Positions 1-64,000 of a DNA stretch of 64,000 bases are shown one piece after another. A program made the position numbers and the translations under genes. Each line of letters starts with the position of its first letter. Positions within the stretch are counted from its first letter, which is position 1. This DNA comes from Mustelus asterias (taxonomy: Eukaryota). The notes beneath the pieces were generated by a model. That model did no database searches. It saw only the letters and a program-made list of their open reading frames with translations, and was not told where the DNA came from. The DNA lies in contig NC_135808.1 of the NCBI RefSeq assembly GCF_964213995.1, positions 43,338,001-43,402,000 on the forward strand, in the 5' to 3' direction.

Positions 1-3000
1 TCTCTCTCTCTCTGTGTCCCGCTCTCTCTCTCTCTGCCTGTGCACCGCTCTCTCTCTCGCTCTGTTTCCCCCGCTCTCTCTCTCTCTCTCTTGCCTGTGC
101 CCCGCTCTCTCTCTCTCTCTCTCTCTGTGTCCCGCTCTCTCTCTGTGTCCCGCTCTCTCTCTCTCTCTGTGTCCCGCTCTCTCTCTCTTTGTGTCCCGCT
201 CTCTCTCTCTCTGTGTCCCGCTCTCTCTCTCTCTGTGCCCCGCTCTCTCTCTCTCTCTGTGTCCCGCTCTCTCTCTCTCTGTGCCCCGCACTCTCTCTCT
301 CTGCCTGTGCCCCGCTCTCTCTCTGTGTCCCGCTCTCTCTCTCTGTGTCCCGCTCTCTCTCTCTCTGTGCCCCGCTCTCTCTCTCTCTGCCTGTGCCCCG
401 CTCTCTCTCTGTGTCCTGCTCTCTCTCTCTCTGTGTCCCGCTCTCTCTCTCTCTGTGTCCCGCTCTCTCTCTCTCTGTGTCCCGCTCTCTCTCTCTCTGT
501 GTCCCGCTCTCTCTCTCTCTGTGTCCCGCTCTCTCTCTCTCTGTGTCCCGCTCTCTCTCTCTGTGTCCCGCTCTCTCTCTCTCTGTGCCCCGCTCCCTCT
601 CTCTGTGCCCCGCTCTCTCTCTCTCTCTGTGCCCCGCTCTCTCTCTCTCTCTGTGCCCTGCTCTCTCTCTCTCTCTGTGCCCCGCTCTCTCTCTCTCTCT
701 GTGCCCCGCTCTCTCTCTCTCTCTGTGCCCCGCTCTCTCTCTCTCTCTGTGCCCCGCTCTCTCTCTCTCTCTCTGTGCCCCGCTCTCTCTCTCTCTGTGC
801 CTGTGCCCCGCTCTCTCTCTCTGTGCCCCGCTCTCTCTCTCTCTGTGTCCCGCTCTCTCACTCTCTGTGCCCTGCCTCTCTCTCTCTCTGTGCCCCGCTC
901 TCTCTCTCTCTCTGTGCCCTGCTCTCTCTCTCTCTCTGTGCCCCGCTCTCTCTCTCTCTCTGTGCCCTGCTCTCTCTCTCTCTCTCTGTGCCCCGCTCTC
1001 TCTCTCTCTCTGTGCCCCGCTCTCTCTCTCTCTCTGTGCCCCGCTCCCTCTCTCTCTCTCTGTGCCCCGCTCTCTCTCTCTCTCTGTGCCCCGCTCTCTC
1101 TCTCTCTCTCTGTGCCCCGCTCTCTCTCTCTGTGTCCCGCTCTCTCTCTCTCTGTGTCCCGCTCTCTCTCTCTCTGCCTGTGCCCCGCTCTCTCTCTCTC
1201 GCTCTGTGTCCCGCTCTCTCTCTCTCTGCCTGTGCCCCGCTCTCTCTCTCTCTCTCTCTCTGTGTCCCGCTCTCTCTCTCTCTCTGTGTCCCGCTCTCTC
1301 TCTCTCTCTGTGTCCCGCTCTCTCTCTCTCTCTGTGTCCCCGCTCTCTCTCTCTCTGTGTCCCGCTCTCTCTCTCTCTGTGTCCCGCTCTCTCTCTCTCT
1401 GTGCCCCGCTCTCTCTCTCTCTCTGTGTCCCGCTCTCTCTCTCTCTGTGCCCCGCACTCTCTCTCTCTGCCTGTGCCCCGCTCTCTCTCTGTGTCCCGCT
1501 CTCTCTCTCTGTGTCCCGCTCTCTCTCTCTCTGTGCCCCGCTCTCTCTCTCTCTGCCTGTGCCCCGCTCTCTCTCTGTGTCCCGCTCTCTCTCTCTCTGT
1601 GTCCCGCTCTCTCTCTCTCTGTGTCCCGCTCTCTCTCTCTCTGTGTCCCGCTCTCTCTCTCTCTGTGTCCCGCTCTCTCTCTCTCTCTGTGTCCCGCTCT
1701 CTCTCTCTCTGTGCCCCGCTCTCTCTCTCTGTGCCCCGCTCTCTCTCTCTCTCTGTGCCCCGCTCTCTCTCTCTCTCTGTGCCCCGCTCTCTCTCTCTCT
1801 CTGTGCCCCGCTCTCTCTCTCTGTGCCCCGCTCTCTCTCTCTCTCTGTGCCCCGCTCTCTCTCTCTCTGTGCCTGTGCCCCGCTCTCTCTCTCTCTCTGT
1901 GCCCCGCTCTCTCTCTCTCTGTGTCCCGCTCTCTCACTCTCTGTGCCCTGCTCCCTCTCTCTCTCTGTGCCCCGCTCTCTCTCTCTCTGTGCCCTGCTCT
2001 CTCTCTCTCTCTGTGCCCCACTCTCTCTCTCTCTCTGTGCCCCGCTCTCTCTCTCTCTCTGTGCCCCGCTCTCTCTCTCTCTCTGTGCCCCGCTCTCTCT
2101 CTCTCTCTGTGCCCTGCTCTCTCTCTCTCTCTGTGCCCCGCTCTCTCTCTCTCTGTACCCCGCTCTCTCTCTCTCTGTGTCCCGCTCTCTCACTCTCTGT
2201 GCCCCGCTCTCTCTCTCTCTCTCTGTGCCCCGCTCTCTCTCTCTCTCTGTGCCCCGCTCTCTCTCTCTCTGTGCCCCGCTCTCTCTCTCTCTGTGCCCCG
2301 CTCTCTCTCTCTCTCTCTGTGCCCCGCTCTCTCTCTCTCTCTCTGTGCCCCGCTCTCTCTCTCTCTCTCTGTGCCCCGCTCTCTCTCTCTCTCTCTGTGC
2401 CCCGCTCCCTCTCTCTCTCTCTGTGCCCCGCTCTCTCTCTCTCTCTCTGTGCCCCGCTCTCTCTCTCTCTGTGTCCCGCTCTCTCTCTCTCTGTGTCCCG
2501 CTCTCTCTCTCTGCCTGTCCCCCGCTCTCTCTCTCTCTCTCTCTGTGTCCCGCTCTCTCTCTCTCTGCCTGTGCCCCGCTCTCTCTCTCTCTCTGTGTCC
2601 CGCTCTCTCTCTCTCTCTGTGCCCCGCTCTCTCTCTCTCTGCCTGCGCCCCGCTCTCTCTCTGTGTCCCGCTCTCTCTCTCTGTGTCCCGCTCTCTCTCT
2701 CTCTGTGTCCCGCTCTCTCTCTCTCTGTGTCCCGCTCTCTCTCTCTCTGTGCCCCGCTCTCTCTCTCTCTGCCTGTGCCCCGCTCTCTCTCTCTCTCTGC
2801 CTGTGCCCCGCTCTCTCTGCCTGTGCCCCGCTCTCTCTGCCTGTGCCTCGCACTCTCTCTCTCTCTGTGTCCCGCTCTCTCTCTCTCTGTGCCCCGCTCT
2901 CTCTCTCTCTGTGCCCCGCTCTCTCTCTCTCTCTGCCTGTGCCCCGCTCTCTCTCTCTCTTTGCTGTGCCCCGCTCTCTCTCTCTCTCTCTGCCTGTGCC

Positions 3001-6000
3001 CCGCTCTCTCTCTCTCTGCCTGTTGCCCCGCTCTCTCTCTCTGCCTGTGCCCCGCTCTTTCTGCCTGTGCCCCGCTCTCTCTCTCTCTGCCTGTGCCCCG
3101 CTCTCTCTCTCTCTCTGCCTGTGCCCCGCTCTCTCTGCCTGTGCCCCACTCTCTCTGCCTGTGCCCCGCTGTCTCTGCCTGTGCCCCACTCTCTCTGCCT
3201 GTGCCCCGCTCTCTCTGCCTGTGTCCCGCTCTCTCTCTCTCTGCCCCGCTCTCTCTCTCTGTGTCCCGCTCTCTCTCTCTCTGTGCCCCGCTCTCTCTCT
3301 CTGTGCCCCGCTCTCTCTCTCTCTCTGTGCCCCGCTCTCTGTCTCTCTCTGTGCCCCGCTCTCTCTCTCTCTCTGTGCCCCGCTCTCTCTCTCTCTCTCT
3401 GTGCCCCGCTCTCTCTCTCTCTCTGTGCCTGTGCCCCGCTCTCTCTCTCTCTCTGTGCCCGCTCTCTCTCTCTCTCTGTGTCCCGCTCTCTCACTCTCTG
3501 TGCCCCGCTCTCTCTCTCTCTCTGTGCCCTGCTCTCTCTCTCTCTGTGCCCCGCTCTCTCTCTCTCTGTGCCCTGCTCTCTCTCTCTCTCTGTGCCCCGC
3601 TCTCTCTCTCTGTGCCCTGCTCTCTCTCTCTCTCTCTGTGCCCCGCTCTCTCTCTCTGTGCCCTGCTCTCTCTCTCTCTCTGTGCCCCGCTCTCTCTCTC
3701 TCTGTGTCCCGCTCTCTCACTCTCTGTGTCCCGCTCTCTCTCTCTCTCTGTGCCCCGCTCTCTCTCTCTCTCTGTGCCCCGCTCTCTCTCTCTCTCTGTG
3801 CCCTGCTCTCTCTCTCTCTCTCTGTGTCCCGCTCTCTCTCTCTCTCTGTGCCCCGCTCTCTCTCTCTCTCTGTGCCCCGCTCTCTCTCTCTCTGTGCCCC
3901 GCTCTCTCACTCTCTGTGCCCCGCTCTCTCTCTCTCTGTGCCCCGCTCTCTCTCTCTCTCTGTGCCCCGCTCTCTCTCTCTCTGTGCCCCGCTCTCTCTC
4001 TCTCTGTGCCCCGCTCTCTCTCTCTCTGTGCCCCGCTCTCTCTCTCTCTGTGCCCCGCTCTCTCTCTCTCTGTGCCCCGCTCTCTCTCTCTCTCTCTGTG
4101 CCCCGCTCTCTCTCTCTCTCTCTGTGCCCCGCTCTCTCTCTCTCTCTCTGTGCCCCGCTCTCTCTCTCTCTCTCTGTGCCCCGCTCTCTCTCTCTCTCTG
4201 TGCCCCGCTCTCTCTCTCTCTCTCTGTGCCCTGCTCTCTCTCTCTGTGTCCCGCTCTCTCTCTCTCTGTGTCCCGCTCTCTCTCTCTCTGCCTGTGCACC
4301 GCTCTCTCTCTCTCTCGCTCTGTTTCCCGCTCTCTCTCTCTCTGCCTGTGCCCCGCCTCTCTCTCTCTCTCTCTGTGTCCCGCTCTCTCTCTCTCTGTGT
4401 CCCGCTCTCTCTCTCTCTCTGTGTCCCGCTCTCTCTCTCTTTGTGTCCCGCTCTCTCTCTCTCTGTGTCCCGCTCTCTCTCTCTCTGTGCCCCGCTCTCT
4501 CTCTCTCTGTGTCCCGCTCTCTCTCTCTCTGTGCCCCGCACTCTCTCTCTCTGCCTGTGCCCCGCTCTCTCTCTGTGTCCCGCTCTCTCTCTCTGTGTCC
4601 CGCTCTCTCTCTCTCTGTGCCCCGCTCTCTCTCTCTCTGCCTGTGCCCCCGCTCTCTCTCTGTGTCCCGCTCTCTCTCTCTCTGTGTCCCGCTCTCTCTC
4701 TCTCTCTGTGTCCCGCTCTCTCTCTCTCTGTGTCCCGCTCTCTCTCTCTCTGTGTCCCGCTCTCTCTCTCTCTGTGTCCCGCTCTCTCTCTCTCTGTGTC
4801 CCGCTCTCTCTCTCTCTCTGTGTCCCGCTCTCTCTCTCTCTCTGTGCCCCGCTCTCTCTCTCTCTCTGTGCCCCGCTCTCTCTCTCTCTCTGTGCCCCGC
4901 TCTCTCTCTCTCTGTGCCTGTGCCCCGCTCTCTCTCTCTCTGCCCCGCTCTCTCTCTCTCTGTGTCCCGCTCTCTCACTCTCTGTGCCCCGCTCTCTCTC
5001 TCTCTGCCTGTGCCCCGCTCTCACTCTCTCTGCCTGTGCCCCGCTCTCTCTCACTCTGCCTGTGCCCCGCTCTCTCTCTCTGCCTGTGCCCCGCTCTCTC
5101 TCTCTCTCTCTGCCTGTGCCCCGCTCTCTCTCTCTCTGCCTGTGCCCCACTCTCTGTCTCTCTCTCTGTGCCCCGCTCTCACTCTCTCTGCCTGTGCCCC
5201 GCTCTCACTCTCTCTGCCTGTACCCCGCTCTCTCTCACTCTCTCTGCCTGTGCCCCGCTCTCTCTCTCTGCCTGTGCCCCGCTCTCTCTCTCTCTCTCTG
5301 TGCCCTGCTCTCTCTCTCTCTCTGTGCCCCGCTCTCACTCTCTCTGCCTGTGCCCCGCTCTCTCTCACTCTCTCTGCCTGTGCCCCGCTCTCTCTCTCTG
5401 CCTGTGCCCCGCTCTCTCTCTCTCTCTGCCTGTGCCCCGCTCTCTCTCTCTCTGCCTGTGCCCCACTCTCTGTCTCTCTCTGCCTGTGCCTCGCTCTCTC
5501 TCTCTCTCTCTGCCTGTGCCCCGCTCTCTCTCTCTGCCTGTGCCCCGCTCTCTCTCTCTCTCTCTGCCTGTGCCCCGCTCTCTCTCTCTGCCTGTGCCCC
5601 GCTCTCTCTCTCTCTCTCTGCCTGTGCCCCGCTCTCTCTCTCTGCCTGTGCCCCGCTCTCTCTCTCTCTCTCTGCCTGTGCCCCGCTCTCTCTCTCTCTC
5701 TCTGCCTGTGCCCCGCTCTCTCTGCCTGTGCCCCGCTCTCTCTCTCTCTCTCTGCATGTGCCCCGCTCTCTCTCTCTGTGTCCCGCTCTCTCTCTCTCTC
5801 TGCCTGTGCCCCGCTCTCTCTGCCTATGCCCCGCTCTCTCTCTCTCTCTGTGCCCCGCTCTCTCTCTGTGCCCCGCTCTCTCTCTCTCTCTGTGCCCCGC
5901 TCTCTCTCTCTGTGTCCCGCTCTCTCTCTCTCTCTCTGTGCCCCGCTCTCTCTCTCTCTGTGCCCCGCTCTCTCTCTCTGTGCCCCGCTCTCTCTCTCTC

Positions 6001-9000
6001 TCTGTGCCCCGCACTCTCTCTCTGCCTGTGCCCCGCTCTCTCTCTCTCTGCCTGTGCCCCGCTCTCTCTCTCTCTGCCTGTGCCCCGCTCTCTCTCTCTC
6101 TGCCTGTGCCACGCTCTCTCTCTCTCTCTGCCTGTGCCCCGCTCTCTCTGCCTGTGCCCCGCTCTCTCTGCCTGTGCCTCGCACTCTCTCTCTCTCTCTG
6201 TGTCCCGCTCTCTCTCTCTCTGTGCCCCGCTCTCTCTCTCTCTCTGTGCCCCGCTCTCTCTCTCGCTGTGCCCCGCTCTCTCTCTCTCTGTGCCCCGCTC
6301 TCTCTCTCTCTCTGCCTGTGCCCCGCTCTCTCTCTCTCTTTGCCTGTGCCCCGCTCTCTCTCTCTCTCTGCCTGTGCCCCGCTCTCTCTCTCTCTGCCTG
6401 TGCCCCGCTCTCTCTCTCTGCCTGTGCCCCGCTCTTTCTGCCTGTGCCCCGCTCTCTCTCTCTCTGCCTGTGCCCCGCTCTCTCTCTCTCTCTGCCTGTG
6501 CCCCGCTCTCTCTGCCTGTGCCCCACTCTCTCTGCCTGTGCCCCGCTGTCTCTGCCTGTGCCCCACTCTCTCTGCCTGTGCCCCGCTCTCTCTGCCTGTG
6601 TCCCGCTCTCTCTCTCTCTGCCCCGCTCTCTCTCTCTGTGTCCCGCTCTCTCTCTCTCTGTGCCCCGCTCTCTCTCTCTGTGCCCCGCTCTCTCTCTCTC
6701 TCTGTGCCCCGCTCTCTGTCTCTCTCTGTGCCCCGCTCTCTCTCTCTCTGTGCCCCGCTCTCTCTCTCTCTCTCTGTGCCCCGCTCTCTCTCTCTCTCTC
6801 TGTGCCTGTGCCCCGCTCTCTCTCTCTCTCTGTGCCCCGCTCTCTCTCTCTCTCTGTGCCCCGCTCTCTCTCTCTCTCTGTGTCCCGCTCTCTCACTCTC
6901 TGTGCCCCGCTCTTTCTCTCTCTCTGTGCCCTGCTCTCTCTCTCTCTGTGAACCGCTCTCTCTCTCTGTGCCCTGCTCTCTCTCTCTCTCTGTGCCCCGC
7001 TCTCTCTCTCTGTGCCCTGCTCTCTCTCTCTCTCTCTGTGCCCCGCTCTCTCTCTCTCTCTGTGCCCTGCTCTCTCTCTCTCTCTCTGTGCCCCGCTCTC
7101 TCCTCTCTGTGTCCCGCTCTCTCACTCTCTGTGTCCCGCTCTCTCTCTCTCTCTGTGCCCCGCTCTCTCTCTCTCTCTGTGCCCGCTCTCTCTCTCTCTC
7201 TGTGCCCTGCTCTCTCTCTCTCTCTGTGCCCCGCTCTCTCTCTCTCTCTCTGTGCCCCGCTCTCTCTCTCTCTGTGTCCCGCTCTCTCACTCTCTGTGCC
7301 CCGCTCTCTCTCTCTCTCTGTGCCCCGCTCTCTCTCTCTCTCTGTGCCCCGCTCTCTCTCTCTCTGTGCCCCGCTCTCTCTCTCTCTGTGCCCCGCTCTC
7401 TCTCTCTCTCTCTGTGCCCCGCTCTCTCTCTCTCTCTCTGTGCCCCGCTCTCTCTCTCTCTCTGTGCCCCGCTCTCTCTCTCTCTCTGTGCCCCGCTCTC
7501 TCTCTCTCTGTGCCCCGCTCTCTCTCTCTCTCTGTGCCCCGCTCTCTCTCTCTCTCTGTGCCCCGCTCTCTCTCTCTCTCTGTGCCCTGCTCTCTCTCTC
7601 TCTCTCTGTGTCCCGCTCTCTCTCTCTCTCTGTGCCCCGCTCTCTCTCTCTCTCTGTGCCCCGCTCTCTCTCTCTCTCTGTGCCCCGCTCTCTCACTCTC
7701 TGTGCCCCGCTCTCTCTCTCTCTCTGTGCCCCGCTCTCTCTCTCTCTCTGTGCCCCGCTCTCTCTCTCTCTGTGCCCCGCTCTCTCTCTCTCTGTGCCCC
7801 GCTCTCTCTCTCTCTGTGCCCCGCTCTCTCTCTCTCTGTGCCCCGCTCTCTCTCTCTCTCTCTGTGCCCCGCTCTCTCTCTCTCTCTCTGTGCCCCGCTC
7901 TCTCTCTCTCTCTCTGTGCCCCGCTCTCTCTCTCTCTCTCTGTGCCCCGCTCTCTCTCTCTCTCTGTGCCCCGCTCTCTCTCTCTCTCTCTGTGCCCCGC
8001 TCTCTCTCTCTGTGTCCCGCTCTCTCTCTCTCTGTGTCCCGCTCTCTCTCTCTCTGCCTGTGCACCGCTCTCTCTCTCGCTCTGTTTCCCGCTCTCTCTC
8101 TCTCTCTCTGCCTGTGCCCCGCTCTCTCTCTCTCTCTCTCTCTGTGTCCCGCTCTCTCTCTCTCTCTGTGTCCCGCTCTCTCTCTCTTTGTGTCCCGCTC
8201 TCTCTCTCTCTGTGTCCCGCTCTCTCTCTCTCTGTGCCCCGCTCTCTCTCTCTCTCTGTGTCCCGCTCTCTCTCTCTCTGTGCCCCGCACTCTCTCTCTC
8301 TGCCTGTGCCCCGCTCTCTCTCTGTGTCCCGCTCTCTCTCTCTGTGTCCCGCTCTCTCTCTCTCTGTGCCCCGCTCTCTCTCTCTCTGCCTGTGCCCCGC
8401 TCTCTCTCTGTGTCCTGCTCTCTCTCTCTCTGTGTCCCGCTCTCTCTCTCTCTGTGTCCCGCTCTCTCTCTCTCTGTGTCCCGCTCTCTCTCTCTCTGTG
8501 TCCCGCTCTCTCTCTCTCTGTGTCCCGCTCTCTCTCTCTCTGTGTCCCGCTCTCTCTCTCTGTGTCCCGCTCTCTCTCTCTCTGTGCCCCGCTCCCTCTC
8601 TCTGTGCCCCGCTCTCTCTCTCTCTCTGTGCCCCGCTCTCTCTCTCTCTCTGTGCCCTGCTCTCTCTCTCTCTCTGTGCCCCGCTCTCTCTCTCTCTCTG
8701 TGCCCCGCTCTCTCTCTCTCTCTGTGCCCCGCTCTCTCTCTCTCTCTGTGCCCCGCTCTCTCTCTCTCTCTCTGTGCCCCGCTCTCTCTCTCTCTGTGCC
8801 TGTGCCCCGCTCTCTCTCTCTGTGCCCCGCTCTCTCTCTCTCTGTGTCCCGCTCTCTCACTCTCTGTGCCCTGCTCTCTCTCTCTCTCTGTGCCCCGCTC
8901 TCTCTCTCTCTCTGTGCCCTGCTCTCTCTCTCTCTCTGTGCCCCGCTCTCTCTCTCTCTCTGTGCCCTGCTCTCTCTCTCTCTCTCTGTGCCCCGCTCTC

Positions 9001-11380
9001 TCTCTCTCTCTGTGCCCCGCTCTCTCTCTCTCTCTGTGCCCCGCTCCCTCTCTCTCTCTCTGTGCCCCGCTCTCTCTCTCTCTCTGTGCCCCGCTCTCTC
9101 TCTCTCTCTCTGTGCCCCGCTCTCTCTCTCTGTGTCCCGCTCTCTCTCTCTCTGTGTCCCGCTCTCTCTCTCTCTGCCTGTGCCCCGCTCTCTCTCTCTC
9201 TCGCTCTGTGTCCCGCTCTCTCTCTCTCTGCCTGTGCCCCGCTCTCTCTCTCTCTCTCTCTCTGTGTCCCGCTCTCTCTCTCTCTCTCTCTGTGTCCCGC
9301 TCTCTCTCTCTCTCTGTGTCCCGCTCTCTCTCTCTCTCTGTGTCCCGCTCTCTCTCTCTCTGTGTCCCGCTCTCTCTCTCTCTGTGTCCCGCTCTCTCTC
9401 TCTCTGTGCCCCGCTCTCTCTCTCTCTCTGTGTCCCGCTCTCTCTCTCTCTGTGCCCCGCACTCTCTCTCTCTGCCTGTGCCCCGCTCTCTCTCTGTGTC
9501 CCGCTCTCTCTCTCTGTGTCCCGCTCTCTCTCTCTCTGTGCCCCGCTCTCTCTCTCTCTGCCTGTGCCCCGCTCTCTCTCTGTGTCCCGCTCTCTCTCTC
9601 TCTGTGTCCCGCTCTCTCTCTCTCTGTGTCCCGCTCTCTCTCTCTCTGTGTCCCGCTCTCTCTCTCTCTGTGTCCCGCTCTCTCTCTCTCTGTGTCCCGC
9701 TCTCTCTCTCTCTCTGTGTCCCGCTCTCTCTCTCTCTGTGCCCCGCTCTCTCTCTCTCTGTGCCCCGCTCTCTCTCTCTCTCTGTGCCCCGCTCTCTCTC
9801 TCTCTCTGTGCCCCGCTCTCTCTCTCTGTGCCCCGCTCTCTCTCTCTCTCTGTGCCCCGCTCTCTCTCTCTCTGTGCCTGTGCCCCGCTCTCTCTCTCTC
9901 TCTGTGCCCCGCTCTCTCTCTCTCTCTCTGTGCCCCGCTCTCTCCCTCTCTGTGTCCCGCTCTCTCACTCTCTGTGTCCCGCTCTCTCTCTCTCTCTGTG
10001 CCCCGCTCTCTCTCTCTCTCTGTGCCCCGCTCTCTCTCTCTCTCTGTGCCCTGCTCTCTCTCTCTCTCTGTGCCCCGCTCTCTCTCTCTCTCTCTGTGCC
10101 CCGCTCTCTCTCTCTCTGTGTCCCGCTCTCTCACTCTCTGTGCCCCGCTCTCTCTCTCTCTCTCTGTGCCCCGCTCTCTCTCTCTCTCTGTGCCCCGCTC
10201 TCTCTCTCTCTGTGCCCCGCTCTCTCTCTCTCTGTGCCCCGCTCTCTCTCTCTCTCTCTGTGCCCCGCTCTCTCTCTCTCTCTCTGTGCCCCGCTCTCTC
10301 TCTCTCTCCTTGCCCCGCTCTCTCTCTCTCTCTGTGCCCCGCTCTCTCTCTCTCTGTGCCCCGCTCTCTCTCTCTCTCTGTGCCCCGCTCTCTCTCTCTC
10401 TCTGTGCCCCGCTCTCTCTCTCTCTCTGTGCCCTGCTCTCTCTCTCTCTCTCTGTGTCCCGCTCTCTCTCTCTCTCTGTGCCCCGCTCTCTCTCTCTCTC
10501 TGTGCCCCGCTCTCTCTCTCTCTCTGTGCCCCGCTCTCTCACTCTCTGTGCCCCGCTCTCTCTCTCTCTCTGTGCCCCGCTCTCTCTCTCTCTCTGTGCC
10601 CCGCTCTCTCTCTCTCTGTGCCCCGCTCTCTCTCTCTCTGTGCCCCGCTCTCTCTCTCTCTGTGCCCCGCTCTCTCTCTCTCTGTGCCCCGCTCTCTCTC
10701 TCTCTGTGCCCCGCTCTCTCTCTCTCTCTCTGTGCCCCGCTCTCTCTCTCTCTCTCTGTGCCCGCCTCTCTCTCTCTCTCTGTGCCCCGCTCTCTCTCTC
10801 TCTCTCTGTGCCCCGCTCTCTCTCTCTCTCTGTGCCCCGCTCTCTCTCTCTCTCTCTGTGCCCCGCTCTCTCTCTCTGTGTCCCGCTCTCTCTCTCTCTG
10901 TGTCCCGCTCTCTCTCTCTCTGCCTGTGCACCGCTCTCTCTCTCGCTCTGTTTCCCGCTCTCTCTCTCTCTCTCTGCCTGTGCCCCGCTCTCTCTCTCTC
11001 TCTCTCTCTGTGTCCCGCTCTCTCTCTCTCCTCTGTGTCCCGCTCTCTCTCTCTCTCTGTGTCCCGCTCTCTCTCTCTCTGTGTCCCGCCTCTCTTTCCC
11101 GCTCTCTCTCTCTCTGTGTCCCGCTCTCTCTCTCTCTGTGCCCCGCTCTCTCTCTCTCTCTGTGTCCCGCTCTCTCTCTCTCTGTGCCCCGCACTCTCTC
11201 TCTCTGCCTGTGCCCCGCTCTCTCTCTGTGTCCCGCTCTCTCTCTCTGTGTCCCGCTCTCTCTCTCTCTGTGCCCCGCTCTCTCTCTCTCTGCCTGTGCC
11301 CCGCTCTCTCTCTGTGTCCCGCTCTCTCTCTCTCTGTGTCCCGCTCTCTCTCTCTCTGTGTCCCGCTCTCTCTCTCTGTG
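1..11380. repeat. CT-rich compound satellite, unit (CT)n-GTG[C/T]CCCG of about 20-30 bp with GCCT-insertion variants and kb-scale higher-order blocks
   Basis: Read directly. The + strand is almost devoid of A, so it has almost no stop codons. The rare marker TGCACC recurs at 41, 4295, 8061 and 10927. Confidence 0.97.
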
Positions 11381-11580
11381 NNNNNNNNNNNNNNNNNNNN
11401 NNNNNNNNNNNNNNNNNNNNNNNNNNNNNNNNNNNNNNNNNNNNNNNNNNNNNNNNNNNNNNNNNNNNNNNNNNNNNNNNNNNNNNNNNNNNNNNNNNNN
11501 NNNNNNNNNNNNNNNNNNNNNNNNNNNNNNNNNNNNNNNNNNNNNNNNNNNNNNNNNNNNNNNNNNNNNNNNNNNNNNNN
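11381..11580. other. Assembly gap (200 N)
   Basis: Run of exactly 200 N; the true size and the join are unknown. Confidence 1.
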
Positions 11581-11650
11581 ACAGGGTGACATCCCAGTGA
11601 CAGGGGGTTTCCATGGAGAGTAAATGTGGGCGGGGCTGACTGGGGACTAA

Positions 11651-11738
11651 CCAATGTCAATTAGAGGAATCATGACATCACTGTTACCAGGCAGAATGTG
11701 TGGGGCAAGTTTACAGACAGGCAGCTGATTTCCTGGAA
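11651..11738 (-). promoter_or_regulatory. MHC-type X1-X2-Y module (weak S-like box) with a nearby GAS site
   Basis: Minus strand reads TAAACTT-N15-CCTGGTAACAGTGA (X2 TGATGTCA)-N19-GACATTGG. TTCCTGGAA at 11730-11738, GC box at 11628-11636, kB-like GGGGGTTTCC at 11603-11612. Confidence 0.55.
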
Positions 11739-11828
11739 AGTGAGAGACAGAGAAAGAGAAAACACAGACGGAGAGGAATGAAAGAGGGGATGAAACATGG
11801 ACTCAGAATGAGGCTAGTCAAGCCCATT

Positions 11829-12070
11829 GGGGCGGCACGGTGGCACAGTGGTTAAAATTATAGAATCTCTACAGTGCAGAAGGAGGCCATTCGGCCCATC
11901 AACTAAGAGGCAATTTAGCACGGCCAATGCACCTAACCCTCACATCTTTGGACTGTGGGAGGAAACCGGAGCACCCGGAGGAAACCCACGCAGACACGAG
12001 GAGAATGTGCAAACTCCACACAGACAGTGACCAAAGCTGGAAATCGAACCCGGGTCCCTGGCGCTGCAGA
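11829..12070 (-). mobile_element. HE1-type tRNA SINE, rearranged (first ~27 nt on +, body on -)
   Basis: GGGGCGGCACGGTGGCACAGTGGTT on +, followed by the reverse-complemented tail and core (CCGGAGCACCCGGAGGAAACCCACGCAGACAC). Confidence 0.85.
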
Positions 12071-12417
12071 GGACAACTCTCTGATCGCAGGGACAATCTA
12101 GTGAACCTTTGCTGAACTATCTCCAATAGAATATCCTTCCTTAAATATGGTCACATTCCAGTTGCGGCCTCACCAAAGCTCTGCACATTTGTGAAAAGAC
12201 TTATTTATTCTTTACTCCAATACCCTTCTGAATAAAAGTCATTTTCCTCCCTAATTGCTTGCTGTGCCTGTAAGCTAACTTTGTGTTCTTTGTATGAGGA
12301 CATCCAAATCTCTCCAAACATCAACATTGAAAAAATATTTCTGATATTCTATTCTTTCCACTGGTGAATAACCTCATGCCCTCACATTTTACTCCATCTG
12401 CCACCTTACCTCAGTCA

Positions 12418-12850
12418 GGTATGGCTCAGTTGGTAGAAATCTCACCTCTGAATCAAAGAATTCTGTTCTCAATTCTCGCTTGAACACAAAGATCAAGACT
12501 GACCCTCCAGGTGGTACTGAGGGAGTGCTGCAGTGTTGGAGCTGCTGTCATCTATGTGAAAAATGTAACCAAGCCTCAGTTTACCCTCTCAGGTGAATGT
12601 TAAAGATTCCATGGCACTAATCAAAGAAGAGCAGGGAAGTTATTCCTTGTGTCCTGGCCAATATTTATCCCGCAATCAATATCATTTAAAAATTCTTGTC
12701 ATTATCAGATTGCCGTTTGTGGGATCTTGCTGTGTGTATATCGGTTGCTACGTTTCCTACAACAATTACTAGACCTTAAAATGAGATAATTGGATGTAAA
12801 ATGTTTTGGGATGTCCTCAGGACATGAAGGGTGCTATAAGAAACATGTCT
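12418..12850 (+). mobile_element. DeuSINE (SacSINE1-like), decayed
   Basis: tRNA-like head TGGCTCAGTTGGTAG; Deu-domain-like TAAAGATTCCATGGCACT...GTGTCCTGGCCAATATTTATCC; L2-like tail GTAAAATGTTTTGGGATGTCC...GTGCTATAAG. Confidence 0.7.
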
Positions 12851-13220
12851 ATTTTTCTTATTGCACACTCACTTAACCTGTCTGTGTCTCTTAATCATTT
12901 ATTAGTGTCCTCCTCACAGCTGACATTTTCCATGATAATGCTCCTGTGAAACTATGTGAAAAGTCATATATAAATATATGTATTATATATATGTCTCTGC
13001 CTGTCTCTCTATCTTTATTTCTCATCCTCTCTATGTCATTCTTTCTCAGTCTCTCTTCTCTTTCCCTCTCCTGGGTTGATGAAAATTTGGATAAATACCA
13101 TTGTACATTGTGGCTCATGTGACTCCTGATGTCATTTTTGTGTAAATAAATGATTGAGGCAGTAGTTATTTTACACGCCACATGGAACATGGTGTCAGAA
13201 TTGTGGAACTGGAATAAAAT

Positions 13221-13567
13221 CATAGAATCCCTGCAGTGCAGAAAGAGGCCATTCAGCCCATTAAATCTGCACTGACTCTCTGACAGAGTATCTTACTCAG
13301 GCCTTCTCTCCCACCTTTTTCTCTTAACCCCACTCATGTACCATGACCAATCCACCTAACCTACACATCTTTGGACACTAAGGGGCAATTTAGCATGGCA
13401 AATCCACCTAACCCACACATCTTTGGACTGGGAGGAAACCAGAGCACCCAGAGGAAACACACACAGTCACGGAGAACGTGCAGACTCCACACAGACAGTG
13501 ACCCAAGGCCGGAATTGAACCTTGGCACTGTGAGGCAGTAGTGCTAATCACTGTGCTACGGTGCCAT
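13221..13567 (-). mobile_element. HE1-type SINE
   Basis: Reverse complement of the HE1 head, core and CR1-like tail (CATAGAATCCCTGCAGTGCAGAA...). Confidence 0.85.
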
Positions 13568-13972
13568 CATTTTGATGGGTGTAAGGAACAGCAGCAAATA
13601 ATTAAAATTTCAATTTGCAGCATTGTACAGGGCATTGACTGCTTGGTGAGTCAATGTGGATTTGAATATTCCAGTGTCTGCTCCTATGGAGATGGAAGGA
13701 GATTTGAGGGTGAATTGGAAATTCTTCCTCTCTCAATGGCAGAGCTTGCCACAGAATTGAACAATAATCCTGAACAAATAAGAATAGAAACTCAGTTATC
13801 AATACTGTAAAGAGTGCCAAAAACTGTTGCAACTTAGACAACCCTCAGGAACAGAAAAACAAGATGCACAAATTTAGGAGATCTGGAAGGTCACTGTGAA
13901 CTCTCTTTACTCATGTTATTTATGAATGCTTTGTGTTTATAACACTGGAGCTCAGGAAGAGAGGAAACATTT

Positions 13973-14519
13973 TAGAGTCAGAGAGTTTTACAGCATTGAA
14001 ACAGGCCCTTTGGCCCAACTTGTCCATGCCGCCCTTCTTTTTTAACCACTAAGTTAGTCTCAATTTCCCACATTTGGCCCATATCCTTCCATACCTATGT
14101 TACCCATGTAACTGTCTAAATGCTTTTTAAAAGGCAAAATTGTACCCGCCTCTACTACCACCTCTGGCAGCTTGTTCCAGACACTCACCCTCTGTGTGAA
14201 AAATATGTCCCTCAGGACCCTTTTGTATCTCTCCCCTCTCACCTTAAACTCCCTCCCTTTAGACTTTAGTTTCAGACTCCCCTATCTTTGGGAAAAGATG
14301 TTGACTATCTACCTCATCTATGCCCTTCATTATTTTATAGACCTCTATAAGATCACCCCTCAGCCTCCTACACTCCAGGGAAAAAAGTCCCAGTCTATCC
14401 AGCCTCTCCTTATAACTCAAACTATCAAGTCCTTGGTAGCATCCTAGTAAATCTCTTCCGCACTCTTTCTGGTTTAATAATATCCTTTCTATAATCGGGT
14501 GACCAGAACTGTGCACAGT
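13973..14519 (-). mobile_element. CR1 LINE 3' fragment
   Basis: [27 protein letters not shown] and FFTQRV motifs of the ORF2 C-terminus, plus the 3' UTR. Confidence 0.9.
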
Positions 14520-15208
14520 TACATATTGATCAGCATGTGACTGTACTGAGATGTTTTGCTGATTGTTCAGAGTTTGGAAAACTGAAAGATGATCTCATCA
14601 GGGCTCATGTTGTCTTCGGAACACGAGACTCTGCTGTAAGCGGAACGGCTGAGAGGAGAGAAACTTACTTTCAAGAAAACTATTGATGTGCAGAAGCTCT
14701 GAGATAGCTAATCATCAGTTGAATAATGTTGAGAAATGGAGAAATGACAGATTTTGTAATTCGCTGAGAGGCAGTTTAGGCTTTCCAAACAGGGGACAAC
14801 GAAGATAAAGAAGACCAAATTAAAGGGCGAGCAGAAAGATCAAGGCCAGACTATAGAACATAAATATTGTGGGGGACACCACACAAAAGACAAGGAAACA
14901 TGTCCAGTGTGGGTAAAGAAGTGCTGGATCTGCGAGAAGCTGGATCACTGCACACAAGTGTTTTGCTGGAAAGAAGACAAGAAACCTGGAAAGATTGTTG
15001 TTGGGGTGACGTTAAATGGTGATTCTTACTGTAGACCCAAGAGCAGGTTGGCATTGTGCAGTCTCAGGGTAAAAAATGGATTTGTGCAATTGAAATGATG
15101 ATTGCAGAAAGATATGAAGTTTCAGATAGACACTGGTGCTATGTACAACATCATGAGCTTCACAGAGTCATGTGACGTTGCTCAAGATGGTGACCTGAAA
15201 ATGAAGCT

Positions 15209-17819
15209 ATCGTCTACTGAGGTAGTTTGGGCTGAGGTTAGAAACAGGAAAGGAGAGGTCACCCTGTTGGGAGTTTTTTATGGACCTCCTAAAAGTTCCA
15301 GAGATGTAGAGGAAAAGATTGCAAAGATGATTCTGGATAGGAGCGAAAGTAACAGGATAGTTGTACTGGGGGACTTTAACTTTACAAATATTGACTGGAA
15401 AAGCTATAGTTCGAGTACTTTAGAGGGGTCAGTTTTTGTCCAATGTGTGCAGGAAGGCTTCCTGATGCACTATGTAGATGGGCCAACAAGAGGCGAGGCC
15501 ACATTGGATTGGTACTGGGTAATGAACCAGGCCAGGTGTTAGATTTGGAGGAAGGTGAGCACTTTGGTGACAGTGACCACAATTCGATTACGTTTACCTT
15601 AGCAATGGAAAGGGATAGGTATATACCAAAGGGCAAGAGTTATAGCTGGGGGAAAGGAAATTATGATGCGATTAGGCGAGATTTAGCTGGCATAGGTTGG
15701 GGAAGGAAACTGCAGGGGATGGGCACAATTGTAATGTGGAACTTGTTCAAGGAACCGCTACTACGCGTCCTTGATAAATGTGTACCTGTCAGGCAGGGAG
15801 GAAGCAGACGTGTGAAGGAACTGTGGTTTACAAAGGAGGTTGAATCTCTTGTGAAGAGGAAGAAGGAAACTTATGTTAAGATGAGACGTGAAGGCTCAGT
15901 TAGGGCACTTGAGAGTTACAAGTTAGCCAGGAAGGACCTAAAGAAAGAGTTAAGAAGAGCCAGGAAGGGACATGAGAAGTCTTTGGCAGGTAGGATCAAG
16001 GAAAACCCTAAAGCTTTCGATAGGTCTGTCAGGAGTAAAAGAATGACTAGGGTAAGATTAGGGCCAGTCAAGGACAGTAGTGGGAAGTTGTGCGTGGAGT
16101 CTGAAGAGATAGGAGAGGCACTAAATGAATATTTTTCGTCGGTATTCACACTGGAGAGGGACAGTGTTGTCGAGGGGAGAACTGAGATGCAGGCTGTTGG
16201 ACTGGATGGGATTGAGGTTCATAAGGAGGAGGTGTTAGCAATTCTGGAAAGGGTAAAAATAGATAAGTCCCCTGGGCCGGATGGGATTTATCCTAGGATT
16301 CTCTGGGAGACTAGAGAGAAGATTGCAGAGCCTTTGGCTTTGATCTTGGTGTCATCATTATCTACAGGAACAGTGCCAGAAGACTGGAGGATAGCAAATG
16401 TTGTCCCCTTGTTCAAGTAGGGGAGTAGGGACAACTCTGGTAATTATAGACCGGTGAGCCTTACTTCTGTTGTGGGCAAAGTATTGGAAAGGATTATAAG
16501 AGATAGGATTTATAATCACCTAGAAAGGAATAATTTGATTAGGGATAGTCAGCACGGTTTTGTGAAGGGTAGGTCGTGCCTCACAAACCTTATTGAGTTC
16601 TTTGAAAAGGTGACCAAAGAGGTGGATGAGGGTAAAGCAGTTGATGTGGTGTATATGGATTTCAGCAAAGCGTTTGATAAGGTTCCCCATGGTAAGCTTT
16701 TGCAGAAAATCCAGACAGATGGGATTGAGGGTGATTTAGTGGTTTGGATCAGGAATTGGCTAGCTGTAAGAAAACAGAGGGTGGTGGTTGATGGGAAATA
16801 TTCATCCTGGAGTTCAGTTACTAGTGGTGTACCGCAAGGATCTGTTTTGGGGCCACTGCTGTTTGTCATTTTTATTAATGACCTGGATGAGGGCGTGGAA
16901 GGATGGATTAGTAAATTTGCGGATGACACTAAAGTCGGTGGAGTTGTAGACAGTGCGGAGGGAAGTGGCAGGTTACAGAGGGACATAGATAAGTTGCAGA
17001 GCTGGGCTGAGAGGTGGCAAATGGAGTTTAATGCGGAAACGTGTGAGGTGATTCACTTTGGAAGGAGTAACAGGAATACAGAGTACTGGGCTAATGGTAA
17101 GATACTTGGTAGTGTGGATGAACAGAGGGATCTGGGTGTCCATGTGCATAGATCCCTGAAAGTTGGCACCCAGGCTGATAGGGTTGTTAAGAAGGCGTAC
17201 GGTGTGTTAGCTTTTATTGGTAGAGGGATTGAGTTTCGGAGCCAGGAGGTCATGCTGCAAGTGTACAAAACTCTGGTGCGGCCGCATTTGGAGTATTGCG
17301 TACAGTTCTGGTCGCCGCATTATAGGAACGATGTGGAAGTGTTGGAAAGGGTGCAGAGGAGATTTACCAGAATGTTGCCTGGAATGGTGGGAAAATCGTA
17401 TGAGGAAAGGCTGAGGGGCTTGAGGTTATTTTCGTTAGAGAGAAGAAGGTTAAGAGGTGACTTAATAGAGGCATACAAGATGATCAGAGGATTAGATAGG
17501 GTGGATAGCGAGAGCCTTTTTCCTCGGATGGTGATGGCTAGCACGAGGGGACATAGCTTTAAATTGAGGGGTGAGAGATATAGGACAGATGTTAGAGGTA
17601 GGTTCTTTACTCAGAGAGTAGTAAGGGCGTGGAATGCCCTGCCTGCAGCAGTAGTGGACTCGTCAACATTAAGAGCATTCAAATGGTTCTTGGATAAACA
17701 TATGGATGATATTGGAATAGTGTAGATTAGATGGGCTTTAGATTGGTTCCACTGGTCAGCGCAATATCGAGGGCCGAAGGGCCTGTACTGTGTTGTAATG
17801 TTCTATGTTCTATGTTCTA
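15209..17819 (+). mobile_element. CR1 LINE, 5'-truncated ORF2 (partial APE plus RT), one frameshift and one stop
   Basis: GDFNF, SDHN, KSPGPDG, QHGF, GVPQGSVLGP, FADD; TAG at 16418-16420; (TTCTATG)n tail. Confidence 0.97.
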
Positions 17820-18065
17820 AGGTAAAGTTGAGGCCATGTGATGGAAAGAGGACAGATTGTACTGACAGCCCAAGGCACTGGGAAGAAAGAAGATCGACAG
17901 TTCCAGACAGTAGACACTTGCGAAAATCCCCTCATCCCAGTGGAAATATGTCAGAAGCTTGGGCTGGTAACCTTCCCCATATCAGAAAGAGATTTACATA
18001 GTTTGATACAGCACCAAACCCTTTAGACTGCTGAACACATCCTGATAAATTACAAAGATACACAG

Positions 18066-18554
18066 GTCTCAGGTCTCTAATGGCTGAACATTCCAGAAAT
18101 CAATGAGAACGTGAGGCCAACTCAGCATCTGCTGAGGAGAGTTCCAGCAATTCTCCAGTCTGAAAGACAAGGTAAAGGAGGTCAGAATGAAGTCTGAGAC
18201 TCTCAAGCAAGACGGGCAGAAGAGAAAGATGCTGGAGGGCAGAGTCAGCAAGCAGCAACTCACTGAGATTTAGTCAAGTCAGCAAGAAACACAGGGGCCG
18301 TTACAGAACTTGACAATGTCAGCGAGGAGCCAGTCTCATGGCAGCTATTCCAGCTTTTTCACACACACAGAAAATGACAGTGGAACAGGGCGTGACTCTC
18401 AATAATGTCACCAATCTTTAGGCTACAATAGTTTCCACAGAGGCTGATCTGAAGAGAAAGAGGATCTGGAGAGGAGCTGGGCACTGCACTGATGGACGCC
18501 AGGCTCAGGGAAGGAGTACCTGGAGGCTCTGATTGAGGTCATTCAGAGTAGCTC
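18066..18554 (+). pseudogene. RRBP1: RRBP1-like processed pseudogene, fragment 1 (coiled coil)
   Basis: MKSETLKQDGQKRKMLEGRVS and ATIVSTEADLKRK resemble recalled RRBP1 KSEAVRQDEQQRKALEAK and SKLQSSEAEVRSK; stops and frameshifts present. Confidence 0.65.
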
Positions 18555-20630
18555 TGAACCTGAATAAAGAGAATACGAGGTGCGAACTGGCAAGGATAGA
18601 TTGGGAAATCTTACTCAATGGATTGACTGTGGATAGACAATGGTTTACATTGAAAGAAAGTGTGCATGAATTGCAGTAATTATTCATTCCTGTCTTGTAC
18701 AAAACAAAAAGGTGGCAAAAGAAATTAGAGATAATATTAAAACAAAGAAATGTATAAAAGTATCAGAAAAAGCAGTAAGACTGAGGACTGGGAGCATTTT
18801 AGAATTCAGCAAAAGATGTCACCATATTTGATCAAGAGAGTGAAATGAAGTATGAGAGTAAAATTGCCAAGAACATAGAAACTGGCTCGAAATATGTGGA
18901 GAGAAAGATTAGTAAACAGAAATATAGGTCCCTTACAACCAGTAGCCGGGGAAATTATAATGGGCAACAAAGAAATGGCAAAAAAGTTGGACACCCGCCC
19001 CTGTCTTCTGTCTTCACAAAAGAGAGCACAAAAACCTCCCAAAAATGTTAGGGAACCAAGGGTCTAGTGAGAAGGTAAAATTGAAGGAAATCGGTATTAG
19101 TAAGAAAATGGTGCTGGGGAAATTAATGTGGTTAAAGGCTAATAAATCACCAGGGCCTGATAATCTGCATCCCAGAGGATCCTGGAATTATTGGGTGCAT
19201 TAATGGTCATCTTCCAAAATTCTATAGACTGGAGCTGTTCCTACAGACTGGAGCTGTTCCTACAGACTGGAGGGTGGCAAATGTAACCCCACTATTTAAA
19301 AAGAGAGTGAGAGACAATAGGGAGAATGATGCTGGAGTCTGTTATAAAAGACGTGATAACAGAACATTCAGAAAGCATTAACGGGATTGGACAAAGCCAT
19401 CATGGGGTTACGAAAGGAAACTCATGCTTAACAAATCTACTGGAGTTTTTGAGGATGTAACTAGTAGATTAGATAAAGGATATAAAGAACAAAGAACAAT
19501 ACAGCACAGGAACAAGCCCTTCGGCCCTCCAAGCCTGCGCCGCTCATGTGCCCAACCAGACCATTCTTTTGTATCCCTCTATTCCCAGTCTGTTCATGTG
19601 GCTATCTAGATAAGTCTTAAATGATCCCAGCGTGTCCGCCTCAATTACCTTGCTTGGCAGTGCATTCCAGGCCCCCACCACCCTCTGTGTAAAATACGTC
19701 CCCCTGACATCTGTGTTGAACCTTGCCCCCCTCACCTTGAACCTGTGACCCCTTGTGTTCGTCACCTCCGACCTGGGAAAAAGTTTCTCACTGTTCACCC
19801 TATCTATGCCCTTCATAATTTTATACACCTCTATTAGGTCGCCCCTCATCCTCCATCTTTCCAGGGAGAACATCCCCAGTTTACCCAATCTCTCCTCATA
19901 GCTAAGACCCTCCATACCAGGCAACATCCTGGTAAACCTTTTCTGTACTCTCTCCAAAGCCTCCACGTCCTTCTGGTAGTGTGGCGACCAGAACTGGACG
20001 CAGTATTCCAAATGTGGCCTAACCAACGTTCTATACAGCTGCAACATCATATGCCAACTTTTATATTCTATGTCCCGTCCAATAAAGGCAAGCATGCCAT
20101 ATGCCTTCTTCCACCACCCTCTCCACCTGTGCTGCCACCTTTAAGGATCTGTGGACTTGTACACCCAGGTCCCTCTGTGTGCCTATACTCCTGATGGTTC
20201 TGCCATTTATTGTATAGCTTACATTAGATCTACCGAAATGCATTACTTCGCATTTATCTGGATTAAATTCCATCTGCCATTTCTCCGCCCAATGTTCCAG
20301 CCTATCTATATCCTGCTGTATTCTCTGACAATGTTCATCACTATCCGCAACTCCAGCAATCTTCGTGTCGTCCGCAAACTTACTGATCACACCAGCTACA
20401 TCTTCCTCCAAATCATTTATATATATCACAAACAGCAGAGGTCCCAGTACAGAGCCCTGTGGAACACCACTAGTCACAGACCTCCAATCAGAAAAAGACC
20501 CCTCCACTGCTACCCTCTGTCTTCTATGGTTAATCATGATGTGGAGATGCTGGCGTTGGACTGGGGTAAAGACAGTAAGAAGTCTCACAACACCAGGTTA
20601 AAGTCCAACAGGTTTATTTGGTAGCAAATA

Positions 20631-20667
20631 CCATAAACTTTTGGAGCGCTGCTCCTTCGTCAGATGG
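20631..20667 (-). ncRNA. Minimal type-I hammerhead motif, degenerate (GAAA changed to AAAA)
   Basis: CCAT CTGACGA A GGAGC AGC GCTCC AAAA GTT T ATGG. Confidence 0.65.
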
Positions 20668-20995
20668 AGTGGAAATGTGCTCTCAAACAGTTGAGCAGAA
20701 CAGCTGAGCAGAAACTGAAAGCCAAGTTCCGCACACATGAGGACGGCCTAAACCGGGATGTTGGATTTATGTCACATTATCAGTAACCCCCACAGCTTGC
20801 CTCCTGGACTTGCAGAATCTCACTAGCTGTTCTGTCTGGAGACAATGCACATCTCTTTAACCTGTGTTTAATGCTCCCTCCACCCACATTGTCTGTACCT
20901 TTAAGACCTGGCTGGCTGTAGGGATTCGCATTCTAATCAGTATTCTGTAACTTGATTTTGTGTCTCTGTGCACTGTTTGAGAGCACATTTCCACT

Positions 20996-21032
20996 CCATC
21001 AGACGAAGGAGCAGCGCTCCGAAAGCTTATGG
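20996..21032 (+). ncRNA. Minimal type-I hammerhead motif with one core mutation (CUGA changed to CAGA)
   Basis: CCAT CAGACGA A GGAGC AGC GCTCC GAAA GCT T ATGG. Confidence 0.7.
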
Positions 21033-22651
21033 TATTTGCTACCAAATAAACCTGTTGGACTTTAATCTGGTGTTATGAGACTTCTTTCTATGGCTAAGCC
21101 AGTTCTCCACCCATCTAGCTAGCTCACCTTTTATCCCGTGATATTTAACCTTTTGCACCAGCCTGCCATGAGGGACCTTGTCAAACGCTTTACTAAAATC
21201 CATATAGACGAAATCCACGGCCCTTCCCTCGTCAATCGTTTTTGTCACCTCCTCAAAAAACTCAACCAAATTTGTGGTGTCTTTGGACTATCAGAGCTTT
21301 TGATAAAGTCCCTCATAAGAGGTTAGTGGGGAAAATTAAAGCACCTGGGATATGGGTAATGTATTGGCATGGGTCAAGAATTGCTTGACAGACAGGAGAC
21401 AGAAAGTGGGAATAAATGGATCTTTTTCTGAGCAGCAGGCAGCGACTAGTGAGGCACCGCAGCGATCAGATCTTGGGCCCCAGCTGTTCACAATGTATAT
21501 AAATCACCTGGATGAAGAGACGAAAGGTAACATTAACAAGTTTGCTGACGACACAAAACGGGATGGAATTGTGAATTGTGACGAGGATGCAAGGAGGCTT
21601 CAAGGTGATTTAGACAAATTGAGTGAGTGGGGCAAACACATGGCTGATGCAGAATAATGTGGATAAATATGAAGTTATACACTTTGGTATGAGAAACAGA
21701 AAGAGTACAACTTACATAGTGATATATTGGGAAATATGGATGTACAAAATGGATCTGGGCGTCCTTGTACACTAGTCAATGAGAGTGGAGAGGCAGGAAA
21801 TTCAGAAGGCAGATAGTATGTTGACCTTCATTGCAAAAGGCTGTGAGTTCAGAAATAGGGATGTCTTAATGCAGTTATCCCGGGCCTTGGTGAGACCACA
21901 CCTGTCGTATTGTGAGCAGTTTTGGTCTCCCTGCCAAAGAAATGATATACTTGCCACAGAGGCAGTGCAGCGGAAGTTTCTTCGGCTGATATCGGGGTTG
22001 GTGGGACTGTCAACAAAGAACAAAGAAGAAAGAAAATTACAGCACAGGAACAGGCCCTTCGGCCCTCCAAGTCCGCACCGACCATGCTGCCTGACTGAAC
22101 TAAAACCCCCACCCTTCTGGGGACCATTTCCCTCCATTCCCATCCTAATCTAATCTAATCTACTAGTATTTGTCAAGATGCCCCTTAAAAGTCACTCTTG
22201 TATTTGCTTCCACTGTTGGAAAGGGTGCAGAGGAGATTTACCAGGATGTTGTCTGGTATGGTGGGAAAATCGTATGAGGAAAGGCTGAGGGGCTTGAGGT
22301 TGTTTTCGTTAGAGAGGAGAAGGTTAAGAGGTGACTTAATAGAGGCATACAAGATGATCAGAGGATTAGATAGGGTGGATAGTGAGAGCCTTTTTCCTCG
22401 GATGGTGTTGGCTAGCACGAGGGGACATAGCTTTAAATTGAGGGGTGAGAGATATAGGACAGATGTTAGAGGTAGGTTCTTTACTCAGAGAGTAGTAAGG
22501 GCGTGGAATGCCCTGCCTGCAGCAGTGGTGGACTCGTCAACGTTGAGAGCGTTCAAGTGGTTATTGGATAGAACATAGAACATAGAACAGTACAGCACAG
22601 AACAGGCCCTTCGACCCACGATGTTGTGCCGAGCTTTATCTGAAACCAAGA

Positions 22652-25555
22652 TCAAGCTATCCCACTCCCTATCATCCTGGTGTGCTCCATGTGCCTATCC
22701 AATAACCGCTTAAATGTTTCTAAAGTGTCTGACTCCACTATTACTGCAGGCAGTCCATTCCACACCCCAACCACTCTCTGCGTAAAGAACCTACCTCTGA
22801 TATCCGTCCTGTATCTCCCACCACGAACTCTATAGTTATGCCCCCTTGTAATAGCTCCATCCACCCGAGGAAATAGTCTTTGAACGTTCACTCTATCTAT
22901 CCCCTTCATCATTTTATACACCTCTATTAAGTCTCCCCTCAGCCTCCTCCGCTCCAGAGAGAACAGCCCTAGCTCCCTCAACCTTTCCTCATATGACCTA
23001 CCCTCCAAACCAGGCAGCATCCTGGTAAATCTCCTCTGCACTCTTTCCAGCGCTTCCACATCCTTCTTATAGTGAGGTGACCAGAACTGCACACAATATT
23101 CCAAATGTGGTCTCACCAAGGTCCTGTACAGTTGCAGCATAACCCCACGGCTCTTAAACTCCAACCCCCTGTTAATAAAATCTAACACACTATAGGCCTT
23201 CTTCACAGCTCTATCCACTTGGGTGGCAACCTTTAGAGATCTGTGAATATGGACCCCAAGATCTCTCTGTTCCTCCACAGTCTTCAGAACCCTACCTTTG
23301 ACCCTGTAATCCACATTTAAATTTGTCCTACCAAAATGAATCACCTCACATTTATCAGGGTTAAACTCCATTTGCCATTTTTCAGCCCAGCTTTGCATCC
23401 TATCTATGTCTCTTTGCAGCCTACAACAGCCCTCCACCTCATCCACTACTCCACCAATCTTGGTGTCATCAGCAAATTTACTGATCCACCCTTCAGCCCC
23501 CTCCTCTAAGTCATTAATAAAAATCACAAAGAGCAGAGGACCAAGCACTGATCCCTGCGGCACACCGCTAGCAACCTGCCTCCAATCCGAAAATTTTCCA
23601 TCGACCACCACCCTCTGTCTTCGGTCAGACAGCCAGTTACCTATCCAATCGGCCAACTTTCCCTCTATCCCACACCTCCTCACTTTCATCATAAGCCGAC
23701 CATGGGGGACCTTATCAAACGCCTTACTAAAATCCATGTATATGACATCAACTGCCCTACCTTCATCAACACACTTAGTTACCTCCTCAAAAAATTCTAT
23801 CAAATTTGTGAGGCACGACTTGCCCTTCACGAATCCGTGCTGACTATCTCGGATTAATCCGCATCTTTCTAAATGGTCGTAAATCCCATCCCTAAGGACC
23901 CTTTCCATCAATTTACCAACCACCGAAGTAAGACTAACCGGTCTATAATTACCAGGGTCATTCCTATTCCCTTTCTTAAACAGAGGAACAACATTCGCCA
24001 TTCTCCAGTCCTCTGGCACCATCCCCGTGGACAGCGAGGACCCAAAGATCAACGCCAAAGGCTCTGCAATCTCATCCCTTGCCTCCCACAGAATCCTAGG
24101 ATACATTTCATCAGGCCCAGGGGACTTATCGACCTTCAGTTTATTCAAAACTGCCAAGACATCCTCCCTCCGAACATCTATTTCCTCCAGCCTATTAGCC
24201 TGTAACACCTTCCCTTCCTCAAAAACATGGCCCCTCTCCTTGGTGAACACTGAAGAAAAGTATTCATTCATCACCTCGCCTATCTCTACTGACTCCATAC
24301 ACAAGTTCCCACTACTGTCCTTGACCGGCCCTAACCTCACCCTGGTCATTCTTTTATTCCTCACATAAGAGTAAAAAGCCTTGGGGTTTTCCTTGATCCG
24401 ACCCGCCAAGGACTTCTCATGTCCCCTCCTAGCTCTCCTAAGCCCCTTTTTCAGCTCATTCCTTGCTAACTTGTAACCCTCAATCAAGCCATCTGAACCT
24501 TGTTTCCTCATCCCTACATAAGCTTCCCTCTTCCTTTTCACAAGACATTCCACCTCTTTTGTGAACCATGGTTCCCTCACTCGGCCATTTCCTCCCTGCC
24601 TGACAGGAACATACCTATCAAGGACATCCAGTATTTGTTCCTTGAAAAAGTTCCACTTTTCATTAGTTCCTTTCTCTGACAGTTTCTGTTCCCAACTTAT
24701 GCCCCCTAATTCTTGCCTAATCGCATCGTAATTACCCCTCCCCCAATTGTAAACCTTGCCCTGCCGTACGGCCCTATCCCTCTCCATTGCAATAACAAAA
24801 GACACCGAATTGTGGTCACTATCTCCAAATTGCTCTCCCACAACCAAATCTAACACTTGGCCCGGTTCATTTCCCAGTACCAAATCCAATGTGGCCTCAC
24901 CTCTAGTCGGCCCATCCACATATTGTGTCAGGAAACCCTCCCGCACACACTGCACAAAAACTGCCCCATCCAAACTATTTGATCTACAAAGGTTCCAATC
25001 AATATTTGGAAAGTTAAAGTCCCCCATGACAACTACCCTGTGACCCCCACACATATCCATAATCTGCTTAGCAATTTCTTCCTCCACATCTCTATTACTA
25101 TTTGGGGGCCTATAGTAAACTCCTAGCAACGTGACCGCTCCTTTCCTATTTCTAACTTCAGCCCATATTACCTCAGTGTGCAGATCTCCCACGAAGTGCC
25201 TTTCCGCAGCCGTTAAACTATCCTTGATTAACAATGCCACTCCGCCACCTCTTTTACCAGCTTCCCTACACTTAGTGAAACATCTATACCCCGGAACGTC
25301 CACCAACCATTCCTGTCCTTGTTCTACCCACGTCTCCGTAATGGCCACAACATCGTAGTCCCAAGTACCAATCCACGCCCCAAGTTCATCTACCTTGTTC
25401 CGGATGCTCCTTGCATTGAAGTAGACACACTTCAACCCACCTTCCTGTCTACCAGTACCCACCCTTGACCCTGATACCTTCCCCAATACCTCACCACCCT
25501 CACTGACTTCTGGACTACAACTCCCTTTCCCACTCCCCTGACAAATTAGTTTAAA
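22652..25555 (-). CDS. CR1 ORF2: APE endonuclease plus reverse transcriptase, intact, no N-terminal AUG
   Basis: CVYFNARS, ITETW, YRPP, GDFN, LDLVL, SDHN, QHGF, PQGSVLGP, FADD. The track start at 25666 is TTG. Confidence 0.95.
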   Translation of the reverse strand, partial: FKLICQGSGKGSCSPEVSEGGEVLGKVSGSRVGTGRQEGGLKCVYFNARSIRNKVDELGAWIGTWDYDVVAITETWVEQGQEWLVDVPGYRCFTKCREAGKRGGGVALLIKDSLTAAERHFVGDLHTEVIWAEVRNRKGAVTLLGVYYRPPNSNRDVEEEIAKQIMDMCGGHRVVVMGDFNFPNIDWNLCRSNSLDGAVFVQCVREGFLTQYVDGPTRGEATLDLVLGNEPGQVLDLVVGEQFGDSDHNSVSFVIAMERDRAVRQGKVYNWGRGNYDAIRQELGGISWEQKLSEKGTNEKWNFFKEQILDVLDRYVPVRQGGNGRVREPWFTKEVECLVKRKREAYVGMRKQGSDGLIEGYKLARNELKKGLRRARRGHEKSLAGRIKENPKAFYSYVRNKRMTRVRLGPVKDSSGNLCMESVEIGEVMNEYFSSVFTKERGHVFEEGKVLQANRLEEIDVRREDVLAVLNKLKVDKSPGPDEMYPRILWEARDEIAEPLALIFGSSLSTGMVPEDWRMANVVPLFKKGNRNDPGNYRPVSLTSVVGKLMERVLRDGIYDHLERCGLIRDSQHGFVKGKSCLTNLIEFFEEVTKCVDEGRAVDVIYMDFSKAFDKVPHGRLMMKVRRCGIEGKLADWIGNWLSDRRQRVVVDGKFSDWRQVASGVPQGSVLGPLLFVIFINDLEEGAEGWISKFADDTKIGGVVDEVEGCCRLQRDIDRMQSWAEKWQMEFNPDKCEVIHFGRTNLNVDYRVKGRVLKTVEEQRDLGVHIHRSLKVATQVDRAVKKAYSVLDFINRGLEFKSRGVMLQLYRTLVRPHLEYCVQFWSPHYKKDVEALERVQRRFTRMLPGLEGRSYEERLRELGLFSLERRRLRGDLIEVYKMMKGIDRVNVQRLFPRVDGAITRGHNYRVRGGRYRTDIRGRFFTQRVVGVWNGLPAVIVESDTLETFKRLLDRHMEHTRMIGSGIA

Positions 25556-26472
25556 CCCCCCTGAAGAGCCGTAACAAATTTCCCTCCGAGGATATTGGTG
25601 CCCCTCTGGTTCAGGTGCACCCCGTCCTGTTTGTACAGGTCCCACCTTCCCCAGAACGTGTTCCAATTATCCACGTATCTGAAACCCTCCCTCCTACACC
25701 ATCCCTGCAACCACATATTTAACTGCACTCTCTCCCTGTTCCTCAACTCGCTATCACGTGGTACCGGCAACGTACCAGAGATGACCACATGTTTCGTCTT
25801 GGCTCTCAGCTTCCAGCCCAGCTCCAGAAATTCCTGCTTTAAATCCCCGTCCCTTCTCTTACCTATGTCATTGGTACCAATGTGCACCACGACTTGTGAC
25901 TGTTTCCCCTCCCCCTTCAGAATCTGGAAAACACGGTCTGAGACATCACGGACCTTGGCATCCGGTAGGCAACATACCATCCGTGAGTCTCTTTTGCTGC
26001 CACAGAACCTCCTATCTATCCCTCTAACTAACGAGTCCCCAATAACTATCGCCCTCCCGCTCTCCCCCTTTCCCTCCCGAGCCACAGAGACGGACACAGT
26101 GCTGGAGATCCTCTCACTGCGGCTCCCCACTGGTATGTCATCCCCCTCAACCGTATCCAAAGCGGAATACTAGTTGCTAAGGGGAACGACCACCGGGGAT
26201 CCCTGCACGGACTGCTTCTTCCCAGCCCCTCTCACCGTCACCCATCTGTTTTCAATCCTCGGAGTAACTGTATTCCTAAAGCTTGTGTCTATGGCCATCT
26301 CTGCGTCCCTGATGATCCTAAGTTCATCCAACTCCAGCTCCAGTTCCCTAACACGGTTTTGGAGGAGCTGCAGATGGGTGCACTTCCCACAGGTGTAATC
26401 AGTAGGGACACTGTCGTCGTACCTCACCTCAAACATAGTGCAAGAGGAACATTGCACTGCCTGCACACCCAT
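25546..26472 (-). CDS. CR1 ORF1: zinc finger, leucine zipper and SGNH esterase; one in-frame TAG at 26170-26172
   Basis: CxxC...CxxC, LQNRVRELELELDEL, IVIGDSLV, VHIGTND, DGVH. The two track ORFs are in the same frame. Confidence 0.92.
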
Positions 26473-26665
26473 CCCCTCTAGATACCTTGCCAGTACAAGG
26501 TAGAAAGTGCAAAAATGAATTCAACTCACCCCTGCTCGCCCTTTCAGCCTAAGCCCTGTGAGCCAAAGTCTTATAGCTCACACTCTGCTTCCCACACACT
26601 ACACTGCCCGCTCCCGACGCTGCCCGCTGTATACTGCAGCCTACCTTTTATACTTCACGCGCTTA

Positions 26666-27086
26666 AAAAACCCTTCCCAGACTCCTTTGCTGCCCACTTC
26701 TAGTTTTCACTTTAAACTTGAAAAACTGCTGTTAAAGTAAAGGCCAAAAAAATACACACACTAGCTGACTAATTAAATAAATAAACAATTCAATTAATCT
26801 CTCACCAGCACTGCTGCTTGCAATCACCCCTCTCAGCTTGCTCCAGTGGATCAATGAGGGGGAACCTCCCAGGTAACTGACTTTTAAAGTTAAAATAAAA
26901 ACCCTTCCCAGACTCCTTTGCTGCCCACTTCTAGTTTTCACTTTAAACTTGAAAAACTGCTGTTAAAGTAAAGGCCAAAAAAATACACACACTAGCTGAC
27001 TAATTAAATAAATAAACAATTCAATTAATCTCTCACCAGCACTGCTGCTTGCAATCACCCCTCTCAGCTTGCTCCAGTGGATCAAT
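26666..27086 (-). repeat. Tandem 5' UTR repeat of the CR1, period 231 bp
   Basis: 26666-26855 appears identical to 26897-27086. Confidence 0.95.
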
Positions 27087-30070
27087 CATGATAAACATAT
27101 GGATGATATTGGAATAGCGTAGATTAGAGGGGCTTTAGATTGGTACCACTGGTCGGCGCAACATCGAGGGCCGAAGGGCCTGTACTGCGCTGTAATGTTC
27201 TATGTTCTACTACCTCACCCGGCAGTGAGTTCCAGGCACCCACCACCCTCTGTGTAAAAAATCTGCTTCGTACATCTCCTTTAAACCTTGCCCCTCGCAC
27301 CTTAAACCTATGCCCCCTAGTAATTGACTCTTCCATCCTGGGAAAAAGCTTCTGACTATCCACTCTGTCCATGCTCCTCATAATCTTGTAGACTTTTATC
27401 AGGTCTCCCCTCAATCTCCACCACTCCAATGAGAACAAACCAAGTTTCTCCAACCTCTCTTCATAGCTAATGCCCTGCATACCAGGCAACATCCTGGTAA
27501 ATCTTTTCTGTACCCTCTCCAAAGCCTCCACATCCTTCTGGTAGTGTGGCGACCAGAATTGAACACTATATTCCAAGTGCGGCCTAACTAAGGTTCTATA
27601 AAGCTGCAACATGACTTGCCAATTTTTAAACTCAATGCCCCGGCCGATGAAGGCAAGCATGCCGTATGCTTTCTTGACTATCTCCCCCACCTGCATTGCC
27701 ACTTTCAGTGATCTGTGTACCTGTACACCCAGATCCCTCTGCCTATCAATACTCTTTAAGGTTCTGCCATTTACTGTATATTTCCTATCTGCATTAGACC
27801 TTCCAAAATGCATTACCTCACATTTGTCCGGATTAAACTGCATCTGCCATCTCTCCGCCCAAGTCTTCAACTGATCTATATCCTGCTGTATCCTCTGATG
27901 GTCCTCATCTCTATCCACAAATCCACCAATCTTTATGTTGTCCGCAAACTTACTAATCAATCCAGTTACATTTTCCTCCAAATCATTTATATATATTACA
28001 AACAGCAAAGGTCCCAGCACTAATCCCTGAGGAACACCACTTGTCACAGCCCTCCATTCAGAAACACACCCTTCCACTGCCACCCTCTGTCTTCTTTGAC
28101 CAAGCTAGTTCTGTATCCACCTTTGCCAGTTCACCTCTGATCGCATGCGACTTCACCTTCTGCACCAGTCTACCATGCGGGACCTTATTAAAGGCCTGAC
28201 TGAAGTCCATGTAGACAACTGCCCTACCCTCATTAACCATCTTCCTTGAAAAACTCGATCAAGTTAGTGAGACATGACCTCCCCTTCACAAAACGATGTT
28301 GTCTCTCGCTAATATGGCCACTTATTTCCAAGTGAGAGTAAATCCTGTCTCAAAGAATCCTCTCAAATAATTTCCTTATCACTGACGTAAGGCTCACCAG
28401 CCTGTAATTACCTGGATTATTCTTGCCACCCTTCTTAAACAGAGGAACAACATTGGCTATTCTCCAATCCTCTGGACCTCCCCTGTAGCCAGTGAGGATA
28501 CAAAAATTTCTCTCAAGGCCCCAGCAATTTCCTCCCTTGCTTCTCTCAGTATTCTGGGGTATACCATATCAGGCCCAGGGGATTTGTCTACCTTAATATT
28601 TCTCAAAAACCCCAATACCTCCTCCTTTTTGATCTCAACATGACTCAAACTATCTACACACCCTTTCCCAGACTCATCATCCATCAAGTCCTTCTCTTTG
28701 GTGAATACTGATGCAAAGTACTCATTTAATACCTTGCCTACTTCCTCTGGCTCCACGCATAGATTCCCTCCCCTGTGCTTGAGAGGGCCAACCCTCTCCC
28801 TGGCTACCCTCCTGCTCTTTATAAATGTATAAAAAGCTTTGGGATTTTCCTTCATCCTGCTGGCCAATGATTTTTCATGACCTCTTTTAGTCCTCCTTAC
28901 TCCTTGCTTAAGTTTCTTTCTACTTTCCTTGTGTTCCACACTTGCTTCGTGTGTTCCCAGCCTCCTAGCTTTGACAAATGCTTCCTTTTTCTCTTTGACT
29001 AGGCTCACAATATCTCTCGTTATCCAAGGTTCCCAAAACTTGCCATACTTATCCTTCATTCTTACAGGAATGTGCCGGTCCTGAGTCCCTATCAACTTAC
29101 ACTTGAAAGCCTCCCACATGCCAGATGTTGATTTGCCCTCAAATATCTGCCCCCAATCTTCAGTTCTTGCCTAATAGTGTTGTAATTAGCCTTCCCCCAA
29201 TTTAGCACCTTAACTTGAGGACTACACTTATCTTTAATCATCAGTACCTTCAAGCTTACTGAATTTTGGTCACTGTTCCCGAACTGCTCCCCTACTGAAA
29301 CGTCGACCACCTGGTCGGGCTCATTTCCCAATACCAGGTCCAGTATGGCCCCTTCTCGAGTTGGACTATCTACATACTGTTTCAGGAAGCCCTCCTGGAT
29401 GCTCCTTACAAACTTTGCCCCATTTACCCCCCCTAGCACTAAGTGAGTCCTGGTCAATATCGGGGAAGTTAAAATCTCCCACCACAACAACCCTGTTACT
29501 TTTACACCTTGCCAAAATCTGCCTACATATCTGTTCTTCTATCTCCTGCTGCCAGTTGGGCGGCCTATAGTAAACCCTCAACATTGTGACGGCACGCTTC
29601 CTATTCCTGAGCTCTACCCATATTGCCTCGCTGTCCTGTGAGGACAGATTAGTTCAACTGGGCCTGTATTGGCCAGAGTTTACAAAGATGAGAGGAGAGC
29701 TTATTGAAACAGATAAAATTCTAACAGGACTGGATAGACCAGATGTAGGGAGGATATTGGGGAATTTAGAACCAGGGGACACAGTCTCAGGGTACAGGGT
29801 AGACCATTTAGGACTGAGAGGAGCAGAAATTTCTTCACTCAGTGGGTGGTGAACCTGTGGAATTCTCTATCACTGTGGATATCAAGTCACTGAATATATT
29901 CAAGAAATAGATTATCTTTTTAGATTTAAACACATTAATGTCATGGCATCAAGGGATATGGGGAATGAGTGGGAATATAACATTGAGATAAAGGCTCAAC
30001 CATGATCACATTGAATGGCAGAGCAGAATTGAAGGGCTGAATGGCCTACTCCTGCTACTAGATTCTATGT

Positions 30071-31793
30071 TTAGAACTAAAACAGTTAGGAATGGGCTGA
30101 AGGATGAATTTGTTTAGACAGCACAGAACAGGCCCTTCGACCCACGATGTTGTGCCGAGCTTTATCTGAAACCAAGATCAAGCTATCCCACTCCCTATCA
30201 TCCTGGTGTGCTCCATGTGCCTATCCAATAACCGCTTAAATGTTCCTAAAGTGTCTGACTCCACTATCACTGCAGGCAGTCCATTCCACACCCCAACCAC
30301 TCTCTGCGTAAAGAACCTACCTCTGATATCCTTCATATATCTCCCACCACGAACCCTATAGTTATGCCCCCTTGTAATAGCTCCATCCAACCGAGGAAAT
30401 AGTCTTTGAACGTTCACTCTATCTATCCCCTTCATCATTTTATAAACCTCTATTAAGTCTCCCCTCAACCTCCTCCGCTCAAGAAACAACAGCCCTAGCT
30501 CCCTCAACCTTTCCTCATAAGACCTACCCTCCAAACCAGGCAGCATCCTGGTAAATCTCCTCTGCACTCTTTCCAGCGCTTCCTCATCCTTCTTATAGTG
30601 AGGTGACCAGAACTGCACACAATATTCCAAATGTGGTCTCACCAAGGTCCTGTACAGTTGCAGCATAACTCCACGGCTCTTAAACTCCAACCCCCTGTTA
30701 ATAAAAGCTAACACACTATAGGCCTTCTTCACAGCTCTATCCACTTGAGTGGCAACCTTTAGAGATCTGTGGATATGGACCCCAAGATCTCTCTGTTCCT
30801 CCACAGTCTTCAGAACCCTACCTTTGACCCTGTAATCCACATTTAAATTAGTCCTACCAAAATGAATCACCTCACATTTATCAGGGTTAAACTCCATTTG
30901 CCATTTTTCAGCCCACCTTTGCATCCTATCTATGTCTCTTTGCAGCCTACAACAGCCCTCCACCTCATCCACTACTCCACCAATCTTGGTGTCATCAGCA
31001 AATTTACTGATCCACCCTTCAGCCCCCTCCTCCAAGTCATTAATAAAAATCACAAAGAGCAGAGGACCAAGCACTGATCCCTGTGGCACTCCGCTAGCAA
31101 CCTGCCTCCAATCCGAAAATTTTCCATCCACCACCACCCTCTGTCTTCGATCAGACAGCCAGTTACCTATCCAATCGGCCAACTTTCCCTCTATCCCACA
31201 CCTCCTCACTTTCATCATAAGCCGACCATGGGGGACCTTATCAAACGCCTTACTAAAATCCATGTATATGACATCAACTGCCCTACCTTCATCAACACAC
31301 TTAGTTACCTCCTCAAAAAATTCAATCAAATTTGTGAGGCATGACTTGCCCTTCACGAATCCGTGCTGACTATCCCGGATTAATCCGCATCTTTCTAAAT
31401 GGTCATAAATCCCATCCCTAAGGACCTTTTCCATCAATTTACCAACCACCGAAGTAAGACTAACCGGTCTATAATTACCAGGGTCATTTCTATTCCCTTT
31501 CTTAAACAGAGGAACAACATTCGCCACTCTCCAGTCCTCTGGCACCATCCCCGTGGACAGTGAGGACCCAAAGATCAAAGCCAAAGGCTCTGCAATCTCA
31601 TCCCTTGCCTCCCAAAGAATCCTAGGATATATTTCATCAGGTTTAGATTACCACTTTGGAACAGGAATTACTGCAGCTCAAAAAAACAATTAAACAGCAG
31701 CAGAAATGTGAGATTGCTCTGGATACAAACCAAAGAAATGTTACAGAGGCTAACCCCAGGGGTGTCTGAATCCTCACAACAACACTATAGTGA
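30071..31793 (+). pseudogene. RRBP1: RRBP1-like processed pseudogene, fragments 2-3 (30071-30118 and 31641-31793)
   Basis: ELKTVRNGLKDEFV*ITTLEQELLQLKKTIKQQ reads through once the CR1 is removed; TKEMLQRLTPGVSESSQQHYSD resembles recalled TMEALLALLPELSVLAQQNYTE. Confidence 0.6.
30119..31640 (-). mobile_element. CR1, 5'-truncated, same young family as 22571-27089
   Basis: 468-aa RT ORF nearly identical to the full-length copy; TSD GTTTAGA at 30112-30118 and 31641-31647. Confidence 0.97.
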
Positions 31794-31796
31794 TTT

Positions 31797-32483
31797 ACTT
31801 TTATTCATTTATAGGGTGAGGAGTCACTGGCTCGGCCAACCCATCCCTAATTAGCTTGCTAGCCCATTTCATTGGCATTTAAGAGTCAACCACATTGCTA
31901 TGACGATGGTAGACTTCCTTCCCTGAGGGACATTAATGAAGCAGATGGGTTTTTTGTTTACAACAATCAACAATGGTTTCGTAGTCATCATTAGACTTTT
32001 AGTTAGTGGCTCTTATTGAACTTCTTTAGAAGTTGATGGGGCGGCACGGTAGCACAGTGGTTAGCACTGCTGCTTCACAGCTCCAGGGTCCCGGGTTCGA
32101 TTCCCGGCTCGGGTCACTGTCTGTGTGGAGTTTGCACATTCTCCTCGTGTCTGCGTGGGTTTCCTCCGGGTGCTCCGGTTTCCTCCCACAGTCCAAAGAT
32201 GTGCGGGCTAGGTTGATTGGCCAGGTTAAAAAAATTGCCCCTTAGAGTCCTGGGATGCGTAGGTTAGAGGGAATAGCGGGTAAAATATGTGGGGGTAGGG
32301 CCTGGGTGGGATTGTGGTCGGTGCAGACTCGATGGGCCGAATGGCCTCCTTCTGCACTGTAGGGTTTCTATGATTTCTATGATTTCTATGAACTTCTGCC
32401 ATGGTGGGATTTAAACTCAGGTCAAGGTCAGGACCCTGGGTCTCTAGATAACTAGCCCAGTGACAATACTATTCCCTCCCCCT
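31797..32483 (-). mobile_element. Older tRNA-type SINE of a second family, interrupted by an HE1
   Basis: Similar to 40752-41110 and 55085-55432 (GAGTCAACCACATTGCT, GCCATGGTGGGATT). Confidence 0.65.
32038..32389 (+). mobile_element. HE1-type SINE, full-length and young
   Basis: GGGGCGGCACGGTAGCACAGTGG (A box), GGTTCGATTCC (B box), core, and (TTTCTATGA)n tail. Confidence 0.95.
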
Positions 32484-32486
32484 CTT

Positions 32487-33130
32487 TGGCTTGTAAGTGT
32501 TCAAGCAGCAGGCCTTCGAATTCCTGAAGCAGCGAAGCAAAGATCCCTCAGGCGGGGGACTTCAGTTAAATGGAGTTGAGGAAGCCCAGAGCAGCTTATA
32601 AGCAGATAGTGACTGGTACAGAACAGTTCACACCGAGACACAGTGAATGCTGAGAAACCTTCATGAAAGTGTGGAAAAGGAGTGTGTATGAACAGGGAGG
32701 AAAGCGGAGCCTGAGGCCCAATTTCAGAAGGCACAGACACAAGGACAAATTGTGAGGACGTGCTTGAGAAAGTGAAGCTAATATATTAAACATGGAAGCG
32801 ATGAAGGAGCTGGTTACTGATTTGGAGGCACAGCTATAACATTAATTAGAATCTGCACACTGTCAGAGAGGCTCAGCAGGAGTAAAACAATTGAGTGAGT
32901 TTCTAACAGAATCACAAAGTCAGCTTCAAACAGCTAACAATGTACAGAAAGAGGGAGGAGCTTCCAGAGGCAAAGCAGCGTCTGTGTGAAATGGGAGCCT
33001 CACACATGTGATGGAGAGTTGGTTGAGTCACTCAATGATCAAGTTCAACAGGAACCTGCCAAGCTTCAAATGCATTTTTAAGAAACCGTGACCAATGAGC
33101 AAACAGCAGGTGATAATGCAAGAACAAATA
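32487..33130 (+). pseudogene. RRBP1: RRBP1-like processed pseudogene, fragment 4
   Basis: VEEAQSSL*ADSDWYRTVHTETQ*MLRNLHESVEKE resembles recalled AEETQSTLQAECDQYRSILAETEGMLRDLQKSVEEE; LSEFLTESQSQLQTA resembles LRQLLLESQSQLDAA. No introns, many stops. Confidence 0.75.
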
Positions 33131-33134
33131 AAAA

Positions 33135-33810
33135 ATTGTACAGGGCAATGGTGAGACCACTTCTGGAGTATTGTGTTCAAATTGGTCTCCTTACTTAAGG
33201 AAAGTCGTAAATGCATTAGAAGCAGTTCAGAGAAGCTTTACTGACCAATACCAGAAATGGGCGGGTTGTCTGATGAGAAAAGGTTGGACAGGTTAGGCTT
33301 ATATACACTTGATTTTGGAAGAGTACTTCTAAAGAAGGCGACTTGATCAAAATCTTTAAGTTCCTGAGAGGTATTGATAGGGTGGATGTGGAGAGGATGT
33401 TTCCTCTTGTGGAGAATGTAGAACTAGGGGTCACTGTTTGAGAATAAGGGGTTGCCCATTGAAGACGAAGGGTCATGAGTCTCTGGAACTCTCTCCCTCA
33501 AAGGCAGTGGAAGCAGAGTCTCTGAATATTTTTAAGAAGTCTCACAACACCAGGTTAAAGTCCAACAGGTTTATTTGGTGTCACGAGCTTTCAGAACGCT
33601 GTTCCTTCATCAGGTGATCATCAATATTTTTAAGACAGAGCTAGATAGATTCTGGATTAATAAGAGGTGAAACATTATGGGGAGGGCGGGCGGGGGGGGG
33701 GGGGGGGGGGGGTAGACAGCAATGTGAGGTTGAGGCTAAAATCAGATCAGCCATGGGAGAGCAGGCTTGAGGGACCGAGTGGCCTATTCCTGCTCAGGAT
33801 TCATATGTTT
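33135..33810 (+). mobile_element. Old CR1 3' fragment
   Basis: GTGAGACCACTTCTGGAGTATTGTGTTCAA followed by 3' UTR remnants. Confidence 0.8.
33581..33617 (-). ncRNA. Minimal type-I hammerhead, intact core, inside an 86-bp insertion (33537-33622)
   Basis: TCAC CTGATGA A GGAAC AGC GTTCT GAAA GCT C GTGA; TSD AATATTTTTAAG. Confidence 0.85.
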
Positions 33811-34623
33811 ATGTTTGTGTGTGACACGGATACCAATGGAAGAGCTGAACATTTTCGAGATAATAGGCTGATGTGGGGGGAGGGGTGGGGGCAATGGTTC
33901 AAAGTAAAGTTCCAATCCACACTTGCCCATCCCCTCAACCATAAGGCATTGGGGGCAGGCTAAACTGAGGCATTGTAGGAAGGAAGTCCTATCCTCTGCA
34001 TCAGCCAGCCAATTCGATTGGCCAGCGTTAGCCGTCAGTGCTGGCAGTGCCAAGGACATCTTTATGGTCACTACTGGGATTGCAAGAAGATAATGGAGAA
34101 GCACCGTGCCCCCAACCACCTCCCCCTCCACCCCTTCCTCAGGCCTCCCCTGAAGAAGACATCAAGTCCGATGCCTTGGGATGGGAGGGTTTTAGCTGGT
34201 CAGCGAGGGAGGTAGAGGGGGGACGGGGGTGGGTTTAAGGCTGGGAAGGGGAAGCTAAGAAGAAAGGTGAGGTTTGATCTTCGGGGAATTGTCCCCAGAT
34301 TCACAGAGGGCACCCCCGAAGATCAAGCTCTTCCTTCCTTCCTGCTCTTGTAGATTACATTTAAGAAAGATCAGGCTGCCCTCTCCTGCCTGGCTTACCA
34401 CGCTAAATGTTTTATTTTTTAGGCAGTGTATCATCAGCGTATCGGGAACAACTGATCCTTGATTAGCTATTTGAATATAGTGGACACACTGTCCATTTAA
34501 ACATCAGTCCACCCCCGTATTGTGGATGGGAGGGGAGATTGGGGGTGGGTGAGAAGGTGCAGGATGGGCATCCACTCTATTTTTCATGCGCTCCCTCACT
34601 CCCCTGCTGGAAACACAGTCAGT

Positions 34624-34998
34624 GGGCGGCATGATGGCACAGTGGTTAGCACTGCTGCCTCACAGCGCCAGGGACCCTGGTTCAATTCCGGCCTCGGGTC
34701 ACTGTCTGTGTGGAGTTTGCACAGTAAGAAGTTTTACAACACCAGGTTAAAGTCCAACAGGTTTATTTGGCAGCAAAAGTCTGTGTGGAGTTTGCACATT
34801 CTCCCCGTGTCTGCATGCCTCCCATGGTCCAAAGATGTGCGAGTTAGGTGGATTGGCTATGCTAAATTGCCCCTTAGTTTCAGGGGGATTAGCAGGGTAA
34901 ATGCGTGAGGTTACGGGAGTAGAGCCTGGGTGAGATTGTGGCTGGTGTAGACTCCATGGGCCAAATGGCCTCTTTCTGCACTGTAGGGATTCTATGAT
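34624..34998 (+). mobile_element. HE1-type SINE carrying a 55-bp Penelope pLTR-end insertion (34724-34778, - strand)
   Basis: HE1 head, core and tail; 20-bp duplication GTCTGTGTGGAGTTTGCACA at 34704-34723 and 34779-34798. Confidence 0.9.
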
Positions 34999-35490
34999 TC
35001 AGTGGGAGAATACTGCCCAAAGTGTACACTGTGTGTCGGGATAATTGGAACAGAATAGAAAGACCAGAGAGATTGTCGATGATGTGTGATAAGATTCTTT
35101 GTGGATTGTGTGTGTGTGGAGTAATTTGCAAACAAGATATGTAAATTCTTTATGGAAAGGAGATGTTTGGGTCAATCCCTGAGTGCACTGTGGCTTCTCA
35201 TACTCATCTCATTGTGTGAATACAGATTGTGAACAGCTGCCAGTATAAACAGCAGAGAGAATAAACTCCTCCCTGTGGATCAGTGCAGATCCACACTCTG
35301 TTTCTCTTTAATTCTCTCTCGAGTTGTAATAACCTCCCGCCTGTCAATCAGTGCAGACCACACACCCCCAGGCACCTTCCCTTCCAGCATCAAGGGGTTT
35401 GTTTCTACAGACACTGATCTTCCCCCCTTGTCCCCCCACAGAGTTAAACCTCAGCAATACCTCTTTCTGCCCCTCCCCCAGGCTCAGGGA

Positions 35491-35524
35491 TTCCTGGAAA
35501 ATGACAACAATTCCGGGAAACTCC
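35491..35524. promoter_or_regulatory. Tandem STAT GAS sites with an overlapping kB-like site
   Basis: TTCCTGGAA-N11-TTCCGGGAA; GGGAAACTCC at 35515-35524. Confidence 0.55.
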
Positions 35525-35570
35525 CGCTCAGGGCGGGAGCAGTTGGGAACCTTTACCGTCCTGAGATAAA

Positions 35571-35635
35571 CCAATGAGAATTAAGAGCCGGTGTGAATCA
35601 TCTGTTGCCGGGCAGAGTCTGAGAATTCAGGTTGC
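35571..35635 (-). promoter_or_regulatory. Canonical MHC S-X1-X2-Y module
   Basis: Minus strand reads GCAACCT-N16-CCCGGCAACAGATG (X2 TGATTCA)-N20-CTCATTGG. Confidence 0.8.
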
Positions 35636-35959
35636 TTCCAGACAGCCCAGCAGAGGAACAGCCTCTGCCGCCCCCTGTGGAGAAAGGAGGATCTGCAGTG
35701 GCAGGAGAATGGAGAGACAGGGCAGGGCTAATAGTGGGATATGGAGAGAGGGAGAACCACCCCCCCTCCCTCACTCTTATTGTAAAGAGGCTTCAGGAGC
35801 AGGAATCATTGACAGGTAGAGAGAGCGGTTAATAAAGCACACGGGACTGTGGAATTTATAGAGACACTGAGTATAAAAAAGGAGGTTATGAGAAACTTCA
35901 ACAAACACTGGTTCCGACTCAGCTGGAGTATTGTGTCCACACCTTCCAACCACAGTATC

Positions 35960-36279
35960 CATAGAATCTCTACAATGCAGAAGGAGGCTATTCGGCCCAT
36001 CGAGTATGCACTGACCACAATCCCACCCAGGCCCTGTTCCCGTAACCCCACATACTCACTCTGCTAATCTCCTGACACTAGGGTCAATTTAGCCTGGCCA
36101 ATCAACCTAACCCGCATATCTTGAGACTGTGGGAGGAAACCGGAGCACACAGAGAAAACCCACGCAGACACGGGGAGAATGTGCAAACCCCACACAGACA
36201 GTGACCCGAGGCCGGAATTGAACCTGGATCCCTGGCGCAGTGAGGCAGCAGTGCTAACCACTGTGCCGCCGTGCCGCCC
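35960..36279 (-). mobile_element. HE1-type SINE, full-length
   Basis: Ends ...CACTGTGCCGCCGTGCCGCCC, the reverse complement of the HE1 head. Confidence 0.93.
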
Positions 36280-36994
36280 ACTGTAACTACTGAACACGGA
36301 GATTCGACAGCAAGTCCTGACATGTACAAATTACAGATTTACATCGGTATCTGGAACAGTCGGGGAACAGAGATATCTTGAATGCTGTGTGGATGGATCC
36401 TGTGAAAGAGAAGGGATCCTGTGATCTGAGACCGAATGTCCTGTAGTTACACAAAAATGTAGCCCAGGCTGATTCCAGCTGCAAATAACAGCACTAGGAT
36501 CTGTTTGGGAATGGATTTACACTGGGAGCTAATTCAGGAAGGCTCTTTTCACACAAAGTGTCACATTAAAGTCAACTTGCTGAACAGTCCCACGTCCTGG
36601 GTCTGCCCACACCAGGCTCTGCACTGCCTCACCCCGTCCCTAACCGATTCCTACTCTCCTCACACTCGCATCTCTGTTCACAACTGCCTCCATCTCTCTC
36701 CCACTCCTCTGCACCCTCTCCCCCTCACTCTAACTCTTCATTCCTGTGCGACCCCTCTCTCTCCTTCCCCATCGCTAACTCTGTTCCTGATTTCGCACGG
36801 CCTCTGCAGTCCAGGTTCAATTCACAACACTCTCTCCCTCTCCCCATAACCCACTCACAAATCCTCCCTCCCACTCCAACCCTCCCTCCCACTCAACACT
36901 GCTCACTACACCCTTGCCCTCCCCCTAATCCTCAATCCACAAAACCAGTGATGTAGGTGAGTCAGGAGTGTGCACTGGGGGCTAATTAGAGCCA

Positions 36995-37375
36995 GGGGTG
37001 TCGAAAGAGGGGTGTAAAAAGATGGGGGAACGGAACCAGAGGTGTCAGGAATTGGGGGAGCAGATCTGGGAGTGTAAGGAGTTGGGGGAGCAGATCTGGG
37101 GGTGTACGGAGTTGGGGGAGAAGAGCTGGCTGTGTCAAGAGTTGGGAGAACAGAGTTGGGGTGTCAGGAGTTGGGGGTACAGAGACAGGGGTGTCAGGAG
37201 TTGGGGGTACAGAGACAGGGGTGTCAGGAGTTGGGGGTGTCAGGAGTTGGGGGTACAGAGTTGGGGGTATCAGGAGTTGGGGGTATAAGTTGGGGGTGTC
37301 AGGAGTTGGGGGTATAAGTTGGGGATGTTAGGAGTTGGGGGAGCAGAGTGGGGGGGTGGGTAACAGAGCCGGGGA
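36995..37375. repeat. G-rich minisatellite (GGTGTCAGGAGTTGGGGG plus variable linker, ~30 bp)
   Basis: Directly visible tandem units. Confidence 0.85.
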
Positions 37376-37532
37376 TGTGTGTTTTTGGCTGTTACAATGC
37401 ATAATTTTATAAAGGATACTGTTACGATCCCAGCTGCGACAAGTCAGATCCCAGGGTAGAATCAGGCTTGATAGATCGCTACTTTTATCTTTTGTTCAGT
37501 TACAAGGAGTGCGGATACTGAACAGAGACATC

Positions 37533-37659
37533 GGTCGGAATTTTACCGGCGCGCCTGCCCCGATTCCGGGGGCGGGCAAGGCTCGGAGAACGGCGTTCTC
37601 CATTGGCCTCGGGCGGAATCGTATGAACCGCGGGCAGACGTGCCGGTAAAATTCCATCC
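37533..37659. mobile_element. MITE with ~24-bp terminal inverted repeats (possibly PIF/Harbinger-like)
   Basis: GGAATTTTACCGGCGCGCCTGCCC ... GGGCAGACGTGCCGGTAAAATTCC. Confidence 0.75.
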
Positions 37660-37755
37660 AAAGGGTGCAATATTCCCAGAACTGCGGAATGTTGGATCAG
37701 CTTCGCAGCTGCCTTTTCTCACCTGATTTAATGGCAGTCTGTGCGATTTCAGAAT

Positions 37756-40724
37756 GCTGGGGATCAAAATATTAGGTCTACAAGTGTCGAGGCTGGGGAC
37801 GAGCTTGGGGCTGGGACAAGGCTGGCAAAGAAGAAGAGCACTCTGGGGGAGGATGACCTCACTGGGCCTGGAGGTCTGGAGTGCTTATACTTCAATGCAA
37901 GGAGCGGAGCAGGTAAGACAGATGAACTTAGGGCCTTAATGCTTACGAGGAATTTGGATGTGGTTGCGGTGACAGAGACTTGGTTGAAAGAGGGACAGGA
38001 CTGGCAGCTAAATATTCCAAGTGTTTTAGGCGAGACAGAGGAGGGGCCAAAAGAGGTGGGGGAGTAGCAGTATTAGTTGGAGAGCATATTACAGCGGTGC
38101 AGAGGGAGGACAATTCAGAGGGGTCGTGTAACGAGTCACTCTGGGTGGAGCTTAGAAACAGGAAGTGCGCAGTCACTATGTTGGGGGTATACTACAGGCC
38201 CCCCAACAACCCAAGGGAAGTGGAAGAACGGATATGTCAGGAGATACTGGATAGGTGCAGGAAAAATAGGGTTGTTGTAGTGGGAGACTTCAATTTCCCT
38301 GGGAATTGCTGAGAGCTGGGACTCTGAATGGGGAGGAATTTGTAAAATGCGTACAGGAGGGTTCTTTGGAACAATATGTAGATAGCCCGACTAGAGAGGG
38401 GGCTATACTGGACCTAGTACTGAGGAATGAGCCCGGTCATGTCTTCAAAGTTTCGGTAGGGGAACATGTGGCAAATAGTGACCACAATTCTGTTAGCTTT
38501 AGGATAGTGATGGAAAAGGATGAGTGGTGTCCCAAGGGTAAGGTGTTGGATTTGGGGAAGGCTAACCTTAGTGGGATTAGGCAGAAATTGGCAGCTCTTG
38601 ATTGGGAGAGGCTGTTTGAGGGTAAATCCACATCTGGCATGTGGGAGTCTTTTAAGGAACAGTTGCTCGGGCTACAGGACAGGCATGTGCCTGTAAAAAA
38701 GGATAGGAAGGGTAGGATTTGAGAACCGTGGATAACCAGGGAAATTGAGGGACTGGTCAAAAAGAAAAGAGAGACGTATGTTAGGTCCAGGCAGCTAAAA
38801 ATGGAGGGAGCTCTGGAGGAGTACAAAGAAAGTAGGAAAGAACTCAAACGGGGAATTAGAAGGGCAAAAAGGGGTCAAGAAATGTTCTTGGCAGACAGGA
38901 TTAAGGAGAATCCCAAGGCATTTTATTCATATGTTAGGAACAAAATGGTTGTCAGGGAAAAAATCGGACCTCTCAGGGACAAAAGTGGGGAATTATGCTG
39001 AGAGCCCAAAGAAGTAGGGGAGATCCTAAATGAATACTTTGCGTCGGTATTCACAAAGGAGAGGGATGTGTTGACTGGGAGTGCCTCGGAGGGGAGTGTT
39101 GAACCATTGGAGAAAATCTCCATTACAAGGGAGGACGTGTTAGGTTTGTTAGAGAATTTAAAGACTGACAAATCCCCAGGGCCTGATGGAATCTATCTAA
39201 GGCTGCTCAGGGAGACGAGAGGTGAAATCGCTGGGCCTCTGACGCAAATCTTTGTCTCGTCACTGGACACAGGTGAGGTCCCAGAGGATTGGAGGATAGC
39301 TAATGTGGTCCCATTATTTAAGAAGGGTAGGAAGGATAACCCGGGTAATTATAGGCCGGTGAGCTTGACGTCCGTGGTGGGGAAGTTGTTGGAGAAGATT
39401 CTTAGAGATCGGATGTATGCGCATTTAGAAAGGAATAAACTCATTAACGATAGTCAGCATGGTTTTGTGAGAGGGGGGTCATGCCTCACTAACCTGGTGG
39501 AGTTTTTTGAAGAAGTGACCAAAATGGTTGACGAGGGAAGGGCAGTGGATGTCGTCTATATGGACTTTAGTAAAGCGTTTGACAAAGTCCCTCATGGTAG
39601 GCTGGTGCAAAACGTTGGATCTCATGGGATAAAGGGGGAGGTGGCTAGATGGGTGGAGAACTGGCTTGGGCACAGAAGACAAAGGATGGTAGTGGAGGGG
39701 TCTTTTTCCGGCAGGAGGCCTGTGACTAGTGGTGTTCCGCAGGGCTCTGTATTGGGACCTCTGCTGTTTGTGATTTATATAAACGATCTGGAAGAAGGTG
39801 TAACTGGGGTGATCAGTAAGTTTGCGGACGACACAAAATTGGCAGGACTTGCAGATAGTGAGGAGCATTGTCAGAAGCTACAGAAAGATATAGATAGGCT
39901 GGAAATTTGGGCAAAGAAATGGCAGATGGAGTTCAATCCTGATAAATGCGAAGTGATGCATTTTGGTGGAAATAATGTAGGGAGGAGCTATACGATAAAT
40001 GGCAGAACCATAAAGGGTGTAGATACACAGAAGGACCTGGGTGTGCAAGTCCACAGATCCTTGAAGGTGACGTCACAGGTGGAGAAGGTGGTGAAGAAGG
40101 CATATGGCATGCTTGCCTTTATAGGACGGGGCATAGAGTATAAAAGTTGGGGTCTGATGTTGCAGATGTATAGAACATTGGTTCGGCCGCATTTGGAATA
40201 CTGCGTCCAGTTCTGGTCGCCACACTACCAGAAGGACGTGGAGGCTTTGGAGAGAGTACAGAGGAGGTTTACCAGGATGTTGCCTGGTATGGAGGGGCTT
40301 AGTTACGAGGAGAGATTGGGTAAACTGGGGTTGTTCTCCCTGGAAAGACAGAGGATGAGGGGAGACTTAATAGAGGTGTATAAAATTATGAAAGGCATAG
40401 ATAGGGTGAACGGTGGGAAGCTTTTCCCCAGGTCGGTGGTGACGTGCATGAGGGGTCATAGGTTCAAGGTGAAGTGGGGGAGGTTTAACACAGATATCAG
40501 AAGGACATATTTTACACAGAGGGTGGTGGGGGCCTGGAATGCGCTGCCAGGCAAGGTGGTGGAGGCGGACACACTGGGAACATTTAAGACTTATCTAGAT
40601 AGCCACATGAACGGAGTGGGAATGGAGGGATACAAAAGAATGGTCTACTTTAGACCAGGGAGCGGCATGGGCTTGGAGGGCCGAAGGGCCTGTTCCTGTG
40701 CTGTATTGTTCTTTGTTCTTGTTC
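37756..40724 (+). mobile_element. CR1 with near-complete ORF2 (APE disrupted, RT region open)
   Basis: ECLYFNARS, VTETW, YRPP, GDFN, SDHN; RT ORF 39068-40783; (TTCTTTG) tail. Confidence 0.96.
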
Positions 40725-40751
40725 TGGCGAGGATCACACAGCCGGCCCTAA

Positions 40752-41110
40752 ATTATTATTCATTCATGGGACATGGGCGTTGATGGCTGGCCAGCATTTA
40801 TTGCCCATCCCTAGTTGCCTGAGGGCAGTTGATAGTCAACCACCTTGCTGTGGCTCTGGAATCACATGTCGGCCAGACCAGGTTAGGACAACAGATTTCT
40901 TTCCCTCAAGGACATTAGTCAACCAGATGGGATTTTCCGACAATTGACAACGCTTTCATGGTCATCAGTAGATTCTTAATTCCAGATATTTTTTATTGAA
41001 TTCAAATTCCACCATCTGCCATGGCGGGATTCGAACCCGGGTCCCCAGAATATTAGCTGAGTTTCCAGATTATTGGTCTAGCGATAATACCACTAGGCCA
41101 CCGCCTCCCC
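40752..41110 (-). mobile_element. tRNA-type SINE of the second family
   Basis: B box GGGTTCGAATCC on the - strand (41027-41039); LINE-like tail GGCCAGCATTTATTGCCCATCCC. Confidence 0.8.
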
Positions 41111-41603
41111 ATGAGATCAAGTCATCCCAATCTCAAACTTAGTATTTAACATTCTCATGCTCCTCCTCCTCCTTCCCCCACCCCCACTGGATAATGGAAC
41201 CCTGCCCATCCCACAGATAAGGGGAACACGCCCCCCAAATACAGAAGGGGACCCTCACCACACCACACAAAGCCCTCCCATGGATAAGGGGACCACACTC
41301 CCCCCAAAATGTCGAAGTAGAACATCCCCACAATCAAGGAGGGTAACAACCCCCCTCCCACCAGTACCTGCTGCAAGTACCCCCTGGGAGTGCCCCTTGC
41401 ATGTGTACCCTGGCACGGGGCTACAGGCACCTCAGTGTCCCCGGATTGGTGATCACAACTGGATTTCGCTTTTGAAAACCAGTAGTGATTCGCGCTAATG
41501 CGACACCAGGCTGACAGAGGAGGATGAAACATCGTGGGTGGATGTTACTGCCTCAAGACAAGTAATAATTGTTTGTTAATTTATTACAATGTATGGAAAT
41601 CAC

Positions 41604-41640
41604 TCACCTGATGAAGGAGCAGCGCTCTGAAAGCTTGTGA
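41604..41640 (+). ncRNA. Minimal type-I hammerhead, intact core, inside a 115-bp insertion (41605-41719)
   Basis: TCAC CTGATGA A GGAGC AGC GCTCT GAAA GCT T GTGA; TSD ATGGAAATCACT. Confidence 0.85.
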
Positions 41641-41788
41641 TTCCAAATAAACCTGTTGGACTTTAACCTGGTGTTGGGAGACTGTGTCCACCCCAGTCCA
41701 ATAATGGCATCTCAACATCATGGAAATCACTGGCAGGGGTTTGTTTCTGAGATCTTTTGGCACAAATCCTGTTTTTGGCCATTTAAGT

Positions 41789-42382
41789 ACATAAGAACAT
41801 AAGAAATAGGAGCAGGAGTAGGCCATCTAGCCCATCGAGCCTGCCCCGCCATTCAATAAGATCATGGCTGATCTGAAGTGGATCAGTTCCACTTACCCGC
41901 CTGATCCCTAGAACCCCTAATTCCCTTACCGATCAGGAATCCATCTATCCGTGATTTAAACATATTCAACAAGGTAGCCTCCACCACTTCAGTGGGCAGA
42001 GAATTCCAGAGATTCACCACCCTCTGGGAGAAGAAGTTCCTCCTCAACTCTGTCCTAAACTGACCCCCCTTTATTTTGAGTCTGTGCCCTCTAGTTCTAG
42101 TTTCCTTTCTAAGTGGAAAGAATCTCTCCACCTCTACCCTATCCAGCCCCTTCATTATCTTATAGGTCTCTATAAGATCCCCCCTCAGCCTTCTAAATTC
42201 CAATGAGTACAAACCCAATCTGCTCAGTCTCTCCTCATAATCAACACCCCTCATCTCTGGTATCAACCTGGTGAACCTTCTCTGCACTCCCTCCAAGGCC
42301 AATATATCCTTCCGCATATAAGGGGACCAATACTGCACACAGTATTCCAGCTGCGGCCTCACCAATGCCCTGTACAGATGCA
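41789..42382 (-). mobile_element. CR1 3' fragment
   Basis: RPQLEYCVQYWSP...FFSQRVVNLWNSLP; (TTCTTATG) tail. Confidence 0.93.
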
Positions 42383-42447
42383 AGATGAAATTTGCGAGAT
42401 TTAGCAGCCACAATGCGATTTGCACCATGTCTAGCACGGCAGCTAGG

Positions 42448-43335
42448 TCATAGAGTCACAGTCATAGAGGTTTACAGCATGGAAACTGGCCCTTTGGCCC
42501 AACCTGTCCATACCACCCCTTTTTTTAACACCTAAGCTCGTCCCAATTGCCCGTGTTTGGCCAATATCCCTTTATACCCATCTTACCCATGTAACTGTCT
42601 AAACGCTTTTTAAAAAACAAAATTGTCTCTACTACTACCTCCGGCAGCTTGTTCCAGACATTCACCTGTGTGTGGAAAGAATTGCCCCTCTGGACACTTT
42701 TGTATCTCTCCCCTCTCACCTTAAACCTATGCCCTCTAGTTTTAGACTCCCCTACCTTTGGGAAAAGATATTGACTATCTCGCTGATCTATTCTCCTCAT
42801 TATTTTATAAGATCTTCCCTAAGCCTCCTGCGCTCCAGAGAAAAAAGTCCCAGTCTATCCAGCCTCTCCACATAACTCAAACCATCAAGTCCCGGTAGCA
42901 TCCTAGTAAATCTTTTCTGCACTCTTTCTAGTTTAATAGTATCCTTTCTATAATAGGGTGACCAGAACTGTACACAGTATTCCAAGTGTAGCCTTACCAA
43001 TGTCTTGTACAACTTCAACAAGACGTCCCAACTCGGGTATTCAATGTTCTGACCAATGAAACCAAGCATGCTGAATGCCTTCTTCACCATCTGTCCATCT
43101 GTGACTCCATTTTCAAGGAGATATGAACATGTACCCCTAGATCTCTTTGTCCTATAACTCTCCCCAGTGCCTTACCGTTAACTGAATAAGTCCTGCCCTG
43201 GTTCGATCAACAAAAATGCATCACCTTGCATTTATCTAAATTAAACTCTATCAGCTCACTGGCGCAATTGATCAAGATCCCATTGCAATCCTAGATAACC
43301 TTCTTCAATGTCCATTATGCCACTGATCTGATGTA
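42448..43335 (-). mobile_element. CR1 3' fragment, decayed; a short related piece also lies at 43591-43690
   Basis: ORFs 42800-43090 and 42525-42800. Confidence 0.88.
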
Positions 43336-44096
43336 CCTTAAATAAAACAATAAACATTAGTGAAACAAGGAAAGATGAAACATAATACCAAACTCCTTCA
43401 CCCCAGCTATACCTTCATAGATATACACAGATTTCTTACTGGGCAACAGCTCAGTTTTTTATACTTTTGCTGGAATTTTCTGGCCATTCATGCTGGTGGG
43501 ATCTTCCAGTCCTGCTGATGGCATTCCCATGCCACAGGTTTCCCGACAGTGAAGGGTGCACTCAACAGGTGGAACGAGAAGATCTCGCCGTCCAGCCTCT
43601 CCATATAACTCAAACCATCAAGTCCCGGGAGCATCCTAGTAAATCTTTTCTGCACTCTTTCTAGTTTAATAATATCCTTTCTATAATAATAATATCCTTT
43701 CTTGGCCATCCGCCAAAGGTGACGCACGCGGTGAGTTATATGGAAAATACCCCCCCACCCCATCGTGTTTGCTTTAGTGTTGTAAAACCTCATCCAAGAT
43801 GCAGGCATCTTGTAAAGTTTCCTTAAACACAACTGCAGAAATATGAATTAAGCTTAAACGTAAAGCTATACCTTATTCCTAACATCTACAAATGCATATC
43901 TCAATTTCTAAACAATACTTCGAACCATTTCAAATCCCAGTGAGTACTGAAAACCACTTGGAAACACTTAAATGCAAACATATAAAAGCAATCAAAATTG
44001 TGACAAAGATAAGAAATTGTTAATTAATGGTTAAAAATTTCAGAATCCACCTAGCAGGACGCTACAAACCTTTTGGATCTGAAGGGACATCTCTTT

Positions 44097-46120
44097 TAAG
44101 ACCATAAGACCATAAGACATAGGAGCGGAAGTAAGGCCATTCGGCCCATCGAGTCCACTCCACCATTCAATCATGGTTGATTTCAACTCCATTTACCCGC
44201 TCTCTCCCCATAGCCCTTAATTCCTCGAGAAATCAAGAATTTATCAATTTCTGTCTTGAAGACGCTCAACGTCTCGGCCTCCACAGCCCTCTGTGGCAAT
44301 GAATTCCACAGACCTACCACTCTCTGGCTGAAGAAATTTCTCCTCATCTCTGTTCTAAAGTGACTCCCTTTTATTCTAAGGCTGTGCCCCCGCGTCCTAG
44401 TCTCCCCTGCTAATGGAAACAACTTCCCTACGTCCATCCTATCTAAGCCGTTCATTATCTTGTAAGTTTCTATTAGATCTCCCCTCAACCTCCTAAACTC
44501 CAATGAATATAATCCCACGATCCTCAGACGTTCATCGTATGTCAGGCCTACCATTCCTGGGATCATCCGTGTGAATCTCCGCTGGACCCGCTCCAGTGCC
44601 AGTATGTCCTTCCTGAGGTGTGGGGCCCAAAATTGCTCACAGTACTCCAAATGGGGCCTAACCAGTGCTTTATAAAGCCTCAGAAGTACATCCCTGCTTT
44701 TGTATTCCAAGCCTCTTGAGATAAATGACAACATTACATTTGCTTTCTTAATTACGGACTCAACCTGCAAGTTTACCTTTAGAGAATCCTGGACTAGGAC
44801 TCCCAAGTCCCTTTGCACTTTAGCATTATGAATTTTGTCACCGTTTAGAAAATAGTCCATGCCTCTATTCTTTTTTCCAAAGTGCAAGACCTCGCACTTG
44901 CCCACGTTGAATTTCATCAGCCACTTCTTGGACCACTCTCCTAAACTGTCTAAATCTTTCTGCAGCCTCCCCACCTCCTCAATACTACCTGCCCCTCCAC
45001 CTATCTTTGTATCATCGGCAAACTTGGCCAGAATGCCCCCAGTCCCGTCATCTAGATCGTTAATATATAAAGAGAACAGCTGTGGCCCCAACACTGAACC
45101 CTGCGGGACACCACTTGTCACCGGTTGCCATTCTGAGAAAGAACCTTTTATCCCAACTCTCTGCCTTCTGTCTGACAGCCAATCGTCAATCCATGTTAGT
45201 ACCTTGCCTCGAATACCATGGGCCCTTATTTTGCTCAGCAGTCTCCCGTGAGGCACCTTGTCAAAGGCCTTTTGGAAGTCAAGATAGATAACATCCATTG
45301 GCTCTCCTTGGTCTAACCTATTTGTTATCTCTTCAAAGAACTCTAACAGGTTTGTCAGGCACGACCTCCCCTTACTAAATCCATGCTGACTTGTCCTAAT
45401 CCGACCCTGCACTTCCAAGAATTTAGAAATCTCATCCTTAACGATGGATTCTAGAATTTTGCCAACAACTGAGGTTAGGCTAATTGGCCTATAATTTTCC
45501 ATCTTTTTTCTTGTTCCCTTCTTGAACAGTGGGGTTACAACAGTGATTTTCCAATCCTCTGGGACTTTCCCTGACTCCAGTGACTTTTGAAAGATCATAA
45601 CTAACGCCTCCACTATTTCTTCAGCTATCTCCTTTAGAACTCTAGGATGTAGCCCATCTGGGCCCGGAGATTTATCAATTTTCAGACCTTTTAGTTTCTC
45701 TAGCACTTCCTCCTTAGTGATGGCAACCATATTCAACTCTGCCCCCTGACTTTCCTGAATTGTTGGGATATTACTCATGTCTTCTACTGTGAAGACTGAC
45801 GCAAAGTACTTATTAAGTTCCTCAGCTATTTCCTTGTCTCCCATCACTAGATTACCAGCGTCATTTTGGAGCGGCCCAATGTCTACTTTTGCCTCCCGTT
45901 TGTTTTTAATGTATTTAAAGAAACTTTTACTATCATTCCTAATGTTACTGGCTAGCCTACCTTCATATTTGATCCTCTCCTTCCTTATTTCTCTCTTTGT
46001 TATCCTCTGTTTGTTTTTATAGCCTTCCCAATCTTCTGACTTCCCACTACTCTTTGCCACATTATAGGCTCTCTCTTTTGCCTTGATGCATTCCCTGACT
46101 TCCTTTGTCAGCCATGGCTG
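44097..46120 (-). mobile_element. CR1, 5'-truncated, RT frame intact
   Basis: From QPWLTKEV through KSPGPDG, QHGF and FADD to the stop at 44183; (TCTTATGG)n tail. Confidence 0.96.
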
Positions 46121-46669
46121 ATGTGGCAACAGTGTGCACGCGGTGGTTGTAAGGGGGAAGTTCTTCGGCCTCCCAGTCACATGTATCTTGGCGGTGGGAG
46201 GTGGCACGCTGTTCGCTGGTCCCACGGCTGTCAATAGGGTTTTCCTATTCACGTCACCCCATGCAGCCCTAAAACCCACAGGAGGGAGTACGTTGTCTGC
46301 AGGTCTGGAAAATCCTGCCGATGTGAATGGCTGGCTATTCGCCCCTGTGTCTCTTCGCTAATTTAGACCAAACACTGGTTAACATAGTAGTAATGCACCA
46401 ATCTAAAGACAAGGTACTTTCACGTCAACTAATTAACAAAATATTTTTATTAATTCTTTTACAGGGAGCGGACATTGCTGGCTAGACCAGCATTTATTGC
46501 CCACCCCTTAGTTGCCTTTCAAAGGTGGTGATGAGCTACCATCTTGAACCGCTGCAGTCCCTGAGGTGTAGGTACACCCACAGTGCTGTTAGGGAAGGAA
46601 TTCCAGGATTTTGTCCCAGTGACAGTGGAGGATTGGCGATATATTTCCAAGTCAGGATGGTGTGTGACT

Positions 46670-47100
46670 TGATTTGATTTATTATTGTCACAGTATTAAC
46701 ATACAGCGAAAAGTATTGTTTCTTGCACACTATACAGACAAAACATACCGTTCATAGAGAAGGAAACGAGAGAGTGCAGAATGTAGTGTTATAGTCATAG
46801 CTAGGGTGTAGAGAAAGATCAACTTAGTGCAAGGTACATCCATTCAAAAGTCTGACAGCAGCAGGGAAGAAGCTGTTCTTGAGTTGCTTGGTACGTGACC
46901 TCAGACTTTTGTATCTTTTTCCCGACAGAAGAAGATGGAAGAGAGAATGTCCGGGGTGCGTGGGGTCCTTAATTATACTGGCTGCTTTGCCGAGGCAGCG
47001 GGAAGTGTAGACAGTCAATGGATGGGAGGGTGGTTTGCATGATGGATTGGGCTACATTCACTACCTTTTGTAGTTCCTTGCAAGCTTGGGCAGAGCAGGA
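46670..47100 (-). mobile_element. Rex1/Babar-type LINE 3' fragment
   Basis: IIKDPTHPGHSLFHLLLSGKRYKSLRSRTKQLKNSFFPAAVRLLN; (AAATC) tail. Confidence 0.8.
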
Positions 47101-48106
47101 GAGATACTGCAGGAGCAATCAAAGTTGATCAAAATAAATCATGATTTCAATCATGCAGCATGCTTTGTTAATCATTGCTGGCTAAGTCTGATTTAACCTT
47201 TGCATCCATCAAGTAATGTGTGTGTAAATGTCACAGTAAGGAGTTGTCCAGTCTGGTCAACCGATTCAAACATCGTCACAAGCAATAGCAATGCTGCCAA
47301 CATTATTATTGTGCACCTGAAACAGGAGGTCAGCACTCACTCTGCCCCATGGCACATGCATGGTGCTGCTGGCATCATCATTGTGTGCCTGGAACAGCGG
47401 CTGACTGTCCATTCTGTCCATGGCACATGTGCAATGCCACTGACATTATCATTGTGAGCCCAGTAACACACAGTTGCAGTGGCTGTAAATGCAGCCTCTA
47501 AACATTTACAATTCCCTCTTTACTCAATCAAATTCGGGCTGTTACACACATCTATAGCCAATGTCAGGTCCTGAAAATGTACCTCCATATTCTAAAAGGG
47601 AGGGAAACAGAAAACAGGGAACTACAGCCAATTAGCTTAACAGCTATCATAGGGAAAATATTAGAAGAGTTAATGTTTCAGAAGAACATTTCAATGACAG
47701 GGTTTCGTCACCAAAGCTAAGGATTTAACCAGATTCTGCTTTCATTTACAAAGCTGGAGTGAAGCTGCCAGATTGACCCTCAGAAATATGGAGCAGAATT
47801 CTCCCAAGCCCCTGCTGTTGGGGGGCCCAAGAATCGGTTTTATGTCAGTGTGAATTTCCGACGGGATCTTACGCTGGTATTGACATGGCGAATCGAGAAA
47901 GCCTCTGGCGTGGACATGAAACTGATTTGCATTCCACTAATGGAGGGCAGACAAAGGCCTGACCAGAATCCGCACCCCCATCCCCAACTCCTGATTTTCT
48001 GTGACGACCAGTTCAGAACACGGTTGGGAAATCCCTTCTGGAACAACAGGGCATGCAGATATCTGGAATCCTCTGCTTGTGGCTGCCTCCAGAGTTCCGG
48101 ATCCAG

Positions 48107-49455
48107 ATGACATAAAGCTGGGTGGGAGGTGAGCTGTGAGGAGGATGCAGAGATGCTTCAGTGTGTTTTGAACAAGTTGAATGAGTGGACAAATGAATGG
48201 GAGATGCAGTATAATTTGGATAAATGTGAGGTTATCCACTTTGGTAGCAAAAACAGGAAGGCAGATTATTATCTAAATGGCCATAAATTAGGAGAGGGGA
48301 ATGTGCAATGAGACCTAGATGTCTTTGTACACCAGTCGCCGAAGTTAAGCATGCAGGTGCAGCTAGCAGTAAAAAAGACAAATGGTATGTTGGCCTTCAT
48401 AGTGAGAGATTTCAAGTACAGGAGCAGGGATGCGTTGTTGCAATTATACAGGACCTTGGTGAGGCCACACCTGGAATATTGTGTGCAGTTTTGAGCTCCT
48501 TATCTGAGGAAGAAAGTTCTTGTTCCTGAAGGAGTGCAGAGAAGGTTTACCAGGCTGATTCGTGAGATGGTGGGACCAATGTATGAGGAGAGATTGAGTT
48601 GGTTAGGATTATATTCACTGGAGTTCAGAAGAATGAAGAGGGAATCTCACAGAAACCTATAACATTCTAACAGGACTGGACAGGGTAGACGTATGAAAGA
48701 TGTTACCGATGGTGGGGGAGTCCAGAACCAGGATTGACAGTCTGAGGATACAGGGTAGACTGTTTAGGACAGAGATGAGGAGAAACTTCTTCACCCAGAG
48801 AGTGAGCTTCCTGCAGAATTCACTACCATAGAAAGTACTTGATTTGATTTATTATTATCACATGTATCGCTATACAGTGAAAAGTATTGTTTCTTGTGCT
48901 CTTTATAAACAAAGCATACCGTTCATAGAGTACATAGGGGAGAAGGAAAGGGGAGGATGTGATGTTACAGCCATTGCCGGGTTGTAAAGAAATATCAACT
49001 TAATATATGGTAGGTCCATTCAAAAGTCTGATGGCAGCAGAGAAGAAGCTGTTCTTGAGTTGGTTGGTATGTAACCTCAAGCTTTTGTATCCATTTTTCC
49101 AATGGAAGAAGTGGAAGAGAGAATGTCCGGGGTGCGTGGGGTCCTGGATTATGCTGACTGCTATTGTGAAGCAGTGGGAATTGTAGGCGGAGTCAATGTT
49201 TCTTGCGGTCTTCATTAGAGCAGCAGCCATACCAAGCTGTGATATATCTGGAAAGGATGCTTTCTATGGTGCATCTATGCATTGAGGCCAAAACATTGTT
49301 TTGAAGAAGCAGTTAGATAAAGCACTTGAGGCAAAGGGGATCAAGAATAAGGAAAAGGCGGGATTGGGCTATGGGGTTGGATGATTAGCCATGATCATAA
49401 TGAATAGTGGAGCAGGCTCAAAGGGCCGAATGGCCTCCTTTTCCTATTTTCTATG
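48107..49455 (+). mobile_element. Old CR1 3' part interrupted by a Rex/Babar fragment
   Basis: WEMQYNLDKCEVIHFG...RPHLEYCVQF; the 3' UTR resumes at ~49280. Confidence 0.85.
48838..49278 (-). mobile_element. Rex1/Babar-type LINE 3' fragment
   Basis: IIQDPTHPGHSLFH...LKNSFFSAAIRLLN; similar to 46670-47100. Confidence 0.8.
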
Positions 49456-49464
49456 TTTTTGTCC

Positions 49465-49740
49465 ATTGAATCACTACGGTACAGAAAGACGCCTTTCAGC
49501 CCATTGAGTCTGCACCAACTCTCTGACAGATCATTTAAGGCACACTCCCCTCCACCCTATCCATGTAACCCTGCACATTCACAATGGCTAATGTACCTAA
49601 CCTCCTCATCTTGGGACACGAAGGGGCAATTTAGTATGGCTAAGCCACCTAATGTGCACATCTTGGAAGTGTGGGAGGAAACCAAAGAGCCCAGGGGAAA
49701 CCCACACAGACAGGCAAACTCCACACAGGCTCCCACCTAA
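49465..49740 (-). mobile_element. Decayed HE1-type SINE
   Basis: AAGGGGCAATTTAG...GTGGGAGGAAACC...GCAAACTCCACACAG. Confidence 0.7.
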
Positions 49741-50363
49741 AGGGTTTTGTTGCAGTTACTTGGCCCAGCCTACACTGACACTGCCCAGATACAGCAGGGC
49801 GAGGGGGTGATGGAGGAGAGTGGAGAGAGACAGAGGGGAAGAAACTCAGGGCCGAGTGGGGTTGGGGTGGAAGGGGTTGAGAAGAGAGACGATGGAGGTG
49901 GGGAGGTAGTGAGACAGACAGAGAGAGAGAGAGAGACTGGGAGGGAGAGAAAAATGGTGGGAGGAGGGAGAGAGAGAGATTCAGGGGGAAGGAAACAAAA
50001 AGACAGACACTGAGGACAGAGAGAGAGAGAGAAAGGGACTGGGAGGGAGAAACAGAGGGAGAGAATGGAGGGAGAGTCTGCTTATTTCCATATTGAGTTT
50101 CAAAAACGAGTCATACTTGATCTGAAATATATTTTTCTGTCTCCACTGAGGCTGCCAAAACTGCTCCATTTTTCTGGCATTTTCCATTTTTATTTCTGAT
50201 CTCCAGAATCCACAGAATTTAGCTTTTATAATCCTTTTGGGGCTTACGGGATCTTGCTGTGCACAAATTTACCTGCAGCTTTTCCCGCACTTACAATGAC
50301 GACTGCATTTCAGAATTCAGTTTTTTTATTCTGGGTATGAATCTCTCTCTGTCCCTGTCCATT

Positions 50364-53030
50364 CATAGAACATAGAAAAACTACAGCACAAACAGGCCCT
50401 TCGGCCCACAAGTTGCGCCGGTCGTGTCCCTACCTACCTAGGCTTAGAAATAGACTTACCTATAACCCTCAATCCTATGAAGTCCCATGTACTCATCCAG
50501 GAGTCTCTTACAAGACCCTATCGAGTTTGCCTCCACCACCACTGACGGCAGTCGATTCCACTCACCCACCACCCTCTGAGTGAAAAACTTACCCCTGACA
50601 TCTCCTCTGTACCTACTCCCCAGCACCTTAAACCTGTGTCCTCTCGTAGCAACCATTTCAGCCCTGGGAAAAATCCTCTGAGAATCCACCCGATCTATAC
50701 CTCTCAACATCTTGTACACCTCTATCAGGTCACCTCTCATCCTTCGTCTTTCCAAGGAGAAAAGACCGAGCTCCCTCAATCTATCCTCATAAGGCATGCC
50801 ACCTAATCCAGGCAACATCCTTGTAAATCTCCTCTGCACCCTTTCTATGGCTTCCACATCCTTTCTGTAATGAGGCAACCAGAACTGAGCACAGTACTCC
50901 AGGTGGGGTCTGACAAGGGTCTTATAAAGCTGCATCATTATCCCACGACTCCGAAACTCAATCCCTCAATTGATGAAGGCCAGCACACCATACGCCTTCT
51001 TAACCACCTCCTCCACCTGCAAGGCCGATTTAAGAGTCCTATGGACCCGGGCCCCAAGGTCCTTCTGATCCTCTACACTGCTAAGAGTCTTACCCCTGAT
51101 ATTATACTCCTTCATCCCATTTGACCTGCCAAAATGGACCACTACACATTTATCCAGACTGAAGTCCATCTGCCACTTCTCCGCCCAGTCTTGCATCCTA
51201 TCTATGTCACTCTGCAGCTTCTGACATCCCTCCAAACATTCCACAACACCACCAACCTTTGTGTCGTCGGCAAACTTGCCAACCCATCCCTCCACTTCCT
51301 CATCCAGGTCATTTATGAAAATGACAAACAACAAGGGTCCCAGAACAGATCCCTGGGACACTCCACTGGTGACCGACCTCCATTCAGAAAAAGACCCATC
51401 TACAACCACTCTCTGCCTTCTGCAGGCAAGCCAGTTCTGGATCCACAAGGCAACAGCCCCTTGGATCCCATGCCCTCTCACTTTCTCGAGAAGTCTTGCA
51501 TGGGGGACCTTATCGAACGCCTTGCTGAAGTCCATGTAAACCACATCTACCGCTTTTCCTTCGTCAATGTGTTCAGTCACATTTTCAAAGAACTCCACCA
51601 GGCTCGTAAGGCACGATTTGCCTTTGACAAAGCCATGCTGACTACTTTTGAGCATATTAAACCTCTTTAAATGTTCATAAATCCTGTCCTTCAGGATCTT
51701 CTCCATCAACTTACCAACCACTGAGGTTAGACTCACCGGTCGGTAATTTCCTGGGCTATCAATATTCCCCTTCTTGAATCTAGGAACCACATCCACAATC
51801 CTCCGGAACCTCTCCCGTCTCCATCGACGATGCAAAGATCATCGCCAGAGGCTCTGCAATCTCTTCCCTCGCCTCCCACAGTAACCTGGGGTACATCCCA
51901 TCCAGTCCCGGGGACTTATCTATCTTGATGCTATTCAAAATTTCCAACACATCTTCTTTCTTAATGTCCACATACTCAATCTTTTTAGTCTGCCTCAATC
52001 CTATAGTACAACCACCCAGGTCTTTTTCCACCGTGAATACCGAGGTAAAATATTCATTAAGCACCTCTGCTATTTCTTCCGGTTCTGTACAGACTTTCTC
52101 ACCTTCACATTTTATAGGTGCTATACCTTCACATCTCATCCTTTTACTCTTCACATATTTATAGAACGCCTTAGGGTTCTCCTTAATCTTACCTGCCAAG
52201 TCCTTCTCGTGACCCCTTCTGGCTCTCCTAATTTCCTTCTTAAGACCCTTCCTACAAACCGTATACCCATCTAGATCCCTATCATCGCCTAGCTCTCTGA
52301 ACCTTTTGTACGCTTTCCTTTTCTTTTTGACTAGGTTCAGCACGGCTTTCGTGCACCACGGTTCCCGTAACCTACCAAAACCTCCCTGTCTCATCGGAAC
52401 GCTGTCATGCAGACCTCCAGACAAACAGTCCTTGAAAATCTGCCACCTTACTTCGGTACTTTTCCTCGAGAATACCTCCTTCCAATCAACACCTCTAATC
52501 TCCCGCCTGATGGTTTCATATTTCCCCTTACTCCAGATAAACACTTTCCTAGCTTGCCTGATCCTATCTCTTTCCAATGCTAGCGTAAAGGAAATAGAGT
52601 TATGATCACTATCCCCAAGATGCTCCCCCACTGAGAGATCCGACACCTGTCCGGGCTCATTAGCCAGTACCAGATCGAGTACAGCCTCTCCTCTTGTAGG
52701 CTTATCCACATGCTGTGTCAGGAAACCTTCCTGAACACACCTAACAAACTCCTCCCCATCCAATCCCTTACCCTAGGGATATTCCAATCGATGTTTGGGC
52801 AACTAAAGTCTCCCATCACAACAACCCTGTTATTACTGCATCTCTCCAGGATCTGTTTCCCTATCTGCTCCTCAACATCCCTGTTACTGTTGGGCGGCCT
52901 ATAGAAAACTCCCAGCAAAGTTATCGACCCCTTCCCACTCCGAACTTCCACCCACAGAGACTCCGTAGACAATCCCTCCACGGCATCCACTTTCTCTACA
53001 GCTGTGACACTATCCCTGACCAGCAGTGCC
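50364..53030 (-). mobile_element. CR1, 5'-truncated within APE, several frameshifts
   Basis: ORFs 52718-53032, 51780-52763, 50966-51835 and 50456-50938. Confidence 0.95.
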
Positions 53031-53294
53031 ATTTTACGAGCACCGGATTTCCAGCACAGTCAGCCTCTGTAGGGGTTCTATGATTCTATTCTATGATTAA
53101 CTCTGAGGTCGGGAGAAAATGAGAGATACTGGTGGAGAGTGGAGGAAGAGATGGCAGTTCAACAGGAACAGGTAATAGGAGGGGAGAGGGAGCTGAGTGC
53201 ATCAGATGCAATAAGTGGTAAGTGGAATACTTGGTGTAACATTTACAGTAGAATCTGCAATCCTGGGTTGAGTGAGTACAGGGGCAGTGAATGG

Positions 53295-53585
53295 GGGAGG
53301 GACAGTGGCACAGTGATTAGCCAGGGACCCGGGTTCAATTCCAGCCTTGGGTCACTGTCTGTGCGGAATCTGCACATTCTCCCCATGTCTGTCTGGGTTT
53401 CCTCCGGGTGCTCCAGTTTCCTCCCACTGTCTGAAAGATGTGCAGGTTAGGTGAATTGGCCATGCTAAATTCTCCCTCAGTGTAACCGAACAGGTGCCGG
53501 AGTGTGGCGACTGGGGGATTTTCACAGTAACTTCATTGCAGTGTTAATGTAAGCCTACTTTTGACACTAATAAATGAAACTTTAA
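53295..53585 (+). mobile_element. HE1-related SINE with an alternative 3' tail
   Basis: HE1 head and core, then CTCCCTCAGTGTAACCGAACAGG...GACACTAATAAA. Confidence 0.75.
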
Positions 53586-54218
53586 AAAATACAGTTGCAG
53601 GGGTGTTTGTGCTTTTATTAACAGAGCAGAAACAGATAGGGGGATAGAGGGAAAAACAAATTGAAATGAGAAGTTAAATGAGAGGGAGATACTGTGGACG
53701 TCTCCAGTGTTTAGTCACTGCCCAACTCCCAGTCTCTGGAGAAAAGCCTTTCACCCATCTAACTCCTCTTGCACAATTCGAATCCAACGATTCTCAATCC
53801 TGGGACAATGAGATTTGCACCTTTCGCAGCCAGTTCAAACTAAATTGTACACTGTCTGCCCAGACTGGGGCCTCGTCCTGTCTCCAAGCCTCTGTTCAGT
53901 CGCTGAGAATTGCAGGAAATCTTCTCAACAATGGGCCTTGGGAAAGACAAATTGTCAGATTGTCAAAAAACTGCTCCCTGGAATCTATCTGCTCAGTTGG
54001 ATTAATGTTAGAATGGGCAAAGAAATGAGAGCACTCTTAAACCACACCCCCACCATCTGAAGAAGGGTGATTTGGGCTTGAAATGTTTACTCTTTTTCTC
54101 TCTTCACAGATGTTGCCAGACCCACCGAGTTCAGCCAGCATTTTCTGTATTATTCCAGATTAAGAAGTTTAACAACACCAGGTTAAAGTCCAACAGGTTT
54201 ATTTGGTAGCAAAAGCCA

Positions 54219-54255
54219 CACAAGCTTTCGAGGCTCTGAGCCCCTTCTTCAGGTG
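54219..54255 (-). ncRNA. Minimal type-I hammerhead, intact core
   Basis: CAC CTGAAGA A GGGGCT CAG AGCCTC GAAA GCT T GTG. Confidence 0.85.
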
Positions 54256-54597
54256 AGTGGGAATTCTGTTCACAAACAGAACTTATAAGACACAGACTCA
54301 ATTTACATGAATAATGGTTGGAATGCGAATACTTACAACTAATCCAGTCTTTAAGAAACAAAACAATGGGAGTGGAGAGAGCATCAAGACAGGCTAAAAA
54401 GATGTGTATTGTCTCCAGACAAGACAATACACATCTGGAGACAATACACATCTTTTTAGCCTGTCTTGATGCTCTCTCCACTCCCATTGTTTTGTTTCTT
54501 AAAGACTGGATTAGTTGTAAGTATTCGCATTCCAACCATTATTCATGTAAATTGAGTCTGTGTCTTATAAGTTCTGTTTGTGAACAGAATTCCCACT

Positions 54598-54634
54598 CAC
54601 CTGAAGAAGGGGCTCAGAGCCTCGAAAGCTTGTG
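54598..54634 (+). ncRNA. Minimal type-I hammerhead, intact core
   Basis: CAC CTGAAGA A GGGGCT CAG AGCCTC GAAA GCT T GTG. Confidence 0.85.
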
Positions 54635-55084
54635 TGGCTTTTGCTACCAAATAAACCTGTTGGACTTTAACCTGGTGTTGTTAAACTTCTTACTGTGTTT
54701 ACCCCAGTCCAACGCCGGCATCTCCACATCATTATTCCAGATTTCCAGCATTGTGTATTTTATTCCTGAAAGATAGTTTGGGTGAGTAAATGGAGATGGG
54801 AGAGTGAATGAGCTATAGGATCTTGCTGTATCTTTTATTGTCAAAGTCCTGACCGTGTTTATCAATTTTCTTTGCTCTTTCCAGATTGGTGTCTCATTGT
54901 GGAATTCATTTTCAGAAACAGAGAAAAAAAACATTTGGCTGCATGGATTTCTTTTAACGGAGGAAGGGACGTGTTTGTGCAAACAGTTTGAGAATTACAC
55001 AGTGTAAACCCGGATATTTTAATCTCTCCATGAAATAACTCATTTAAATGTGGATCAAAGCTAGCAGAATGTTTTTCAATTGCT

Positions 55085-55432
55085 TGTGTTGCTAGCTGGG
55101 CCAGCATTATGTTGCCCATCACTAATTGCCCTTTAAGCCCTGTAGTTTACTCAGTTTCCTCATTTCAGAGGGCAGTTAAAAGCCAATCACATTGCTAAGG
55201 TCTGGAGATACATGTCGGCCTGACCAGGTAAGGATGGCAGATTTCCTTCCTTAAAGCACATTAGCAAATGGGTACAACACTCAACAATGGTTTCATTGTC
55301 ATCATTAGATGATGCTTTTTCCAGATTTTTATTGAACTCAAATTCCACTATTCTGCCATGGTGGGATTTGAACCTGGGTCCCAAAAGCATTACCCTTCTT
55401 CCAATGATGATACCACTATGCCACTGCCTCTC
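55085..55432 (-). mobile_element. tRNA-type SINE of the second family, decayed
   Basis: Similar to 40752-41110. Confidence 0.7.
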
Positions 55433-57827
55433 CATAAGCTTTTTGCAATTAGCCAATACTGGGTGATAACCAATGTGTCTGTGTAAAGTTGGTCTGGGAA
55501 CCACTAAGTCATAATGCTCATTTGGAGAGCTGGTGTACACGAGATGGGCCAGAATGACTTCCATTTGTGCGATTACTATTCTGTGATACTGTGCTCTTGC
55601 ATGAATCTTTCAGCCCTCACCCTTTACTCTTTCCCCTTGTCCAAAGTCTCTTTTCCTTCCTCAAGGGGAGAGGATGGTAGGAGCGCAAGAGTCCATTGGG
55701 AAAGCGGAGACAATGTGGGCTGGGGACCCATCTCCTTTCTGTCTCTCAATGCCTGAATCTGTCTCTCTGATTCTCCTCTCTCTCCCTTCTCAACCTTCCC
55801 TCTGATGCCTCTTTCTCACTCTCTCTCTATCCCTGTTTGTCTTCTTGGTTTTATCTCTCTGTTGCTCTCTGTCTCTGCCTCACTCTCTGTCTCACTCTCT
55901 TTTCCATCTATCTATCTTTAGCTGTTTGATCTCTTGCTTGGAAAATTGACCTATTTTCATTTTAAATGTTAACTTCTAATTTCCCCTGTGAAGATCCCTT
56001 CTAATTCCCAGCCCAATGAATAGCCTTCCCTGTATAACCGCGACCATCAATAGTTCCATCTGCAACTCTCGGCCAGTGCAGAGCTTCCTGTCTAATCATC
56101 TTCAGAAACCCCACAGTAACAGATTAAAGATTTTCTACTGCTGAATGGGAATCAGAGTCATTCTCCCTGTGTCTTCGTGGGTTTCCTCCAGGTGCTCTGG
56201 TTTCCTCCCACAGTCCCAAGATGTGTAGGTTAGGTGGATTAGCTATGCGTGGGGTTACATGGTGGCACAGTAGTTAGCACTGCTGCCTCACAGCGCCAGG
56301 AACTGAGTTTGATTCCTGGCTTGGGTCATTGTCTGTACAGGTACACTGAGGGAGAGTTTAGCTTGGCCATTTCACCTAACCAGCATGTCTTTGGACTGTG
56401 GAAGGAAACCTGGAGCAAACCCATACATACACAGGAAGAGTGTTTCAAGTGCTCACCTTAATGCTTCATAAATGTTGTGAGGGTCCCAGCGTCTACCACC
56501 CTTTCAGGCAAAGAGTTTCAGATTCCCACCACCCTGTGGCTGAAAAAGCTTATCCTCAAATCCCCCGAAGACTCTTGCCCCCTTTCCTTAAATCTATGCC
56601 CCCTGGTTATGGACCCCTCTACTGTGGAGAAATATCTCTTCCCAGTTACCGTATCTATGTCCATCAATTTTGTACACCCTCAACCTTCTCTGCTCCAAGG
56701 AAAACAATCCCAAATTCTTTACTGGTCTATCTCTCTCTATCTTTTTGTGTGTTGCTCATTCATTATATTTGCTTCACATCAACAATCTTTCTCTCTCTTA
56801 ACACCCGCTCTCTATTTCTGCATCTGTCTGCCCTTCTGTCTCTGCTACTCTCTCTCAGGTCTGTTCTTCTCTGTGCTCTGTGTTTTTATCCATCTGTGTT
56901 CACACTGCTTATAAATTGAGACAACAGAAGTCATTAAAGTGAACTAAAGCATCTCCACACCATACTGTGTCATTGACCCTGGAAGGAGCAGGGCAAAGCT
57001 TGGGGACTTCACCCCGAAGAGCTGGACCCAGTCACTAGGCCCTATCTTCGCTGTGGAATCTTGGAAATGCTTGCTTCAAAGGATGTGTGGAAAGGCTCTA
57101 TGAGCTGCAGTCTTGGTGCCCTGTGGCTGGCTCTCTGTTAAGCCGTGGGAAAGCATAGAGTTGGGAGCACTCTCTGGGTGATAACTCAAGCACAGAAGAA
57201 CCCTGGTTGTGCTGCCAGGGGATGTGACAGAGACCAAGGGTAGCGATTGATACTTAGACCAGCTCACGCAGAATGCTAACACCCAGAAATGGCCCAATTT
57301 TGGCCTACTTATAATCACAGAATTGTTGTGGTGCAGAATTAGACCATTCGGCCCATCGTGTCTACACCAGCTTTCCAAACAAGCATCATGACTTAGTGCT
57401 ATTCCCCTGCCTTTTCCCTGTACCCCTGCACATCGATTATATCACATGCCTTCTTGAATGTCTTGATTGAACCTGCCTCCACCTCATTTCCAGGCAGAAC
57501 ATTCCAGATCCGAACCACTCGCTGTGTGAAAAAGTCAATGGAAGTGAGTTCTCGATCGAGTTCAGCGCACACGTTGACCTGTGAACAGGCATGATGGGCA
57601 TCGATGTTAGCAAGGAACACAATGAATTGTTAACTGTGCTGCTAATAAACAATGTCGGACTCAAATTGGAAGATCCTAGTGTTGGAAAGGAGATCCCTCA
57701 CCCCTCCACTTCCTTCGTTACTCGCAGACCCCTCTCTCTGTTCCTAATGTCCCTTCATTCTGTCATGTTCCTGATCAAACTACTTCTAGTTTCTTCTTTA
57801 TTTCTCAAATCCGGCACAGTTTATTCT

Positions 57828-58810
57828 TGCCGACGACATGAAGGTTGGTGGTGTTGTGGATAGTTTGGAGGGATGTCAGAAGCTGCAGAGTGACATAGAT
57901 AGGATGCAAGACTGGGCGGAGAAGTGGCAGATGGACTTCAACCTGGATAAATGTGTAGTGGTCCATTTTGGCAGGTCAAATGGGATGAAGGAGTATAACA
58001 TCAAGGGTAAGACTCTTAGAGGATCAGAAGGACCTTGGGGTCCGGGTCCATAGGACTCTTAAATCGGCCTCGCAGGTAGAGGAAGTGGTTAAGAAGGCGT
58101 ATGGTGTGCTGGCCTTCATCAATCGAGGGATTGAGTTTAGGTGTTGGGAGATAATGATGCAGCTTTATAAGACTCTCGTCAGACCCCACTTGGAGTTAAG
58201 AGTCCTATGGACCCGGTCCCCAAGGTCCTTCTGATCCTCTACACTGCTAAGAGTCTTATCCTTGATATTATACTCCTTCATCCCATTTGACCTGCCAAAA
58301 TGGACCACTACACATTTATCCAGGTTGAAGTCCATCTGCCACTTCTCCACCCAGTCTTGCATCCTATCTATGTCACGCTGCAGCTTCTGACATCCCTCCA
58401 ACCTATCCACAACGGAGAGACGAAGGATGAGAGGTGACCTGAGAGAGGTGTACAAGACGTTGGGAGGTATAGATCGGGTGGATTCTTGGAGGCTTTTTCC
58501 CAGGGCTGAAATGGCTGCTACAAGAGGACACAGGTTTAAGGTGCTGGGGAGTAGGTACAGAGGAGATGTCAGGGGTAAGTTTTTCACTCAGAGGGTGGTG
58601 GGTGAGTGGAATCGGCTGCCGTCAGTGGTGGTGGAGGCAAACTCGATAGGGTCTTTTAAGAGACTTCTGGATGAATACATGGGACTTGATAGGATTGAGG
58701 GTTATAGGTAAGCCTATATATAAGCATAGGTAGGTAGGGACATGACCGGCGCAACTTGTGGGCCGAAGGGCCTGTTTGTGCTGTATTTTTTCTATTTTCG
58801 ATGTTCTATA
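57828..58810 (+). mobile_element. CR1 3' part with an internal inverted duplication (58196-58413)
   Basis: FADD region through to the 3' tail; same family as 50364-53030. Confidence 0.88.
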
Positions 58811-58811
58811 A

Positions 58812-60422
58812 TATTAATGGTAGGACTCTTGGCAGAGTGGAAGATCAGAAGGATCTTGGGGTCCGAGTTCATAGGACGCTCAAAGCAGCTGTGCAGGTTA
58901 CATAGAACATAGAACAGTACAGCACAGAACAGGCCCTTCGGCCCACGATGTTGTGCCGACCTTCATCTGAAACCAAGATCAAGCTATCCCACTCCCTACC
59001 ATCCTGGTGTGCTCCATGTGCCTATCCAATAACCGCTTAAATGTTCCTAAAGTGTCTGACTCCACTATCACTGCAGGCAGTCCATTCCACACCCCAACCA
59101 CTCTCTGCGTGAAGAACCTACCTCTGATATCCTTCCTATATCTCCCACCATGAACCCTATAGTTATGCCCCCTTGTAATAGCTCCATCCACCCGAGGAAA
59201 TAGTCTTTGAACGTTCACTCGATCTATCCCCTTCATCATTTTATAAACCTCTATTAAGTCTCCCCTCAATCTCCTCCGCTCCAGAGAGAACAGCCCCAGC
59301 TCCCTCAACCTTTCCTCATAAGACCGACACTCCAAACCAGGCAGCATCCTGGTAAATCTCCTCTGCACTCTTTCCAGCGCTTCCACATCCTTCCTATAGT
59401 GAGGTGACCAGAACTGCACGCAATATTCCAAATGCGGTCTCACCAAGGTCCTGTACAGTTGCAGCATAACCCCACGGCTCTTAAACTCCAACCCCCTGTT
59501 AATAAAAGCTAACACACTATATGCCTTCTTCACAGCTCTATCCACTTGAGTGGCAACCTTTAGAGATCTGTGGATATGGACCCCAAGATCTCTCTGTTCC
59601 TCCACAGTCTTCAGAACCCTACCTTTGACCCTGTAATCCACATTTAAATTTGTCCTACCAAAATGAATCACCTCACATTTATCAGGGTTAAACTCCATTT
59701 GCCATTTTTCAGCCCAGCTTTGCATCCTATCTATGTCTCTTTGCAGCCTACAACACTGTTGTTCTTCTGTGGTTGTGAGGCTGTGGTTAAGAAGGCGAAT
59801 GGTGTACTGGCCTTCATCAATCGAGGAATTGAGTTTAGGAGTCGTGAGATAATGTTGCAGCTATATAAGACCCTGGTCAGACCACACTTGGAGTACTGTG
59901 CTCAGTTCTGGTCGCCTCATTACAGGAAGGATGTGGAAGCCATAGAAAGGGTGCAGAGGAGATTTACAAGGATGTTGCCTGGGTTAGGGAGCATACCTTA
60001 TGAGGATAGGTTGAGTGAGCTCGGCCTTTTCTCCTTGGAGAGACGAAGGATGAGGGGTGACCTGATAGAGGTGTATAAGATGTTGAGAGGTATTGATCGA
60101 GTGGATAGTCAGAGGCTTTTTCCCAGGGCTGAAATGGTTGCCACAAGAGGACACAGGTTTAAGGTGCTGGAGAGTAGGTACAGAGGAGATGTCAGGAGTA
60201 AGTTTTTCACTCAGAGGGTGGTGGGTGCGTGGAATGGGCTGCCAGCAATGGTAGTGGAGGCGGATTCGATAGGGTCTTTTAAGAGACTTTTAGATAAGTA
60301 CATGGAACTTAGTAAGATAGAGGGTTATAGGTAAGCCTAGTAATCGCTAAGGTAGGGACGTGTTCGGAACAACTTTGTGGGCTGAAGGACCTGTATTGTG
60401 CTGTAGTGTTTCTATGTTTCTA
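58812..60422 (+). mobile_element. CR1 3' part in two pieces (58812-58898 and ~59770-60422)
   Basis: GRTLGRVEDQKDLGV... resumes as AVVKKANGVLAFIN...; tail TTTCTATGTTTCTA. Confidence 0.88.
58899..59756 (-). mobile_element. CR1 3' copy of the young family at 22571-27089, nested
   Basis: 248-aa ORF nearly identical to the ORF2 C-terminus of that element. Confidence 0.95.
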
Positions 60423-60756
60423 ACTCCCATGACTTGCCAGGGCTTGCAAAATCTCACTAACTGTCCTGTCTGGAGACAATACACATCTCTTTAACCTGTA
60501 CTTAACCCTCTCTCCACTCACATTGTCTGTACCTTTAAGACTTGATTACCTGTAAAGACTCACATTCCAACCATTGTTTTGTAAATTGAGTTTTTGTCTT
60601 TATAGGCCCTGTTTGTGAACACACCCACTTACCTGACGAAGGAGCAGCGCTCTGAAAGCTAGTGGGTTTGCTACCGAATAAACGTGTTGGACTTTAACCT
60701 GGTGTTGAGACTTCTTACTGTGTTTACCCCAGTCCAACGCCGGCATCGCCACATCA
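60421..60756 (+). mobile_element. Solo Penelope pLTR with 3' tail
   Basis: CTGTCTGGAGACAATACACATCT...hammerhead...AATAAA...CCCCAGTCCAACGCCGGCATCGCCACATCA. Confidence 0.88.
60630..60664 (+). ncRNA. Minimal type-I hammerhead, intact core
   Basis: TAC CTGACGA A GGAGC AGC GCTCT GAAA GCT A GTG. Confidence 0.8.
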
Positions 60757-60767
60757 GAGATGTTCTA

Positions 60768-60809
60768 CCCAGAGACTGCTGAGTCACAGGCTCCTTGTAT
60801 TCTCATTGG
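60768..60809 (+). promoter_or_regulatory. MHC-type X1-X2-Y promoter module
   Basis: CCCAGAGACTGCTG (X2 TGAGTCA)-N20-CTCATTGG, with ATTGG 89 nt upstream of the ATG. Confidence 0.7.
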
Positions 60810-60893
60810 ACATTCCTTTGCCATTGAAGGAATCAGCAGCATGAGCGCTGGGTACAGAGAGTGACTGGAGTGTGAACAAGGAAGTGAAGGAAG

Positions 60894-60939
60894 ATGAGGT
60901 TAATTCTGCTGGCGACTCTGTGGGGAGGCCTCTCTGAAG
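60894..60939 (+). CDS. Candidate exon 1 (signal peptide MRLILLATLWGGLSE-G) of an MHC or MHC-like gene; the rest lies beyond the window
   Basis: AAGATGA start context, basic-then-hydrophobic leader, phase-1 donor AAG|GTGAGC, and an XY module upstream. Confidence 0.6.
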
Positions 60940-61074
60940 GTGAGCTGTTTTCTGGGTCACAGAGCTGGCAGTCTCAGCAGTGACCCCAGGAGAGGTGGTC
61001 ACTGGGAGGAACACAGTAAGAAGTTTAACAACACCAGGTTAAAGTCCAACAGGTTTATTTGGTAGCAAAAGCCA

Positions 61075-61111
61075 CACAAGCTTTCGAGGCTCTGAGCCCC
61101 TTCTTCAGGTG
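61075..61111 (-). ncRNA. Minimal type-I hammerhead in the pLTR, intact core
   Basis: CAC CTGAAGA A GGGGCT CAG AGCCTC GAAA GCT T GTG. Confidence 0.87.
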
Positions 61112-61393
61112 AGTGGGAATTCTGTTCACAAACAGAACTTATAAGACACAGACTCAATTTACATGAATAATGGTTGGAATGCGAATACTTACAACTAATC
61201 CAGTCTTTAAGAAACAAAACAATGGGAGTGGAGAGAGCATCAAGACAGGCTAAAAAGATGTGTATTGTCTCCAGACAAGACAGCCAGTGAAACTCTGCAG
61301 GTCCACGCAACTGTGGGAGTTACAAATAGTGTGACATAAATTCTGATTCTAGGATCGCATGATAAAGACTCAGGAGGAAAAAAGCAGAAATAT

Positions 61394-63320
61394 TTATGTG
61401 AAATAGTGTGACATAAACCCAATATCCCGGTTGAGGCCGTCCTTGTGTGTGCGGAACTTGGCTATCAGTTTCTGCTCCGCGACTCTGCGCTGTCGTGTGT
61501 CGCGAAGGCCGCCTTGGAGAACGCTTACCCGAATATCAGAGGCCGAATGCCCGTGACCGCTGAAGTGCTCCCCAACAGGAAGAGAACAGTCTTGCCTGGT
61601 GATTGTCGAGCGGTGTTCATTCATCCGTTGTCGCAGCGTCTGCATAGTTTCCCCAATGTACCATGCCTCGGGACATCCTTTCTTGCAGCGTATCAGGTAG
61701 ACAACGTTGGCCGAGTTGCAAGAGTATGTACCGTGTACCTGGTGGATGGTGTTCTCACGTGAGATGATGGCATCTGTGTCGATGATCCGGCACGTCTTGC
61801 AGAGGTTGCTGTGGCAGGGTTGTGTGGTGTCTTGGTCACTGTTCTCCTGAAGGCTGGGTAGTTTGCTGCGGACAATGGTCTGTTTGAGGTTGTGCGGTTG
61901 TTTGAAGGCAAGAAGTGGGGGTGTGGGGATGGCCTTGGCGAGATGTTCGTCTTCATCAATGACATGTTGAAGGCTCCGGAGGAGATGCCGTAGCTTCTCC
62001 GCTCCGGGGAAGTACTGGACAACGAAGGGTACTCTGTCCACTGTGTCCCGTGTTTGTCTTCTGAGGAGGTCGGTGCGGTTTTTCGCTGTGGCGCGTTGGA
62101 ACTGTTGATCAATGAGTCTAGCGCCATATCCTGTTCTTATGAGGGCATCTTTCAGCGTCTGGAGGTGTCTGTTGCGATCCTCCTCATCCGAGCAGATCCT
62201 GTGTATACGGAGGGCTTGTCCGTAGGGGATGGCTTCTTTAACGTGTTTAGGGTGGAAGCTGGAGAAGTGGAGCATCGTGAGGTTATCCGTGGGCTTGCGG
62301 TACAGTGAGGTGCTGAGGTGACCGTCCTTAATGGAGATGCGCGTGTCCAAGAATGCAACCGATTCCGGAGAGTAGTCTATGGTGAGCCTGATGGTGGGAT
62401 GGAACTTGTTGATGTCATCATAGAGTTGTTTCAGTGATTGTTCACCATGAGTCCAAAGGAAGAAAATGTCATCGATGTATCTAGTGTATAGCACCGGTTG
62501 AAGGTCCCGTGCGGTGAAGAAGTCTTGTTCGAACCTGTGCATGAAGATGTTGGCATATTGAGGTGCAAATTTGGTCCCCATGGCTGTTCCGTGTGTCTGG
62601 ATGAAGAACTGGTTGTTGAAGGTGAAGATATTGTGGTCCAGGATGAAGCGGATGAGATGTAAAATTGCATCTGGAAACTGGCAGTTGTTGGCGCTGAGCA
62701 CTGAGGCCGTTGCAGCAATGCCATCGTCATGGGGGATGCTGGTGTAGAGTGCTGAGACATCCATTGTGACGAGGAGCGCTCCTGGTTCAACTGCTCCATG
62801 TGTGCCGAGTTTCTGTAGGAAGTCCGTCGTGTCGCGACAAAAGCTGGGGGTTCTTTGTACAATGGGTTTCAGGATGCCCTCGACATAGCCGGAGAGGTTC
62901 TCGCACAGGGTCCCATTGCCCGATACGATGGGACGGCCGGGTGTGTTTGCCTTGTGTATCTTCGGGAGGCAGTAGAGATCTCCAACGCGGGGAGTACGTG
63001 GGATGAGAGCACGGAGGGTGTTCTGAAGGTCCGGATCAAAGGTCTTGATCAGAGTGTTGAGTTGACGGGTGTGTTCTTTGGTCGGATCTGCAGGTAACTG
63101 TCTGTAGTGTTCCTCGTTGTTGAGTTGTCGGTACACTTCTTTGCAGTAATCCGTTCTGTTCAGTATGACGATGGCCCCTCCTTTGTCTGCTGGTTTGATG
63201 ACAATGTTGCGGTTGGTCTTGAGAGCGTGGATGGCGTTACGTTGTGCTTGGGTGATGTTCGGGGCTGTCTTGTGAGTGCGGCTGATGAATTTGGTCTTGT
63301 GAGTGCGGCTGATGAATTTG
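61394..63320 (-). CDS. PLE reverse transcriptase plus GIY-YIG endonuclease (N-terminally truncated)
   Basis: KPADKGG, LPKIHK, GRPIVS, MDVSALYTSIP, GTAMG, RYIDD; Cys linker PCHSNLCKTC; VVYLIRCKKGC...WYIGET, RMNEH, VGEHF. Confidence 0.95.
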
Positions 63321-64000
63321 GACCCCATCAGTCTCGCAGCAGACACAGAGGAATTCATCAGGCGAATGAGGCTGAGGGAGTTCTTCCACAAACCCCAAGA
63401 GGCCAACAACGAACACAATGAGACAGCCAATGAACTGGAACAGCCGACAGAGAGATCCGCAGTGCATCCGAAGAGGAAAGAGTCGAATTGGACTCCTCCG
63501 GAAGGCCGCTGCCCTCGACTTGACATGTATGCCCAAGCCGTCAGGAGGTGCGTCAACACCAAATTCATCAGCCGCACTCACAAGACAGCCCCGAACATCA
63601 CCCAAGCACAACGTAACGCCATCCACGCTCTCAAGACCAACCGCAACATTGTCATCAAACCAGCAGACAAAGGAGGGGCCATCGTCATACTGAACAGAAC
63701 GGATTACTGCAAAGAAGTGTACCGACAACTCAACAACGAGGAACACTACAGACAGTTACCTGCAGATCCGACCAAAGAACACACCCGTCAACTCAACACT
63801 CTGATCAAGACCTTTGATCCGGACCTTCAGAACACCCTCCGTGCTCTCATCCCACGTACTCCCCGCGTTGGAGATCTCTACTGCCTCCCGAAGATACACA
63901 AGGCAAACACACCCGGCCGTCCCATCGTATCGGGCAATGGGACCCTGTGCGAGAACCTCTCCGGCTATGTCGAGGGCATCCTGAAACCCATTGTACAAAG
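63321..64000 (+). mobile_element. Second Penelope copy, head-to-head, open frame running off the window end
   Basis: DPISLAADTEEFIRRMRLREFF...SNWTPPEGR...KPADKGG...LPKIHK; 63558-64000 is the reverse complement of 62853-63295. Confidence 0.95.

Follow-up and report, generated by a model that had tools for sequence, protein, structure and literature searches.

The eight hammerhead motifs in a 64,000-nucleotide stretch of the Mustelus asterias genome (contig NC_135808.1, positions 43,338,001 to 43,402,000; "the window" below) are best read as minimal type-I hammerheads in the ends (pLTRs) of a highly abundant Neptune-type Penelope-like retrotransposon (PLE), where they likely cleave only as pairs within a tandem transcript; the scattered copies are probably inert. 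We give this reading a probability of roughly 0.7. The hammerheads were correctly identified and their kind is known. What is new about them is limited to membership of a further lineage, a very high number of copies, and their convenience for testing. The original prediction assigned them to the pLTRs of PLEs, and this was borne out when the parent element itself was found.

The motifs lie at 20631, 20996, 33581, 41604, 54219, 54598, 60630 and 61075 (left-end coordinates on the plus strand), with those at 20631, 33581, 54219 and 61075 on the minus strand. Both strands of window positions 11701-64000 were searched with a structure descriptor made up of stem I, CUGANGA, an optional extra base, stem II, GAAA NN UH and stem I, and it matched these eight and nothing else; the core is intact in six, and the other two depart from it at a single position. 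In 30 dinucleotide shuffles the average was 0 for intact matches and 0.03 for those with one mismatch. The positions are those first reported. The first two motifs had been called mutated, and they are: 20996 carries U4A, and 20631 carries G12A plus a change of AGCU to AGUU that breaks the palindrome. The stem pairs and the N7 and H17 identities listed at the time likewise agree with the sequence. The pair G10.1-C11.1 is present as G-C in five of the eight, C11.1 having changed to U at a CpG site in 33581, 41604 and 60630. This pair, AGCU and an intact core occur together in only three (54219, 54598 and 61075), whose motifs are identical and which form one near-identical subfamily. A scan of the window against Rfam at E<=5 found no hammerhead among its 15 matches; microRNA matches at 54350-54503 were rejected, being under the gathering score and reflecting an inverted repeat.

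The idea of an eight-member family stands in that all eight motifs belong to one repeat family, but they come from only six insertions and only the three just named are fully canonical. Two insertions contribute two motifs each, one per arm. The first, at 20537..21104, is a head-to-head inverted PLE insertion of the CCAU/AUGG subfamily, with a short left arm that has a long tail and a longer right arm; it holds the two mutated hammerheads, at 20631..20667 (minus strand, C3 at 20663) and 20996..21032 (plus strand, C3 at 21000). The second, at 54160..54733, is a head-to-head inverted insertion of the youngest subfamily. Its 264-nt arms show 99% complementarity, and about 12 bp of target are duplicated. 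The insertion holds fully canonical hammerheads at 54219..54255 (minus, C3 54252) and 54598..54634 (plus, C3 54601); going by hammerhead numbering, we take the predicted cut of the latter to fall between 54631 and 54632. Two further copies are solo pLTR stubs with the C11.1 to U change, one beginning at stem I (33533..33617, minus; hammerhead 33581-33617, C3 33613) and the other just before it (41601..41720, plus; hammerhead 41604-41640, C3 41608). The fifth insertion, with the same change, is a lone pLTR that shares 79% identity with the young element (60417..60757, plus; hammerhead 60630-60664, C3 60633, H17=A).

The sixth insertion is large, extending from 61001 to about 65876, and its two arms, which match at 99.8% over 2,299 nt, both contain an ORF that is 5'-truncated but open, together with a motif at the 3' end. 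Its left arm comprises a 3' pLTR (61001..61393, minus) with a fully canonical hammerhead (61075..61111, minus; C3 61108) and a 5'-truncated PLE ORF of 727 open codons (61394..63577, minus) that shows Pfam RVT_1 (E 2.9e-10), a CX5CxxC linker and a GIY-YIG-type endonuclease motif. The inverted right arm starts in 63303..64000 (plus) and runs past the window to about 65876; it carries a ninth intact hammerhead, the partner of 61075, just past the window end (L001:2745, window-equivalent 65745). At the junction between the arms (63253-63321 and 63554-63600) an ORF piece of about 47 nt is duplicated, a trace of template switching, and the two arms begin 250 nt apart.

Five of the motifs thus lie in head-to-head arms on opposite strands, and motifs paired in this way cannot serve as the two ribozymes of one transcript. 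The earlier list omitted two features: a ribozyme-less stub of the same family that consists of tail only (34720..34779, minus), starting about 7 nt past the predicted cut, and a decayed ACGU-type motif with its tail, from an older family (54056..54144, plus), which is 73% identical to L088 and is interrupted by the 54160 insertion. Young insertions of the AGCU family inside older ACGU-stub tails, as in window positions 54056-54760, were also seen at three or more other loci (at least L097, L150 and L005); the element may favour the ends of other PLEs as insertion targets.

In the parent element, units of 3,097 bp follow one another head to tail, and each carries a single motif. The tandem arrays L053-L055 have three motifs each at 3,097-bp spacing, and the two adjacent units that were compared are 99.97% identical. 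An 80-aa query returned 3,846 candidates, and all 150 of the 150 scored were 100% identical, many of them in 913-codon open frames; the element is very young. Its first ATG, 99 nt downstream of the predicted cut (unlike the Anolis Poseidon element PAc, whose ORF starts inside stem II; PMC11167929), opens an 893-aa ORF with Pfam RVT_1 above cut-off, DKG, YIDD and YL..YIG motifs, and a CX5CxxC linker at aa 754-762 of 893. A Pfam search of this ORF gave no GIY-YIG match, so the endonuclease is called from its motif. Classified on its sequence by the definition in PMC8557442, the parent is a Neptune/Nematis-type EN+ PLE; Neptune is chosen over Nematis because of the linker motif and the report of Neptune as the vertebrate clade (bioRxiv 10.64898/2026.07.22.740005). 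The insertion traits of EN+ PLEs are present as well, with tandem and inverted insertions and tails in two end clusters. The likeness to the Neptune and Nematis elements described in PMC8557442 extends to the order of RT, CX2-5CxxC linker and GIY-YIG, to partial tandems, and to an inverted 5'-truncated copy and a one-sided tail of 30-40 bp. Fragments of more distant PLE families, with 34-56% identity to the young protein, occur at L024:1051-1486, L103:912-1094, L198:3759-4076 and L212:5-1138. Contigs of three other organisms carry the AGCU pLTR family with the same subfamily motifs (compared with L054:900-1700), so the family is shared beyond the source species; related pLTR sequence was present in four contig sets, and contigs cannot reveal RNA ends.

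Across the 3.68-Gb genome the core pattern gave 141,622 matches versus 26 for a reversed control, and these included 130,686 AGCU-type cores, 2,916 ACGU-type cores and 184 with an A/U-only inner pair. A sample of 151 arbitrarily placed 10-kb stretches (1.51 Mb, targeted loci excluded) held 51 exact core matches, where 53.6 were expected, and 112 tail-bearing copies; the core was intact in 60 of these 112, and 47 were fully canonical, or about 31 per Mb. The at least 130,686 copies found here can be set against the 4,000 of coelacanth and 9,000 of Xenopus given in PMC4209133, a comparison across different descriptors and assemblies, and 126,247 hammerhead motifs are given for axolotl in PMC7229834.

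The ACGU family is the older of the two (85% mean identity over 42 matches), and the inner palindrome in its 28 readable copies is CG in 12, CA in 10, TG in 5 and CT in 1. Almost all of its copies (L073-L102) are stubs of about 100-130 nt that start a few bases from stem I, and an inverted arm often accompanies them. A tblastn search of 232 loci yielded no parent ORF for this family, and an upstream similarity among 30 ACGU copies was rejected as a trace of the parent when it proved to be the inverted arm. Relaxing position 10.2 yielded 4,764 matches (control 446), the first 100 of which were almost all variants of the AGCU and ACGU families, and the first 100 of the 184 matches with A/U-only palindromes carry stems of these same families. 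With a descriptor requiring C11.1 and G10.1, no AUAU or AAUU family was seen.

Sequence variation was tallied in the 87 copies that retain the whole motif among 121 (112 sampled plus 9 in the window). The cleavage base is U in 58, A in 15, C in 14 and G in none. The original assertion that it is never G in the eight motifs very nearly holds genome-wide, where G17 amounts to 1,113 of 130,686 (0.85%). The extra A between 9 and 10.1 is found in 85 of the 87, and G10.1-C11.1 is G-C in 73 and G-U in 8. The inner palindrome is GC in 85, which supports the view that AGCU is common to all subfamilies of the family. In stem I, pair 1.1 is C-G in 62 copies, U-A in 16 and something else in 9, and pair 1.4 is paired in only 39; in stem II, pair 10.3 is A-U (45), G-U (25) or G-C (14), and pair 10.4 is G-C (80) or A-U (2). 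In a tree built from the 170 nt upstream of the motif in 49 long copies, among which two are long branches that were misassigned, there are three clusters that are 77-86% identical in this upstream region, with the CCAU/AUGG copies as one branch; all three clusters retain the core, the extra A and AGCU.

The covariation claimed at the outset is real inasmuch as compensatory and wobble-mediated changes do occur, but it was overstated, since the independent events are few. The C-G to U-A change in stem I is a single event in a single clade, and the A-U pair behind the proposed GGAAC/GUUCU type of stem II exists, but in only two of the 87 copies. Likewise, the switch between GC and CG in helix III is one comparison of two families, AGCU and ACGU. 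Judged from these sequences, structure has been kept across source lineages through few independent compensatory events. The C/U variation at N7, 11.1 and 17 falls at CpG sites and presumably represents decay.

The closest precedent is the set of minimal hammerheads described by Cervera and De la Pena (2014; PMC4209133) in the pLTRs of metazoan PLEs; their account includes the motif, the extra base, the palindromic 15.2-16.2, opposite-strand pairs, covarying families and the dimer model. The present motifs share with them a type-I core, the extra nucleotide between 9 and 10.1, G10.1-C11.1, a stem I that is short, dual motifs that lie on opposite strands at distances of 100-700 bp, and many covarying consensus families. 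In Fig. S3 of that paper the inner pairs are GC, CG, UA and AU, with GC and CG both present within Schistosoma mansoni, and its turtle (Chrysemys) motif has AGCUU and a downstream stretch similar to that found here. The entries of Fig. S3 and Table S1 that were covered include no cartilaginous fish. In that paper monomers were inactive and dimers weakly active, and according to supplement legend S6 disruption of the closing pair served as the mutant control.

The vertebrate non-LTR retrozymes offer a second comparison, as they too have type-I hammerheads in more than 100,000 copies per genome and cleave better as dimers (PMC7229834, bioRxiv 10.64898/2026.07.22.740005). Retrozymes, however, are described in these sources as short non-coding tandem repeats with canonical motifs and circular RNAs, whereas the 3.1-kb element of this study is autonomous and the copies are its ends, truncated or inverted. 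A retrozyme identity was rejected: the window copies are solo or inverted, and the 3,097-bp tandem unit is coding. Retrozymes have been reported in one chondrichthyan (bioRxiv 10.64898/2026.07.22.740005), and the excerpted text of PMC6155905 mentions sharks only for the name. The literature covered, with Repbase and Dfam outside that coverage, held nothing to the point on shark PLE hammerheads or on cross-family trans-activation.

The preferred reading, cleavage by pairs in tandem transcripts, can be put as follows. A tandem array would be read through into one transcript, in which two motifs 3.1 kb apart could swap stem-I strands in cis and join AGCU to AGCU in a 4-bp helix III. The element's own protein probably assists in forming the double hammerhead, judging from work described in PMC4209133 and PMC11167929. 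Slow or late cutting would free unit-length RNA with its 5' end about 100 nt ahead of the start codon. The RNA that is reverse transcribed is uncut at its 3' motif, as reverse transcription begins downstream of that motif, and dispersed copies would be by-products that decay without selection on the core.

Insertion junctions bear on several of these steps. All 56 of 56 core-intact motifs that were found without requiring downstream sequence continue past the cut, 55 of them with a full tail, so the RNA that was copied had not been cut there. The ends of the insertions lie some 50-110 nt beyond the predicted cut; of 121 copies, 118 fall into two end clusters (61 and 57 copies) separated by about 35 nt. 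Most insertions are 5'-truncated and many are head-to-head doubles; divergent pairs within 5 kb hold 74 of the 121 copies (background: 14 convergent pairs). The Anolis element PAc behaves in a similar manner: its 3' ends form two clusters beyond the motif, separated by 30-40 nt, it is organised in tandem, and uncut RNA is the main insertion substrate, with reverse transcription beginning at two internal sites (PMC11167929). PAc has been assayed experimentally, whereas the shark element is known from sequence alone. At the other end of the insertions, copy starts within 2 nt of the cut number 1 of 120 (1.5 expected), which is no enrichment in a sample too small to exclude an excess of a few percent in one subfamily. 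Starts at +1 to +8 number 8 of 120 versus 3.1 expected (p 0.013, in a bin chosen post hoc), and 6 of 120 fall at -39 to -30; stubs often begin at or just before stem I. Core mismatches in dispersed copies come to 26 of 957 and those in the adjoining tail to 39 of 2,436, both figures being bounded by the search, so the core is no better conserved than the tail, as expected for dead dispersed copies. The lack of enrichment at the cut counts against the preferred reading, as does the Anolis RNA-seq analysis, which did not find ends there (PMC11167929).

The same junctions can be read differently, in that the motif may be retained as a structural or protein-binding part of the pLTR, or as a selfish passenger, and hardly ever cut in vivo. 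The uncut state of all 56 intact motifs fits this well, as does that of stubs 33581 and 41604, which start at or just before stem I and are also uncut. In Anolis, core mutants insert normally in vitro, so that the motif is dispensable for insertion there (PMC11167929); Naiad PLEs, moreover, thrive without the motif (PMC8557442). Set against this, the Anolis motif does cleave when the element's protein is supplied, and only then (PMC11167929), and the catalytic positions and the avoidance of G17 hold across subfamilies that are 14-23% diverged and in the ACGU family, which is more than a purely structural role would require. We consider such a role unlikely.

A quite different view follows from the suggestion in the original prediction that the AGCU palindrome could let copies activate one another across subfamilies. 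Dispersed copies and element RNAs would then form a network of intermolecular double hammerheads, with compatibility set by helix III and stem I; the CAC/GUG-AGCU class would cross-activate, the CCAU/AUGG branch would be partly insulated, and the ACGU family would be orthogonal. The palindromic helix III does suit a dimer, as PMC4209133 had already described, and so is not new. The claim that the palindrome suffices did not hold up. Hammerhead topology has stem I exchanged in the double hammerhead, so partners must match there too, and its covariation limits cross-talk. With stem II folded as a local hairpin, as in the constrained folds, joining AGCU to AGCU yields a core only if the stem I 5' strand of one RNA pairs with the 3' strand of the other.

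Predicted compatibilities follow this geometry. Four CAC/GUG representatives make three Watson-Crick stem-I pairs at both cores in all combinations, and their heterodimers are predicted to lie -1.7 to +3.9 kcal/mol from the mean homodimer. Combining CCAU/AUGG with CAC/GUG puts a C-A mismatch beside one cut and a U-G pair at the other (+2.6 to +8.9 kcal/mol), and when AGCU meets ACGU, both inner pairs of helix III and the greater part of stem I disappear (+19 to +24 kcal/mol). About three quarters of the AGCU copies are thus predicted to be geometrically compatible, CCAU/AUGG copies poorly so and ACGU copies not at all. The near-homodimer energies within the CAC/GUG class, the C-G identity of pair 1.1 in most copies and the density of fully canonical copies are all favorable to a network in trans. 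Nevertheless, the partners would be held together by only some 10-12 intermolecular bp in three short helices. In a model lacking tertiary contacts, forcing the double hammerhead costs 1.7-7.1 kcal/mol relative to two folded monomers, and none of 13 homodimers adopted the active form when co-folded freely; these predictions also count against the pairing in cis of the preferred reading. Read-through RNA from a divergent pair would form a long hairpin that hides the motif, the core has been conserved no better than the tail in dispersed copies, and published activity is low even for dimers in cis (PMC4209133). We regard the network as very unlikely. Its more elaborate form, in which Penelope RNA and protein would activate some 100,000 compatible AGCU/CAC-GUG hammerheads in trans and these would cut the host transcripts that contain a sense copy, with CCAU/AUGG copies partly escaped and ACGU copies orthogonal, seems to us slightly less probable still. 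If true, trans-cleavage with one motif every 28 kb would constitute a genome-wide RNA-cutting system. That a repeat family produced the motifs by chance and that they do not function as hammerheads is barely credible: all copies trace to few source elements, so copy number by itself proves nothing, but the 13-position core, stems, extra A, G10.1-C11.1 and palindrome fit the minimal-hammerhead consensus (PMC4209133, Fig. S3), and two unrelated families in this genome share the architecture with different stems.

The genome offers a test bed for whether PLE hammerheads cut in vivo and for what. Its Neptune-type element is intact, very young and present in tandem arrays, every pair occurs in natural variants, and the palindromes of the two families do not match; the compatibility matrix predicts the outcomes of mixed dimers.

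Other repeats accompany the PLE copies in the window. Positions 1-11,400 are occupied by about 11.4 kb of pyrimidine-rich satellite with 8-22-nt units, which ends at a 200-N gap and gives very long spurious ORFs. Many CR1-like LINE copies, identified by eye from translations, lie between 15 and 60 kb, and one of them (22652-26481, minus) has a 1,004-codon open ORF2 with remnants of ORF1 upstream.

Follow-up and report, generated by a model that had tools for sequence, protein, structure and literature searches.

We propose that esterase-type CR1 LINEs probably produce their ORF2 protein by programmed −1 ribosomal frameshifting at a U_UUA_AAC heptamer that lies at the very end of ORF1. The proposal is drawn from comparative sequence evidence: the heptamer, the ORF1 stop codon and a downstream G motif are fixed relative to one another, and ORF2, for which the copies have no common start codon, continues in the −1 frame. 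Slippage is hence the likely means by which ribosomes enter ORF2.

The element under study lies in the window, that is, the whole 64,000-nucleotide stretch of DNA that was analysed, and its features are collected in Table 1. It is assigned to CR1 from its domain layout and from the match of its junction to consensus rows labelled CR1 in the consulted part of a published survey. The traits of esterase-type CR1 elements found are an SGNH/GDSL ORF1, an ORF2 with APE and reverse transcriptase domains, a microsatellite tail and dispersed copies truncated at the 5′ end. The element has 1,053 candidate sibling copies, and all 40 of the matches that were scored are 100% identical over 301 bp. The ~230-bp subunit of the 5′ UTR is common to the siblings, although the number of units varies between them. 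Homologues of ORF1 are present in sharks, rays, reptiles and a bird. In the window copy, ORF1 contains a premature stop codon (26172-26170), and this particular copy would therefore be unable to bring ribosomes to the heptamer; ORF1 is uninterrupted in 15 of 30 siblings with an identical junction sequence.

Table 1. Features of the CR1 element in the window
Feature	Position	Strand	Remarks
Near full-length CR1 LINE, young high-copy family	22568..27086	−	ends approximate
5′ UTR, two tandem ~230-bp subunits	26660..27086	−	limits approximate
ORF1, 308 codons, Cys-pair N-terminus and SGNH/GDSL esterase	25546..26472	−	PF13472, E=1.8e-12
Slippery heptamer U_UUA_AAC	25549..25555	−	in phase with ORF1
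ORF1 stop codon	25546..25548	−	adjoins heptamer; UAA, UAG or UGA by family
G motif GGGG-NNN-GGG, +11 to +20	25529..25538	−	10-nt spacer; candidate stimulator
Linker in −1 frame, 44 codons	25424..25555	−	no stop, no Met
ORF2 frame, 967 codons counted from heptamer	22652..25555	−	open to 22652
APE endonuclease in ORF2	codons 45-248		PF03372
Reverse transcriptase in ORF2	codons 529-768		PF00078
3′ microsatellite tail, 7-nt unit, three copies	22568..22588	−	

At the junction, the minus strand reads GGG GGT TTA AAC TAA and the −1 frame reads FKLICQG. An earlier sequence-only reading of this DNA had placed the heptamer in X_XXY_YYZ phase straight before the ORF1 stop, with G runs downstream, and had identified the −1 frame as an ORF2 whose first AUG comes late. 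All of this is borne out: the G runs are as described, and the first in-frame ATG is codon 166 (25060), which falls 121 residues into the endonuclease. The sequence TTTAAAC occurs once on the minus strand of the window, as the junction heptamer, and nine times on the plus strand. In a comparison with assembled contigs, there was no difference between 25526 and 25558 among the rows listed.

The counts per copy and per family show that the junction heptamer is not a chance occurrence. The exact heptamer stands at the exact distance in 6,802 of 8,117 copies anchored on ORF1. Variants in this sample (first base changed in 55, AAT in 92, leucine codon changed in 69) are scattered across families; judged by eye, silent changes are about as frequent as non-silent ones, as is the case for decay after insertion. 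A second sample consisted of 90 copies chosen by ORF2 alone from the first 100 rows in a list of 25,626 matches; among these listed copies, the heptamer is intact in 72, has a single-base variant in 4 and is deleted in 1, while 13 end before the junction. The −1 phase is kept in 60 of the 72 heptamer-intact copies and is off by 1-2 nt in 12. Linkers range in length from 123 to 222 nt, yet the −1 phase is maintained, the changes coming in steps of three.

More divergent comparisons were made with 11 family representatives that are 51-78% identical, or with 13 for some of the junction counts; these sequences were selected for having the heptamer and are mutually related, and their tree is rough because two of them are truncated or chimeric. 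Alignment of the junction across families had been set as a test by the sequence-only reading, and the heptamer proves to be without silent variation in the 11 families. The codon before UUA specifies five different amino acids but has T as its third base in 11 of 11 representatives, and the leucine and asparagine are always TTA and AAC, whereas an invariant leucine upstream is written with four codons. Third-position changes thus number zero at the heptamer's three codons versus a mean of 3.1 at 23 upstream codons, among which codon −9 is another invariant third position. Variation of the ORF2 phase among families had been named as a second refuting condition; the phase is instead maintained while linker length varies. 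The linkers are multiples of three in length and are open in the −1 frame, and the other two frames contain stops in 13 of 13 representatives. An in-frame Met before the endonuclease is lacking in seven of the 13, and in the other six it lies at six different codons.

Beyond these families, the heptamer with its stop is found at the end of ORF1 in at least 18 consensus rows within the consulted portion of the survey, from chimaera, sharks, rays, bowfin, halosaur, coelacanth, bullfrog, lizard, alligator and crocodile. The G motif is exact in 6 of these 18 rows and is missing from bowfin, halosaur and one dogfish row. When the phase of four consensuses from the same portion was followed by eye, it was kept in two (catshark, and bowfin as far as the endonuclease's first strand) and broken in two (alligator 1b and bearded dragon); the rows have a gappy appearance, such that the −1 phase is not established by them for amniotes. 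The ORF1 proteins of a snake, lizards, turtles and a swallow terminate in LN, as do 42 of 80 distant homologues, and 27 of the 80 end in neither LN, GN nor KN. A distant metagenomic element has G_UUA_AAC followed by a stop and a −1 frame open to the endonuclease; the metagenome scan for distant relatives gave four loci, one a retroelement and three unrelated hydrolases. Corresponding DNA scans returned nothing relevant from viruses and no match from prokaryote genomes or plasmids. Six variant decamers (TAG endings only) had eight matches in the published library, none of which by eye is at an ORF1 end, and a search of low power for natural ORF1-ORF2 fusion proteins had one match, a host gene model. 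Homologues of ORF2 provided no N-termini that could be used.

Downstream of the heptamer, conservation extends to a pair of G patches at constant spacing, and not to a G-quadruplex. At least eight G residues are present within +11 to +20 in all 13 representatives, and GGGG-NNN-GGG is exact in 128 of 160 copies, compared with a background of 1 in 2,698 positions. At the fixed 10-nt spacing, the motif has 12,621 genomic matches versus 0 for the control; a separate count of 11,903 used another anchor and does not serve as its denominator. Both sites of the motif are GGG codons in 10 of 11 representatives, compared with about a third of glycine codons elsewhere. The fixed spacer and the codon preference point to a constraint at the nucleotide level. 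The suggestion that a G-quadruplex acts as stimulator did not hold up, since four G3 tracts with loops of 1-7 nt are found in none of the 13 representatives; four tracts with loops of up to 12 nt are found in 3 of 13, and a two-tier pattern in 10 of 13, the three that lack it including the family of the window copy. A conserved hairpin was also considered and was rejected, with folding z-scores of −1.24 to +1.84 in 13 of 13. A search within the element for a long-range partner of the G motif gave a best value of −15.7 kcal/mol versus a shuffled mean of −16.4 kcal/mol.

The junction hence displays several hallmarks of canonical −1 frameshifting, namely a heptamer in phase, silent-site conservation and a −1 frame open into ORF2, but the folding z-scores of the 13 representatives give no indication of a stem-loop or pseudoknot 5-9 nt downstream. 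What is found there is of the arterivirus type, a conserved unstructured motif after a spacer of ~10 nt, although it is G-rich instead of C-rich and is not universal. The gag-pol-like fusion of esterase, endonuclease and reverse transcriptase that the sequence-only reading had envisaged is supported to this extent, in that both of the sequence comparisons that could have spoken against it came out in its favor. By such a mechanism, the majority of ribosomes would terminate at the ORF1 stop and release ORF1p, while a smaller share, holding tRNA-Leu and tRNA-Asn on UUA AAC, would shift one base back. The slipped ribosomes would read ...GLN-LICQG and make a predicted fusion of 1,273 residues (ORF1-linker-EN-RT), which would set a low ratio of ORF2 to ORF1 and couple the enzyme to ORF1p. 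The pause could be caused by the G motif, which would sit unstructured in the mRNA entry channel and probably carry a bound protein; the adjacent stop perhaps adds to it.

A more specific version, which we offer tentatively and consider rather doubtful, is that CR1 frameshifting from chimaera to crocodile is stimulated by protein, with the G motif recruiting either a host G-run binder or ORF1p. If so, a non-viral element would possess a G-rich counterpart of the arterivirus signal, and retrotransposition could be set through this switch by the host or by the element itself. In distant relatives with an ORF1 ending in GN or KN, the sites used would then be G_GGA_AAC and A_AAA_AAC.

Three other explanations of the junction need to be weighed. 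In termination-reinitiation, ribosomes would stop at the end of ORF1 and restart ORF2 nearby at AUG or another codon, which is the mode of the studied LINEs SART1 and L1 (PMC2881922, PMC3894237). The ORF1 stop does overlap ORF2 codon 4 in a UAAUG geometry, and codon 4 is ATG in 1 of 11 representatives (a single subfamily with a SART1-like overlap) and ATT, GTG, GTT or GTA in 7 of 11. L1 reportedly tolerates non-AUG codons for the ORF2 start; however, 3 of the 11 have GAT or GAA at this position. Reinitiation does not need the heptamer's silent bases, yet those are invariant; unlike in SART1, there is no conserved structure downstream in the 13 representatives, and UGGGA occurs within 71 nt upstream in just 4 of 13. 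We consider reinitiation unlikely.

Less probable still is a constraint on protein alone, whereby ORF1 Leu-Asn overlaid on ORF2 Phe-Lys-Leu yields the heptamer and ORF2 is started further upstream by other means. Overlapping frames do freeze silent sites, and the LN terminus is kept very widely, as noted above. However, the −1 frame is closed five codons upstream of the heptamer in 10 of 13 representatives and lacks a Met upstream in 12 of 13, which implies that ribosomes could read Phe-Lys only if they entered at or beside the site, and the fixed spacer and GGG codons again point to nucleotides rather than amino acids. The least credible explanation is that the junction is a DNA or splicing signal (either a TATA-like element accompanied by a GC/GT box or a splice acceptor) giving an ORF2-only mRNA with a non-AUG or spliced-in start, for although TTTAAA and boxes rich in G are reminiscent of promoters and 8 of the 13 representatives have an AG at +10, no AG position is common to all 13, contigs of seven runs (contigs only, their RNA status being a guess) show no joint at the junction, one contig of 1,757 nt with the same caveat spans it gap-free, and the lock between ORF1 phase and stop and the frame-keeping linker indels are left unexplained.

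Frameshifting at the heptamer would have consequences for the biology and annotation of these elements. No report of a CR1 frameshift was found in the literature searched, which did not extend to the original descriptions of CR1 in chicken and turtle, and translation of LINE ORF2 has been called an open question (PMC3894237). In sharks and rays, 22-34% of the genome consists of CR1-group elements (PMC13343379), and in chicken ~12% does (PMC11835228). If the slip site is functional, the CR1 enzyme is a fusion with ORF1p, and ORF2 annotations that start at an internal Met need correcting. The G motif, if it acts as proposed, would be a structure-free eukaryotic frameshift stimulator with defined spacing.

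Finally, we compare the junction with known systems. Esterase-type vertebrate CR1 LINEs correspond to ORF1 type IV of CR1 subgroup 7 (PMC4120745; surveyed in PMC13343379), with which the element shares an ORF1 with a zinc-finger-like N-terminus and SGNH esterase, an APE-RT ORF2, a microsatellite tail and the junction; the consulted parts of these two papers do not address ORF2 translation. A LINE precedent is provided by TRE5-A and TRE3-A of Dictyostelium, for which a −1 frameshift is needed for ORF2 according to a review legend (PMC5911963); these are APE-type non-LTR elements like CR1, but of another clade and with another ORF1, and the part of the review consulted shows neither a slip site nor any analysis of conservation or assay for them. 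SART1 and human L1 resemble CR1 in having a bicistronic LINE RNA with rare ORF2 output, but they produce a separate ORF2p by reinitiation (PMC2881922, PMC3894237), and the UAAUG arrangement is confined to one subfamily in CR1. Coronaviruses such as IBV use the same U_UUA_AAC heptamer, which is among the most shift-prone for mammalian ribosomes, and retroviral gag-pol has the same layout of structural protein followed by polymerase (PMC5009743). The coronaviral and retroviral sites are followed after 5-9 nt by a pseudoknot or stem-loop (PMC7618472), whereas none is conserved at the CR1 junction. In this respect CR1 is more like the −2/−1 frameshift in nsp2 of the arterivirus PRRSV, which has no RNA structure but a two-patch motif (PMC4937337). 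The PRRSV motif is C-rich, is bound by PCBP/nsp1beta and follows a different heptamer, while the CR1 motif is G-rich and a candidate stimulator; the 10-nt spacer of the protein-bound arterivirus motif is nevertheless equal to that of the G motif in CR1.

The ORF1/ORF2 junction of this CR1 element is a real, deeply conserved recoding-type signal, as seen in its layout, its phase, the invariance of its silent sites and its fixed spacer. On the minus strand ORF1 ends in GGG GGT TTA AAC TAA, with the heptamer U_UUA_AAC in X_XXY_YYZ phase relative to ORF1 and directly followed by the ORF1 stop, which confirms what had been claimed from the sequence alone. From the heptamer, the -1 frame (FKLICQG) continues for 967 codons without a stop. 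Pfam domains are an SGNH esterase in ORF1 and, in ORF2, an endonuclease (codons 45-248) and a reverse transcriptase (codons 529-768). The first ORF2 Met had been correctly placed about 165 codons on, inside the endonuclease; it is codon 166, so that a start there would cost 121 endonuclease residues. Judging from sequence, it is likely that -1 slippage on UUA AAC yields an ORF1-ORF2 fusion, stimulated by a downstream G motif. A minority of ribosomes would slip, giving a predicted fusion of 1,273 residues; the G motif would probably act while bound by protein, and the adjacent stop would perhaps give additional help.

The family of this element is young, all 40 scored matches being identical across 301 bp, and the nearest named relatives of its ORF1 protein are from sharks and rays. 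ORF1 is prematurely stopped in the window copy, whose ORF2 is intact, and is uninterrupted in 15 of 30 siblings from the same family. One sibling, L008, carries an extra, shorter tandem unit located further 3′.

Features of the window, with positions as window coordinates
Feature	Position	Strand	Basis or remark
CR1 element	~27086-22568	minus	sequence inspection
Tandem 5′ UTR subunit, ~230 bp	26660-27086	minus	copy number differs among siblings
Premature ORF1 stop	26172-26170	minus	
ORF1 codon -9	25573-25575	minus	
Heptamer	25555-25549	minus	
First ORF2 Met	25060	minus	
Older CR1, opposite orientation	22190-22567 and 27090-27200		window CR1 inserted in its 3′ end
Second CR1, other family	37745-38640	plus	cut just past junction, heptamer missing
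~11 kb of extreme strand asymmetry	1-11000		GC skew ~-0.56, AT skew ~-0.98; probably a satellite or microsatellite array rich in C and T

A DGxHLN-motif pattern upstream of the junction has 8,117 genomic matches, the heptamer being present by eye in 94 of the first 100 listed, and 6,802 matches are found when the heptamer is added at its exact distance. Few copies carry a variant that would preserve the ORF1 protein (55 with the first base changed, 92 with AAT); in 69 the Leu codon is altered, a count that pools silent and non-silent changes in forms other than CTA. The variants are scattered across families. U_UUA_AAU is still a slippery form, and duplication may account for small sets of AAT copies that are nearly identical and lie on unplaced contigs. 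From the ORF2 side, an endonuclease-start pattern has 25,626 matches, of which 90 loci were taken from the first 100 listed, with nine rows of common types omitted. The heptamer is intact in 72 of these, differs by one base in 4 and is lost with a deleted junction in 1, while 13 have neither esterase nor heptamer upstream; no CR1 family without the slip site was found among the 90. Phase conservation, a check proposed by the sequence-only reading, holds in 60 of the 72 heptamer-intact loci, whose endonuclease lies in the -1 frame (a displacement of 1-2 nt is seen in the remaining 12), despite family linker lengths of 123, 132, 135, 138, 144, 147, 153, 156, 183 and 222 nt. The 222-nt family (L114, L158, L180, L156) begins like the 156-nt family and ends like the 183-nt family, and looks like a recombinant from its sequence.

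The junction copies, 160 including 30 near-identical siblings and some twice-sampled loci, formed 23 clusters, 11 of them with a clean representative (51-78% identity); two representatives were added for the analysis of frames. One alternative is that reinitiation yields ORF2, as it does in SART1 and L1 according to the relevant parts of two reviews (PMC2881922, PMC3894237), which agree with the sequence-only reading on this point and call ORF2 initiation open. In all 13 representatives the linker has stops in both other frames, and in 10 the -1 frame is closed 5 codons upstream. An in-frame Met ahead of the endonuclease is absent from 7 of the 13 and lies at six different codons in the others. 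In one subfamily (L031, L046, L054, L076, L096), the stop and ORF2 codon 4 form an overlapping UAAUG directly after the heptamer, and slippage and stop-start coupling could therefore coexist there. We consider reinitiation improbable as the source of ORF2.

It is very improbable that the heptamer is kept by protein constraint. The codon preceding UUA specifies G, T, D, A or S, yet its third base is T in 11/11 representatives; the heptamer Leu is TTA and the Asn AAC in all 11, and an invariant upstream Leu is spelled by four codons. By parsimony on a rough tree of representatives selected for having the heptamer, its three third positions show 0 changes, versus a mean of 3.1 over 23 upstream codons, so that the synonymous variation suggested as a refutation is not found across the 11 families. 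One of the 23 upstream third positions is also invariant (codon -9, T in 11/11). That the heptamer is a promoter or splicing signal is scarcely credible. In contigs of seven public runs, weak evidence since their RNA nature is a guess, no joint falls at the junction, which one contig spans without a gap.

The proposed slippage would have its stimulator in a fixed element, GGGG-NNN-GGG, at +11 to +20 (nt 3′ of the heptamer), with at least 8 G in 13/13 representatives. It is exact in 128 of 160 junction copies and occurs elsewhere in linkers at 1 in 2,698 positions; combined with a short upstream anchor it has 12,621 genomic matches (control, 0). Its two Gly codons are each GGG in 10 of 11, versus 33 of 103 elsewhere. 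For the 80 nt 3′ of the stop, predicted folding in the 13 representatives is no stronger than in shuffled sequence (z -1.24 to +1.84), and no long-range pairing partner outperforms shuffles. The G-quadruplex earlier proposed as stimulator is not conserved, its three-tier form with short loops occurring in 0/13.

Heptamer searches of a consensus library (PMC13343379 supplement; first 400 letters of ~1,000 rows) gave 23 matches, 18 at the ORF1 end by eye and 5 elsewhere. The former come from chimaera, catshark, dogfish, stingray, sawfish, bowfin, halosaur, coelacanth, bullfrog, bearded dragon, alligator and crocodile. Six of the 18 have the exact G motif and 3 lack it; in the remaining 9 it is shifted, partial or truncated. 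Phase, judged by eye in four rows, is kept in two and broken in two gappy amniote rows. A profile search added 147 ORF1 representatives, 80 with a recognisable end: LN in 42, GN in 10, KN in 1 and other residues in 27. Named LN-ending proteins are from a snake, two lizards, two turtles and a swallow. The LN, GN and KN ends suggestively match the products of U_UUA_AAC, G_GGA_AAC and A_AAA_AAC, which are among the most shift-prone heptamers listed in the part of PMC5009743 consulted; the same part gives G_UU(A) for equine arteritis virus. A metagenomic element with 35% identity to a GN-type query carries G_UUA_AAC together with a stop and a -1 frame open into the endonuclease; its linker contains a Met, and a G run begins at +8. 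Four distant ORF1 proteins (P0101, P0120, P0140, P0171) end in Phe-Phe plus one residue, the protein end that a U-rich slippery heptamer would give. Shark-type CR1 proteins filed as Pseudomonas, Proteus and Carnobacterium (P0005, P0032, P0215) are probably host contamination of bacterial assemblies.

Our literature search found no report of a CR1 frameshift; its scope excluded the primary CR1 papers of 1997-2003, and an earlier printed remark is therefore possible. Such a signal is absent from the searched portions of PMC13343379, PMC3905857, PMC11835228, PMC4120745, PMC4255032 and PMC7618472. Frameshifting is known from other elements: according to a review legend (PMC5911963), Dictyostelium TRE5-A and TRE3-A depend on a -1 frameshift, and HeT-A gag uses a frameshift, in a source whose searched portion leaves CR1 unmentioned. 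The -2/-1 signal of PRRSV, as described in part of PMC4937337, is a two-patch C-rich motif that lacks structure, follows a 10-nt spacer and binds PCBP and nsp1beta. The 10-nt spacer is common to PRRSV and CR1 and the likeness is positional, whereas the PRRSV motif is C-rich and protein-bound and the CR1 candidate is G-rich.

Follow-up and report, generated by a model that had tools for sequence, protein, structure and literature searches.

Intergenic S-X-Y modules among TAP, PSMB and class I genes of the shark Mustelus asterias: candidate distal enhancers with STAT and NF-kB sites

Sharks are the oldest living group having an MHC, and their class Ia region, regarded as near ancestral, has to our knowledge so far been described at gene level. 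In Mustelus asterias, a 64,000-nucleotide stretch of chromosome C8 (C8:43,338,001-43,402,000, here called the window) carries a complete S-X-Y module of the MHC type with no obvious gene beside it, and the question is what such a module does there and which genes it serves. Our analysis favours a distal RFX/NF-Y/CREB enhancer with STAT and NF-kB input that would serve TAP, PSMB and class I genes, a reading to which we give a probability of about 0.6. S-X-Y modules, and distal ones too, are already known; what differs here is the setting among TAP/PSMB/class I genes. We found no report of S-X-Y modules or distal class I enhancers in sharks or cartilaginous fishes in the literature searched, which mostly left subscription journals outside its coverage, and supplements too.

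The four boxes of the module are found on the minus strand in the order and orientation of MHC S-X-Y modules. They are the S box GCAACCT (35629..35635), followed by a spacer (35613..35628) with a pyrimidine-rich 3' part, identical in 11/11 copies; the X1 box CCCGGCAACAGATG (35599..35612), a predicted RFX site; the X2 box TGATTCA (35594..35600; ATTCA is the part beyond X1), a predicted CREB/ATF/AP-1 type site; and the Y box CTCATTGG (35571..35578), an inverted CCAAT and predicted NF-Y site. A G-rich motif CCACAGGGGGCGGC (35667..35680), also on the minus strand and common to 10 of the 11 copies, holds a GC box and shows a weak likeness to CTCF sites. The plus strand carries an Sp/KLF-type GC box (35531..35536), a kB-like site GGGAAACTCC (35515..35524) overlapping the GAS site TTCCGGGAA (35511..35519), and another GAS site TTCCTGGAA (35491..35499), with 11 nt between the paired GAS sites. 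The X1 letters were compared with those that we take to be the HLA-DRA X1 box. AACCT stands 16 nt ahead of X1, as in two other distal families and in the class I promoters of this genome, and among modules X1 comes nearest to those of the class II region. Y lies 20 nt past X1, and the spacings of 16 (S-X) and 20 (X-Y) equal the 16 and 20-22 bp of the mouse modules in PMC4374748.

How much of this might be chance? The X1 box alone is within chance expectation (0.53 matches expected; at least one match in 38 of 100 shuffles). X1 with up to two mismatches plus Y with up to one, at 18-22 nt, appeared in none of 150 Markov simulations of window positions 11701-64000, and the GAS pair in none of 100 shuffles. 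Scored with a matrix trained on eight other modules, six upstream of class I genes and two (putative promoters) in the class II region, the window copy reached 36.2 bits, inside the range of class I promoter modules (31.9-38.3). The repeat-free island that holds the module (35020..35830, no strand assigned) had no match in 200 kb of control DNA. Elsewhere in the window, positions 1-11377 are an 11-kb CT-rich tandem array with a unit of 22-24 bases.

The 13 pieces returned by BLAST of the genome with the element join into 11 elements, every one of which lies at C8:41.07-43.37 Mb. With a 19-base X1X2 pattern the exact matches numbered 11, the same 11 copies, and five scattered matches had one mismatch (reversed control, 0). 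The many copies across chromosomes that mark a dispersed repeat were not found. A transposable-element fragment or a chance match is scarcely credible: the ends of several copies do recur, at 35570 and at about 35730, but all 13 pieces and all 11 exact matches fall inside 2.3 Mb, control DNA gave no match, and the compound motif was never reached in simulations. An earlier note, which saw the window alone, had placed S, X1, X2, Y, the GC box, the kB-like site and the two GAS sites where we find them and had called the island TE-free, in line with the control. The common repeat that it had allowed for is largely ruled out by 11 copies confined to 2.3 Mb of one chromosome, and the element that it described is one member of an 11-copy family, invisible from the window alone.

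The common core of the copies runs from about 35730 to just beyond Y. The GC/kB/GAS flank continues in 5/11 copies and is absent from 6/11, and a second shared flank was traced in five of these six; the part below about 35390 is present, among the copies, only in that of the window, the longest in the genome. The GAS pair is intact in four of the five copies with the GC/kB/GAS flank and occurs at four places in the 1,194 kb scanned, every one in a copy of the element. From S to X2, two of 42 columns vary among the 11 copies. Variable columns number 9/15 in the X-Y spacer and 29/67 in the upstream flank (10 copies), in sum 38/82, against 1/23 for S plus its spacer, which lie outside the search pattern (Fisher p = 1.4e-4, for columns that are not independent). 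The ATTGG of Y is kept in eight copies, and Y is damaged in three. Such invariance could come partly from X-box ascertainment, gene conversion or recent duplication.

Along the chromosome the copies are oriented +++ - + - + - ++ -. Alternating orientations, together with a CTCF-like G-rich motif in nearly all copies and the precedent of XL9, might point to an architectural element, in which a CTCF-type boundary joined to an X-Y module closes loops round gene groups. We judge this very improbable. The motif lacks one base of a full CTCF core, and its relative score of 0.81, equalled by 3.4% of control 120-mers, is not that of a strong motif; eight orientation runs among 11 copies arise by chance about 1 time in 6, and inverted duplications would yield the alternation anyway. 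The region is segmentally duplicated, with blocks 85-98% identical in both orientations, and the copies would have spread along with these duplications and inversions.

The interval between 41.01 and 43.55 Mb spans 2.54 Mb, of which 1,344 kb were examined for genes by tblastn, Pfam and PDB comparison. All 140 class I matches are on C8. Class II alpha gave two matches, both on C8 (34.27 and 34.54 Mb), and the copies, at 41.07-43.37 Mb, are 6.5-9 Mb from the class II genes, a location different from that of S'-Y' enhancers; class II was rejected as the target for its distance from the copies. A search with the class II beta family gave no match anywhere, an outcome of little weight, and a C1-set search gave matches swamped by immunoglobulin loci. 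The part examined contains two TAP1, four TAP2, three PSMB8, two PSMB9 and three class I genes, with a leader-only class I copy. In order, these are TAP1 with all exons (41.108-41.132 Mb, +; exon 1 84% to catshark TAP1, P0003), TAP2 (41.148-41.204 Mb, +), PSMB8 (41.296-41.275 Mb, -), PSMB9 (41.333-41.356 Mb, +), TAP2 (41.445-41.367 Mb, -), PSMB8 with one exon frameshifted (41.515-41.502 Mb, -), class I with alpha1 frameshifted (41.60 Mb, -), a partial TAP1 (41.62 Mb), PSMB9 (41.68-41.69 Mb; start not found, and outside the distances given below), TAP2 (42.226-42.194 Mb, -), two exons of PSMB8 (42.31 Mb), class I (42.40 Mb, -; leader not found, one unconvincing pattern candidate), a two-exon TAP2 fragment (43.31 Mb), the leader-only class I promoter (43.328 Mb, +), the window element (43.374 Mb, -) and class I with an alpha2 exon of 269 nt (43.399 Mb, +). 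TAP1 and PSMB9 have no head-to-head arrangement here. The PSMB8 copies are of two divergent types. All three class I genes located show a defect, two by frameshifts and one for want of a leader, which may be real or an assembly error.

According to PMC10751288, the elasmobranch class Ia region holds TAP1/2, PSMB8/9 and class I genes in a cluster that has additional Ia-like genes close by, and the C8 region fits this account. The first parts of that paper describe genes and mention no cis-regulatory modules. Zinc-finger gene promoters, a lead from the same text, were rejected as an identity of the element: the 1,344 kb hold no real C2H2 array or zinc-finger ORF, and one match is a tandem repeat.

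The nearest gene start (an ATG, a leader or the inferred TAP1 start) is 3.9-79 kb from each of the 11 copies, distances of the S'-Y' kind. Five copies lie upstream and inverted, with respect to three TAP2 genes and two class I genes; three lie upstream in the same sense (TAP1) and three downstream. Mammalian S'-Y' enhancers are often inverted as well. By matrix, no X-Y module lies within -1000/+300 of any of the seven TAP1/TAP2/PSMB8 starts tested, and we propose that the distal modules would therefore be the sole enhanceosome input there. ISRE-type motifs are found at TAP1, TAP2 and PSMB8 starts.

Could the element instead be a true promoter that drives, on the minus strand, a long non-coding RNA or a gene whose first exon is non-coding? 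S-X-Y followed by GC, kB and GAS resembles an interferon-inducible promoter, three copies point at TAP1, splice acceptors precede the ATG exons of TAP1 and PSMB9, and the downstream part at 35020-35390 is kept in other organisms. Against this, the minus strand 3' of Y has no splice donor or TATA box within the island; two kinds of downstream flank occur among the copies, and 8/11 copies point away from the nearest gene start. TAP1 appears to have a promoter candidate of its own, with ISRE, GC and kB motifs and a donor, at C8:41085650-41085864 (L083), 3.9 kb past the nearest copy, and a TAP1 promoter role for the element was rejected on finding it. We therefore regard a promoter as unlikely. 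The TAP1 candidate is single in the DNA examined, with none before the second TAP1; the non-coding first exon inferred there would lie 22 kb upstream of the ATG exon. No leader exon is recognisable by sequence 3' of the module on the minus strand, as had been reported before, and the lack of a donor and a TATA box agrees with this; the promoter with a non-coding first exon that had been offered as an alternative finds no support in the letters.

The favoured reading, a distal enhancer, gains further company from a matrix scan of 1,194 kb, which gave 29 matches (200 kb control, 0): 11 of this family, five and four of two further intergenic families, five class I promoter modules (three of them training sites), and four of 22.6 bits that proved to be minisatellite artefacts and were left out of the module count. 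One more member of the third family brings the distal modules to 21, ten of them in the two further families. AACCT precedes X by 16 nt in all three families wherever TE insertions spare the site. A general X-Y pattern, devised after the modules had been viewed, gave 35 matches genome-wide, 31 in the C8 MHC and four on contig C523 (control, 0). Intergenic modules outnumber proximal ones in the C8 class Ia region. The second family (C8:41245386+, 41258117-, 41479311-, 41485955- and 42259419-) has several kB sites after the module and stands 3' of PSMB8 and 5' of TAP2. The third comprises C8:41305505-, 41313491+, 41518342+, 41565116- and 42325359+; each of the three PSMB8 genes has one inverted copy of this family 3-18 kb upstream, and the AT-rich stretch past Y in the family could be a TATA box. 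On the unplaced contig C523 (position 145375, L230) there are four identical S-X-Y modules, and about 6 kb downstream of one of them an ORF with a ubiquitin-like domain is possibly a FAT10/UBD-like gene.

A broader proposal is that the class I antigen-processing cluster in sharks is run by at least 21 intergenic S-X-Y enhancers of three families, this one with direct STAT and NF-kB input, and that TAP/PSMB8 promoters carry interferon-factor sites only. We offer it tentatively and would put it at somewhat worse than even odds. If true, long-range enhanceosome control would be ancestral to the class Ia region and retained by mammals solely at class II, and the modules would increase in number and become inverted together with the genes.

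For the window copy itself, the most likely target is a class I promoter at a distance of 25 kb; the gene behind this promoter looks frameshifted in the assembly. The copy lies 25.3 kb upstream of this promoter and inverted. The proximal X-Y module of the gene (60768..60809, +), the candidate target promoter, is followed by the leader exon (60894..60939, +), and the alpha1-alpha3 exons lie past the window end; the alpha2 exon is 269 nt long where the other two class I genes have 273, and is thus frameshifted. The earlier note had proposed a check of synteny with the MHC, and the element does lie on C8 among TAP1, TAP2, PSMB8, PSMB9 and class I genes. Its idea of a distal shark MHC enhancer is supported in part. 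That the element is a distal MHC module agrees with its place on the MHC chromosome, inverted and 25 kb upstream of a class I promoter (at 60.8 kb), with constraint among copies and with presence in other organisms; the context proves to be class Ia/TAP/PSMB and not class II.

The neighbours of this copy look decayed, being a two-exon TAP2, a class I copy with only a leader and a class I gene with a frameshift, and the nearest complete TAP2 starts 1.15 Mb off. Because they look broken, the window copy may be a passenger: a relic of regulation, carried in a block that was duplicated and is decaying, which does little or nothing today even if the copies near intact TAP1/TAP2/PSMB genes work. All three gene remnants within 75 kb look broken in this way, the region is full of 85-98% identical segmental duplicates, and PMC2292219 describes XL-7/XL-8 as remnants of HLA-DRB pseudogene promoters. 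The copy is, however, the longest of all with every motif intact, contigs of four other organisms cover its island almost from end to end, and beyond the boxes it has no likeness to class I, TAP or PSMB8 promoters and lacks a leader or donor. We consider a relic doubtful, although a serious competitor of the distal enhancer.

Parts of the element were found in 20 of the 21 sequencing runs listed (11 studies), and the comparison was made with six runs, organisms B-G, organism A being set aside. Results showed that the core is present in contigs of all six organisms. Five of them have several divergent contigs on it, which indicates that the family exists there; these pile up on the core and stop at one common point past Y. 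Contigs cover 26-29 of the 29 island bins in four of the six runs, nearly end to end. In the 7, 12, 1 and 9 contigs aligned to the core, 18 differences are listed, mostly in single contigs and several of them in X1/X2 and the S-X spacer, with near-end differences unlisted and Y outside the count. With changes in these boxes, cross-species constraint is not demonstrated.

How might such an enhancer act? The X1, X2 and Y boxes would assemble RFX, CREB/ATF and NF-Y, as in mammals, and this complex would bring in NLRC5 or CIITA. The paired GAS sites would be occupied by STAT dimers that interferon activates, and the kB site by NF-kB, so that interferon and inflammatory signals would reach the element directly; a loop would join the complex to promoters 4-30 kb off. 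The human TAP1/LMP2 bidirectional promoter has kB, GC and ISRE/GAS elements. The palette of inputs is the same in the shark (SXY, kB, GC box, interferon elements), but there an ISRE/kB promoter candidate carries one part of it and distal S-X-Y/GAS modules the other.

In mammals, RFX, CREB and NF-Y occupy X1, X2 and Y and attract CIITA or NLRC5; the distal copies of the class II region are bound by RFX and CIITA and have enhancer activity (PMC7866136, PMC2677874, PMC2292219 and PMC2278383). The S'-Y' enhancers and XL elements of the human and mouse class II region, such as that at -2.3 kb of HLA-DRA (PMC2677874, PMC7866136, PMC2292219), resemble the shark element in the full S-X-X2-Y with canonical spacing, the distance from gene starts, the several copies across the MHC and the frequent upstream position. 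They differ in that the shark element is surrounded by TAP, PSMB8/9 and class I genes, megabases from class II, has a flank of paired GAS, kB and GC sites, and belongs to a recent-looking paralogous family. For mouse, PMC4374748 describes a promoter-bound NLRC5 peak shared by Tap1/Psmb9 and reports that the MHC yielded no intergenic NLRC5 site. The NLRC5-bound SXY modules of class I, B2m and Tap1/Psmb9 promoters described there share the spacing and the association with antigen-processing genes; the mouse modules are promoter-proximal, whereas those of the shark are intergenic and the tested TAP1/TAP2/PSMB8 starts are without one.

The distal S-X-Y set supplies concrete sequences for asking how CIITA/NLRC5-type control arose. 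It bears on whether TAP2 and PSMB8 once had enhanceosome control, and on whether the mouse split between promoter-bound NLRC5 and enhancer-using CIITA is derived.

A hidden gene near the copies was rejected after the longest 300 of 645 low-copy ORFs (at least 85 aa) and 65 more had been scanned, which gave mainly TE, TAP, PSMB and class I matches; the others were only side items such as GPCR, beta-defensin-like, ubiquitin-like and retrovirus-like matches. They include two ORFs of rhodopsin-family GPCRs, one at 43.45 Mb and one at 43.54 Mb (L028:6053-7126, - and L245:9318-9998, -; weak best PDB match galanin receptor 2), a beta-defensin-like exon close to the class Ia region at C8:43.523 Mb (L244:1289-1582, -; Pfam E=7e-5), retrovirus-like gag-pol ORFs between TAP2 and one element copy (L115:3499-8642, +) and an env-like ORF at 43.49 Mb (L040:6714-7535, -). 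The class I gene at 42.40 Mb (L077:8-699, L076) looks chimeric, with an alpha1 start like the 43.405-Mb gene and the rest 90-98% like the 41.59-Mb gene. Tandem X-Y modules about 103 bp apart occur in class I promoters (L033:9605-9975, C8:43327605; C8:41601637), and a similar X-Y doubling is found in class Ib promoters near 23-24 Mb.

Follow-up and report, generated by a model that had tools for sequence, protein, structure and literature searches.

A probable class Ia-like MHC pseudogene of likely mosaic ancestry behind a transposon-split promoter in the shark Mustelus asterias

The start of an MHC class I gene lies near the end of a 64,000-nt stretch of Mustelus asterias DNA, referred to here as the window (C8:43338001-43402000; a window position is the C8 position minus 43338000). 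A sequence-only reading had taken an X-Y promoter with a leader exon for the 5' end of an MHC or MHC-like gene hidden among transposable elements, and from this start a seven-exon class I gene in the shark MHC was resolved. By its sequence, the gene is class Ia-like and not a class II, W-category, UDA or UBA gene. It is probably a dead copy, being broken in both versions seen. It is likely a mosaic with a UAA-type promoter and leader, an alpha1 domain of a rare type called WYRY here, and an alpha3 domain and tail of the type known from spiny dogfish and 'UAA-2'.

The promoter, the leader exon and the transposon stack

The promoter lies in an island (60760-61005) that had been described as unique and that indeed gave a single match in the 3.68-Gb genome. 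Its X1 box, CCCAGAGACTGCTG (60768..60781, +), shares 12 of 14 nt with the proximal X box of the Mustelus class I gene at 41.59 Mb, which is flanked by PSMB8 and PSMB9 and has its promoter at C8:41.60 Mb. The motif TGAGTCA (60780..60786, +) overlaps the final 2 nt of X1 and is presumably the X2 box, a CRE/AP-1-like site. Exactly 20 nt past X1 follows the Y box CTCATTGG, an inverted CCAAT (60802..60809, +). The leader exon (60894..60939, +; exon 1 of 7, 46 bp, phase 1) reads MRLILLATLWGGLSE and has its ATG at 60894 and a donor GT at 60940. X1, X2, Y, the 20-nt spacing, the ATG and the phase-1 donor were all borne out at the positions named by the sequence-only reading; the residue across the leader junction is Ala (G+CC) and not Gly. 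Past the Y box and ahead of the leader ATG, there is a short out-of-frame ORF of 7 codons (window 60841-60864).

Aligned without gaps, the promoter is the same as the proximal promoter of the 41.60-Mb gene at 58 of 74 nt, and the leader is of the UAA type. An X+Y matrix trained on three modules from outside the window gave the module a score of 23.3, and none of 40 Markov controls, each of 64 kb, exceeded 21.6; this test is not independent of the 58/74-nt alignment because one of the training modules is that homologous promoter. The XY module at 60768 is not a chance match. The X-Y boxes were identical across three samples where covered, and the spacing of 20 nt agrees with the 20-22 nt given for SXY modules in the relevant part of PMC4374748.

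SXY control, which had been assumed for the gene, was found only in part, as X and Y are present at 20 nt and the S box is gone. At the S position, 16 nt above X, the module at 60768 reads TCGCCA, which belongs to a repeat tail; in the other modules, [CT]AAC[CT]T stands exactly 16 nt above X in six out of six. The place is filled by a 2.9-kb repeat stack (57828..60757), made up of LINE-like pieces lying in either orientation plus a repeat tail of high copy number, which splits the promoter and ends 10 bp above the X1 box. Local repeats cover 99.7% of the stack, and its tail has very many genomic copies. The LINE label of the fragments and the transposon family names are assumptions of ours; no Pfam family was found for the two stack ORFs tested. 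A displaced remnant of the upstream promoter, comprising the distal S-box region and spacer (57774..57827, +), abuts the start of the stack exactly. Against the 56-nt segment that precedes the distal X box in the 41.60-Mb gene, 40 of 54 nt of this remnant are the same, and the alignment score of 52 was reached by none of 150 shuffles (maximum 42). For the distal X-Y of the 41.60-Mb promoter, and likewise for its proximal S box, no equivalent was found at this gene. Contigs of runs X1 and X2 span from 60729-60730 within the repeat through the island with no variant or alternative junction; those of runs X3 and X4 begin at 60752, short of the S position. The S box has been replaced by the 2.9-kb transposon stack. 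In the ancestor, a UAA-type SXY promoter would have been driven by an RFX/CREB/NF-Y enhanceosome. NLRC5 transactivation in mouse requires the S box (PMC4374748), and by this analogy its loss would weaken NLRC5-type activation if the mouse result can be transferred to sharks.

Three such modules in about 50 kb had been counted and an MHC-type cluster suggested, but the count was not reproduced. Consensus scans and the matrix gave two XY modules in the window, at 60768 (+) and 35612 (-), and a second class I gene with exons was not found in the window or in the 200 kb downstream. The module on the minus strand is a complete inverted S-X-Y (35571..35634; S CAACCT, 16 nt, X, 20 nt, Y), 25 kb upstream of the leader promoter. 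A copy with 93% identity is located at C8:42410637 (+), and S-X-Y is followed by a site that we take to be NF-kB-like. A leader exon was not found for this module; it may be a putative distal enhancer. Two further XY modules lie 10.4 kb before the window start, beyond an assembly gap, and at the 41.60-Mb gene a tandem pair of SXY modules is present. Above the leader of the 27.98-Mb class I gene (C8:27982500-27982950, -), two X-Y-like modules that the strict scan missed appear to be present, as judged by eye.

The downstream exons and the broken alpha2 exon

The phase-1 alpha1, alpha2 and C1 exons that had been expected past position 64000 are present 6.5-26 kb downstream, together with a TM exon and two cytoplasmic exons. 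A genome search with Pfam MHC_I gave matches 6.5 and 12 kb downstream, and the exons were resolved on 200 kb of downstream DNA; all 140 MHC_I matches lay on C8 (150 of 156 candidates scored). Intron 1 (60940..64000 in the window, +; 6.5 kb overall) contains retroelement copies with reverse transcriptase (RVT_1), and one RVT_1 frame of 727 aa occupies 61394-63577 (-). The intron is followed on the plus strand by the intact WYRY-type alpha1 exon (C8:43405465-43405725, 261 bp, PF00129), the alpha2 exon, which is out of frame (C8:43411131-43411399, 269 bp, PF00129), and the intact alpha3 exon of dogfish/'UAA-2' type (C8:43411723-43411995, 273 bp, C1-set). The TM exon (C8:43423964-43424089, +, 126 bp), a cytoplasmic exon (C8:43424475-43424510, +, 36 bp) and the last exon (C8:43424843-43424916, +, 74 bp to the stop) complete the gene. 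AG/GT ends and phase 1 were found in all seven exons, save the 269-bp alpha2, and intron 2 measures 5.4 kb.

The best PDB match of alpha1 was 6LUP, a nurse shark class I chain (E 6.8e-19). Further class I marks are TNQS at the alpha1 end, with the glycosylation site N86, and the cysteine pairs YGC...GTC in alpha2 and LSC...YSC in alpha3. Of eight conserved peptide-terminus residues, six were identical (Y7, R84, K146, W147, Y159 and Y171), and F59 and S143 were conservative; F59 is common to four of the five other WYRY proteins. The numbering of N86, the cysteines and the anchor residues is the one we presume to apply. No protein of this gene was among the matches listed in the database searches.

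The alpha2 exon has 269 bp compared to 273 bp in all five paralogues measured, and 276 bp would be expected because most relatives lack one of its codons. In the assembly, the reading of the gene stops after 120 codons, and the contig of run X2 matches the assembly at the lesion. The contig of run X1, from the same sample, has 7 bases more at this site and no other letter changed. This 276-bp version reads YGCEL followed by an in-frame TGA where paralogues have an arginine codon, and stops after 115 codons; it was seen in one contig with a depth of 6.5. As the 7-mer is a tandem repeat, the simplest history would be a nonsense change and then slippage, in this presumed order. The lesion was read from the assembly and one sample, the X3 and X4 contigs of this gene not covering the site. 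Contig depth over alpha2-alpha3 was 6.5-7.8 in run X1 and 4.2-4.3 in run X2, compared to 24.4 and 16 at the promoter; at about one third of the promoter depth, a further haplotype could be hidden. The alpha2 branch is long (0.89 vs a median of 0.28). Contigs of runs X1 and X2, the kind of which is unrecorded, cross intron 3 unspliced. A joint at 9381-9700 in the run contigs was rejected as a splice and appears to come from a paralogue contig.

No open frame runs through the TM exon, so that the gene does not count as a functional class I gene, and it is likely a dead copy because both versions seen are broken. The X and Y boxes are well kept. No damage was seen in alpha1, alpha3, the TM exon, the cytoplasmic exons or any splice site; thus, the loss is probably recent and intact alleles may exist. 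Any transcript would run into a stop within exon 3 of 7, 115-120 codons from the start; it would likely be subject to NMD and could not give a membrane-anchored molecule. Since lesions occur in the assembly of the 41.59-Mb and 35.07-Mb genes as well, some lesions in this region may be assembly errors or null alleles.

A live locus, that is, a functional class Ia-like or non-classical gene of low expression of which only null alleles happened to be present in the animals sequenced, would suit the six of seven intact exons with all splice sites, the six of eight anchor residues together with the shared F59, and the unchanged X-Y in the three samples; nevertheless, it is unlikely given two different alpha2 versions that are both null, a long alpha2 branch, and an S box that was replaced with no alternative junction seen in runs X1 and X2. 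It is highly improbable that the promoter and leader are orphans unrelated to the downstream exons, or that they start a class II or W-category gene. A splice that joins the donor at 60940 with alpha1 is predicted and not observed, which leaves some room for this. However, the phase, the signal-peptide junction SEA|SHW and the 6.5-kb intron match the 41.59-Mb gene (6.9 kb), neither a gap nor another leader or XY module was found between leader and alpha1, and three ectodomain exons stand in one gene. The gene is most probably a recently dead class Ia-like copy.

Lineage and mosaic ancestry

Exons whose best match is PSMB8 lie at 41.505 Mb on C8, and those for PSMB9 at 41.680 Mb. They flank a class I gene at 41.59 Mb, which was therefore taken as the classical UAA locus. 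In the assembly, this gene (C8:41.594 Mb) has a frameshift in alpha1 and is named 'LOW QUALITY PROTEIN' by NCBI. A second pair of proteasome-subunit exons at C8:41.28-41.34 Mb, 220-340 kb from the PSMB8/PSMB9 pair, suggests a duplicated PSMB block. The present gene at 43.40 Mb lies 1.8 Mb from the 41.59-Mb gene and is not in tight linkage to PSMB8/PSMB9.

Of the lineage that had been proposed, the MHC class I gene was retained, while a non-classical lineage of its own, on the lines of UDA or UBA, was given up for the class Ia-like mosaic suggested by the trees. Class II and W-category genes were ruled out by three class I ectodomain exons in one gene; these categories have two ectodomains per chain and an alpha-beta gene pair according to the sections of PMC10751288 on them. 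UDA was rejected as the 32.28-Mb gene, which was matched by eye to nurse shark UDA in the supplement, is far in the alpha1 and alpha3 trees. The same applies to UBA, as no clade was formed with the multicopy cluster at 21-24 Mb (UBA label by eye) in alpha1, alpha2 or alpha3. Three local divergent genes were 30-32% identical in alpha1 (tblastn); UCA/UEA, UFA and UGA were compared by eye, outside the trees.

Along the gene, the affinities change. The promoter and leader are of the UAA type. The alpha1 domain falls in the six-member WYRY clade (support 100/100, 52 rows) with two horn shark and two bamboo shark proteins and the Mustelus 42.40-Mb gene; one of the bamboo shark proteins was deposited as 'MHC class IA'. 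Over the first 55 alpha1 residues, 39-51 are the same in WYRY relatives compared to 22-27 in ten ordinary alpha1 domains. A region search (6 candidates) gave no WYRY proteins beyond these five, and among 114 representatives of 50% clusters, within which relatives are hidden, only P0001 exceeded 60%. In the other WYRY proteins (without P0001, which has no alpha3), alpha2 plus alpha3 matches the ordinary genes of their own genus at 83-93%, compared to 61-67% between these proteins across orders.

Alpha3 and the tail of the present gene are of the type found in spiny dogfish Q8HWH7, sevengill, sawshark and the 'UAA-2' gene (grouping support 100), 'UAA-2' being the nurse shark name in PMC10751288 supplement file 10 that was matched by eye. 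With the Mustelus 35.07-Mb 'UAA-2' gene, it shares 80% in alpha3 and approx. 70% DNA identity over alpha2-alpha3 and intron 4. The 'UAA-2' lineage thus agrees in the alpha3/TM type and not in the alpha1 type, which forms a separate 98/100 clade. AU tests on 24 rows rejected the WYRY group for alpha3 (p-AU 1.5e-06) and, for alpha1, the dogfish/UAA-2 group (p-AU 7.4e-06); these groups had been named after the first trees, and the tree alignments comprise 55-88 columns. The alpha3 trees were built in a quick run with 37 rows and a further run with 24 rows. The alpha2 tree does not place the gene. The 35.07-Mb gene itself (C8:35.072 Mb) has an in-frame stop early in the TM exon and could be a soluble form or a pseudogene. 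An SXY module was not found above its leader, and a zinc-finger array lies 17 kb upstream of it (motif scan).

At the neighbouring gene at 42.40 Mb, the first 165 nt of the alpha1 exon show 4 differences to the present gene (three codons, all non-synonymous). From approx. nt 190 of the alpha1 exon, the 42.40-Mb gene is 90-98% identical to the 41.59-Mb gene over approx. 11 kb. These identities suggest that a recent exchange with the C8:42.40-Mb gene, in either direction, likely affected the first 165 nt of alpha1.

The annotated protein of the 42.40-Mb gene is without a leader. From a UAA-type double-SXY promoter with an intact leader (C8:43327605-43327960, +), the sequence passes into a TC-rich satellite and then a gap, and the leaderless 42.40-Mb class I gene (-) is preceded by a TC-rich repeat up to another gap. 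The satellite covers approx. 15 kb from near C8:43334300, including window 1-11380, and likely belongs to intron 1 of the 42.40-Mb class I gene. The gaps are at window 11381-11580 (C8:43349381-43349580) and C8:42407976-42408175, and the 941-kb contig between them is probably scaffolded backwards. Flipping it would join the leader module with the 42.40-Mb gene, so that an annotated class I gene was left leaderless by a probable inversion; the UAA-type double module 10.4 kb before the window is probably what serves this gene as promoter and leader.

The likely source of the mosaic is either a recombination event within the 5.4-kb intron 2 or gene conversion at the level of exons. Tentatively, and at somewhat less than even chances, we propose that the WYRY alpha1 floor lineage predates the divergence of horn, carpet and ground sharks and was repeatedly grafted onto the classical backbone of each species, with side copies as the reservoir; this gene or an allele of it would have given the first 55 alpha1 codons to the 42.40-Mb UAA duplicate very recently. 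A different history, quite possible though less likely than not, would do without a chimera: the gene would be an old duplicate of the classical gene with the ancestral dogfish-type alpha3, and the WYRY alpha1 would have arisen here and from there been copied onto the UAA backbones typical of horn shark, bamboo shark and Mustelus. Such an origin is compatible with the present pseudogene status. The spiny dogfish, sawshark and sevengill proteins, in which an ordinary alpha1 is combined with the same alpha3 type, speak for it, as does the closeness of alpha2 plus alpha3 of the other WYRY genes to genes of their own genus (83-93%, compared to 61-67% across orders). However, WYRY alpha1 on a dogfish-type alpha3 was not found in any other species searched, and the approx. 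70% identity over alpha2-intron 3-alpha3 and intron 4 is shared with the 35.07-Mb gene, whose alpha1 and promoter differ.

Comparison with known class I systems

MHC-Ia-like genes of elasmobranchs, situated close to class Ia, were described by Verissimo et al. 2023 (PMC10751288, in part of the text), and the catshark gene LOC119976123 is located approx. 1 Mb from the catshark Ia gene in a portion of the supplement of the same paper. The present gene resembles them as an extra copy related to class Ia, 1.8 Mb from the PSMB8/PSMB9-flanked gene. It differs from them in being broken and in that a motif scan of the 314 kb around it gave no C2H2 zinc-finger array. A descendant of a class Ia gene, it adds one probable pseudogene to the already known shark class Ia-like side copies.

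With shark classical UAA (Triakis scyllium, nurse shark 6LUP and the 41.59-Mb gene), the gene shares the promoter (58/74 nt), the leader, the exon plan and most anchors. It differs from them in an alpha1 that is 44-50% identical, an alpha3 of another clade, F59 and S143, the missing S box, a place not between PSMB8 and PSMB9 and the lack of an open frame. A WYRY alpha1 is shared with Heterodontus francisci O19481 and XP_067865034, Chiloscyllium plagiosum G3CLE7 'MHC class IA' and Mustelus XP_078074031, but their alpha2, alpha3 and tail are the ordinary UAA type of their own species. Nurse shark 'UAA-2' and spiny dogfish Q8HWH7 have the same alpha3 type (67% to Q8HWH7) and TM and cytoplasmic exons, whereas alpha1 of 'UAA-2' belongs to another clade (40%).

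In the teleost U-lineage (trout UBA), old alpha1 types are shuffled onto different downstream domains, and the types are allelic, as stated in part of the review PMC6523485. According to its section 4.2, neither non-classical nor pseudogene copies serve as a reservoir of old alpha1 types in the fish investigated, and allelic variation in sharks is called mammal-like. A description of the WYRY alpha1 type or of shuffling in sharks was not found in the literature searched; Almeida 2020/2021, Ohta 2002, Bartl 1997 and the bamboo-shark class Ia paper may discuss it. As in teleosts, an old alpha1 is recombined onto different downstream domains and intron 2 is large. Unlike in teleosts, the old alpha1 sits here in side copies, and one exchange point is inside the alpha1 exon.

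The pattern exposed by this comparison is an alpha1 type that is kept across three shark orders with the rest of the molecule being each species' own version. It is likely a sign of teleost-like alpha1 shuffling in sharks, probably by swaps between genes. If side copies do feed old alpha1 floors to the classical gene, modular shuffling reaches back to early jawed vertebrates, and such a side-copy reservoir is directly testable in existing shark genomes.
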